Notes under the pieces: generated by a model | The model's database searches: none | What the model saw: only the letters and a program-made list of their open reading frames with translations | Told to the model about the DNA's origin: nothing | NCBI RefSeq assembly: GCF_021028975.2 | Contig: NC_059427.1 | Location: 8,437,170-8,496,000, forward strand | Origin: Sphaerodactylus townsendi | Lineage: Eukaryota | DNA: 58,831 bases | Direction of reading: 5' to 3' | In this document: piece after piece, positions 1 to 58,831 of the stretch | How positions within the stretch are numbered: the stretch's first letter is position 1 | How the letters are laid out: the number at the start of each line of letters is the position of its first letter | Program-made: the position numbers and the translations under genes

Positions 1-203
1 GTGGGGGGGCAGGGGTGTTTCCCAATGACTGATGTCAAACTAATTGGGCGGAAGTTGGCAGGAGTAAGTATCCTTCATGTGTCTGGCTCAGGGGTAGGTG
101 TGTCCAGTTTGCGGCCAACATGAGAGCCAGGGTGGGTGTTGCGGCTTGAAGTGGAGACAAAGAAATTCTCTCACTCTCTCCCCCCCCCCTTTGTCTCCCA
201 AAG

Positions 204-326
204 CATCCAGGCCTGTAAGAGAAACTATACTGGAGACTGATAAAGGCCTTGCTTCTGAAGAAGGGCTGGAGAGTTTCTCAAGAGGGTCTCAAGAGAGTAC
301 TTCCTTTCCAAGTGAGCTGGCTGAGA
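204..326 (+). CDS. Gene A internal exon, copy 1 (SRPVRETILETDKGLASEEGLESFSRGSQESTSFPSELAE)
   Basis: Pyrimidine tract + AAG acceptor (202-203), GTAAGT donor at 327; 123 nt, phase 1-1; homologous to 464-610 and 58012-58140. Confidence 0.6.
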
Positions 327-463
327 GTAAGTATCCTTCATGTGCCTGACCCAGGGGTAAGTGTGTCCAGTTTGTGGTCAGCATGAGAGCGAGGGTGGGT
401 GTCGTGGCCTGAGGTGGAGACAAAGAAACTCCCACTCACTCTCTCCCCCTCTATCTCCTAAAG

Positions 464-610
464 CATCCAGGCCTGTAAGAGAAACGACATCCAGGCCTGT
501 AAGAGAAACTACACTGAAGACAGATAAAGGCCTTGCTTCTGAAGAAGGGCTGGAGAGTTTCTCAAGAGGGTCTCAAGAGAGTATTACTTTCTCGAGTGAG
601 TTGGCTGAGA
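464..610 (+). CDS. Gene A internal exon, copy 2 (with a 24-nt internal duplication)
   Basis: AAG acceptor 462-463, GTAAGT donor at 611; 147 nt, phase 1-1, compatible with the phase-1 acceptor at 864. Confidence 0.65.
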
Positions 611-863
611 GTAAGTATCCTTCATGGGTATGTGATGAGCAAGGAACAGCATGTAGGATTTCTGCTGGTCTTCTTAGCAACTCTGTTTTGGTAGAATTAT
701 ATAGCCTGCAGGGTAAAGTGGGAAGGCCTTTTGGGACCTTGGATCTGGAGGCTCAGAAGCTCTTTTGGGGGCTGAGGTCGGATACACACTGTTTGGTCAG
801 GAGTGCCTAACTAGGGGTTTGGTTTCTGGTTTGGGTGATGCTTAAATCCCTCTATTTCAGCAG

Positions 864-2023
864 GAGATGTCGAGGAGACAATTGGGGAATTCGAGATGTT
901 CACATTGGAAAAGGACGTGAAACAGGAATCTGAATGTCACTTTAGTGATCAAGATAGTCCTGAGAGGCAGGAAGAAAACCACATAGCAAAGATGAAGGAT
1001 GAAATAATTCCTTGCCAAGGCAGGGATTTCCCCGAAGTAATTCCCAAGACAGAGGAAACAAGCAACTGGTTGGAGTGTGGACTGAACTTTTCAGATCAAA
1101 CTCAGTATAATATACATTTGGGGGAGCACCCTGGAAACCAGGTCCATAAATGCCTGCAGTGTGGAAAGAGCTTCCATTGTGGAGAAGAGCTCATTAGACA
1201 CCAAAGAATCCATATATCAGAGAAAGTGTATAGCTGCTCAGACTGTGGCAGGAAGTTCTCAGAGAAAACAAACCTTATTCAGCACCAGGAAGTTCATTCA
1301 GAAGGGCAGTTATTTATCTGCTCAGAGAGTGGAAAGAGTTTCTTTGCTCATAAGTGCTTTCTGTGTGAAAAGTATTTCAAGTACATATCAGAGCTCCTTG
1401 TGCATCAAAGAATTCACACAAGCGAGAAGCCCTTTGAGTGCTCAGAGTGTGGAAAGAGGTTTGCTCAGAGTGGGTATCTGCAGCGTCATATAGTAACACA
1501 CAAAAAGGAGAAAACTTTTGAATGTGCTGAGTGTGGAAAGAAATTGAGTTGGAGCTGCACTCTTCAACAGCATCAAAGAATCCACAAAGGACAGAAACCT
1601 TTTGAGTGCTCAGAGTGTGGCAAGAGATTCAACTGGAGTTCCAATCTTCACCAGCATCAGAGAATCCACACCGGGGAGAAACCATTTGAGTGCTCAGAGT
1701 GTGGAAAGAAATTCAGCTTGAGTTCCAATCTTCAAAAGCATCTAAGAACCCACACAGGGGAGAAACCTTTTGAATGCTTGGAGTGTGGAAAGAGATTCAG
1801 CCAGAGTGTCAGTCTTCAACGGCATCAAAGGACCCACACAGGAGAGAAAACTTTTGAATGCTCAGAATGTGGAAAGAGATTCAGCCGGAGTAGTACTCTT
1901 CAACAGCATCTAAAAACCCACATGAGGAAAAATCTTTTGAATGCTCAGAAGGCAGAAAGAGCTTCACTTGCAGATTCTGCCTTGAACAACATCAGAGAAG
2001 TTACAGGAGGAGAAACCATGTAA
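864..2023 (+). CDS. Gene A terminal exon: spacer + C2H2 zinc-finger array (9 intact fingers, 2 degenerate)
   Basis: ttcagcag acceptor (exon starts 861 or 864); CxxC-x12-HxxxH repeats with TGEKP linkers; stop at 2021-2023. Confidence 0.92.
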
Positions 2024-2340
2024 CTGCTCAGTCTGTGACAAGAGTTTTTCACAAAAGGATGAAATTTTATAAACTCTTGGGAAGATCTTGCTGTGATCAG
2101 AAACTTTGCCATTATAAATCTATAAGTGTGGTTGCAGATCTGAAGAGGCAGAAAAAGAAATAAAGTTCCTTAGAGAAATTAAAAGCACTCAAGTCTTAGC
2201 ACAAAAAAGATCATAGCCCCCAACTTATATAAAGAAAGATCCAAGATAGCCTTAGAGTGTGTAGTAGTGGCTGAGAGGGATAGACGCTAATCTGGAGAAT
2301 CGGGCTCAATTCCCCACTCACATCAAAACTGCTGGGTGAC

Positions 2341-2966
2341 TGTAATGATTTAAAATGTAGTATGTGTGTCTTTAAATGAGAGGTAAGTTGTAGAAGAAAG
2401 GGAGGGATAAAAGGGGGGGGGGTGAGAGAATGAGGTGACTGATTGACAGTTGGAAGAGCCAGATAAGGGTTTTTGTTTAGTGGGAGGGAGAATCAGTAAA
2501 CTGAAGAGTGAAACGGGACTGAAAGGCAGAGAATAGTATGATGCTAATAGCCTAAAAAGCAGATTTCCGACTAGAATCCTTATATAGTACAAAGCTGCCC
2601 AAAGAAATAGGCTGAATATACTTAGAAGACATTGGGAGACCAGAAATGGAATCAAATCCTAATACGGTCACAGGGATTTAGAGTGAAAGAGTAGATTTAT
2701 GTGGTGAAAGTCACCTCAGACAGAACTTATTGCCTCAAATTGTTTTACTTATTGTAGAAATAAGATACATTACTTCTTGTAACCGTTAAGCTAAAGAAAA
2801 AGTATAAATAAAATTTTAATGTGTTCAAATTAAACTGGAGTGCTACATTAATAACTTATGAGAGCTTTTTCCTCAGGGCTACATAGACCTTCAAAACTCA
2901 TGGACACAATACTTTAGGAGAAATTAAAAAGGGGTTTGGAATTAAATTTCTGGTGGCAGCAGTGGG
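2341..2966 (+). mobile_element. Possible LTR remnant with tRNA-Leu-like primer binding site
   Basis: Starts TGTAA exactly where a SINE (about 2255-2340) is cut off; TATA-like at ~2580, AATAAA at ~2807; TGGTGGCAGCAGTGGG at 2951-2966; no TSD or clean CA end found. Confidence 0.35.
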
Positions 2967-4053
2967 TGTCAAGAACTCAAAAAATTAGTACTATAAAGAA
3001 GGACGTTTTTAGAGGTGTCCCCTTTTTTGTGTGGAGCCATTTTTCAAAAACTGGTAAACACTTTTGTGTTGAAATATCCCAATAATATCATCAATTCTTG
3101 GGATGCTGCAGAAGTTAGACAGACAGCGAGCATCCTTCCAAAATACTAATCATCTTTGAAAAATCTCTTGCCTGTATCTACCTGCTCCCATCTGCTCTGA
3201 AATGCTGTATTCATCCAACATCATACTAGATAATGATTTGTGCCTGGAAGAAAGCAAGGGTGTACTCTTTGATGGTGTGGTGTATGGTTTACCCCAGAAC
3301 TAGAAGAATCACAAAGCAATGCTGAGTAGATTCACACCCTTCCATGGGTATAAACTGTCCTCTGGTCTCCATGTTTGAAGAAAGTTGAGAACAGAGTTGA
3401 GGGATGGGGAAAAATTCCAGCGCTTTATTTTTCTGTTGCAAATTTTTCCATTTTAAAAGATTTGTTTCATAAAACAATAGTGAACGGATATTATTGCCAA
3501 TCCAATATTGCATCAGTTTGGCAGTTTCAAAATGTTAATGAATGTTGTTCAGGTAAGATCTTGACTACCATTTTGGGGTTGCTCACAATAATGCTTCCAC
3601 ATTTGTGTCCTAGGATGGATGGATGGGTTAGATTTTTCATCTTTCCGTAGAAGGCTCTGGGCGATTTACAACCTCAGTTAAGACAATACGAAATCATAAT
3701 AAATACTTTAAAACTTGTCTTCTAAAATACATCTAAATCTCACATGTAAGTGACATGAAACTATCACAAGCCACAAGTCTCTCCCTCTACCACGAAGGAA
3801 ATTATTTTCTGGAAAGCTTACAGTCTTTTGTAAGTGCTGAGTGAATGTTCCCTGGCTACTTTTCCACCTAATTTTCCATTGGCTGATGATGCCTCTGAGC
3901 ATGAACAAAATGCCTTGCCACACTTCTGATTTTGGGGATTTGAGAGCTGATTTTCTTGGCCAGGAAGGGTCTTAAAAGGCACGTTTAATATTTTCCTTCA
4001 TTCGAAGACAAAGTCATTAGAGTCTTCCCCCTTTTCTTTCGACAAGAGCGAGC

Positions 4054-4198
4054 AAAGGGTTAAAAAGAAGCAGACAGCGATGTGGTTCCTAGAGAGGACA
4101 CAAAAGGAAGTGAGGAATATTTAAGCCGTCCAACTTCCTCCTGTTGAGATCCGGCTTTGCTTGCTACAAATTTGGAGGGTGCCTATAGAAGGGTAAAG
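4054..4198 (+). promoter_or_regulatory. Putative promoter / non-coding exon 1 of gene B (donor GTAAAG at 4193)
   Basis: Module AAAGGGTTAA...TTCCTAGA...ACTTCC...GG|GTAAAG repeated upstream of each paralog; GC/CpG-richer sequence follows. Confidence 0.55.
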
Positions 4199-4798
4199 AG
4201 CGTTTGGGTGGGGAGAGGGGAGAAGCTCCCCCAGGTTGGGCAACACTGCAAGGCGGCGGGGGCGGGTAAGGGGTCTCTCTGGGTCCCCCTGCAGAGTAGG
4301 GCCGGGGAGAAGCGGGTCAGGCTGGTTGCTATGCCAGGTCTGGATCTGCAGCAAGGAGCAGGGAGGGATCAGGTCGTCGTCCCCTCCCCAAATGCTGAGC
4401 AGATTCTGATCCTTGCAGATCCATTCTACTTTCAAAAGCACACAATCCAGGTTGGAGTTTCTCCTTGTTCCTGGGCAACCCTCGCTTTTAAAGGCGTTTG
4501 AGCATCAGGACAGAGTCTTGGATGCCTGGGAAGAGCTTGGTGGCGGTGGGGAGAGAGCTGGCCCCACGGAGACTGAGCCCCGCCCCATCTGTGACGGAGG
4601 GAGGGGAGGGTCCCTGTGGGTCTCCATTTAGAATCCCAAAAGTAACAGGAACTCCACCTAATGTATTTTTTGAAACGAGTTTTCCTACCTGCTCTGTTTG
4701 CTCACTGTGGTATATGGAATTCTCCTGCAGCAGAAAAAGATTTTCAACCATAGCAAAAGTGTGAAAAGATCAGAGGGGGTGGACGGGTCTGTTACATA

Positions 4799-5057
4799 CC
4801 CTGTTTCCCTGAAAATAAGACCTACCTTGAAAATAAGCCTTGGCATGATTTTGCAGGATTTTTGGAGGATGTTTGAAATATAAGCCTTACTCCAAAAATA
4901 AGCCCTAGTTACAAATTCCCGGGGGCAGCTGATCTGGTCATGTGGGGGAACGCAAAATCATGGAAAAAAATAAGACATCCCCTGAAAATAAGCCCTAATG
5001 CATCTTTTGGGGCAAAAATTAATATAAGACCCTGTCTTATTTTGGGGAAAACATGGG
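4799..5057. mobile_element. Non-autonomous Tc1/mariner-superfamily (Tc2/pogo-like) DNA transposon
   Basis: TIRs CCCTGTTTCCCTGAAAATAAGAC / GTCTTATTTTGGGGAAAACATGGG, TA on both sides, internal GAAAATAAG repeats; relative at 48454-48685. Confidence 0.75.
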
Positions 5058-5349
5058 TAGCATAGGATTCTCATCATGGTCTACATCCCACAGCAAAAAT
5101 CTTTTTGCTCCTCCCTCTGGCAGTGAACAGGCAGCTTTACCAGCCCTGCTGAGGATCTACAACCAGACCTTTCACTCCTGGGGTTAGAGGGTAGAGTTCC
5201 CTGGGCTTCAAAGAACTACCCATTAAATTTTTGTCTTTTAGAACACCATTCAAAATAGGTTTGCCTACAGTGGTTAATAAAAGGTTATAAAGAAAGAACT
5301 CATGACAGTTGTGGGGGGAGGGGATAATCCTTTAACTGAGAGCTCAGAT

Positions 5350-6476
5350 TCTGTCAAGCAGAAGAGAAAACTGTCTGATTGGTGGATGTGGGTGACCAAG
5401 TCCTTACTGCTGAGGTCTGAAAGTAAAGAAAAATGCAAACTACAGAAGAAAATAACATGGTCATTTTAGGAGTTGTTTTGGATTCCTTTTGATACAACAC
5501 AGACTGGGTGAGAGGCACAAGATATGGGTGGTATACGGCCTGTAGATGGGCAGGAAGGAATTTCTGTGGTGGGTGAGAGGCATTAGCTCATTGGCCGAGC
5601 CCAGGGGCCCCTTAGTTCTGCCCTTCCTAAACCAGCCAACTTGACCTCATTGGGAGAGACTCCAGAAGGCTGCAGGTAGTTGAGTAGACAGGAATTGGTA
5701 AGCTCAAGACTAAACTCACTTGGACTCAAGATCGATTACACCGATTGAGTCAGTATGATTGGCAGGTTGGGACATTCAGGGAACAATGCAATAGGCTTTG
5801 GGTTGTAGAACCACCAGAAGTAACTGTACTACACTGTACACAGAAAAAAGGAAATGTACAGATACAAGATGGGTGACACCTGGCTTGACAACAGTACGTG
5901 TGAAAGGGTTCTGAGAGTCTTAGTAGATCACATGAGTCAACAGTGTGATGTGGCATCTAAGAAAGCCAATGTGATTCTGGCCTGCATCAATAGGAATATT
6001 GTGTCCTGAACAAGGGAAGTAATAGTACCATTCTATTCTGCATTGGTCAAACCTCAACTGGAATACTGAGTGCATTCTGGGTATCAAAGTTCAAGAAGGA
6101 TATTGACAATCTGGAGCATGTCCAGAAGAGGGCAACCCAAATGATAACAAGTCTAATGGGTAACATAATAGCCATATTTAAATATTTAATGCAGAAGATG
6201 AAGCTTGTTTTCTGTTGCTCTGGAGGCTAGGACAAGGAGTAATGGACTCAAACTATGGGAAAAGACATTCTACATAAACATTAGGAAGAACTTCCTGACA
6301 GAAAGGCATTTCAGCAGTGGGATACGCATCCTCAGAGGGTGGTGGAGTTTCCTTCTTTGGAGGTTTTTAAACAGAGGCTGGATGGCCATCTGTTAGGAAT
6401 GCTTTAATTGTGTTTTCCTGCATGGCAGGTGGTTGGACTGGATGGTCCTTGGGATCGCTTCCAACTCTGATTCTAA
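5350..6476 (+). mobile_element. CR1 LINE 3' fragment (degenerate RT + 3' end)
   Basis: CR1 ORF2-like sequence (CAAGTTCAAGAAGGATATTGAC...CAGAAGAGGGCAAC; RKNFLT) and CCAACTCTGATTCT 3' end. Confidence 0.85.
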
Positions 6477-6712
6477 GTAAAAACAGAACTGAAGCAAAGC
6501 ATAAGTGTCAACATAACATGTTAAATGATTCAAAAAATTGCCCAGTAGTATCCTAGTTTCAACAAGCTGTACACAGAATTACAGAATCCCTAATATTTTA
6601 TCCAAGTAACTTTGTGAATCATTTAATACCGTGCAACTATGGTGTGTGAAGAAAAGCCTTTAGCTTAGATATATGATCACTACAAACAAAAATAGAGGAT
6701 TCAACCACACTT

Positions 6713-6946
6713 GAGAGCCAAGTGGTTAAGAATGGCGAACTTTAATCAGGAGAACTGGATTAGATTCCGAGCTTCTCTACATGAAGCCTGCTGGGTAACC
6801 TTGGGCTAGTCACAGTTCTCTCAGAACACTCTCAGCCCGACCCACCTCACAGGGTGGCTGTTGTGAGAACAGAAAGGGAAAGTGATTGAAGTCACTTTGA
6901 GACTCCTTAAAGGTAGAGAAAAGCAGGGTATAAAAACAACTCTTTC
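6713..6946 (+). mobile_element. tRNA-derived squamate SINE (Squam3-like)
   Basis: tRNA-like head, CTGCTGGGTAACCTTGGGCTAGTCAC core, pyrimidine tail; many related copies in the window. Confidence 0.75.
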
Positions 6947-7063
6947 TTTTTTTCCATTTTCTCTTTCTCATATATCTCTCTTCCAGGGAGAGGCCTAGCT
7001 GAGAAGGGTGTCATTCATTCCCACCATTTTCTGTTGGAAAAAATCACCGACCAATCAGCTGAT

Positions 7064-7783
7064 ATGAAAATGGAGGACCAAGGTACCACAGTAGGGGGAT
7101 CACCAGTGGGGGTAGTACAACCCCCTCACGTCCTCCAAGCTGGCAGTATTGGGGTTTTCCTCCAAAGGATACCAGGGGAACAAGTTAAAGAGGAATCAGT
7201 TAAAGAGAAGGGTTCACTTCAGCAATGGGAAACCCAGTGGCAGGAGTTCCTTAGGACCATAGAGTCCCCTACTTCACATTGGACAATTCCACTATGGCCT
7301 AAAAAATCTTCACCCTGGGAAGATGCCAAGGCCTTTCTGGCCTCCTTTGAGCAAGTGGCCGAAGCCTGTTGGTGGCCCAGAGATGACTGGGTGATCCGAC
7401 TCCTGCCGGCCCTCAGCGGAGAAGCTGCAAAGGCCTTTAACAATCTCAGTGCCAAAGACAAAGAGGATTATGGGAAGGTGAAGACAGCCATCTTGCGAGG
7501 GGACGCCCTGAGCCAGGAGAAGCAGCGCCAACAGTTCAGGCGTTTCTGCTACCAAGAGACTGAGGGGCCGCGAGGGGCTTACAGCCGATTGCGGGAAATG
7601 TGTCGTGGGTGGTTGAGAGTGGAGAATCACAGCAAGGAGCAGATTCTGGAACTCTTGATCCTGGAGCAGCTGCTGAGCATTCTGCCCCCTGATATCCAGA
7701 GCCAGGTGAGGGAGAGAGGCCCCGAGAACTGTTCTCATGCAGTGGCCCTGGCCGAGGAGTTCCTCTTCAAGCAGGAGAAACAG
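7064..7783 (+). CDS. Gene B first coding exon: Gag-capsid-like N-terminal region + SCAN domain
   Basis: Acceptor TTCCAG at 6986, ATG 7064, SCAN motif [16 protein letters not shown]...[22 protein letters not shown], donor CAG|GTGAGG at 7784 (phase 0). Confidence 0.92.
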
Positions 7784-8571
7784 GTGAGGCCCTTCTGCAG
7801 TGGTCTTTGGGAGGAGCTGGAACTGAGAACTATGAAGAGGAACACTGTGGGTTGATTGTCCAATTTGTTTGGCTCTATCATGCCACTCATATAATGTTGA
7901 GTTTTCTGCATTATGCAACTCGTATGATGTTGAGTTTATCTCTCAGTCAAGGTGTTCGTAGACACTTTGGCTTGGATAGACCCCACCTGTCCCTACAACA
8001 GCACATCCTCAAATTGTGTTGCATTTGGCTAATATTTAAAATTTGTAGAACTTTGGAAGATTGGATATCCATTATCAGCTGAACAGTGATATATAACAGT
8101 GGGTAAAAACTTCCATAACAACAGACAATTAGATCACAGCCCTTATGACCTGGTCTTAGAACTTCCAGACGGCAGATAGGACCTGGAGATCTCCTGGAAT
8201 TCCAAATGATCTCTAGACTACAGAGATCTGTTCTACCTGGAGAAAATGGCAGCATTGGAGATTGGATTCTATGGCATTATTCCTGTTGATGCCCTCCCTC
8301 TGTTTTTCCCAGGCTCCAACCCCAAAACTTCAGGAATTTCCTAGTTTGGAATTGACAACCCTAGTTTACCTGATCTGTCAAATATCTCCTCCATGTGAGT
8401 CACCTGCTTCTGCATTAGGCTGATTACATGTTTTCTGTTTTACAATTCTGGGTCCCAAAATCCTGTATATTCTGATTTCTCCCTCCAAGGGTGGGGAGTA
8501 GAATCCTTCAGTCTGTATCTACTCCTCTTCTTCCAGATCTGCCCTAAAAGGGCCCCTCTCTTTCTTTGCAG

Positions 8572-8692
8572 GTGCCTTTGGAGGAGGCAGCTGGAAGTGT
8601 CTCCAAGGCAGGCTGGGCTTTGTCTGAGAGTGAGCAGAGGCAGCTTTCAGGGGATATCAAGGAAGAGCCGGATGGACAGGCAAACCTGATAG
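8572..8692 (+). CDS. Gene B exon 2: degenerate KRAB-A-like exon (VPLEEAAGSVSKAGWALSESEQRQLSGDIKEEPDGQANLI)
   Basis: TTGCAG acceptor, GTAAGG donor; 121 nt, phase 0-1, position and spacing match a KRAB-A exon. Confidence 0.8.
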
Positions 8693-9327
8693 GTAAGGAG
8701 GGATAGAGGCCTTCTGGGACCTGAAATCCAAGATGTTCAGAAGCTCCTTTCTGGGGCTAAGTTCAGCAACGGTTCTTTCCCTCCTTTCTGGGGGCCGCTT
8801 TGTCCTTAGATTCACCAGAATGTTGGGTATTCTGGGAGAAATGCCTGGAATGGAGAATTAAATGCAAGAACCCTCCCAGAGTTCACAAGAGCCCTGCTGG
8901 ATGAGACCTCAGGCCTAGCCAGACCCACATCCTCTTTCCTGAGCTGGCCAGCAAGATACATTCAAATCCCTTGAACCAGGCTAGAAGGTAATAGTCCTTC
9001 CGGCTTGTTTTTTTTAACCCACTTCCCCACACACTGTATCTGGCGTTTGATGTCATTCTGCTTTTGAATATGATGGAGCATCCATGAAGATACAATGGTC
9101 AATAGCCAAGAATAGAAGTTCTACAAATTCTCTCTCCTACCAAATGTGCCTCCCTGGTGTTTGTTTGTTTTTTAACTCAGGCACTAAGGAGGGATACATT
9201 TTACTCGGAGGCCCAAGCATCCAGGGGGACTGATTGGCCAAGTTGCAACGCCTTTACCATTACGAGGGGGAGATCATGCTTCAGAATGTTAATGTTTCCC
9301 TGTCTCTATGATCAGTACCTTCTAAGG

Positions 9328-9437
9328 CAGGGGTGGTCAACCTATGGCACTCCAGATGTTCATGGACTACAATTCCCATCAGTTGCAAATACAATGTAGT
9401 CCATGAACATCTGGAGCGCCATAAGTTGGCCACCCCG
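9328..9437. mobile_element. Palindromic hAT (Charlie-type) MITE
   Basis: CAGGGGTGG...CCACCCCG termini, long internal inverted repeat, perfect 8-bp TSD TTCTAAGG (9320-9327 / 9438-9445). Confidence 0.85.
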
Positions 9438-9651
9438 TTCTAAGGAGTTTTCAAACCTTGTGATATTTGCCACTGTGAGTAAGAGGCACGGTTAGATCAA
9501 AACAAGCAACATTTTGAACAGTGAGATCCTGATTTTGTTTTTATTTACAACATTTGTACACTTCCTCATTTTCAATATGTAGTCAAGTCTCTGGATTCCT
9601 ACAACCAGAGACTCGAGCCATGAACAGACAAGTCAGATTTTTCAACAGCAT

Positions 9652-9936
9652 GGAGCCAGTGTGGTGTAGTGGTTAAGAATGGTGAACTAATCTGGAGAAC
9701 TGCGTTTGATTCCCCACTCCTCCACATGAGTGGTGGACTCTTATCTAGTGAACTGGATTTGTTTCCCTGCTCCTACACATGAAGCCTGCTGGGGGACCAT
9801 GGGCTAGCCACAGTTATCTCAGAGCTCTGTCAACCCCTCTTATCTATTGTGGGGAGCAAAGGGAAAGAAGATTGAAAGCTGGTTTGAGACTCCTTATGGG
9901 GGAGAAAGATGGGGTATAAATCCAAACTCTTCTTCC
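9652..9936 (+). mobile_element. tRNA-derived squamate SINE
   Basis: GGAGCCAGTGTGGTGTAGTGGTTAAG A-box head, B-box-like GTTTGATTCCC, (TCT)n tail. Confidence 0.8.
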
Positions 9937-11170
9937 TGTACAAAGCGCGCCCCAGACAGCACCAAAATACACAAATGCAACACACACACACCCTCTCAGG
10001 AGGTGGGAGTGAGGGTCATTTATAGGATAGTAAAAGCTGTGCCTGTAGTTTTAAGAAACAAATGATATCAGTGGTGTTTCAAGATTTCAGGTATTCCTTT
10101 CTGTCAGTAAAAGGTAAGAGCAGAGAACAGTGGCCTTTCCAGAGCTCTGTTGGCTTTTGCGGGAGGAGTCCTCAGGGCTCTCTTGTGAAACAGATGAGGA
10201 TGGGAGAAAAAGAACAGGTTGGTGTGTTCTCCTGTTGTAACATGTATCAGGAATGGCTTACTGTCACTTTCTTGTTGGCTGTGAACAGAATTACCCAGTG
10301 AGGTAGGTGGGACTGTGAGAGTTCTGAGAGAACTGAATCAAACCCAGTTCTCCAAATTAGTTTCTGCCACTATTAACCACTATTTCATGCTGGTTGTCCT
10401 TGCTGGTAGAGGGGAAATGTAGGAAGGAGGCCTGAAGGGAGAGAGAGAGATGGTGGGGGCCAGTGCGAAGGAACAGGATTTTTTTCTCCAGCAATTTTTG
10501 CAGGTCCTCAACTTTCCTTTTAATAAAATCATTTGCATGATGTTCCCCAAAATCCTAAAGACAATACTGTATAAGACAAAATGGTATAAAGCAACTATTT
10601 AAAACTGCACAAAACCAACCATGAGAAACTTTGTACTTTTCTGGGGAAGATCATTGTGCCTCATTGGGGCTCTTATAGAAAATGTCAGGCTCTTGATCAA
10701 AACTGGCATCTTAAAGAACAATGGGAAATTATCTTGTATGCAGTGCAGACATTTCAGAACAGTTGGCGTGTTTTCTCACATAATCACAGTCATCTATGAT
10801 CCCAGCTTTAAAGCAGACAGAATGTGATTGTGCAGTTGAGGGGCAGAGAGGTTGGGCTTTTCTCTGTGACAATTTCCTGCTCAAGAACTGCCCGTCCCAG
10901 AATTCCTTGGGTCTAGGGCAGGAGAGAAGGCCATAGATCCCAAGGACAGCAGGGGCTGTTGGCGTGTTAAGAAAATAGAAATCCACCTGGAGAGAACAAA
11001 TGTAGAACTTGGCCTGGTGGGTAAAAAGGTGTAAGAACCCACATACTTGAGGCAGGAAACAGGTTCTGCCAAAGGACACAAAATACACACAGAACAGTTA
11101 AGAGGGACCAATCTGAACCTTGGCTTTTTGCAGGGATGGTAACTGGATCTCTCTGCCTTTGTTCAAGCAG

Positions 11171-12441
11171 GTGATGTACAGGAAAATGAAAATGATATGG
11201 AACTCCAGGCTTTATCATTGGACGAAGTTAAGAATGAAGATTTGAAAATAAACTTTGGACCAAAGAAGCATGATGGGAATTGCACAACTGAGTGGAATGA
11301 GAATCTCATTTCTTGTCAAGGAGGGGAATTCCAGGAAATCCCAATCCAAGAAGAAAAGGCAACACAGAATGGAAGGACCAAAGGTCTCACAGCTCACCTG
11401 AAAATCCACAAAGGGGAAAATCAAAAGGAAACTGTGGAGTTTGGGAAGAGCATTAGTCAGAACGTCAATCTTGTTGCACGTCAACAAATCTGTTCAACAG
11501 ATAAACCATATAATTGTTCACTGTGCGGAGAGAGCTTCAGTTGGAGGATAGCTCTTACTTGGCATCAAAGAATTCACAATGGGGACAACCCTCCCAAAAT
11601 TCCAGCATGTGAAAACAGCTATAGTGGGCTATCACATTATGAAGAGCATCAGATGATCCCCACAGGAGGGAAACCATCTCAGTGCTCAGAAGTTGAAAAG
11701 AGTTTCAGTGACCATGTAAGCTTAACTGCACAAGAAAGAGCAGGTGCAGTAGAGAGACCTTATGAATGCCCAGAGTGTGGAAAGAGGTTTCGTTGGGCAT
11801 CACACCTTCAGCAGCATCAGACACTTCACACAGGGGAGAAACCATATGAGTGCTCAGAGTGTGGGAAGAAGTTTACCCGGACATCAACCCTGCGACAGCA
11901 TCAAAGAATCCACACTGGAGAAAAACCTTATGAGTGCTCCGAGTGTGGACAGAAATTCAGTTTCAGTTCTCTCCTTCAACGGCATGAAAAGATCCACACT
12001 GGAGAGAAACCGTATCAATGTGCAGAATGTGGGAAGGCCTTCCGTCACTGCTTAAGCCTCACAGTGCATCAAAGAGCGCACACAGGGGAGAGACCTTACA
12101 CATGCTCAGAGTGTGGAAGTAGTTTTAGTCGCATAACACACCTGCAACAACATCAAAATATCCATACAGGAGAGAAACCTTATGAGTGCTTAGAGTGTGA
12201 GAAAAAATTCTGTTCCCCATTTCATCTTCAACAGCATCAAAGGATCCACACGGGGGAGAAACCTTATAAATGTTTAGAGTGTGGGAAAAGTTTCAGCCAC
12301 TGCATAAGCCTCACTGCGCATCAGACAACTCACACAGGGGAGAAACTTTTCCAGTGCTCTGAGTGTGGAAAGAAATTTAATTGGATATCATCTTTGAGAA
12401 AGCATCAAAGAGTCCACATGGAGGAAAAACCTGAGTGCTGA
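11171..12441 (+). CDS. Gene B terminal exon: spacer + C2H2 array (9 intact fingers, 2 degenerate)
   Basis: AAGCAG acceptor at 11170, phase 1, in frame with ORF 11197-12441; canonical fingers and TGEKPY linkers. Confidence 0.92.
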
Positions 12442-13730
12442 AAGAGCTTCAGTTCCCCATCCCACCTTCAATGGCACTAGAGAATCCACAGGGGGAAAGA
12501 CCACAATAAATGTTCATAGTCTGGAATAATGTAAGATGGGACCTAAGACTTCAGCAGCATCAAAGGATCCACAGTTTTCTGCCTAATTGAACCTTGTGAA
12601 GCACCAAGTTCATTCTGGAGAAAAGGCATGTAAACGTTACATGTGTGGAAAAGAACATCTTGGCTGTCCTTAACTATCAAAGAACTCATATGAGAGGAAC
12701 TGTGAAAGTGCTCCACATGTAGGATTGACTTCTCTCAGTGCATGCTTATTTATTTTTTTATTTGTAGGCCCCCCCCCCCCCACCATCTTACTGGGACTCA
12801 AGGCAGATTCCATAGGACAAGTCAAAGGAGCAAGAGGCATCCAACAAACAGTGCAAGAGGACCAGGATCCCAACAATTAGAAAAATTGTGAAAAAAAATC
12901 AGATATCATCTATATAAATGAAAGCCTTTTGTCTATGCAACTGCATTTGTAGCAGGCATAATTCATCAGAAAATAAACCAAGAGCCTCAGAATTGGCTAC
13001 TGGGTTCAAGATGATCATGAGAATTGCAGTGTCAAATATGAAAGTAAATGGAACATCCCAACCCACACAATTCCCAGAATCACCCACTCATTCCCTGTTT
13101 GTTTGTTTCTTGTTGCATTGGAAGCTATGATTATCTGCAGCAGGCATAACTCCTATAAAACTAAGCTAGGACCCTCAAAACAGCCCACCCTCTTCAAGGT
13201 GATGATGGGATTTGCCGTGTCAGAAATGAAGAAAATTGGGCTAGCTTGGGTGAAATAAGCTAAATAGTATCCCTCTGCCTTTTGCAATAGAGTGAAGGTT
13301 TACTTATAAAATGTCAAGAAAGGGCAGGCTAGAAGCACAGACAGCAAGGGTGGAATTGGTTGAAAAATGGGATTGGGGGAAGGATAACCACTTTCCTGAT
13401 TTATCAGAGCCAGTGTGGGGACTATTGATTAGAATGTCAAGCTGGTTCAAGGAAATCAAGGTTTGAATCCCCACTCCGACAATAAAAGTTGTCAGCTGAC
13501 TTTGGTCACACACTCATGCTGACATACCTCCCAGGGATGTTGTAAGGATAAAACGGAGGAATGGAGAGCAATGTAAACCAGTTCATGTCTCCAGTGGGGA
13601 GGAAGGCAATACAGACAGGGTGGGTGGAAAATCTTCCTTTATAAAACCAAGAAGGTTTAAGATTCTACCTGAGCTATTAGAGCAACTGTGATTTAGTGGG
13701 TTAGATTATTTGACAAGAATCTAAGAGTTT

Positions 13731-13897
13731 GAGTCCAGTGGCACCTTTAAGACGAACTAAGTTTTATTCTTGGTGTAAGCTTTCGTGTGCATACACACTT
13801 CAAATACAGTGAACTGTATCTGCACATGAAAATGTGTACCGAGAGTAAAACTTCGTTGGTTTTTGCTGCTTCAGATCATCACAGTTACCCACCTGAA
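13731..13897. mobile_element. Penelope-like element terminal-repeat remnant (inverted pair) nested in a SINE
   Basis: Minus strand reads GAAGTGTGTATGCACACGAAAGCTTACACCAAGAATAAAAC, a decayed hammerhead-type stem II + GAAA; partial inverted copy on the plus strand. Confidence 0.6.
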
Positions 13898-16553
13898 AGG
13901 AGCTAAGAGGCCCCAGTGCAAATGTGCTGCGTCACAGAAGCTTGCTGGATGACCTTGAGCCGGTCAAACACTCATGTTAACCTACCTCACAGAGTTGTTG
14001 TGATGATAAAACGGAGGAGCGAACTAGGGAATAGAGACAAAATTACACTGAGGAGGAAGGCAGGGTGTCAGTGAAATAAATGGTAGTCCTTGGCAGGCAA
14101 AACTTATCAGACAGCCATTGTTTTAGCAAGTGGGGTGGATCTATAGCAAATAAAATAAGCCACAGTTATTAAAACAAGGGCTTTTCTCTGCAAAGACAAG
14201 AAAGGCTTAAAGTGAAAGGACTGCGTTTTCTGGACCATATGAAACAGAAATACTCAGATCCTCCTCTGGAGGTCTGCCTTTGCTTGCAGGAGAGCTGGAA
14301 GATCAAGGCCAGAACCAGACTGGGGATTGCCTGGAAGTGGAAGGTTGAGAGTGAGACACTCCCTCAGACTGAGCAGCCAAGCAAGAAGGTTTCTGGGAGA
14401 GCAGGCAGAGAAGCCCTTTTTTTCTTTCTCCTTGGGTTGTCACTGCTGGGTTGAGAAGTTCCTGGAGATTTGGGTTTGGAACCGAGGGAAGAGAGTCTAT
14501 ATAATAGAGTCCACCCTCCAAGGCAGCCATTACCTATGGAGGAACTGCTATCTGGAGATCAGCTGTAATCCCAGGCTCCACTTGGAAGTTGGCAACATTA
14601 CTTTCCTCCTCCCAGCTCTAATAAAGGGTTACGAAGCAGATGATTCTGCACAAGCATCTGCTGCACGATGGCCCTGCTTTCACTTTCTAGTCTCCCTGCA
14701 GCAAATTTAATGTTGCTTTGCTTTCAGAGCAAGGAGATTTTCCAGTGAGCAAAGCTTTGCCCTGGATCTCTTTCCTGCGCTCATGACCAACCTGCATAGC
14801 TCCACCCTTCCTGCTACTCTGCCACTCATGCCTCCCCCCTTGCCCCTTTCCATGTTGGCTCCTTCCTGCTTCTCTAATGCTCATTTTGATATATCAATGT
14901 ATTGATATAACACAGTTGGCTTTTGCAAGGAACAGCAGAAGTAGGGTCTGTTTCTCTCCAGCCCACCTCCTCCATTCTGCTTCTGCCCTCCCCAATGATT
15001 GGGAAAGCTTTTTAAAACATTTTTTTCAGACAAGCCTCTTTTTAAAAACAAGCCTCTCTTGCAGCAGCAAGGGAGGGGGAGGGAGCGTGTGGAGGGGAAG
15101 TGGGGAAGAAGATCGGCTCTGTAGTATTGGGATTACTTAATGTTATGATATCTATGCCTTTAAGAGGGGCAGAAATGAGAGAACCAGGAAACAGACCTGT
15201 TGAGACTAGCTTGGTGAGCACTGGGCTGCCTCCTCATATGTAAACAGATGTGAGGAGACCACACTTCAGCCCTACTATGCAGCTAAAAGGCCCAAGGTAA
15301 GTGTTCCATGAGTAATGTTGTTACTTGTAGCATAGGGTTCATTTAGGTCCATCAGGAGCTCCATGCCCCTTCCAGAATATTATTTGGTTCCTTATTTATT
15401 CACTTCATTTATCCCCTATCTTTCTCCTCAGTGGGGATCCAAGATAGCTTACATTAATCTGTCCTCTATTTTACCCTCACAACAATCCTGTGATGTAGGC
15501 TGAGAGTATATGAATGACCCAAGGTTGCCCAGCCAGCTTCTCAGGCAGAGCGGGGATTATTCTCCCTGTCCCTACTCTGACACTCTAACCACTACACAAT
15601 GCTAGCTGTCTGTTTCTGAGCATGAACAGATTGCCTCGCCATTCTTCTTGAAGCCAGAGCTTCAGGAAACAGATGGCTGGTTTTACTGGTTAATATGTTA
15701 AAAGAAAGTCACATTTCCCCCTTAAAAATATCAAAACAACAATTTTCTGCAATAATTCCATGAAAGGTTAAAATAGGGTTTCCTAGACATAATCCAAAAA
15801 AAGAGACTTGATCCAAACATCATATTGCATGTGTGGTTTGGTGGGGTGACGTGTAGGGCCTAAGTAGTCATGAGGCTCTGTTTTGTATGATGATAATTGC
15901 AAACATGGATCTCCACAATTCTAGGGTTGCCACCTCAAATAGGGCCTAGAGTTCTCCCGGAATTACATAAATTGGGAGGAGGCCTTTGGAGAAAATGGCA
16001 GCTTTGGAGGATGGAGTACACCGCAGTTTCTTACAGAAAATCTCTCCACAGGCCTCCTCCCAAATCTCCATTAATTTCCAAGGCCAGAGTTGCCAACCCT
16101 ACATAGTCTGCCTTTGTCACTTCAAGTCAAGGGGGATTATATGATCACACACATCCAACAGTGAATAAGACTGAGTTAGAAAATTAGGCACAAGAAGGAG
16201 AGTACAATACAAATAAAAGCTGATCTGCAGAATTGGTGGAAGAAGGCAACAAACAAAGGGTAGAATGTAGGAATGAAGCAATCAAAACCAACTGGATTAC
16301 ACATACAGCAAGCAACTGTATTATGAAAGATGTTTCTCTCTACAGTTGCGGTTTTACACATTCTGCAGAGAAGGAAGTGGAATTGTTCCCAGCCTCCTCA
16401 GAACGCACGGATGGCAGCTATCAATCTACACTCCTGAGGTTACACAACAGATTTTCCTGGCCAGAGACTGAAAAGAAGTGGCATGTTGCATTTGCTTCTT
16501 TTATTTAAAGAGATGCACTAATTAAATTACAGAATAGTGTTCCCGTGGCTAGT

Positions 16554-16671
16554 AAAGGGTTAAGGTGACAGAGCTGCATTTCCTAGAATGGGGCAAGAGA
16601 GGGTCTTCCTTTCTCCTCCATCTCCTTTCGGCACCAGATTTTCTTGCAGGACGATGCCTGGGAGGGTAAAG
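16554..16671 (+). promoter_or_regulatory. Putative promoter / non-coding exon 1 of gene C (donor at 16666)
   Basis: AAAGGGTTAA, GCTGCATTTCCTAGAATG, GCCTGGGAGG|GTAAAG shared with paralogs. Confidence 0.55.
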
Positions 16672-18565
16672 ATCTGTCCAGCGAGGAAGGGCCCCCAGGA
16701 CGAGCCCCCATGCAAATAGGTCTCTCTGGGTCCCGCATGCAGAGCAAAGTCGGGAAGGGGGAGGTCAAGCCCCTTCTGTCCTCCCAGGGAGGCTTTCCGG
16801 CCCTGGCTCCAGCCCCTAGAACTCAGGCTGGGTCAGTAGAAAGCAGCAGGAGGGGATCAGGTTTCCCTCCAGTCCGAGCACAGATCCCCCTGCGGATCAT
16901 TGCTGATCAAATGTCCTTTTTAAAAGCACGGGAGCAGGGGAGGCTGGATTGGTTGGCAACTCCAGAGGAAGTGGATGTGGGCATCAGTGCTGCCGAATCT
17001 GGAATGGGTGAACAGGATTTTACCGTGGGAGGTGATACAGATGGCCCCATGGAGACTTGACCCTCAGCGTGAGAGAGGACAGTGCCTCTCCCCACTACCG
17101 CAACTGACCTCCTGTAGGGACCTCTAATCACGTAAATCCCACCTGGAGCCGTGGGGAGGGGGTGAGATCGCCCTGTTGGCTGTCCTCCCCAGAATATTTT
17201 CCTGGTTTGTGTGAATGGGATTGCTTCAGAGCAGGAGGTGTGCAGATGCAGCTTGGTTGTAACTAGAGACACGTTTGGCTTGGGGGTGGGGGCCTGCAGA
17301 GTAGGATAGCCCCCAGAGACCATTATAATCTGCCTCCCTCTTCCAGAACCTTATCTTGCTACTGCCTTTGAGCATGAGCAGAGTGCCTTGCACTGTCTTG
17401 CAGAGACATGATAAGCGTTGGGCAACTGGATGTGGAAGGAGGGGTATCTGTGTTGGGAGAGAGGCAGTGGCTCAGTGGCAGAGCTTGCTCTTTGCATAGA
17501 GAGATCCTTGGCTCTGTCCCTGGCATCTGCTCCCAAACCAACCAAAACAATGGGGAAGACTCCAGAAAGCAGCTGCCATGAGACTAGACTACTGGACTGC
17601 ACTCCCCAGGGAACAGGTCTTGAAGACAACTTGGAAACTTTTGTCATTGCAGAACACTGTAGCTCAATTACTATCAGAAGTTAGGCAAAGTGAACTGCTT
17701 TTGGAATGGCTCTATTGGCTCCCCTTTAGTTTCCAAGTTATCACCAAGAAAGCCTTCTGTAGCCTGGGACCCAAACATCTCGCAGGATAGCCTTCGCATT
17801 ATGCTGTAGGCATGAAGTTTCCTTTTCCAGGTCTCAGATGCCTTTACATCACTTCCTGCCTGATTCCTTTACCTGGAGATGTCAGGGATAGAACCTGGGA
17901 CTTTGGCATGCAAAGCAGGTTTTCTATGCCTGGTCTGGAGAGCTCTTTGAGGTGCCACTTTTTCAACAGGATAAACTTACACATTCTCTCTGGCATTTCT
18001 GGGGAAACAGCCTTCCTGGCATTTCCCAAAATATGTAGGAAGGGAATGTTTCCAAGGATTTTTCTATGATGGAATAGACATTTTAATGTTTTAATGTTAT
18101 ATATTTTGTTGTGAACCGCCCTGAGCCCCTNNNNNNNNNNNNNNNNNNNNNNNNNNNNNNNNNNNNNNNNNNNNNNNNNNNNNNNNNNNNNNNNNNNNNN
18201 NNNNNNNNNNNNNNNNNNNNNNNNNNNNNNNNNNNNNNNNNNNNNNNNNNNNNNNNNNNNNNNNNNNNNTCTTAATTTATGCATTTAATAAAGAAATTGT
18301 ACTGTTATCTTTTTGCATATAATTACTTTTTCAGGCAGAAAAAATCAAACTGGGGCCATGAAACATATTATTAATGTATGTAATTTATAGTCTGCCTTTC
18401 TCACTTGGACTCAAGGCAGATTACACAGTTATCAGGTGGGTCCCTTCTCTCTCTACCCTATATTTTTTTCTTTCCAACAGGGAGAAGTCAGTGTGGAAAA
18501 CAAGAACGTTTTCTAGAGTTTTCAGTTATGCAGCACCAACTCTGAGGGATTATTGACAGCTAGAA

Positions 18566-19288
18566 ATGGAAAAAGAGACTGCTAGAGGCCCCAAACTAGG
18601 GGAAGTGTCAGAGGCAAGAGGAATAGTCCCTCTAGTCCTTCAAGCTGGGAGTATCGGGGAAATTCTGCAAAGCAGAACAGGACATCCAGGGAATCAGCCC
18701 ACAGAGGAGGGATCCCTTTCTCTTGAGCAGTGGGAAGGCCAATGGAAGGAGCTTCTCAGGACACTGGAGAGCCTTCATTCTCCTTGGGGAATCCCTCACT
18801 TGCCTGAGAAACCTTCACACTGGGAAGACGCGAAAGCCTTTCTGGCCTCCTTTGAGCAAGTGGCTGAAGCCTGTCGGTGGCCCCAGGAAGAGTGGGTGAC
18901 CCGACTCCTCCCAGCCCTCAGTGGAGAAGCTGAATGGGCCTTTAACAGTCTTGCTGTCACAGAAAGAGAGGATTATGGGAAGGTGAAGTTGGCCATCTTG
19001 CGAAGGGACACCTTGAGCCAGGAAAAGCAACGTCAGCAGTTTCGGAATTTCTGCTACCAGGAGGCTGAGGGGCCAAGAGGGGCCTACAGCCGACTGCAGG
19101 AAATGTGCCGTGGGTGGCTGAGAGTGGAGAATCACAACAAGGAGCAGATCCTGGAGCTCTTGATCCTAGAGCAGCTGCTGAACGTCCTGCCTCCGCAGAT
19201 CCAGAGCCCGGTGAGGGAGAGTGGCCCTGAGAGCTGTTCCCAGGCAGTGGCCCTGGCCGAGGAGTTTCTCTTGAGGCAAGAGAAGCAG
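18566..19288 (+). CDS. Gene C first coding exon: capsid-like region + SCAN
   Basis: Acceptor CAACAG at 18480, ATG 18566, SCAN motifs, donor CAG|GTGAGG at 19289. Confidence 0.92.
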
Positions 19289-20337
19289 GTGAGGCCCTTG
19301 TGCTGTGTGGGCCCTGAGTGTGGGAGGGGCTGGGATGGAGCAGGGGCTGGATCTCTTCTTGCTGGGCAGGGGAGAGAAAGGGAATGCCAGAGCGTGATGT
19401 TGCCTTGTTTGGGGTTCTTTTAATCAAGGGGCAGCAGACCTCTGCTTTAAACAATTATGCTTTCACACACCCACAGGTTTACTGAACTGACAAGGTATTA
19501 CTGAGAGGAAGAATGGTTTTATTTTGATCTCCTTCGTAAACCCAAGAATCTTGGCCTATTGAAAGAGAATCAGCTTGTTTTTTGGGGATATTTCCCTCAA
19601 CCCCCATCACAAGTCATTAACCCACTATCTCCCTAAGGTTAACACAGGATACCTGCCTCATCACTGGCCCCAAGGCCCCATGTATTATAGTATCGATAGC
19701 TGAGTTATTTTCCTTAACTGCCGAAGCCTAACTATTATCCTGATCGTTTCTCCTTGTATCTCAGTTGCTTCCCCAAACCCTGTCTGAGTTATTTGGGTGG
19801 TAACTAGTAGGTCTTGGGATTTCTTGGTGGAATTCAGAACCCTATGAGGTAACGCTGGGCCAAATAGACATTATGGCATCCACAGGTCTGACTTGTGAAC
19901 ACCACAGCCATTTGGGAGTTGAATTCAGGCTGCTAAAACATGCCACAAGGCCCCGATCCCTGCAGAGGGGTGGTCCCAGGAGCTTTTGTTTTCGCCCTTG
20001 CACCTTTTCAAGTACTGAATTGATTTCAGTGTCTCTGATACACTCTGTTACATCTTTATTCCTCCCTGGATCAGCTGCAAGTGAGCCAGGCTGCTTCAAG
20101 TAAGTTTTGTTTTGTAATGTTTTGGTTTTGTTCAGTTTTCAGCATTCCTTAAGGAAATTCCGCCTTGATTGTTTTCTAGACAGTATGGTGGTGAAGAAGA
20201 AGAAGAGTTTGGATTTATATCCCCCATTCTTTCCTTTCAACTCCCTTCCCTTCCTCTCCCCACAACAGACACTTTGTGAGGTAGGTGGGACTGAGAGAGT
20301 TCCGAAGATCTGGCCAGGGTCACCCAGCAGGAATGTA

Positions 20338-22620
20338 GGATCATAGAGTTGGAAGAGACCCCAAGGGCCACCAAGTCCAACTCCCTGCCATGCAGGAACA
20401 CATAATCAAAGCATTTCTGACAAATGGCCATCAATCCTCACTTTAGAAACCTGTAAAGAGGTTTGGAGACTCCACCACACTCCACCACACTCCAGCCCTT
20501 ACTGTCAGGAAGGTTTTCCCGATGTTTAGGTGGAATTTCTTTTCCTTCACCTTGAACCCATGACTCCTTGCCCTAGTCTCTGGAGCAGCAGAAAACAAGC
20601 TTGCTCCCTCACCAACATGACATCCCTTCAAATATCTAAACATGGCTATCATGTCACCTCTTAACCTTCTCTTCACCAAACTAAACATACCCAGCTCCCT
20701 AAGTCTCTCCTTGTTGGGCATGGATTCCAGACCTTTTACCATTCTGGTTGCCCTCCTCTGGACCCATTCTAGCTTGTCAATATCCTTCTTGAATTGCGGT
20801 GCCCAGAACTGTACACAGTATTCCAGGTGAGGTCTAACCAATGCAGAACAGAGAGGTATCCTCTGTATCTAGACACTATACTCCTATTGATACAGCCCAG
20901 ATCGCATTGGCTTTCTTGGCCGCCGCATCACACTGCAATTTGTGGTCTACTAAGACTCCCAGATCCCTTTCGCATGTAGTGTTGTCAAGCCAGGTGTCAC
21001 TCATCCTATATCTGTGCATTTTATTTTTTCTGCCTAAGTGTAGTATCTTACATAGATCTCAGTTGAAATTCATTTTGTTAATTTTGGCCCAGCTCTCTAA
21101 TATGTCCAGGTCATTTTGAATTCTGACTCTATCCTCTAGGGTATTAGCTACTAGATAAAAATATTGAATAGTACTGGGCCCAGGACAGAACCCTGTGGCA
21201 CCTCACTAGTCACATCTCTCCAGGATGAAGATGAGCCATTGATGAGCACCCTTTGAGTTCGGTCAGTCAACCAATTATAAATCCATCTAATAGTAGCATT
21301 ATCAAGTCCGCATTTCACTAGCTTACTATGGGGCATCTTGTCAAAAGCTTTACTAAAATCAAGGTATGCATTCCACAGCATTCCCTTTGTCTACAAAGCT
21401 TTTCACTCTATCAAAAAAAGAGATAAGATTAGTCTGGAATGACTTGTTTTTCAGAAACCCATGCTGATTGATCACAGTATTCCCTGCTAAGTGCTGTCAG
21501 ACCGTCTGTTTAATTATCTGCTCCAGAATCTTCCCTGGTATTGATGTCAGGCTGACTGGACGGTAATTATTAGAGTCCTCCTTTTCCCTCTTTTTGAAGG
21601 TAGGGATAATATTAGCCCTCCTCCAATCCACTGGGGCTTCTCCAGGAGTTCTCAAAGATTACAACAAATGGTTCTGAGATTACTTCTGCCAATTCTTTTA
21701 ATGCCCTGGGATGTAGTTCATTAGGGCCTGGAGGTTTGAATTTGTTTAAAGTACCCAGGTGTTCCTGCACTACCGCTTTACTTATTCTGTGTTGAATTTC
21801 TCCAACTCTATCTTCTGTTTCATTTTCCCCTGGATGAGCACTGTTTCCTTTTTGGGAAAAGACTCAACAAAGGTGTTGAGTAGTTTTGTCTTTTTTCCAT
21901 CCCCTGTTAGCATTTTGCCATCTTCTCCATGCAGTGACTCTATCCTATCTTTTTTCTTCCTTTGCTACGGACATAACAAAAAAAAGCCTTTTTTGTTTTT
22001 AGCCTCTCTGGCAAGCCTCAGCTCATTGTGAGCTTTAGCTTTTCTGACTTTCTCCCTACACATCCTACTTATTTGTTTGAATTCCTCTTTGGTGATTTCC
22101 CCCCTTTTCCATTTCTTGTACATGTCCTTTTCAAGTCTTAGTTCAATTGAAAGTTCTTTAGACAGCCATCCTGGTTTCCTGAGACATCTCCCATTTTTCC
22201 TCCTAACTGGAACTGTTTGAAATTGTGCCTTCAAGGTCTCACTTTTAAGAAACTCCCAGCCATCATGCACTCCCTTCTTTTTTAGTATTTTTGACCACGG
22301 GATCACACCCAGTTGATTCCTAAGCTTACTGAAATCTGCTTCTAGAATGTCTACAGTCTAGAAAGACTACACTTAGCATCCCTTTTCCACTGTATAACAA
22401 ACTCTAGGAGAAGATGATTACTCCCACCTAAGGATCCTGCCACTTCCACTCCACTAATCAGGTCATCGTTGTTGGTTAGGAGCAGATCTAAAATAGCCAT
22501 TCTCCTTGTTGCTTCTTCCACCTTCTAGACCATGAAACTGTCTGCAAGGCAAGTGAGAAATTTGTTTGACCTGGTTATCATGGGAGAGTTTGACTCCCAA
22601 CGAATATCAGGATAATTGAA
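20338..22620 (-). mobile_element. CR1 LINE, 5'-truncated (~2.3 kb), degenerate ORF2, inserted into a SINE
   Basis: Minus-strand peptides [38 protein letters not shown]; CR1 3' end at 20338; SINE halves at ~20193-20337 and ~22622-22730. Confidence 0.92.
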
Positions 22621-22729
22621 ACAAATCTGAATCACCAGATAATAGTCTGCCGCTCATGTGGAGGAGTGGAAAGCAAACCCAGTTCTCCAGATTAGAGTCC
22701 ACCTGCTCTTAACCACTTCACCATGCTGG

Positions 22730-22960
22730 CTGTAGTGGATAAGAGCAGTAAACTCTAATCTGGAGAACCGGGTTTGATTCTCCACTCCCACACATGAAGC
22801 TTGCTGGGTGACCTTGGGCCAGTCACAGTTCTCTCGGAATTCTCTCAACCCCACCTACTTTACAACGTGTCTGTTGAAGGGAGGGGAAGGCGATTGTAAA
22901 CCACTTTGAGTCTCCTTTAAAAGGTAGAGAAAAGAAGGATGTAAAAACCAATTCTTCTTC
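22730..22960 (+). mobile_element. tRNA-derived squamate SINE
   Basis: TGTAGTGGATAAGAGC...CTGGAGAACCGGGTTTGATTC...TTCTTCT tail; head-to-head with the interrupted minus-strand SINE. Confidence 0.75.
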
Positions 22961-23061
22961 TAGCACACACTAATGACTCCGCTAAGTTCTGGGTAGGAGA
23001 CAGAACAATCCCCTTTCTTCATCTCCCCCCTCTTCAGCTCTGTGGCTCTCTGCTGTTGCAG

Positions 23062-23167
23062 GTGCCCTTGGTGGAGGTAGCTGCAAGCCAGGCTTCATCT
23101 GAGAGCAAGCAGAGGCATCCCACGGTGGCTGTTGATGAACAGGAGCGTGGAGAAGCCATCCTGCTGG
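23062..23167 (+). CDS. Gene C exon 2: degenerate KRAB-A-like exon with an in-frame 15-nt deletion
   Basis: TTGCAG acceptor, GTAAGG donor; 106 nt, phase 0-1; VPLVEVAASQASSESKQRH...GEAILL. Confidence 0.75.
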
Positions 23168-23700
23168 GTAAGGAGGGAGGGAAGCCATCTGGAGCATGAG
23201 GTGGGGGATATTGGAAAGCTACTTCTAGGCTTCAGCTCAGTAGTGACTCCTTCTCCTTTCAAGGGCTGCTCTGTCCTTACATTCTGCAGAGGAGTAGATA
23301 TTCTAGAAAAAAAGAGCTGGTTACAAAAGGTGAGGTCTGCTGGACAAAGCCAAAGTCTGATTGACTTTTTCTTACAGTGGTCAGACCCACACCTGGATGA
23401 TCCAGGCTAGCCAGATTTTGGAAACTAATCAGGGCTGGCCCTGATTAGTTCTTGGATGGGAGGCTACTAAGGAAGTCCAAGGTTGGTACACAAAGGCAGG
23501 CAATGACAGACCACCTCTGAACGTCTCTTGCCTTGAAATCCTATGGGGTCATTGTAAACCAGCTGTGACTTGATAGCGTTTCCCACCATCACGACCATGT
23601 CTAGCTAGATGTTGTCAGGCCTTCCTGTTTTTTGCCCCCCTCCCTGACGTCTGGCATCCTTTCCAAAGGCTTGGTTGTTCCCTTGAACTAACTTGACACC

Positions 23701-24066
23701 CAGCATGGTATAGTGGTTAAGAGTAGGTGGATTCTAATCTGGAGTACCAGGTTTGATTCACCACTCTTCCACCTGAGTGGAAGAGGCTTATCTGGTGAAC
23801 CAGATGTGTTTGCACACTCCTACATTCCTGCTGGGTGACCTTGGGCTAGTCTCAGTTCTTCGGAACTCTCTCAGCCCCACCTGCCTCACAAGGTGTCTGT
23901 TGTTGGGAGAGGAAGGGAAATGAGCTTGTAAGGTGCTTTGAGTCTCCTTACGAAAGAGAAAGAGGGGTATAAATCCAAACTCCTCCTTCTCCTCTTCTTG
24001 TGCTTCTTCTTCTTCTTCCTCCCTCCTCCTCCTCCTCCTCTTCTCCTTCTACTACTACTACTACTG
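23701..24066 (+). mobile_element. SINE with an expanded (CTT/CCT/CTA)n tail
   Basis: SINE head/core as in other copies; trinucleotide tract ~23985-24066. Confidence 0.8.
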
Positions 24067-24443
24067 TTTTGGTTGATCTGGTCCTGGCTGAAAACTAACT
24101 CCCCATGCCCCATGGCACACCTATCATAAAATTCTTGGAATTTTATGAGTAGAAAATCAAAAGAAGTTCACAGCAAATGAAATATAAAGAGTAGGAAAAT
24201 GAATCTTCTCTTGTTGCCTGAAATTGTACATACGGGGAGTTTTGGGTAAAGAATGCAAAGGAAGCAAATAAAAAAGGTCCTACGTAGGGCCAGGCCAGGT
24301 AAAAGGTGCAGCCAGCTGCCTACGTCAGGGATTAAAGTGATTTTGAGGAAGTAATCCAATATTATCCAGGATGCAGGAATAACAGATCTAAGACTTGGGG
24401 TTTTGAATGACTGATGATTGAATCTCACTCTTTATTCCAGTAG

Positions 24444-24860
24444 GAAGTATGGGCAAGAGGGCTGGAGAATTCCAGGAGCCATCATCCAAAGATGTTCAGA
24501 AGGAAGAATCTACAGGAAATGTCAAGAATCCAGAAGGAATCAAGAGGAAAGAGGAAAATATCAAGGTCGAGAGGGGAAATAAAACAATTGCTTGTCAAGA
24601 AGGGGACTTCCGTGAAATCCCAGGCCAAGAAGAAAGGCCAACCAAAAAAAGCAGAAATAAAGGCCTCTATGCTAACCAGACGATCCGTTCCAGCAGAAAT
24701 GAAAACAAAAGTGTGGCTTTTGGAAAAACCTTCATTCAGAAAGCGAATATTGTTTCCCAAAAACATATTTGTGCAGGAGAGAAGCCACATGATTGCCTGC
24801 AGTATGGAAAGAGTTTCTATCTTCTAACAACTCTTACTTCGCATCAAAGAAGTCACTCAG
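24444..24860 (+). CDS. Gene C exon 3: truncated terminal-type exon (spacer + one degenerate finger)
   Basis: CAGTAG acceptor; ends HQRSHS-G at TCAG|GTGAGA, phase 1-1; homologous to the 5' part of the gene B terminal exon. Confidence 0.75.
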
Positions 24861-24996
24861 GTGAGAATGATGTTCTCTGATGCTATAGACTTTAATGTAC
24901 ATTTAATGTACAGCAGAAAGGAGTCAATGCAACTTCAGGTGCAGATCAGACCTCTTTGCATGGGTGCTAATGGAATCTCTCTCTTTATTCCTGCAG

Positions 24997-25961
24997 GGGA
25001 TGTTCAGGAGAAAGAGGAAGATGAAGAACTGCATCAATTATTGCCACATAAAGCTAAGCCTGAGGAACCGAAAGAAAACTTCAGCAATCAAGATGAACCC
25101 AAGAGGCAGGAAGGAAACCACATGGCTGAGAAGAGGGATGAGCAGGGGATTTACGAGAAAGCAGGGGATTTCTGTGAAATAATTCACCCAGTGGAGGAAA
25201 CTTTCAAGTGCTTGGAGTGTGGAGTGAACTTTTCAGATCAAACTCAGTATAATATCCATTTGCAAATGCACAGTAGAATGAAGATCCATAAATGCTTGCA
25301 CTGTGAAAAAAGTTTCCTTTGCAGAGCAGACCTCCTTACACATCACCAGATCCACACAGAAGAGAAACCATATAGTTGCTCAGAATGTGACAAGAGCTTT
25401 TCACAGAGAACACACCTTATTCAGCACCAAAGAATTCATACAGGAGAGAAGCCATATAAATGCTCAGAGTGTGGAAAGAGCTTCAAGTGGAATGTCACTT
25501 TTCAGCAGCATCTAAGAACCCACGCAGGGGAGAAATCTTTTCAATGTTCAGAGTGTGGCAAGAGCTTCAAGTGGAATGTCTCTTTTCAGCGGCATCTAAG
25601 AACCCACGCAGGGGAGAAACCTTTCCAGTGCTCACAGTGTGGAAAGAAATTCAGTCAGAGTCGCTATCTTCAACAGCATCTTAGAACCCATGCAGGAGAG
25701 AAACCTTTTGAATGCTCTGAGTGTGGAATGAAGTTCAACTGGAATGGCAATCTTCAGCGACATCAAAGAACCCACACAGGGGAGAAACCTTTTGAATGCT
25801 CAGAGTGTGGAAAGAGGTTCATTCAAAAATCCTGCCTTCAACAACATCAAAGAATGCACATGAGGAAAAATCACATAGCTGCTCAGCCAATTGCAAGAGC
25901 TTCTTTCCTATTTCCCACTTTAAAGATAGCCACAGAGTCCACACAAGTTGAAACCATATAA
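24997..25961 (+). CDS. Gene C terminal exon: 8 C2H2 fingers
   Basis: CTGCAG acceptor at 24996, in frame; canonical fingers; stop at 25959-25961. Confidence 0.92.
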
Positions 25962-27035
25962 ACTCTGGGAAAGATCTTGCATCTGAACAGAGACCTTACC
26001 ATAACCATTGATACCAAAATGTTTTTTCAGCCCAGGTATAAATACTCAGATGATGGAAAGAGTTTTAGCCATGACTGAGGTGCAAACATATCACATAGGA
26101 AAGAAAGCAAAGATGTGTTCTGATAGTGGAAGAAGGCCGAAATATGGAGGGCTCAGAACATACTTTCACAAGGAAGGGCCTTTTAGTGATTTCCTTTCTC
26201 TCTGAAAATGAAATCTGGAAGACTGGCAGCAACATTTTCATTTGTAAAATCCTGTGAAAAAAATAGAGAAGTTGTGAATAGTACATATATACAGTCTATC
26301 TGTGACTGATATAAAAGTGTGAACAACTGGTTTTCCTAATTGACAGATGTTTCCATCTGGCAAGGAGTCCTGAGTCTTCACAATCCAGGGGGAGATGTGG
26401 ATGTGAAGAAGTACACCCTTGCATTGAGACCCTGTCTTCTCCAAAATGGAGACTTTTGAAAAGTATACCTTTTCAGAAGGTTCTACTTGCCTCACCCATA
26501 CAGACTGTCTGGGTATCTTGCCTGCCCATCATCCTGGTGCCAGGGTAGGAGTGTCCCTGCTGCTGACCCTGACAGGAAGATGACAGGATTCAGTCCTTGT
26601 TGCTTTGCCCTGCTTTCTAACCTTGGGGTCTTTCTCCCCTTTGAATGAGAGCTATCCTGGATGTGCTGGTCTTTGACATCCCTTTCTTTTACAACTCTCC
26701 CCTAATTAGCTGCAGCAGGGGTCTGAGGCCACACTGGAGAAATCAAGGTTTGATTCTAGCTTAGGAGAGGAAAGGTCAATTCTCTTGGGTACTGATGTCC
26801 ACCTTCCCTGTTGGGTGATGAGGTGGGGTCTTTGGGAATAGAAGAAAAGAGCATCAACAAATACATCCAAATCAGCTAAATGTGTCCTGAGTCACATTTT
26901 GAATGAAGCTTTCTTGCTGAAGGGTCTTAGAAAGAACTTAGTGGACATTAAAAACAGAAAGGCCACACTTGGCTCTAGGTAGTATGGAGAGACCTTGTAG
27001 ATTTGTTCACTGGAGGAAAAGGAGTAGTAGTAGTA

Positions 27036-27262
27036 GTTTGGATTTGTTCCCCACCTTTCTCAACTGTAAGGAATCAAAGTAGCTGACAAACTTCTTCCCT
27101 TCCTTTCCCCACAAGAGACACCTTGTGAGGTTGGTGGGGCTGAGAGAGTTCTCAGAGAACTATGAGGAGCCCAAGGGCACCCAGCAGGTTTCATATGGAG
27201 AATTCAAGAATCAAAACCAGTTCTCCAGATCAGAGCCCACTGCATTCAACCACTACACCATA
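27036..27262 (-). mobile_element. tRNA-derived squamate SINE
   Basis: Reverse complement of the SINE family, with a (TAG)n tail. Confidence 0.7.
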
Positions 27263-28938
27263 CTGGGTTGGGAAAGGAGGAGAAAGTCCCCTGAGAGGGA
27301 ACAGCAGAAGAAGGCATGATGAACATTTCACCACAGATCCTTATACCTCTTGAGGAGGAATTGCCAAGAAATTCTGACAGGACACTGTAGGCTAATAGGC
27401 CCATCACACAGAGTTTGGACCTAGGATGTCCTGAATCCTATGCCTCAGCTCTCAACAATACAGCTCTCAACAGGGAGATACACATCCAAGGCTTTTTTAG
27501 TGGTGAGATTAATCATGTACTTTAGCTGACCTGAACCCAGCTTAGACTGGGGAGGGCAGGGTGTTAAATGTCATAAAAATAAAAATATATAGCCTTTCAA
27601 AATGTTAGATTATATCTTTAATTATGTGGGGAAAGTGCAGGTTATGTGGGTTATTTAAGCACCCCCAGTCTGTTAGTGGAGTTGGGACACAAGAGAGGGA
27701 GAGACAAACAGAAACCTTTTTGGTTGACAGATTATGTGCCTTCCTAAATATTAGCTCATGTGTTTTATTCCCATAAAATAAATGGGTGGATTGTATGGCA
27801 TTATACCCTACTTGAGGTCTCTGTCCTCCCCAGAATTCATCCCCAAAGCCCCAGGAGTTTCCCAATATGGCAATCCTGCCTCCCCATCCCTGCAAATGGT
27901 CAGGGAAACCCTATGCACCATATTAGATCAAACACTGGAAACCAGCAGTCTTTGGGTCCCTCAAGAATGAAAGGGGAGTTCAAATCTCTCCGGCCTACCT
28001 TCCTGTTTTGGGTCCAAGGCTCCCTGACTGGGCCAGCTGTTTCTTGCCAGATCCTTCAGGGCTTGAGTCTCATGAAACAGAGTGGTCTGCCAGGCAGAGG
28101 CCACTGCTGAAAAGGCCCTGGAAATGGCAAAAGTCAGGCTATTAGAAGTACAGGGACTGTCTTGGTTCCTACCGTGGTTGGGGAAAAGAAGGATAATATC
28201 AATGTTTCAGTATTCAAAAGCGATCACTTCTGCTTGAGAGGTGCTCATCCCTTTTCCCAAAGGGGTGTGTGGTGAGAGAAACTGGACCCTTCATATTCTT
28301 CCTTGTCCTGAACGTGATGGAATTGCTGACATGCTGAAACCATCCCACCCCCGACATTCCCTAGATCAATGATGGCAGCCCTATAATACATGTATCAAAC
28401 GTGGCATGCCAGCATTAATCAACACTGAACAACAACTATTCTCCCAGTTTGAGTCATTTTTGTAATTATTTAATGCTCCTTTATATAATACATAGCACCA
28501 CACATGACTGAACTGTATTTTTAAAAAATAAATGAGTATGTTAAGAATTGTTTCTTTTGTTGTGGTGTGTGTGTGTGTGTGTTTGACATGCCAACGGAGT
28601 CAAGTTAGGCATTTTCTGAATCATGCTGGTGTTCACCGAGGCTTCATGTTCCCTGGATCTGATCTGAGCTGGTTGATCTGTCCCAGAAAGTGGGGCTAGG
28701 TAGGAGATCCGGTTTTTCATGTCCCATAGGATCCCAGAGATCTGTCTCATTCCACGCGCTTTTGACTCTGGAATTTTGTGGGAGTCTTAACAGTATCTCT
28801 GCTGGAGTCTCAGTTCAGATCTGGATCGCAAGAGTCCTGGAGGCATTGGATGGGATTACTCCCTGGTGCCCTCTCCAAACATGAACCTGGTGGCACCGTG
28901 GCATCGCATCAGGGGTGGGCGGAGAATAGATGTAATTA

Positions 28939-29079
28939 GGCCCCTTCCGCACACGCAAAATAATGCGTTTTCAAACCACTTTCACAACTGTTTGCAAGTG
29001 GATTTTGCCATTCCGCACAGCTTCAAAGAGCACTGAAAGCAGTTTGAAAGTGCATTATTCTGCATGTGCGGAATGAGCC
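28939..29079. mobile_element. Short palindromic MITE (PIF/Harbinger-like termini)
   Basis: GGCCCCTTCCGCACACGCAAAATAATGC ... GCATTATTCTGCATGTGCGGAATGAGCC inverted termini; superfamily is inferred. Confidence 0.6.
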
Positions 29080-29422
29080 CAATAAAATAAATAAAAATCG
29101 ATTCAGAGACGGGAGAGTTAAAGAATTTGGAAAATGTCTCGATTGAGAGTGGAAATCACTGACTAGCTGAACGTGACCTAGCTGCTCTTGGTCCCTTGTC
29201 TCAGGTGGTGCTAAAATCAAGCTGTTGCTCCACCGCCTGGACTGCGAGGATCCTTGAGACGTTGCATGGGATGGGATCAGAGGACCTTTTCCCCAGGACT
29301 CTGCTGCCTTTTGGTTTGAAAGCCACACCCGGTGGGGGGGGGCGGGGGGAGGATCTAGGCTGCGCAATACAGGATTGTGAGGAATAGGGTTGCCAACCTC
29401 CAGGTTGCTTGCGCGGGCTTTA

Positions 29423-29546
29423 GAGAGTTAACGGGAGAGAGCTGCGTAGCTTACAGAGCATGCACAAATCCTCCCACTTCCGTCTTTTGATAGCGGCTGG
29501 AGGGTCGCAGCTGCAGCCGGACTGGGAGACGCCTGGAAGGGTAACG
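29423..29546 (+). promoter_or_regulatory. Putative promoter / non-coding exon 1 of gene D (donor GTAACG at 29541)
   Basis: CpG-rich; ETS-like CACTTCCG at 29475; GCCTGGAAGG|GTAACG. Confidence 0.55.
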
Positions 29547-30220
29547 ATCTGTGGGGCAGGGAAAGAAGGAGCTCCCCCCAGGCTGGGCGGTCCTGCGAAG
29601 GGGTCTCTCTGGGTCTCGCCAGCCTAGCAGGAGGAGATCAGATTGCCCCTTCTTTGCTTCCGAGGAGGGTTGCCGGATCAGGATCCTTCCCTCTGAACTG
29701 GCGCCAATTTGGAGCCCGGAGCCAAGAAGCACAGATTCTTTTCTTGGTTTTGCAGGCGAATGTTCTGGTAAAAGCAAAGGAGTTGGGGTTGCCACAGCCC
29801 CCCGGGCTACCAGCGGGAGATGGGGGCGGATTAGGGTTGCCAGATCCATGTTGAGAGGAACTCCTGGAGATTTGGGGGTGGAGCGTGCGGGGGCCCAGAG
29901 GAATACAATGCCACGGCGTCCACCCGCCAAAGCACCCCCTTTCTCCAGGGGGACTGGTCTCTGCAGTCTGCAGGTGAGCTGTAATTCCGGGTGGATCCCC
30001 AGGTGCTACCTGGAGGTTAGCATTCCTAACAGGAGCTGGGCAGGCTGGAGTTTCTCCCGGTCGCTTGGTAACCCCAGCGGAAAGGTGTGTAGACTGCAAG
30101 GCAGAGTGTTGTATGGCTACAGAGGGCTTTGCTGTGGAGGAGGGGGAAATCTGTAGGACAAAATATAGCCCTGCTGGGAGGATTTCAGCATCTGCTCTCC
30201 TGAAAGGAATCTTTTCTCTG

Positions 30221-30430
30221 GTTCTGATGGGTTTTCCGGGCTGTGTGGCCGTGGTCTGGTGGATTTTGTTCCTAACTTTTCACCTGCATCTGTGGCTGGC
30301 ATCGTCAGAGGTGTATCAGATACAGCCACAGATGCAGGCGAAACGTTAGGAACAAAATCCACCAGTCCACGGCCACACAGCCTGGAAAACCCACCAGAAC
30401 CAGTTGAATCCGGCCGTGAAAGCCTTCGAC
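30221..30430. mobile_element. Penelope-like element inverted terminal repeats with a hammerhead-ribozyme motif
   Basis: ~81-bp inverted arms 30218-30298 / 30323-30403; flanking duplication AATCTTTTCTCTG; empty paralogous site at ~43948-43980. Confidence 0.85.
30268..30311 (-). ncRNA. Minimal type I hammerhead ribozyme motif (mutated)
   Basis: Minus strand: CCT-CTGACGA-TGCC-agccacagatgca-GGT-GAAA-AGTT-AGG; core boxes present, stem III base altered. Confidence 0.6.
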
Positions 30431-32243
30431 AATCTTTTCTCTGTTATGGTAAATGGGATTGCTTTGGAGCAGGAGGAGGTGCCTGAATAATACTTGGAGG
30501 TGGGGACCATGCTTGGAGGTGGGGTCAGAGCTGTTGTGTATCACATGGGTTGCAACCCAATTCCATTTTGTCTCCTGAATTTTGTCTTTCTCAGTCCTCC
30601 CTCTTGGTTGGGCAAATCAGGAGAGACACGGATGGAAAATCTGAGTCTAGAGAAAGGTCAGGAATCCCTTTCCTTCAAGGTGAGATCCTCAGAAAAAGAG
30701 GCCAGAAGTCTTTACTGAGTGAAGTGGGCATAGTCTCTTTTGAGGAATTACATATGACTGTCGTTTATTAGGAAGGGTGTTCATATCCTGGAAATTCTGC
30801 AGTCACTACATTTGCTATTGATTAATTTCCGGTCTGCAGGCCTTCCTCTGCCATCATCCTCTGGCCTGACAGCTGTGCCCATTCAAGCGTGGCCTTTTGA
30901 AACCCCCCCTACCCAACTTGTGAAATTGGTGGTGGCCTGTGCACAGCATTCTCTTCAGTGGCCCCAGGGGGTGGAGCATCCTGCCTGCCCCTGCCAGCCA
31001 GTGTATCTCAACCCAAATATCATTTCTTAGACTGTGAAAGGAAGACATTTTCTGGAGGCCGGAGACTTTCACAAAGGTGGGAAATTCTCAGGCAACTGTA
31101 GCCCATTTGGCAGGGTGTGCATATTTCAGAGGTTCTGCAATTATTATTGTTGTTGTTGTTGTTGTTGTTATTTATATTTATAAACCGCCCTCCCCCGGAG
31201 GGCTCAGGGTGGTGAACAAACAAATAGATAGAGCACAGATAAAATCAATAATATCGATATTTAAATAAATCATTAAATAATGGCTCTATATATATTAAAA
31301 CCAACCCCATTAAAAATGCAATCACTGCATATCCTTTTGATTAATTTCCAGCCTTGGACACAAAAATCTTCCGGCCTGCCTCTCCCATCAGGCTCTGCTG
31401 GGGCAGCTGTGTCCATCTGAGAGCGCCATGTTGAAGGGGCCACCCTTCAGGTGAGTAAGATGGCTGGCTGGCTGCCAGATAGGGTATTACCTGTGGTGAT
31501 CCCAGAGCAGGGAGCAGCCTGCCTGCCAGTCTCCCACCCAAATGGTTTTCCCCAGACTGCAGAAGGAGGAATTTTTCAGGAGGAGGTTTTCATAAAGAAG
31601 GAATATTGTTGTCCTTTTCATGTTAGGTGATAGATTTTAAAATCTGTTCTTTGTAAATTTGTAATCTGCCCTGAGCATTATCAGCAAAACAGGACTTGAA
31701 CAAAATAGGTCAGCAGAGCAAACCTGGTGGTCAGGGTAAGGCAGCTTCAAGGGTCTCTATCTTGGATGGCGTTTGCTGATACGACAATTCTACATCAATT
31801 CCAATAAATGAAATCAATGTATAGGTAAGGTCAGCTGGTAGAGCCCTTTGGGGATGAGGCGGCCTATAAAATCAAATAAATAAATAAATAAATAAATAAA
31901 GTTCTGAGGGCAGCCATGAAAAGAAATCCTGAATGTTTTAAGTAGCATCTTATTATGCTTAAAAGTAATGAAGATTTACATATGAATTGTGCATATGAGA
32001 AGAAAATCATGTTGGGACCATTATGCCAGATGCTGAGTGTGTCTGTTCTTTCTGCTTCCTACTTCTCCAGGAAGAAGCCCAGTCTGGAAGACAACAGCAG
32101 CTTCTAGATGTTTAAATTTTGTAGCGCTATTCCTGAGGAATCTTTCTGAGGTGAAAATGGAGAAATAAGACTCCACAGGCCTGAAATCGGAGGAGGTTCC
32201 AGAGGGGAGAGGAAAATCCCTTCATGTCCTTCAGGCTGGAAAT

Positions 32244-32879
32244 ATGAAGCAATTCCTGAAAAGGAGACAGGGAGATTTGATGCATCGGCACACAGGGAAG
32301 GGTTCCCTTTCCCTTGCTCAGTGGGAAGCGCAGTGGCAGGAGTTCCTTAGGACAGTGGAAAACCCTCATTTTGGATGGGGAATCCCACACATGCCAAAAA
32401 AGCAGTCCCCGTGGGAGGATGCCAAGGCCTTTCTGGCCTCCTTTGAACAAGTGGCCGAAGCCTGTCAGTGGCCAAAGGAAGAGTGGGTGACGCAACTCCT
32501 GCCAGCCCTCAGTGGAGAGGCCGAAAAAGACTTTAATAGTCTGGATGTCCAAGACAGAGAGGATTATGGGAGGGTGAAGGCAGCCATCTTGCGAGGAGAT
32601 GCCCTGAGTCGGGAAAAGCATCGTGAAGAGTTCAGGCGTTTCTGCTACCAGGTGGCAGAGGGGCCAAGAGGAGCCTACAGCCGACTGCGGGAAATGTGCC
32701 ACGGGTGGCTGAGAGTTGAGAATCACAGCAAGGAGCAGATCCTGGAAATCTTGATCCTGGAGCAGCTTCTGAGTATCCTGCCCATGGAGATCCAGAGCCA
32801 GGTGAGGGAGAGTGGCCCTGAAAATTGCTCCCAGGCGGTGGCCCTGGCTGAAGAGATCCTCTTGAAACAGGAGAAGCAG
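32244..32879 (+). CDS. Gene D first coding exon: capsid-like region + SCAN (ancestral ATG 32157 is followed by an in-frame TAA)
   Basis: Acceptor CTCCAG at 32070; SCAN motifs; donor CAG|GTGAGG at 32880. Confidence 0.85.
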
Positions 32880-33106
32880 GTGAGGCCTTTCTGCTGTGCG
32901 GATCCTGAGTGTGGGAGGGCCTGGAGTGGAGCAGGGACTGAGATCTGTGTCCATATTGGTGGGAGAGGAATGGAAGAGAGAGAAGGGGAATGCCAGGGTG
33001 TGATGTAAGAGTCTGTTGCCTCGTTCCCCTGGAAGCTGAATTCAGAATTTCTGCGTGGGGAGGAATTCTCTCTCAATCTGCCAATCAATGTTTGGTCAGT
33101 CTAGAA

Positions 33107-33270
33107 CAGCAGTTCTTTAGGGGTTGGATGACCCTTTCACAGGGGTCACCTAAGTCTCTCTGCATCAGTGTTCCCCATCTGTAAAATGAATCAGTGTTAG
33201 GGCTGGGGATCACCACAACTTGAGGAACTGTATTAAAGGATCGCGGGATTAGGAAGGTTGAGAACCACTG
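33107..33270 (+). mobile_element. SPIN/URR1-type hAT MITE
   Basis: GACCCTTTCACAGGGGTCACCTAAG and ACCACAACTTGAGGAACTGTATTAAAGGATCGCGGGATTAGGAAGGTTGAGAACCACTG resemble SPIN ends as recalled; perfect TSD GTCTAGAA. Confidence 0.85.
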
Positions 33271-33822
33271 GTCTAGAAGGTGTGGCCCTCCCCCTGAAAG
33301 AGCAGGTCTTGAGGTCCTGGGTGTTCTAGATTCCTACCCCTTTTGCCATCTTCACAAGTGACTGGTGTGTTCGGGAGCATCGTCTGCATGTTTTGACCAC
33401 GAGAGTTCTGAAGGTCTCCCACCAGATCCCTACTTACTCCTATGCAATTTGGTAAGTAGCAGTGTGTTTGGGGGCTTCTTTATGGTGGCACCTTTCTTGT
33501 GGAAATCGTGGGAGTATATTCAGATAAGCTTATTTTCCATCTTTAAGAAATCTGCTACAAAAAGCTTTCTTTGGGAGGGGGGGGGGCAGGGAATTCATTT
33601 TTACATTAATGGCCCAGTATTGGTGGTTCTGCCTATTATTTGCATCTGCAGCTTATTTATTTTCACGCTGCTTTTAACATTACGTATTTTAAGTTTTTTT
33701 ATTCTGGATATCTTCAGCAATTGAGATAATCTGCTAGATTCTGGCTGAACCCTCCCCTTTCTCCATTCCTCCTCCCCAGTTCTGTCACTCAGCCCTGAAA
33801 GGGTCCCTCTCTGCTGTTGCAG

Positions 33823-33943
33823 GCATCCTTGGAGACTGGGGCCAGGAGTGTCTCTGAGGCAGGCCAGGTTCCCTCTGAGAACGACTGGAGGCATCTCCCA
33901 ATGGAAATCAAGGAAGAAGAGCATGGAGAGGCTGGCCGACTGG
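33823..33943 (+). CDS. Gene D exon 2: degenerate KRAB-A-like exon
   Basis: TTGCAG acceptor, GTAAGG donor; 121 nt; ASLETGARSVSEAGQVPSENDWRHLPMEIKEEEHGEAGRL. Confidence 0.78.
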
Positions 33944-33955
33944 GTAAGGAGAGAT

Positions 33956-34595
33956 CAGAGGCGTAGCTAGGCCAGAGTGCGCCCGGTGTGCACTCTGGTT
34001 TTTTCGCATCCCCCACGCGCCCCCCCCTCCCTGCCTGCCTGTTCTGGTGGAAACTACATTTCCCAGGGTCTCCTGGGAAATGTAGTTCCCACCAGGTCCT
34101 TTGCCGCCTGGAAGGGAACAGGCAGGCCTGTGCTCCAGCCTGCATGGTTTGCTAAAGTAAGTGGGGGGGGGCGCTGTGGGGGGAAATCATGCCCGCCCTA
34201 CCACGACACACACCCCCACAGTTACTTTAGGAAACCGAGCAGGCTGGAGAACAGGCCTGCCTGTGTGGAAACTACATTTCCCAGGACACCCTGGGAAATG
34301 TAGTTCCCACCAGAACAGGCAGCCCTGTTATCCTTCCTGCTCAGTTTGCTAAAGTAAGTGTGGGGAGGGGCGCCGTGGGGGAGGAAATCACACACCCCCG
34401 CCCCCACGACACCCTGGGAAATGTAGTTCCCACCAGAACAGGCAGCCCTGTTATCCTTCCTGCTCAGTTTGCTAAAGTAAGTGGGGGGGGGGGCGTCGCG
34501 GAGGGGGAGGGGGGAATTTTTTGCCCCTCACATGACCCAAAGCTGTGCGCCCGGTGCGTAGTGCACCCCCCCTCCCCCTGGTGGCTTCACCACTG
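33956..34595. mobile_element. hAT-like non-autonomous element with internal tandem and palindromic repeats
   Basis: Termini CAGAGGCGTAGC / GCTTCACCACTG; imperfect 8-bp TSD GGAGAGAT/GGAGGGTT; absent from the paralogous introns of B and E. Confidence 0.75.
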
Positions 34596-35166
34596 GGAGG
34601 GTTGGAGGCCTTCTCAAGCCTGAGATTGGGGAGTCTGGAAGCTCCTTGTGGGGCTAAACTCAGCAGAGGCTACTTTGAGGGCTGGTCTGTCCTTACGTTC
34701 TCCAGGGTATTCTAGGAAAAGTGCTGGTAACTTAAGAACAGCCCAGGTGGACAAGACAAAATGTCCGCTGATTCTTTCCTAGAGTCGTTGGGTTGACAAT
34801 GTTCTAGCTTCTTTCCTATTTATCAGAGGCTAAAAACCTGCAATCCCAAAACTCTGCAGTCCCAGGACAGGATTTTATGTTAAGGGATTTTTAAAAAACT
34901 ACACTATCATAGAAAATCAAAAGATGTGTACAGCAGGTCAAATATGAACTGTGGAGTAATGAATCTTTACCACCTTTCCCCTTTAAAGTACATATGGAGA
35001 GTTGTGGGAGAGAAGGGAAAATCAAACTGGGACAGGAAAGAAGGTGGACAAATGAGAAAGGGCTTGAGGAAGGAATCAAAGTACAAGCCAGGAGGCAGGA
35101 GTGACAAATGTGACACTTGGGGTTTTTTGCGTGCTTCTAACTGGATCTCTGTCTTTATTCCAGCAG

Positions 35167-35583
35167 GAAGTGTAGGTGAGTTGGCCAGGGAATTAGAGGG
35201 GTCACCACTGGTGAAACCCAAGGAGGAAGAGTATGAAAGTAACTTCAGGGATCCTAATGGAATTAAGAAGAAGGACGGAAATGGCAGATTTGAGAGGAGG
35301 GATGAATCCATTCCTTTCCAAGGAGGAGGCTTCCATGAAGTCCCAGTCCAAGAAGAAAAGTCAACCAAAAAGGGAAGGGACAAAGGCCTCCATGATAATC
35401 AAAGAATCCGCTACAGGGAAAAAGAAAATGAAAGCAGGTCCTTTGGAAATACCTTTGGTCAGAGCACAAATATGATTTCCCTGAAACAAATTCCCTCAGG
35501 AGAGAAACCATATAGTTTCCTGGAGTGTGGAAACAATTTTGGCCACAGAACAGCCCTTACTCTGCATCAAAGAATTCATTCAG
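35167..35583 (+). CDS. Gene D exon 3: truncated terminal-type exon
   Basis: CAGCAG acceptor; ends HQRIHS-G at TCAG|GTAAGA; phase 1-1. Confidence 0.78.
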
Positions 35584-35761
35584 GTAAGAAGGCAAACTAA
35601 ATATTCAAGGGTTTAATGATCTCCTCAGATATAGCAGGCTTTAATGTCCATTTGAAGTAGACCAGGAAGAAGTGACTGTAATATGTTGAATGTGGATGGA
35701 AATTCAAAAGCAGAACAGAAGTCATTTAGTGGGTGCTAATGGGATCTCTTTATTCCCATAG

Positions 35762-36426
35762 GGGATGATCAGGAGGATGACGAAGATGAGCAACTGCACC
35801 AATTATCCCCAGATAAAGCCAAGCCTGAAGGTTTGAAAAAAACCTTCAGGAATCAAGATGAACCAAAGAGGCAGAAAGAAAGCCACATTGTCGAGAAGAG
35901 AGCTGAGCAAAGGATTTCTGCGAATGCTGGGGGTTGCAGTGAAATAATACATATAGTGGAGGAAACATACAAATGCTTGGAGTGCGGGATGAACTTTTCA
36001 GATCAAACCCAGTATAATATTCATTTACGAGTGCACAGTGGAAAGAAAATCCATAAATGCTTGGAATGTGGAAAATGCTTTCTTTGCAGAGCAGAACTCC
36101 TTAGACATAACCGAATCCACACAGGAGAGAAGCCATTTGGCTGCTCAGAATGTGGCAAGAGTTTCTCACAGAGAACAAACCTTATTCAGCATCAAAGAAT
36201 TCATTCGGGAGAGAAGCCATACAAATGCTCAGAGTGTGGAAAGAGGTTCAGTCGGTGTAGTGATGTTCAGCGGCACCAAAGAGTCCATACAGGGGAGAAA
36301 CCTTTTCAGTGCTCAGAGTGTGGGAAAAGATTCATTCAGAAATCCAGCCTTCAACAGCATCAAAGAATCCACATGGAGAGAAGCAACAGTAGCTTCTTAA
36401 CCTGTGACAAGAGTTGTACATCTTAA
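35762..36426 (+). CDS. Gene D terminal exon: 5 C2H2 fingers
   Basis: CCATAG acceptor at 35761, in frame with ORF 35833-36426. Confidence 0.9.
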
Positions 36427-36646
36427 AGATAGCCAGAGATTCCACAAAGGGTTGAAACCATATAAAAGATTGGAAAGAGTTGCATCTGCCCAGAAAACTT
36501 ACTGTAACCACAGAAAGCAAAATTAATAAATACATTCAAGCTGAAGAGAAACGGTATAAAAGCTTGGATTATGGAAAAAGCTTTAGTCATGAATGAGTCC
36601 TCAAATAGATCAAACAGGGAAGAGTGAAAATATGCTTTGAGGGTGG

Positions 36647-36699
36647 CTGATTGTCCAGGCTCTTCTCTGATTGTCCAGGCTCTTCTCTGATTGTCCAGG
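36647..36699. repeat. 20-bp tandem repeat (CTGATTGTCCAGGCTCTTCT, ~2.6 copies)
   Basis: Direct reading. Confidence 0.85.
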
Positions 36700-36794
36700 T
36701 GTCAAGGGCTCAAACAGTAGTTATAAAAAGAAGGGCCTTTGTCATGGTTTTCCTTTTCAGTGACACTCACTGCTTAAGAACATCTTCCAAGTTG

Positions 36795-37305
36795 AAGCAT
36801 GTTCCCTGTGAGGGAAGGCTGAGGAGTCTGGGACTTTTCAGTTTAGAACCCAGGTGACTAAGGTAGACATGATAAAGGTTTATAAAATTATGCACAGGGT
36901 AGAAAGAGAGAAAAATTTCTCTCTTTCCCAATACTAGAATGCAAGGTCATCCATTGAAGCGCAAGGGCAGAAGATTCAGGCTGACGAAAGAAAAGATTTC
37001 TTTTCACAGTGAGCAATTAAAATGTGGAGTTTGCGGCCAGAAGATGTAGTGATGGCCACAGGCATGGACAGCTTCAAAAAAGGATTAGATAGCTTCATAA
37101 AAAATAGTTATATCAGTGGCCACTAGCCAGGGTGATTAAGGGAAACCTCCACGTTCAGAGGCATTCAGCCTCTGAATCCCAGGGCCAGAAGGCAACACTG
37201 GGGAAGGCCTCAGCCTCTATGGCCAATTGTTGGAACTGATTGGCTGCTGTGTGAGACAGGATGCTGGACTAGATGGACCATTGGCCTGAACCAGCAGGGC
37301 TCTTC
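36795..37305 (+). mobile_element. CR1-clade LINE 3' fragment
   Basis: RLRSLGLFSLE-type end of ORF2 plus 3' UTR; related copy at 46585-47015. Confidence 0.75.
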
Positions 37306-39330
37306 CAAGTCCTGTGCAGAAATAAGCAAACTGAGGATAATGGACAGCTACATCATGTATATGACTGGTATAAGGCAATGTGAATAGCTGATTTTCCTAA
37401 TTTCCAAATAGTTCTACACAGCAAGGAAGTCTGAGGGGCATTCTCGCTGTCTGGACTGCTGTGAACTTCCCAGGGTCTCACCACTGGATGTAATTGAGAC
37501 TGAAATGAAAACTCATTTAATTCAAACATGCCCCAAAGAACATCCAGTATTCTTGGATGTGGTGGATATCTTTGGATTTGGGAGGTGAATGTTTTAAAAT
37601 GCGAATTTTGCTTTGAGAATTTATTGTGAATTTTAAATTGTTATTTACCCTCATAAGGACTTTCAAAGCTTTGAATTGAAGGATTTTTTTTCTTTATGAG
37701 TGAAATTAACTTTGGTTTCTATTTTTATTTTTGCATTTGGCTTGTAACAATAATAGCAGTATAATTGTGTCATAGGAGATCTTTATTGTTGACACAGCTT
37801 TTGTTCATTTGGTCACACCGGGTTTACTGTATGCTTAATCTTCATTCTGTTCAGTTTTTGTGCTCCAGCATATGCAGGCATAGAAAGAAAGACACCCTTT
37901 GCCCAAGATCCTGCCTAACTACCAGAGGGATCTCCAGGTATCCTGCATGCCATGGCTGCCTCTGTTCCTGATGCTAGAGGAGAAGGGTGCCCCTTCTACT
38001 GAACCCTGACAGGACAGCAGGACTGAAGCTTTGTTGATGCAAAGAAAAACGGGGGGAGAGAAATTTGACCCCAGATATATCGACTTTACTGTAAGAGTTC
38101 AGCTAACTACAGTACAAAATTCTTCTAGAATTTTAAAAAGAGCTTTCTTTAGAGCATACAACACACCAATAATAACACTGCTCACCCCAATAACTACAGG
38201 TCAAAACAAGGACAAGGGTTATAATTATTTTAACACAGTTGTACATATGAACTAGTACTGGTATTTTAAATAAACATCGGCATCTAAAAGAGCAAAAAAA
38301 AAAATCCTCACGACTTATAGTTAGAAACCAACTTCTGCAGCTGAAGGACAACAGCTGTGAAAGTGATGGTGTTAAAAGCATTTTTTTTTCTCACATGGCC
38401 CCTGTAAAGTATGTGTCCTGAGAGAAGGAAAACATTTTAGAACACAAACAATACCAGAACTTTTACTATCAGTTCATTTTGTAGTTGTAATTCTGGGGGA
38501 GGGTGGGTTGATTTGTGTTATCCAATACCCTTGTAAATTAATGTACATGGGAATCACCACTAGGTCCATCAGGGTGAAAATTTGTGAACACATAAACTGC
38601 AAAAAAATAAACAATGCTCTTGTAAATAATTTTCTCAGTTCTGGTTGTACTGAAAGACAGCTGCAATTTTGGAATTATGGAAACTGTACATACTGTGGCT
38701 GATTGCGCACAAGGTGTCTGCCGCACTGCAGAGGCAAATGTCCATCACAGCAAGATTTCTTGTACAGACATATTTCCTTGAGCCCCACTTTCACTTTCCA
38801 TTCTCTCTGCAGCAAGTGACACCACTTCTAGCGCGACTTTAATTTTCTTCGTTAGCAGGGCAGGTTTGCCAGAAAGCACAGCTTTGCCCCAGACATCTTC
38901 CCTCTGCCCCTGGCCATCCCATCTCCCCCACTCTACTTCCTCCATCCCTGGTGATTGAAATAGCTTTTTAAAAAACTTTATTTTAACTTCAAGGATTCAT
39001 ACCATATTAGATCTATCGTATAGTGATAGATCTAATAGAGGCATATTGAAATAACAAACCTGTCTCTCCTCCTGCAGCAGCAGCAGTAAGTATGTGTGGG
39101 GGAGAGGGGAGGGAAAGAGAATATCAGCTCTAGAACATGGTTCTCTTCTTCAGCAGTGTGTGCTCCAGGGAATTCCTTTGCTTCTTTCATGGGGGGGATT
39201 ATTTATGGAAAGAGGCCACAATATTGATACAATTATGATTTTAAAGACTTTAACAAAGCCACCAATCTTGGGACTATTGGGTGTGATGAGATCTGTGCCT
39301 TGAAGAGTGAGTTGATGGGTTAAGTTAAGG

Positions 39331-39625
39331 AGAAGAAGAAGAGTTTGGATTTATATCCCCCCTTTCTCTCCTGTAGGAGACTCAAAGGGGCTTTCAATCT
39401 CCTTGCCCTTCCCCCCTCACAACAAACACCCTGTGAGGTAGGTGGGGCTGAGAGAGCTCCGAGAAGCTGTGACTAGCCCAAGGTCACCCAGCTGGCATGT
39501 GTGGGAGTGTACAGGCTAATCTGAATTCCCCAGATAAGCCTCCACAGCTCAGGCGGCCGAGCTGGGAATCAAACCCGGTTCCTCCAGATTAGATACACGA
39601 GCTCTTAACCTCCTCCGCCACTGCT
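39331..39625 (-). mobile_element. Young full-length tRNA-derived SINE
   Basis: Near-identical reverse complement of 57293-57574; (GAA)n tail. Confidence 0.88.
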
Positions 39626-40380
39626 GGAATTAAGAGAACCAAGTTGATGGGTGGAGCTAAGAGAACTCAGAAAAGCAGAAACTTTGCAGCAAGGAGTGAG
39701 TGCCTCCTCACGTGTAAACAGAGAAACACAAAGCCACTGCGAAATGAAGAGCCCTGAGGTAAGCGTTCCATATATAATGGGCCTACATCTTCAAGCTTAA
39801 CTAAACTCTTGCAGGAGAGATAATTGTTTTGGATATGCCATCTCCAAATGTTAACACCTGTGGGACTAATCAGTGAGGTTAACTGGATGTTTAATTTCCT
39901 AAAAAGAGTATATTTTGGTGTCCTGTAATAAACCGTGCTGTTTCTGCCCCCCGCCCCATCTTTCCCTCTGCCCTCTTCTTAATAACCTCCTCCTTTTTCA
40001 TTTTCTTGCTGGAGAATTGGATTAGGAAATAGTGAGGGGGTGACTGCATCATCCTTCAGGTTCACTGCATAGCAACCTCTTTGTAATTTAGGATTGATGT
40101 TATGCACATTCAAAGATGCTAACAATTCAATACCAGGTTACCGTAGTTTGCAAATATATGTGTAAATAAAAATAATTATTCATACAATTCATAGTTTATT
40201 TGAGTTTAACAGCCCATACGACATACACTCATTTTTGAAAATTGTGTCAGCTAATTGCAAAACAGAATTTTGCCACATCTATTACACAGTTTTGATTTAG
40301 ACCATTTAGAAGCAACCTTAGTTTCATAACATCAGGAAAGGGGGAAATTTAGCTATCCATTTAGTGAGAAAGTTTTAATT

Positions 40381-40590
40381 GGCTGTTGTTGGGGTTTCCG
40401 GGCTGTGTGGACATGGTCTGTATCTATGGCTGGTATCTTCAGAGGCATGTGATCATGACATACCTCTGAAAATGCCAGCTATAGATTGTGTCTGAAACAT
40501 TAGAAGCACAAACTGTCAGACCACAGCCACACAACTTGGAAAACCTGCAACAGCTAGTTGATTCCAGCCTGTGAAAGTCTTTGACAACAC
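40381..40590. mobile_element. Penelope-like inverted terminal-repeat remnant (older); another fragment at ~40755-40870
   Basis: Same family as 30221-30430: GGCTGGTATCTTCAGAGG...CCTCTGAAAATGCCAGC...GTGAAAGTCTTTGACAA. Confidence 0.75.
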
Positions 40591-41028
40591 AGAAAAATTA
40601 AATATATTTATTATATAATTTTTGTTTGTGGCTTTCAGATTTTTAATTTTTTTAAGATCCCAGTCATTTGTACAATTACTATATAAGATCTTAGCCCCAC
40701 ATCATAAATCTTTATTCATTACACAACAGATGAGGTAGAAATATTTTTATTTTCTGTATTGTCGAAGGCTTTCACAGCTGGAATCAACTGACTGTTGTGG
40801 GTTTTCTAGGCTACATGGCTGTGATCTGGTCGTTTTTGCTCCTGTTTAACTCACATAAGTGGCTGGCAGCTTTATTTTCCTTTTAATTTTTTTTTATTAA
40901 ATAGAAATTACAATTATTATGATTATTTCCCCCACCCCTTTTGTTGTTTGTTGAATTTTCAGAAAGCATCTCCTAGTTTGGTTTCATACATCAGCTGCTG
41001 AATGTGTTTTTTTAAATGTTATGTTACT

Positions 41029-41069
41029 GACCACTGAGGAAGGCCACAAGGACCGAAACGCATATGGTT
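41029..41069 (+). ncRNA. Minimal type I hammerhead ribozyme motif
   Basis: GACCA-CTGAGGA-A-GGCC-ACAA-GGACC-GAAAC-GC-ATA-TGGTT: stem I GACCA/TGGTT, both core boxes, stem II, decayed palindromic stem III. Confidence 0.65.
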
Positions 41070-41799
41070 CTGCTGGTCATTCATCAATTGTAATAATACG
41101 TGTGTTGCATATTTGTGTGATTTATGTGCAATATATGTTGGGCTCTGGTTTCCAGAACCCATATTTTTAATTATGTATTTTCATTCTGTATTATGTGTAC
41201 ACTAATTAAATATATATTTTGATAATTTTGTATTGTAGTTAACTTGAAACTTTGTTGACCTACCCATCACAGCATCCTTTCTGCTTCACCTTGGGTTCTC
41301 ACACTTACCCCTTTGGAAGAGAACTGCTCTGAATATGATGTTCCCTGATTCCCCCTCCCCTTCTGGCCTCCTCCTGACTAGCTGTGGTGGGGGTGTGAGG
41401 CCAGAATGGAGACAGTTTTGATGGAGACAGGCTTAGGAGACAGGCTTAGGAGAGGAAAGACCCAATGCTGTTACATGCTGAGATCCTCCTTCCTTGTTGC
41501 TTCATTGGGTGGGTCTTTTGGAGAAATGCATCTGAATCAGATGAACATGTTCTGAGTCACATTTTCAAAAGATGTTTATTATTATTATTTTATTATTATT
41601 TATTAGATTTATAAGCCGCCTCACCCCCGAAGGGCTCGAGGCGGCTCACAATATGGCTGTTCTCTTAAGATAGCAAATCAGTACAAAAATACAACTTAAA
41701 CCCATTAAAAACTTGAGCAGCAATTACAAAAAATAAATACAGATTAAAACAACAGAAGTTGTTAAAAACATTTGTTTTTATGCTTGGCTCTTACATAGC

Positions 41800-41800
<1 letters not shown>

Positions 41801-41853
<53 letters not shown>
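41801..41853. repeat. (TAG)n microsatellite (SINE tail)
   Basis: About 17 AGT units followed by a minus-strand SINE 3' end. Confidence 0.9.
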
Positions 41854-41854
<1 letters not shown>

Positions 41855-41899
41855 TTGGATTTATACCCCACTTCTCTCTCGCATAAGGAGGCTTACATG

Positions 41900-42316
41900 C
41901 TTGCTCCATCTTCAATATGACATCCCTTCAAATGTCTAAACATGGCTATTATGTCACCCCTTAACCTTCTCTTCTCCAGACTAAACATACCTAGCTCCCT
42001 AAGCTGCTCCTCCTAGGGCATGGAATCCAAACCTTTTACCATTTTGTTTGCCTTCCTCTAGTCCCGTTCCAGCTTGTCAATATCCTTCTTGAATTGTGGC
42101 ACCCAGAACTGGACATAGTGTTGTAGGTGAGGCCTGAGCAGTGCAGAATAGAGAGGTACTATTATGTCCCTTGATCTAGACACTACTAATGATGAAGCCT
42201 AGGATTGCATTGACTTTCTTGGCTGCCACCTCACACTGCTGACTCATGTTCAGTTTGTGATCTAAGACTCCCAGATCCTTTTCACATGTACTGTTGTCAA
42301 GCCAGGTGTCACCCAT
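41900..42316 (-). mobile_element. CR1 LINE fragment
   Basis: Closely similar to 20600-21005. Confidence 0.85.
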
Positions 42317-43197
42317 AGGATCTTCTGTGGGTCCTGTACTTTCCCCCCCTTTTGATTTTACTTTGATCTAGACGACTGGTAACAACTTCTCTGAACAGGA
42401 TGCCTGGCCATCCTGCCGGTGTGATACTTTTGGGCCTGGATGGCATAAAACGAGTTTAAGAAGAGCATCTACAAAAACATACACACAAACAAAAACAAAG
42501 CCCTTCTGGTTGTTTGGAAATCATGGCCAGAAGAGCAGGAAAAACTGCTATTCAGTGAGTTGGGAAAGACAGGAAGAAGCAACAAAACCCAGATAAAGAA
42601 TTATATTTTCTGTTTTGTTTCATGGGAGAAAGTGAAGCAACAGGAAGAATTTGCAGATTCTCTGTTCTGCCCCTTGGTAGCTTCAAAAAACCCAACAACA
42701 ATTCATAAAGGAAAGGTAAACTTGCAGCAAGGCAGAATGCAAGTGCATAAATGGCTAAATGCTTCAGAAACATTTATTCGTTTGTAACTAGCTACACATT
42801 TTAAATAACTAATGCAAATAAGAATGAACATAGGATAGATCAGAGTGGCTAAAATCTAACTTTGTATTATCACAGGGTAATCCTGACATATGTTTTTTCC
42901 TGAGAGATCTAAAACTTTTGGAGCCTTTAGGTAGGCTGTTTTTTATTGAAGAGTTTGCTCTCCATATGATTGCTCTCCAAACCTCCGTCTAAGCCTCTCT
43001 AAGGACGAGGCGGTCTTCAAACCAGCATTTCCCTGTTAGGTATTACAAGGAGTAGGCGTCTCCGTTTTGAATGCCATCACCCCAGATGGAGCAACCACAG
43101 CCAGCCCTCGCACCTCTCGGATTTCAGATTTTTCTGGCTAAAAGCTTAAAGAAAGATACTCTTGGACTTAGTTTTATCGTGCCCTCCAAAGGTTTGT

Positions 43198-43348
43198 AAA
43201 GGGTTTAGCAAGTGGCAGAGTTGCAGTTCCTAGACTGGAAGCAAAGGGAGGAGAGAAATACTCAAACCCTCCCACTTCCGACTTGGCTTGCAGGAGAACT
43301 GGAGGACCGAGATTGGAACCAGACCGGGGAATGCCTGGAGGGGTAAAG
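43198..43348 (+). promoter_or_regulatory. Putative promoter / non-coding exon 1 upstream of gene E (donor at 43343)
   Basis: AAAGGGTTTA, GTTGCAGTTCCTAGA, ACTTCCG at 43274, GCCTGGAGGG|GTAAAG. Confidence 0.55.
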
Positions 43349-46300
43349 ATCTGTGGGGCGGGGAAGGGAGGGAGGAGTTCCCCAGGCTGGGCAACCCTGC
43401 AAGAGTCAGGTCACCCATTCATCTTGGGGCCACTGCGTGGGGGTCTCCCTGGGTCTCACCAGCAGAGCAGGGCCGGGAAGGAGGAGATCAGGCTGGCTGG
43501 CTACTCCTGTGCTCCCAGGAAGGGTTGCCAGCTCAGGATCCGGCCCTCTGAACGCCAATTTGGTGCAAGAAGCCAGAAGGGGATCCGGTTTCTCTTCAGG
43601 CTGGGAACAGAGTCTCGACCTGGTCTTCATGTGGAACCTCCGCGGAAGGCACACAGGCGCTGGGCAGGCTGGAGTTTCTCCTGGTCACTTGGCAACCCCC
43701 AGTGGAAAGGCATGTGGGACTCAAGGCCAAGTCGTGTCTAACTGCAGAGGGCCGTTTGCGGGTTGGGGAGGGATTATAAAGCTGGCCCCACAGAGATACC
43801 CCCTTTGACAAAAAGGAGGGTGCTGGCCTTGTCTGGGTCTCCACATCCTGAGCTTCTGCTTGCGGCTAAAAGCAAATTGAAATTCCCCTGTGGAGCGTTT
43901 GGAGCAAACCGTGACCTAGTGGGAGAATTTCTGCATCTTCAGTCCTGCAAGGAGTCTTTTCTATGTCATGACAAATGGGATTCCTTTGACGTAGGAGGAT
44001 AAGTGAATACAGCCCTGCTTTGGGAGGCTGGGGGCCTGCTTTTGACCATAGCAGGGGGGTGTAGCATGGCATGGGATTCCTGCGAAACAAAATGCATTTC
44101 CCATCCAGTTCCAGTCTTTTGATTTGTAGCTATTCCAGCCCTCTCCACTAGTGGGCAGATCAGGAGAATTCCAAATGGAAAAAGGTTAAGAATCCCTTTT
44201 CTTCAGGGTGAGCTCTTTAGGGTAAGAGAACATAATATAAGAACATAAGAAATGTTATGGTGGGTCAGAGCAAGGGCCATCAAATCCAACAATCTGTTCA
44301 CAGAGTGCTTTTAGGAAGCCCACAAGCATGATAGCTGCACCAGCACTGTGGATCAGGGTAAAGCGGCTTCAAGGAACTCCATCTTGGATGGTATTTGCTG
44401 ACATGGCAGTTTACTGCTCTTCCAATGAATGTGGTAAATGTACAGGCAAGGCCAGCTGGTATGGTTCTGAGGTAAGCCTCAAAAAGAAATCCTGAACCTT
44501 TTAATTAGCATCTTATTTTATGCCTTTATTGAAGTAACAGGAACACAAAAGTGATACAATTTTGAAGAAGTTTTGTCCTGGCAAGCTATGAGCAACAGAG
44601 CTAGACAGTAAACTGCTGGAAGCCAGATAAAGTTCAGACAAACTTCCGAGCATCAGCGGAGGCAGAAGAAAAGAAACCAAGCCTGTTGACTGTTAACAGA
44701 TCAAGGTCAGGTTGTCTGGGGTCAGAGTCCTCAGAAGTCCGACAAGGCAAGTGTCAGCCACGCAGCGATCATGTAGCATGTCCATGTCATCTACCTGCCT
44801 CTCACCCAGTTCTCTGATAGTCCCCACACAGGAGACTAATCCTCATCCTGTGATGACTGACTGGGCCAGCAAGTGGGCACTGTGCCTTTTATTCAGTAGC
44901 TCCTTCTTGTGGGGCTGTCTGCATTGTTCTACTGGCACTGGTAGAACAGGTGACTCCAGTGAATTACCAGCCTGAGTGCCAACAGCCGGCACCAGACTGG
45001 GAGACTGAAGTAATACTGCGGGCACTCCAGTTCTGGCCCGCCTGCCTTTTGTTTTGGGGGGTTCTGGCAAAGATGAGTCCTCTTACCAGAGCTTTTCCTC
45101 TGAGGAACTTCCACTTGCCAGAGGCTGACCCCGGGACACATGGGTGAAAACTCTGTGGCAGCCCTCATCAATTTCTTGGGAAACAAAAAGGTGGCACCTG
45201 AAAGCCACCCTCATGGGGATCACTTTGACCTCTTCTTTTGATCTTTTACAAGATGACCCTCCTCTAAATAGGAGACTTTTAAGAAAACTGCCACTCCTTT
45301 CTTAACCCCATCCACTCCCAGCCTGTCACTTACATACTCAGACTCTGAGGGATTTGCGCTTGCAACCTAGGTCTGTTACAGCAGGAGTGTTGAACTCATT
45401 TGTTACAAAGGCTGGATATGACATAAATCTGACTTGGTTGGACTTGGCTGTGGGAGAATGGCTGCCTTGGCTGGGGGGAGGGGGGGCTTAAGTACCTGGA
45501 TTGGCAAATATGCAGTGGGTTGGGGTGGCTGCCTTCAGAGGGTTTATCAGCCCTGTGAGCCAGCTGAGGTAACACCCCCAACCCCTTGCTCCAGATCAGG
45601 AACAAGGTTTTTTTGTCTCCGCTGACTTGTGGGCCTGATAAGCCCCCTCAAGGGGTCAGATCTGTCCTCCAGGCTGCACGTTTGACACCGCTGCATTACA
45701 GCATCCTTTTCCTAACAAGGAAAATAAGTTTCTTGAAAAGAAAATAAATTTATTGAATTACCAAAAATAGAACCCAGTTAAATCAGTTAAATAAAAATGG
45801 AGGCGCTACAGAAAGGAAATAAATGCGAGGTATAAACACAGTTTGAACTCTTTTCCCTAACAAACTACCTGCTATGGAGGGAGATAGAAAAGAGGAGATT
45901 CAAAGGTATACAAGCATGCTTCCTAAAGATGGGGCAGCTCTAGAGAGGAAAGTTGACTAGACTGGAGAAACTCCAGAACAGATGAAAAACCATACAGTTG
46001 AAGAGACTGGGATACAAAACCAGCTACAAATAGCTTTTTGTATATTTTTGCTAAGTTGCCATTGGAATGTGGGCATGATGAAAAGTCCATCTCTCCAGAG
46101 ATGAGCTAATTTGAAAAAGGTGTTTGTGTGTGTATATTGTGGAGGGGAATTTTCTTCTTTTGCATTAAAGGTAAAAATATTAAGTGTTCCTTGATAGATT
46201 AGTATTTTGCATGATAGAATAGAGGGAGAAATCTTCTTGCCCAGTCCATTAAAAAAAGATGGAAATAGCTGGGGCTTGACCCTTGCTTATTGTCTTGATT

Positions 46301-46584
46301 ATTTGGGTCATTCTGTGAGTCTGGATCAGGGAGGGGACCCCTTAGGTCCTTGTGGGGAAAGACCGTTTGGTTGACTCCCACCAGAGATGGCTTTTGCACA
46401 GTTAAGGGTGTTGGTGGTCTTCACATTCTGGGCATGCCCTCAGCATGACTGTCATTTTAATATCAGTTAGCTCCAGACTCAATTTTTCATTCCTAGGTCC
46501 ATATTAAGATGAACATGGAGGTCCTCTTTGAGGCGAAGGCCCAGGGCATCAATGATGTGAGTCCAAATTAAGATGGAGATTCTC

Positions 46585-47015
46585 AGGGAAAAGGTTGAGG
46601 AGTCTGGGACTTTTCAGTTTAGAAAAGTGCTAACTGAGGGGGGCAGGACATACTAGAGCTTTACAAAAAAAGCGTAGGCTTACAAAATTATGCATGGGGT
46701 AGAAAGAGTTGACAAAGAGAAATTTTTCTCCCTTTCTCAAAATACTAGAACTAGGGGGCATCCAGTGAAGCTGATGGGCAGTAGATTCAGGATAGACAAA
46801 AATAAATACTTCTTTATATACCAAGTGATGTGGAATTCTCTGCCAGAGGATGTACTGATGGCCACAAGCATAGAAAGCTTCAGAGGGGAATGGGACAAAT
46901 GAATGGAGGATAGGTCTGTCAGTGGCTACTAACCATGCTGACTAAGGGGAACCTCCATGTTCAGAGGCAGTCAATCTCTAAGTAACAGTTCCAGAAGGCA
47001 ACATCACGGAAAGGT
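46585..47015 (+). mobile_element. CR1-clade LINE 3' fragment
   Basis: KIMHGVERVDKEKFFSLSQNTRTRGHPVKL peptide; similar to 36795-37305. Confidence 0.8.
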
Positions 47016-48453
47016 CAGACCCTGGGGGGTAGAGGAGGGAGAGATTTTTCCCTCAGGCTGGGCAGATCTGTAAGGGGGTCTCTCTGGGTCCCACATGCAG
47101 AGCAAGGCTGGGGTAGAATAGCTCAGACTGACCTCTGAGAAGAGTTGTGAGCTCTGGCCCTTTAAATTTAGGGTGGATCCTTGGAAGGAGAAGAGGTGTC
47201 TCGTTTCCCTCCAGGCCTGGAACAGATTCTCTTATTGATCTCTGCAAATGAAAGGTTTGCTAAACAGTGTTGTCCCATGGAAAGGGGAATACAACTGGCC
47301 TTATGGAAGACCGCCCATCTGATAGAAGGATGCTGTTGCTTCTGTCTCTACTTGTATGAGAAAGCAAAATGAGTCCCACCTGAAGTCCTGGGGGTGGGAT
47401 TTCCCTGTCTGTTGTCCTGGGGAAAAATATTTTTCTTGTTTGTGTGAATGGAAATGCTTTGGAGCAGGAGGTGTGAAAATACAACTCAGATGCAGGAGAT
47501 GCACATTTCCTGGGGTGGAGGCAGTGGTGGGATTCAAATAATTTTACAACTGGTTGTTTACAAGCACCATTTTAACAACCGGTTCTGCTGAAGTGGTGTG
47601 AACCTGCAGTCTTTAATAATTTCCCTCCCCCTTCCAGAATTTGACAGTTGTGTCTGAGCGTAAGCAGAGTGCCTTTCACCATCATGCAGAGTCACAATGA
47701 GCACACATTTCACGAAAGGGTATTTGTGATGGAGGAGAGTCCATAACGCAATGGCAGAGATTACCAATTCTGTCCTTGGCATCTGGTCCCAAACCTACTA
47801 AATTAACATAGCCAGGAGAGACTATGGAGAAGGTGCTGCTTTGAGGTTAGACGACTGGACTACAGTCTACAGGAGTGGGCCTTGAAGACAATGTGGAAAG
47901 TTCAGGCAACAGAGATCACTACAGCTCAATCACTATCAGGAGTTAGACAGAGTAAGCCTCTCGTAAGTGCTCCGTTGCCTCCTAATTAGTTTCCAGGCTG
48001 TTCCAGGGGCTGGTTATCACCAGGAAAGCCCTCCGAGGACTGAGGGCCAGAAATCTCGCAGGGCACCCAGTCCCATTATGCTGTACACATGAAGGTTCCT
48101 CCTGTGGAGCCTATTGAGGTCAGCCTTGTCTGCCCTGACTGAGCTGTCTAAGGTATCAGGCAGAGGCCTTATCATCACCTTCTGCCTATTTTCTTTAACC
48201 TGATATGTGAGAATGGAACCTGGGACCTTCAGGACACAAAACTGTGCAAAGTCTGCTAATTGGAGTAGAACTCTTTGAAAGTGCCATTCTGCAAAAAGAT
48301 AGATTTAAACATTCTGTCTGCATCTCTGGGGGAGCAGCCTTCCTGGCACTTCCCAAACTGTAAGAAGGATATTTTAGATTAGAAGAACTTTTTATGACAG
48401 AAGACAAATCAGAAACCTTTCAATTAATATTAACTGTGTACAATTCATACATA

Positions 48454-48685
48454 CCCTGTTTCCCCAAATATAAGACATCCCCGGAAAATAAGACATAGTA
48501 GAGGTTCTGCTGAAGTGCAAAATATAAGGCATCCCCCAAAAGTAAGACGTAGCAAAGTTTTTGTTTGGAAGCATGCCCGACGAACAGAACACAGAAAAAT
48601 AAGACATCCCCTGAAAATAAGACATAGCGCATCATTGGGAGCAAAAATTAATATAAGACACTATCTTATTTTTGGGAAAACACGG
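48454..48685. mobile_element. Non-autonomous Tc2/pogo-like DNA transposon
   Basis: TIRs CCCTGTTTCCCCAAATATAAGAC / TCTTATTTTTGGGAAAACACGG, TA flanks. Confidence 0.75.
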
Positions 48686-48904
48686 TAACTAAACATCAAA
48701 TCATGCCAATACTTTTTATATATAAATTTACCTGGTTAGAAAAGTCTTGTGGGGCCATAAAGCAGCAAATGGGGAATCAAATGTGTCTCTTCTCTCTCTT
48801 TCCCACATTCTTCTTTTATCCAAGAAAAGGTTAACATAGAATCATAGAGTTCTAGAGTTTTCAGTTCGGCAGCACCAACTCTGCGTGATTGTTCTGAGCA
48901 AGCA

Positions 48905-49618
48905 ATGGAGAAAAAGACTACAGGCCCCAAATTAGGGGAAGTATCACAGGAAAGAGGAACCATCCCTCATGTCCAGGCTGGGAGTATTGGGGAAATCCTG
49001 CAAATGAGAATGGGATTTCCAATGAATCAGCCCTCAAAGGAGGGATCCCTTTCCCTCAAGCAGTGGGACGTTCGGTGGCAGGAATTCCTCAGGACGGTGG
49101 AGTCCTCTCCCTCTCCATGGGGAATCCGACATTTATCGGAGAAAACTTCCCCCTGGGCGAATGCCAAGGCCTTCCTGACCTCCTTTGAACAAGTGGCCGA
49201 AGCCTGTCAGTGGCCCCAGGAAGAATGGGTGACCCGACTCCTGCCAGCCCTCAGTGGAGAAACTGCACAAGCCTTTAACAGGCTGGATGTCCAGGACAGA
49301 GAGAATTATGGGAAAGTGAAAGCAGCCATCTTGAGAGGGGATTCCCTGAGCCGGGAGAAACAGCGTCAGCAGTTCAGAGGTTTCTGCTACCAGGAGGCTG
49401 AGGGACCGCGGGGGGCTTACATTCGGCTTCGGGAAATGTGCCACGAGTGGCTGAGAGTGGAAAATCACAGCAAGGAGCAGATCGTGGAGGTCTTGATCCT
49501 AGAGCAGCTGCTGAGCATCCTTTCCCCAGAGATCCAGAGCCAAGTGAGAGAGAGTGGCCCTGAGAGCTGCTGCCAGGCGGTGGATCTGGCTGAGGAGTTC
49601 CTCTTGAGGCAGAAGCAG
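48905..49618 (+). CDS. Gene E first coding exon: capsid-like region + SCAN
   Basis: ATG 48905, SCAN motifs, donor CAG|GTAAGG at 49619. Confidence 0.92.
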
Positions 49619-50099
49619 GTAAGGCATTTCTGTTTTGTGAGTCCTGAGTGTGGGAGGGCCTGGGAGGAGCTGGGACTGACATCTCAATCATCTTAAGAGG
49701 ATCAGAGGAGATCCAAAGTGTGATGGGAGGGTCTGTTGCTTCATTTTCCTGGAGTCTGAATCCAGAGTTTTGAGTGGAGAGGAATTCCCTCTCAGTCTGC
49801 GAACTAGTGCATGGGCTCACATTGATGGGGTCACCCTCCCCCTGAAAGTGCAGGTATTGGGGTTCTAGGTGCTCAAAATTCCTGCCCCTTTGTCATCTCC
49901 ACAGGTTAGAGGTGTGGCCTGGAGAGTCCTGAATACCTTCTCCTTTCAATATTGCTGAAGGAGATTCTGTTCCACTTTCTCCAAATTACATACCAATAAA
50001 ACTGCTAAGGTCAGGGTGGAAGAAACAGCCCTCTTCTTTGCCTCCCCTCCCAGTTTTTGTGACTCTGCCCTAAAAGAATCCTTGCCTCTGATGTTGCAG

Positions 50100-50232
50100 G
50101 TGCCCTTGGAAGAGGAGACTGGAAGTGTCTCTGAGGAAGGTGTAGCTCCATCTGAGAGTGAGCAGAGGCATGCCTTAATGGGCATCAAAGAAGAAGAAGA
50201 AGAAGAAGAAGAAAGAGAGGCTGGCCTGCTGG
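50100..50232 (+). CDS. Gene E exon 2: degenerate KRAB-A-like exon with a (GAA)8 poly-Glu expansion
   Basis: TTGCAG acceptor, GTAAGG donor; 133 nt, phase 0-1. Confidence 0.8.
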
Positions 50233-51356
50233 GTAAGGACGGAGGCCTTCTGAGACCTGAAATTGGGGAGTCTCTGATGTTCCTTCTGAGGCTGAGCTCA
50301 GCAGTGGTTCCTTCTCCCCTTTCAGGGGCTGCTTCCCTGTCCTTCAGTTTTCTGGTGGACTTGATATTTTCAGGAAGGGGGCTGGTAACATAAGAGGAGT
50401 TTCATCAACTCTTCCCTACAGGAGGCCTCTAGTTGCCTTTGGGCCTTCCCAGTTCTTTTTCCCCTCCAGAAACCAGTCCCCATTGGCCTCTTTGGTTGGT
50501 TGACAAGGCTCTCCCCCCCCCACACACACACACACTTTTTCAGAGTCTGAGAACCAATTGGCCCATGTTGGCTCTATCACAAAACTTTCTGGATTTTACA
50601 GCACTTTTTGTACTTAACCATCAATCACAGAAAATCGAAGGGGGAGGGGCTGTGGCTGAGTGGCAGAGCATCTACTCGTCATGCAAAAGGTCTCAGGTTC
50701 AATCTCCAGAATCTCTAGTTAAAGTATGAAGTGGCAGATGATATGAAGGATCTCAGCCTGAGGCCCTTTAGAACTGCTGCCAGTTTCAGTAGACAATACT
50801 GACCCTTGATGGATTGAGGGTCTGATTCAGTATAAAGCAGATTTATATTTTCCCTGGACTTTGGCTGAAGACATGTTTTCCCCTTTGGTAATTTCAAGAT
50901 TTTTAAACAGGCTGTACGAATTTCAATAGGTTTTATGAATCTTAAGCATATTTTATTGTTACAGGTTACAATTGTTTTCAGGTTGTATCAGTTTTTATGA
51001 GTCTTATAATGAAACCTGCCCTGAGACCTTTGGGTATAGGGCAAGATAAAAATATTTATAAATAAATATGTGTTCAAATGTACATCAAAACAAATATGAA
51101 GTGACACAGATCAAAACTTTAGTCCTGTTTTTCCTTGAAGTGGGAGTCTGGGGAGAGGGAGGGAAAGGTGGAAGAGAAAACCAGCTCCATTGCCAGACCT
51201 GGCTGGCTGCTTATTCTGGTGTTGAAGGCAGCCCTAAGGTGTTGAAGGCACCCCTAAGGGATGAATCAAAATATATGCCAACAGTCAGGAGTGACAGATT
51301 TGAGACTTGGGTTTTTTGCGTGACTGCTGACTGGATGTCTCTTTTTATTGCAGCAG

Positions 51357-51770
51357 GAATTGTAGGGGAAATAGCTGGGGAATTACAAGGAGCATCACCA
51401 AAAAACACTAAAGAGGAAGACTTTGAAGTAAACTTTCGGGATTCAGATGGAAACAGGAGGAAGAAGGGAATCAACACAGATGAAAAGAGTGATAAGCCCA
51501 TTTGTTGCCAGGGGGAAGGCTTCCATGAAATCCTCATCCAAGAAGAAAGGCCACCTAAAAACAGAAGGAACAAAGGCCTCTGTTTTCACCAGACAGTCCA
51601 TTGCAGCAAGAAGCAAAATGAAAGGATAGCTTTTGGAAAGACCTTTATTCAAAAAATGAGTGTTTGCCAGGAACAAATTCATTCGAGAGCAAAACAATAT
51701 AATTGCTCAGAGTGTGAAATGAGCTTCAGTCATCGAACAGCCCTGACTTCGCATCAAAGAATTCACTCAG
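51357..51770 (+). CDS. Gene E exon 3: truncated terminal-type exon with one intact finger
   Basis: CAGCAG acceptor; YNCSECEMSFSHRTALTSHQRIHS-G, donor TCAG|GTAAGG. Confidence 0.8.
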
Positions 51771-51953
51771 GTAAGGAGCTGTATAAAATTTTCTTTGATT
51801 CAGCTTTAATGAACATTTGAAGTGTCAATTAATGGATGCTGCAGTGTACCCCAGGAAGGATTCACTGCCCTATGCTCTGGCTGGAAAAACCTTCAAGAGC
51901 AGGTCAGACTTCCTTGTGTGATGCTAATAGGATATCTCTCTTTATTCCCACAG

Positions 51954-52978
51954 GGGCTGATCAGGAGAATGTGGATGAAGAGGAACTGCCTGGGTTACTG
52001 TCGGGCAAAGCCAAGAATCCGGAGGTGAAAGGAAACTTTAGGAATCTAGACGGAGCAAAGGGACATGAAAGAAGCCACCTGGTTGAAAAGAAGAGTCAAC
52101 CCACTCCTTGCCAAGGAGGGGATATCTATGAAGTAATTCACGTGGCGGAAGAGGTGTACAAATGCTTGGAGTGCGGAATGGGCTTCTCAGATCAAACCCA
52201 ATATAATATCCATTTGCAAAAGCATAGTGAAAAGAACATCCCTAAATGTTTGGGGTCTGGAAAGAGTTTACTAGGCAGATCAGAACTTTTTAAACATCAA
52301 AGAGTCCACACAGCAGGGAAAGCGTATACCTGCTCATCGTGTGGCAAGAACTTTTCACAGAAAGCAAGCCTTATTCATCACCAAAGAATTCATTCAGAAG
52401 AGAAGCCATTTATTGGCTCAGGGAGTGGAAAGAGTTTATCTGATAGAAAAAAGGGCAATGTATATTTTACAAAGCTTAATCGAACAAAAACATATAAATG
52501 CTTTCAGTGTGGAAAGTACTTCAGATACAAATCTCAGCTCCTTGTGCACCAAAGAGTCCACACAGGGGAAAAACCTTTTGAATGTTTGGAGTGTGGAAAG
52601 AAATTTAGTCAGAGTGGCAATCTTCAACAGCATCAAAGAACCCACACAGTAGAGAAACCTTTTGAATGCTCAGAGTGTGGAAAGAAATTCAGTATGAGTT
52701 TGCATCTTGACCAGCATCTAAGAACTCACACAGGAGAGAAACGTTTTGAATGCTCAGTGTGTGGAAAGAAATTTAGTAGATGTATGCATCTTGAACAGCA
52801 TTTAAGAACCCATACAGGGGAGAAACCTTTCGAGTGCTCTGAGTGTGGAAAGCAATTCAGTTGGAGTAGCAATCTTCAGCGGCATCAAAGAATCCACACA
52901 GGGGAGAAACCTTTTGAATGCTCAGCATGTGGAAAGAAATTCAGTCAGAGTTGCCATCTTCAACAGCATCTAAGAACC
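51954..52978 (+). CDS. Gene E terminal exon: at least 7 intact fingers + 2 degenerate; an 8th finger is cut by the assembly gap
   Basis: CCACAG acceptor at 51953; array runs into the N gap 52979-53066, so the true stop is unknown. Confidence 0.88.
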
Positions 52979-54149
52979 NNNNNNNNNNNNNNNNNNNNNN
53001 NNNNNNNNNNNNNNNNNNNNNNNNNNNNNNNNNNNNNNNNNNNNNNNNNNNNNNNNNNNNNNNNNNAGATAAAAGTAGTACATAATAAACTTAAACTATT
53101 TAAAATATGACGGCGGTCTATTTTTAGTACTGCTCTAGGGCCAAACTAGGCACAAAAAACGCCTGTGCTATCCTTGCCACATGTCAGCAGGACTGCTTGT
53201 CTTTCTAAGAAAGATTGAGTAGCCCTTAGCCCTGCAGCATTGCAAATGTCTGTCAGGGTCTATTTTAGAAATGTAGCATGCCTGTGTGAAAGAGTGGATG
53301 ATTTGCCTTCTCCAAGTGGTAGTTTGGGAGGACAGTTTTTGAGGGAAAATGACTGAACTCACACGCTCACCTCTGCCATTGCTAGTCTGATCCATTTTGC
53401 AAGTTGCTTTTCACTTTTTAAAAAGTTGGGAGGCTGATCCATGCCTTGCTATGTACAGTCTATCTTGATGACAGTTATTAGTTGCAATACCTAATACTTC
53501 CCTTTTACATAGGCATGCTTATCTGGATGATGTTCACCTTATTTTGTAAAGTTGATTAGTTTTTCAGCCCGCAAATATTTGTAAAATATACGATGTGGCC
53601 CTTGAATTGAATAGNNNNNNNNNNNNNNNNNNNNNNNNNNNNNNNNNNNNNNNNNNNNNNNNNNNNNNNNNNNNNNNNNNNNNNNNNNNNNNNNNNNNNN
53701 NNNNNNNNNNNNNNNNNNNNNNNNNNNNNNNNNNNNNNNNNNNNNNNNNNNNNNNNNNNNNNNNNNNNNNNNNNNNNNNNNNNNNNNNNNNNNNNNNNNN
53801 NNNNNNNNNNNNNAGAATCTGAGTTCGAATTTCCTCTTTTGCAGTGGAAATGGAAGATGAAGATTTTGGAGTAGAAGACTGAGTGGAGGGATAAGCTAAA
53901 GGAAATGGTATGGAAAGGTGAATAGAGGCAATGACATACAAAGGAGCCAGAGAACTCCTCAGATTCCCCCCCCCCCCCCCAATTCCATCACAACCGACTG
54001 CCAGGATTGTCTCCTTCCAGATCTGAAATAGTGGCTGGTTTTTGTTGTTGTTGTTCAGAGCATGGAAGGTGTTTTGCTACCCAGTTGCGTGCGTGGAGTG
54101 TGTGGCTGACACCTTCACCCTAAACATGGAGGGAGACCGTCTCCCTTCA

Positions 54150-54397
54150 CTGCCCTCCCGCAAGCGCCGCTGAGGTTGGTCCTGTCTTTTCCGGTGGGAC
54201 AACTTCCCTCGCCCCACGGTCTGCAAAAGTGATGCCGGTTTAGCTTGCAAGGGGTTAATGCGACAGAGTTTGCTTCCCAGAGGGGGCGGGGGGGGGGGGA
54301 ATGAAATGAACGGTGGGGACGTTTTTCTATGGGGAGGGGTCGAGTGGGCTTTGCAGGAAGAGGAAAGGAGGGCGACAGCTTGGATCAGGAGGTGAGG
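54150..54397 (+). promoter_or_regulatory. CpG-rich putative promoter / exon 1 of gene F (candidate donor GTGAGG at 54392)
   Basis: AAGGGGTTAA...AGTTTGCTTCCCAGAG module, GC boxes, local CpG enrichment. Confidence 0.45.
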
Positions 54398-55563
54398 GGC
54401 GGGGACGGGGCATGTGGGGGGCGAGAAATGGGGAGGGAGTCCTCTTGGCCCCCGAGTTTATCCTCCCTCCCCGTTAAAGCAAGGAGGGGAAAAATATGTT
54501 TGCACGTGTCTGCATCCCCACCACACACTCTTGAGAAGAAAGAAGGTCCCAGGTTCAAATCTCTGCCATCGCAGTTGGGAAAGATCCTTGGCTCCATCCT
54601 CAGAGGAAGCAGTATGAGGTGGTGCTGGAGTTCGCAGGGGGCGGGATGAGGCTGTACCACCTCAAATGTTGCAAGGGGCGAGGGCTGACGTGTTCTTCCT
54701 CCCCCACACGAAAAGTGTTGCAAATAAACAAGCAAAGAGCAAGGGCTTGGAAATTCTTGAAGATCTGGGGATGGAATTTGGAGTGGACAGGGACCCCAGT
54801 GGAGTATGATGTCATAGAGCCCACCCTCCAAAGCATTTGTTTTCTCCAGGGGAACTTGATTGTAGTAATACGCTGGTTAATAATCTCTGTAATGAGTGTG
54901 GAATCAGAGGTTCGCCTACAATGGTTAAGTGGTAGTAGGGGTTAAATCCAATTCACAAAGTTAGAGTCTGCCACTCAAGGGAGGAGTGGAAAATCAAACT
55001 TGGCTCTGCAATACAAGGGGAAGGCAGGAAGATGGCATGCCATGGATAAAAGCTTTTTGAATTAGTGACATTTTTGCTTTGGACTCAAGTTTACTTTGGG
55101 CCCAAGTCACCCAACCCACCATTTTTGCCTTCAACATGAAATAAGTCTGCCAAGCATATGTTGACAACTGATGGTGCAATGTGCCATAAAGTTGCAGCCA
55201 ACTTAGTGACAACTTAATAGGGTTTTCAAGGCAAGAGACAAATAGAGGTGTTTTGCCATTCCTCTGCATAGTGACCCCGGTATTCCTTGCAGATCTCCCA
55301 TCCAATCCTTCTGAGATCTGACAAGATTAGGCTTGCCTGGGCATGACAGCAATCCCAATTTTATCTTTCAAAGGTAAATTGTGTATTTACAAAAGGAGAG
55401 TTAAAATATTGATTTAAAAGGTATGATTTCCACATATTTAGCATATGTCCAGAAGCTGAACACTTACTTGTTTTCACGCTTATTCTGTTTTCTCCAGGTG
55501 GAAGCTCATGCACATCTCTTCAGGTCACTGCACCTGAAAGGATTTCTATAACATCCACCAAGG

Positions 55564-56305
55564 ATGAAGATGGAAGAGCAAGATCCCTTAAGTTGCACAT
55601 TAGACAGAGCCGAGGGGACAGGAAAAATCCCTCTCGACTTCCAGGCCGGGAGCGTCAGAGAATTCCTGCAAAGGAGACCACAAGCAGTTAAACAGGAATC
55701 TGATGAGGGTTCCCTTCAGCAGTGGGAAACCCAGTGGCAGGAGTTCCTGAAGACAGTGGAGTCTCCTCCTAGAGGCTGGGGAACCCCAGAGCTGCCAGAG
55801 GACCACAGGACATGGGAGGACACAAAGGCCTTCCTGGCCTCCTTTGAACAAGTAGCCAAAGGCTGCCGTTGGCCCAAGGAAGAGTGGGTGGCCCGACTCC
55901 TGCCAGCCCTGAATGGAGAAACGGAGCAGGTGTTTAGCAGTTTGGATCTCAGAGATAGGAGTGACTATAGGAAAGTGAAGGGAGCCATCTTGCGAGGGGA
56001 TGCTTTGAGGCGGGAAAGGCAGCCAGCCAGTACTTCCGGGACGCTTTCTGCTATCAAGAGGTTGACGGGTCGAGAGGGACATGTTGTCGCCTTCAGGAAC
56101 TTTGCCTCATGAGTGGCTGAGAGTGGAGAGACACTCCAAGGAGCAGATCCTGGAGCTGCTGATCCTGGAGCAGTTCCTGGCCATCCTGCCCCCAGAGATC
56201 CAGACCTGGGTGAGGGAATGCGGCCCCGAAAGCTGCTCTCAGGCAGTAGCCCTGGCAGAAGGCTTTCTGTTGAAGCAACAAGAGGCCCGAAGACATGAAG
56301 AACAG
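55564..56305 (+). CDS. Gene F first coding exon: capsid-like region + SCAN, with apparent frameshifts at ~56020-56110
   Basis: Acceptor CTCCAG at 55497, ATG 55564, SCAN split over three frames, donor CAG|GTGAGG at 56306; either a pseudogene or sequence error. Confidence 0.75.
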
Positions 56306-56879
56306 GTGAGGATGTCCCAGTTTGTGGTTCCTACATGCCACATGACCTGTGGTGGAGCAAGTGTAGAGATCTTTGTCTCTTCTGGGACTTGGAAGGCCAA
56401 GCAGCAAGCTCAGCCAGCCTTCTTGCTTGCCTCTCCTGGATTGACCAGTGTGGCCAATCCTGTCCTTTTCACTGAATCCAGTCTCGAATAAAGGACAGGT
56501 TCTCCAAAAAGAAGTAGTCTTTTCTTCCTTAATGGGGCTGCTAAGCATGGGGGGGGGGGGCGGGGAGCCAGTGTGGTGTAGTGGTTAAAAGTGACAGACT
56601 GTAATCTAGAGAACCAGGTTCAATTCCCCACTGCTTCACATGAAGACTGCTGGGTGACCCTGGGTCAGTCACGGGTTCTCTCAGAATCCTCACCTACACA
56701 CAGAGGCAGGCAATGGCAAATCACCTCTGAACATTTCTTTCTTGTCTTGGAAACCCTGTGGTCTCACTCCATAAAATTGGTTGTGGTTTGATGGCACATT
56801 TTCACCACTCAAGTATTCGCTGGGGTGGGGGATGGGGCCTTTTTCCCTCCCACTGTAACATCCCTCTCTGCCATTGCAG

Positions 56880-57005
56880 GCGCTGTTTGAACAGGCAGCT
56901 GTGAGTTTCTTTGAGGCAGGCCAGCCTCTGCCTGAAAGCGAAGCGGAGGAGGCTGTGGACCTGCAGAAGCCAAAGAGGAGACTGAGGACAATGGCAACCC
57001 GTGGG
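56880..57005 (+). CDS. Gene F exon 2: KRAB-A-like exon (ALFEQAAVSF...), with extra inserted bases
   Basis: TTGCAG acceptor; 126 nt versus 121 in paralogs; donor reads GTACAG. Confidence 0.55.
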
Positions 57006-57292
57006 GTACAGAGTGAGGCCTTTATGGGTCTTGAGTTCTTGGGTGCTCTGAAGCTCTCTCTCTCTCTTTAGACAATTCAGGGGTCTTCAAACCTGCAGGA
57101 TCTGATCAAAGGGCCACATTACACATTACGTTTTTGGATGAGTTAGAACCTGGACCAAACTCTTTGTCTCTGCAGTCACATAACATGTGCTGGGAAAGGC
57201 ATTATAGAAGTCACCAGGAACCCAATTGATAACAGCACAAGGGTTTCAAAGACACTCCCACTTCTGGGCAAGCTGGCCTCTATTACATCAAG

Positions 57293-57574
57293 GAGCAGCA
57301 GTGGCGTAGGAGGTTAAGAGCTCGTGTATCTAATCTGGAGGAACCAGGTTTGATTCCCAGCTCTGCCGCCTGAGCTGTGGAGGCTTATCTGGGGAATTCA
57401 GATTAGCCTGTACACTCCCACACCTTGGGCTAGTCACAGCTTCTCGGAGCTCTCTCAGCCCCACCCACCTCACAGGGTGTTTGTTGTGAGTGGGGAAGGG
57501 CAAGGAGATTGTCAGCCCCTTTGAGTCTCCTACAAAAGAGAAAGGGGGGATATAAATCCAAACTCTTCTTCTTC
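57293..57574 (+). mobile_element. Young tRNA-derived SINE
   Basis: AGCAGTGGCGTAGGAGGTTAAGAGC head, (TCT)n tail; matches 39331-39625. Confidence 0.88.
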
Positions 57575-58011
57575 ATCATCTTCTCAACAGTGGCTGCACA
57601 ACAACCATTTCCTTCTGATAAAAGATGCAAATAAGTATACTGGCTCCATGAGCCCTTTAAAAAAGTAGATAAAAGGGGTTAACCACGCATCTTTCAGCCT
57701 CACCATTCTTCTCCTGGTACTGTTTCCTTTAAATTCCTTATGTGATGGAGGAAGCATATTCCTTAGCAGTTAAAACATGTGAGCACATTCTGTGACATTA
57801 CGGCAACTCAGCTAATGATTAGGGCTGACCTGCACGTCAGGGAACCTTTTCAGTCAGATAATTTTGGGTTGTCAGGATGCCAGATTCCCCAGGAGCCATC
57901 CCTGGTCAAGAGCAAAATGCCCGTATGCTGGTGGGGGCATTGGCCATTGACTTGGATTCTTTTCAGATGTACTTTCTACTTGCTGCAGTTCTCTCTTTCT
58001 CTCTACCACAG

Positions 58012-58140
58012 AAGGCAGGACCATGAGAGAGATTAAGATGGACAATATTCCACAGGATGGCCTTCCTTCGCAAAAAACCCTGGAGCCTTTTTCAAGAGGA
58101 CCACAAACAAATGTTTCCTTCCTGGCAGAGATATCTCAGC
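58012..58140 (+). CDS. Gene F exon 3 (GRTMREIKMDNIPQDGLPSQKTLEPFSRGPQTNVSFLAEISQ)
   Basis: Pyrimidine tract + CAGAAG acceptor, GTGAGC donor; 129 nt, phase 1-1; homologous to the gene A exons at 204-326 / 464-610. Confidence 0.65.
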
Positions 58141-58831
58141 GTGAGCATCCTTTCCTGTTATGTTGGAGGAACCAACCAGGCATAACCAGGAGATCTGTAT
58201 ACATTGTAAAGAGGAAATAGCTTGCCAATGTCAGAGCTAAATTTTATGATCCTGGGAAACAAATACGCTTCTAAGGATTTAATCCTGTTGGGATCTCCCT
58301 TAGGATCTCCCCTGATGTAGTACCATAAAGAAATGCCCTACTAAAGTCCCCGCCGCCCCCGGCAATGCAAATAATTCAGCCTCTTAAAGAATGTACCCAT
58401 CCCAATCAGGCAGCAAAATAGCATTCAGATACACCCCCTGCCCCAGGGCTGCAGTAGAAAAGGAAATGGGCCACACCTATTCCATAAGAGGCAAGCAGTA
58501 ATAAATGTTATGCTCATTATTACTTTAAACATGATACAGAGCTTTTATTTGTTTATTTTATTAAAGTGAATACTCACTCTTTCCCATCAAAAGCTTCCAT
58601 ATGTTATTACTCACATCAAAATATCATAAACCATATGCAATTTAAAATCAGCATAATTAACAACACTATTTCAAACAATTCAACATTAAAACCCAGTACA
58701 TAACTTCATTTCAATGGTGGCCAGTCAGATGTCCATAACAGACCCTGCAGCGACCTAGAAATCTGTCCATCCCTGTCTCATCATAGATCTACTCACTGTG
58801 CAGACGGGGAGGAGGAGGGCAAGATCAGGAG

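Follow-up and report, generated by a model that had tools for sequence, protein, structure and literature searches.

The window, the 58,831-nucleotide stretch of Sphaerodactylus townsendi DNA analyzed here, contains zinc-finger genes that we call A to F (Table 1). In B, C, D, E and F, a SCAN domain (Pfam PF02023, E values from 1e-35 to 7e-27; for F, in the 3' frame) was found directly behind a conserved upstream block, and a GT splice donor was present only 3' of the SCAN domain. These results agree with an earlier sequence-only reading, in which block and SCAN share one exon in all five genes, although the exon of F carries a frame break. The same reading described the genes as fusions to zinc fingers. 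For B, D and E this was borne out by annotated S. townsendi zinc-finger proteins matching at 100% (for B, the ZNF436-like protein XP_048345035.1), in which the SCAN exon is followed by an apparent KRAB remnant and then by the fingers. C is linked to fingers only by position. For F, the link comes only from a Heteronotia protein of 79% identity, and the window showed no finger array for this gene. The contact residues of the fingers were not the same between paralogs.

Table 1. Positions of the genes and their parts in the window
Feature	Positions	Strand	Remarks
Gene A, 3' zinc-finger exon	839..2020	+	9 C2H2 fingers; 5' exon outside window
Gene B, coding exon 1	7064..7783	+	order: leader, QWE helix, linker, predicted capsid N-lobe, SCAN
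B, QWExQWQEFL helix	7217..7264	+	residues 52-67
B, predicted capsid N-lobe	7313..7510	+	residues 84-149; predicted four-helix CA fold
B, SCAN domain (capsid C-lobe)	7514..7780	+	Pfam PF02023, E 1.3e-35
B, exon 2	8572..8694	+	apparent decayed KRAB-A box
B, exon 3	11170..12438	+	linker and 9 C2H2 fingers
Gene C, coding exon 1	18566..19288	+	predicted N-lobe ~18818-19015; SCAN ~19019-19285
C, exon-2-like segment	23080..23175	+	apparent KRAB remnant
C, 3' reading frames	24422..25958	+	linker and 8 C2H2 fingers
Gene D, coding exon 1	32157..32879	+	predicted N-lobe ~32409-32606; SCAN ~32613-32876
D, exon 2	33826..33945	+	apparent KRAB remnant
D, two 3' exons	35166..36423	+	5 C2H2 fingers
Gene E, coding exon 1	48905..49618	+	predicted N-lobe ~49151-49348; SCAN ~49352-49618
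E, exon 2	50100..50237	+	apparent KRAB remnant
E, 3' reading frames	51062..52978	+	8 C2H2 fingers, up to N gap at 52979-53066
Gene F, coding exon 1	55564..56305	+	predicted N-lobe ~55810-56007; SCAN with frame break ~56020-56110
F, exon-2-like segment	56883..56942	+	
F, 3' exon start	58002..58142	+	likeness to Heteronotia relative

Two of the genes showed irregularities. In D, the first ATG (32157) is followed by a TAA at codon 4 (32166-32168); the annotated protein starts at the next methionine (32244) and retains the whole block. In F, the block and SCAN lie in different frames in the window. The stretch with the break was spanned by contigs from three of four sequencing runs, none of which had the window version, and the fourth run had no contig there. 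An assembly error is the likely cause of the frame break, and for the same reason F was rejected as a pseudogene. Proteins consisting of the N-lobe only were also rejected as real isoforms, since the five that were examined among those ending at DYGK were gene models supplied by the submitters of two gecko assemblies, and since the run contigs had no joint at the corresponding place of F.

Exon 2 reads, on sequence comparison, as a decayed KRAB-A box. The hhalign probability for the remnant was 94.8, and exon 2 of B scored 12.9 bits. With a KRAB profile based on just 9 copies from 6 proteins, scores above 10 bits were obtained for 16 of 312 real segments and for 0 of 1560 shuffled segments. 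Pfam KRAB found no match in B as a whole, nor in exon 2 of B, D or E. While the zinc-finger proteins that recruit TRIM28 have an intact KRAB-A box, the gecko genes would have only this decayed remnant.

Conservation and predicted fold of the upstream block

The block consists of two units, the QWExQWQEFL helix and a 66-residue core, which are separated by a variable, low-confidence linker of 16 residues. Mean amino acid identity among the paralogs (10 pairs) was 0.72 for the helix, 0.73 for the core and 0.79 for SCAN, compared with 0.40 for the leader and 0.45 for the linker. Because of these values, the block can be called about as conserved as SCAN between diverging flanks, as the sequence-only reading had it, although its conservation is slightly lower. 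The dN/dS analysis which that reading proposed gave 0.28 for the block (95% interval, 0.17-0.42), 0.16 for SCAN (0.10-0.24) and 0.66 for the leader (0.42-0.98). Thus, the N-lobe and SCAN are both under purifying selection.

The N-lobe was present in squamates, tuatara, turtles and alligator, and its distance to SCAN was constant in 310 of 311 copies. In 128 relatives, a set chosen for having the block, 31 of the 66 N-lobe columns were at least 90% conserved, including polar E, Q, K and D residues. In proteins chosen for having an N-lobe, it was decayed or absent in 4 of 156 SCAN copies. The QWExQWQEFL helix, on the other hand, was found in all five squamate proteins but in none of the eight proteins from non-squamate reptiles.

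The 66-residue core was modeled as a four-helix capsid lobe with a pLDDT of 90.4. Its best match in VIA was residues 213-280 of rat Arc (68 aligned residues, rmsd 2.4 A, Z 8.8), where, by the tool's own warning, a Z below ~13 can reflect an arrangement common among helical bundles. Capsid folds made up 36 of the first 37 rows in VIA, including the Ty3 CA-NTD and the N-lobes of dArc1 and PNMA2. In Foldseek the first nine rows were all Arc (TM 0.62-0.71), at non-significant E values of 0.73-2.3. Many of the structural matches were C-lobes, since both capsid lobes share one fold, and the assignment as N-lobe rests on the best matches and on position.

The two-lobe model aligned over residues 31-192 with the capsids of Arc, RSV, MLV, HERV-K, Copia, dArc1 and PNMA2. 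A tuatara relative aligned over 150-160 of its 163 residues (TM 0.68-0.73) with chordate clusters in which SCAN occurs with a zinc knuckle and protease, integrase or RNase H, and over only 102-118 residues with four clusters of zinc-finger proteins, the models being predicted on both sides. In the gecko model, one continuous predicted helix, H88-111, runs from the last helix of the N-lobe into SCAN helix 1; it was seen in the monomer and may be an artefact of it.

Other searches contributed little. Sequence comparison of the block with Pfam, which has no model for the N-lobe, and with solved structures returned nothing meaningful, and a TnpB match (E 0.12) was rejected as chance. An Atlas feature search gave scores all below 0.9 (SCAN cluster 0.85, DUF7041 0.77). 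A search aimed at Gmr1 Gag yielded 43 matches, all reptile host proteins by name, so that no Gmr1 Gag sequence for direct alignment with the block was among the matches listed; none was found in viral contigs. Complex prediction with four copies of the QWE helix plus N-lobe, run without an alignment, scored 0.00 and bears neither way.

The structural comparison points to the core as the N-terminal lobe of a capsid from a Gmr1-like retrotransposon, a prediction by which the genes would carry a near-complete capsid. The proposal that the block is the capsid N-lobe, and the comparison with capsids suggested for it, thus held for the core, which matched Arc, Ty3 and PNMA2 folds. It did not hold for the squamate-specific QWExQWQEFL helix, which had no alignment to capsids.

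Possible roles of the capsid lobes

We consider it somewhat probable that these are nuclear DNA-binding proteins in which the two capsid lobes, instead of forming a particle shell, mediate dimerization or the assembly of small oligomers, a functional reading carried over wholly from mammalian proteins without the N-lobe. SCAN dimers are reported to be domain swapped, with helix 1 critical (PMC3458555), and SCAN zinc-finger proteins are reported to bind transposable elements, to anchor nucleosomes without TRIM28 and to have expanded in squamates (bioRxiv 2025.03.03.638093). The locus is a tandem group of host zinc-finger genes whose first exon encodes SCAN and a predicted Gmr1-like capsid N-lobe. 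By analogy with the mammalian proteins, SCAN would pair through domain swapping, as homodimer or heterodimer, with helix 1 being exchanged and determining the choice of partner; the fingers would read transposon-derived DNA, and silencing would be independent of TRIM28. The N-lobe, riding on helix 1, may provide a further surface for partner selection, for linking dimers or for docking a conserved cofactor, much as the Arc N-lobe docks peptides. Retention of two lobes at fixed spacing is also expected of a capsid-forming or decoy protein.

Alternatively, the N-lobe may be kept merely to support the folding of SCAN helix 1 without a partner of its own, which we judge rather unlikely. The predicted helix continuing into SCAN, the reported unfolded state of SCAN monomers (PMC3458555), the function of the mammalian proteins without an N-lobe, the few copies with a decayed or missing N-lobe, and its dN/dS above that of SCAN are all consistent with such a role. 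However, the strongly conserved N-lobe columns, polar residues among them, and the retention of the N-lobe from squamates to alligator argue against it.

In another model, the two lobes would be incorporated, as a minority subunit, into lattices of Gag from active Gmr1-like elements, either poisoning them or delivering the fingers to the element cDNA. The sequence-only reading raised such a capsid decoy, but the idea is not new: the notion that SCAN directs zinc-finger proteins to capsids is credited to Emerson and Thomas 2011 in a review which also states that lizard SCAN proteins are predicted to bind Gmr1-like elements (PMC4592553). The constant spacing of the two lobes fits a decoy, squamates, tuatara, turtles and crocodiles are all reported to have full-length Gmr1 elements (PMC3670739), and Drt2, an endogenised Ty1 capsid restriction factor, has the same fold. 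On the other hand, reptilian genomes are reported to be depleted of Gmr1-like elements, whereas the largest expansion of SCAN zinc-finger genes is that of squamates (bioRxiv 2025.03.03.638093). A tracker of changing Gags might also be expected to diversify, but the N-lobe is conserved both among paralogs and between species. The review itself describes experimental evidence as lacking (PMC4592553), and we found no assembly or restriction test of a reptile extended SCAN protein in the published literature covered, most subscription journals being outside its scope. We regard the decoy as improbable.

Like Arc, PNMA2 and PEG10, the proteins might form closed capsid-like particles by themselves, but this is very unlikely: although both lobes match the Arc and PNMA2 folds, ~400-540 residues follow SCAN in B, D and E, mammalian SCAN domains form swapped dimers (PMC3458555), and the flexible inter-lobe linker described as conserved in capsids, including Ty3, is replaced in the gecko model by the continuous helix, perhaps a monomer artefact. 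With assumed inner radii, the tails would fill a T=1 lumen 3-5 times over and a T=4 lumen 1.3-1.8 times over, but would take up ~0.5-0.8 of the 5e4 nm3 reported for the Ty3 shell (T=9), so that only a very large shell would be compatible. The 400-540-residue tail per subunit and the predicted inter-lobe helix together lean against closed particles.

Relation to known SCAN and capsid proteins

The family was called partly known in the sequence-only reading, and rightly so: reviews credit Emerson and Thomas 2011 with an extended SCAN (ESCAN) derived from full-length Gmr1-like CA in Anolis (PMC3406341, PMC4592553). The Anolis ESCAN genes likewise have SCAN with an N-terminal Gmr1-like CA extension fused to C2H2 fingers, and an Anolis carolinensis protein among our matches was 65% identical over the block. 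What differs here is that the paralogs are from a gecko. In passages of those two reviews, we found no structure model, no QWE helix restricted to squamates and no KRAB remnant.

The mammalian SCAN zinc-finger proteins (ZNF24, ZNF174, MZF1/ZNF42, ZSCAN10 and PEG3) share with the gecko proteins the SCAN domain, the order SCAN-(KRAB)-fingers and the tandem clusters. Five solved SCAN structures matched at E values of 1e-24 to 1e-17, from residue 151 onward only, and the N-lobe was absent from the three SCANs of the one mammalian protein examined. Gmr1-like Ty3/gypsy Gag has the two-lobe capsid in common, aligned over nearly its full length in predicted models. The active element, however, goes on to a zinc knuckle, protease, integrase and RT, whereas the gecko exon ends at a splice donor and is followed by host KRAB-like and finger exons. 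Arc, dArc, PNMA2 and PEG10 share the fold of both lobes, but their identity is 3-17%, their retrotransposon source is another one, and the long DNA-binding tail is found in the gecko proteins.

Since the N-lobe has no Pfam model and is easily missed, genes of this kind are annotated as ordinary ZSCANs. The capture has been described as that of the C-terminal domain only (bioRxiv 2025.03.03.638093). The occurrence of the N-lobe in squamates, tuatara, turtles and alligator is consistent with an origin in the entire capsid and a secondary loss of this lobe in mammals. The gecko genes confirm the 2011 description and add a structure model to it. Since the whole capsid would still be present in them, the reptile proteins are natural test material for the old idea that SCAN first engaged retrotransposon capsids. 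We hold such an innate defence unlikely; if it were real, capsid mimicry and sequence recognition would be united in a single protein, and this would have been the original role of the domain.

Gene layout and conservation of the block

Six tandem zinc-finger genes (A to F), all on the plus strand, were found in the window. By pattern count, A, B, C, D and E carry 9, 9, 8, 5 and 8 C2H2 fingers, and the finger contact residues differ from paralog to paralog. Within each gene, the order is a first exon with a leader, the conserved block and SCAN, then a short exon 2 and one or two C2H2 finger exons. For B, D and E, exon 1 matched the annotated Sphaerodactylus townsendi proteins P0021 (XP_048345035.1), P0047 and P0286 at 100%. 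In D, an in-frame TAA occurs at codon 4 (32166-32168); the annotated protein begins at the next Met (32244) and retains the block. Reading frames resembling fragments of CR1-type LINEs lie at 20446-20868 (minus strand) and 21968-22357 (minus strand), one of them being repeated at 41895-42316; Pfam gave no informative match for them.

Positions of exon 2, the duplicated exon and the GTGAAG/GTGAAA motif in the window
Feature	Gene	Positions
Exon 2, putative KRAB remnant	B	8572-8694
Exon-2-like segment, putative KRAB remnant	C	23080-23175
Exon 2, putative KRAB remnant	D	33826-33945
Exon 2, putative KRAB remnant	E	50100-50237
Exon-2-like segment, putative KRAB remnant	F	56883-56942
Stretch with duplicated 3' exon (short exon with one degenerate finger ahead of main array; absent from B)	C, D, E	24343-25569, 35064-36334, 51257-52434
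GTGAAG/GTGAAA at DYGK|V		7477, 18982, 32573, 49315, 55974

The block stands directly ahead of the Pfam SCAN match in all five first exons (B to F), and Pfam found no match for the block itself. For the 10 paralog pairs, mean identity reached 0.79 in SCAN, 0.73 in the core and 0.72 in the QWE helix, against 0.45 in the linker that follows this helix and 0.40 in the leader, which confirmed, with corrections, the sequence-only reading of a block conserved before SCAN while the flanks diverge. The dN/dS check named in that reading (Nei-Gojobori, codon-bootstrap intervals) indicated purifying selection on the core, at 0.28 (0.17-0.42), with 0.16 (0.10-0.24) for SCAN and 0.66 (0.42-0.98) for the leader; the QWE helix (7217-7264 and equivalents), at 0.15 with a wide interval, is also under purifying selection. 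Among 128 relatives, the core matched SCAN in conservation, with a top-residue frequency of 0.81 versus 0.75, the core value being inflated because these relatives were retrieved through the block.

In F, the block and SCAN are in different frames within the window, and a cluster of small indels and substitutions occupies 56020-56110. One contig from each of three sequencing runs (X3, X4 and X5), drawn from two studies with two organism labels, spans this break. The three depart from the window there near-identically, none carries the window version, and their net length difference fits the frame offset of F. A further run, X1, has no contig at 56038-56078, and a Heteronotia relative of F (79% identity) is intact. 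The frame break is likely an assembly error. The X4 contigs over F run from the acceptor AG (55496-55497) to the donor (56306), past which depth is absent; their resemblance to spliced RNA is a weak hint, from one study and a run that carries no RNA label on record.

Judged by its sequence, exon 2 is a decayed KRAB-A box. Its hhalign probability against a profile of nine intact KRABs was 94.8, and exon 2 of B scored 12.9 bits; scores above 10 bits occurred in 0 of 1560 shuffled versus 16 of 312 real post-SCAN segments. Pfam made no KRAB call for exon 2. The ancestral SCAN-KRAB-finger order is still discernible in the gecko genes.

Predicted fold of the block

B residues 49-240 were modeled with AlphaFold2 from 132 sequences (pLDDT 87.7). 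The model starts with the QWE helix, at a pLDDT of about 72, which a low-confidence linker joins to four helices and then SCAN, with helix four continuing unbroken into SCAN helix 1. Against 48,161 chains, the two-lobe model aligned along both lobes (model 31-192) with rat Arc (149 residues aligned at Z 9.1 and rmsd 8.6) and with RSV, MLV, HERV-K, Copia, dArc1 and PNMA2 capsids, the rmsd being high because the inter-lobe angle differs. None of the matches listed aligned any model residue before 29.

For the core alone (pLDDT 90.4), the top match was Arc residues 213-280 (Z 8.8 over 68 aligned residues, rmsd 2.4); capsid folds made up 36 of the first 37 rows, including the Ty3 CA-NTD (Z 5.8) and the dArc1 and PNMA2 N-lobes. 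The proposal that the upstream block is a capsid N-terminal lobe was thereby supported for the core. In the Foldseek check, the best nine rows were all Arc (TM 0.62-0.71), but with E values as high as 0.73-2.3. We consider the modeled core very probably a capsid N-lobe, a call that rests on the best matches and on position, since many capsid-fold rows were C-lobes and CA is characterized as a double-SCAN fold by Dodonova et al. (PMC6525542).

In the ESM Atlas, 150-160 of 163 residues of a tuatara relative aligned to chordate clusters in which SCAN is combined with zinc knuckle/protease, integrase or RNase H, the domain make-up of Gmr1-like elements, while only 102-118 residues aligned to four zinc-finger-protein clusters.

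Range across species

The block search gave 494 matches among 651 candidates, and the 120 listed bore 119 squamate names and one turtle name. A turtle query returned 43 matches (6 turtles, 1 alligator, 1 tuatara and 35 squamates). At E 0.001 the profile search found 2,236 representatives, of which the best 150 were listed, and at E 1e-30 it found 148. Of 311 copies, 310 share one implied N-lobe-to-SCAN spacing. All 5 of the 5 squamate proteins scored for the QWE helix, compared with 0 of 8 proteins from other reptiles; none of three SCANs in the one mammalian protein tested scored for the N-lobe.

In other squamates (P0052, P0068, P0085, P0095, P0271, P0002 and P0003), the extended SCAN is joined to non-C2H2 domains (precomputed Pfam PF13837; PF04500/PF10551; PF03221/PF04218), replacing or beside C2H2 fingers. 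Several submitter gene models use the GTGAAG/GTGAAA motif as a donor, giving N-lobe-only proteins; these models are probably prediction artifacts.

Family standing and possible function

The gecko genes are further members of an already described extended-SCAN family. Kaneko-Ishino and Ishino (PMC3406341) attribute the name to Emerson and Thomas 2011, in line with the earlier view that the family was partly known, and describe the extended SCAN of Anolis as originating in a Gmr1-like element, from its full-length CA, and as combined with fingers and/or KRAB. The capsid-targeting idea is also in print: Wolf et al. (PMC4592553) relay the speculation that SCAN targets zinc-finger proteins to capsids, and note that experimental evidence is lacking. 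A survey of domesticated capsids, in its accessible text, omitted SCAN (PMC10516033), and the accessible portions of PMC8321522 and bioRxiv 2026.02.07.704552 add nothing on SCAN extension. Literature searches found no study that tested a reptile extended-SCAN protein for assembly or restriction.

That the two-lobe proteins act as capsid decoys of Gmr1-like Gag, or form rings, is improbable in our judgment. The two-lobe geometry is fixed, and full-length Gmr1 elements were reported from all reptile groups (PMC3670739); however, a newer survey reports Gmr1-like elements depleted in reptiles (bioRxiv 2025.03.03.638093), and the N-lobe shows no diversification. Closed homomeric shells are unlikely, since the 400-540 residues behind SCAN amount to 3-5 times the T=1 lumen under assumed radii, although such tails fill only about 0.5-0.8 of the 5e4 nm3 published for the T=9 Ty3 shell, the T=9 radii that we assumed being smaller than this.

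Mammalian SCAN forms domain-swapped homo- and heterodimers, with partner choice depending critically on helix 1 (PMC3458555), and SCAN zinc-finger proteins, which are expanded in squamates, bind to transposon sequences and do not need TRIM28 to anchor nucleosomes (bioRxiv 2025.03.03.638093). The gecko genes fit this picture, with a constant pairing module, a dead KRAB and paralog-specific finger contact residues, and the N-lobe, fixed on SCAN helix 1, may add a second surface.
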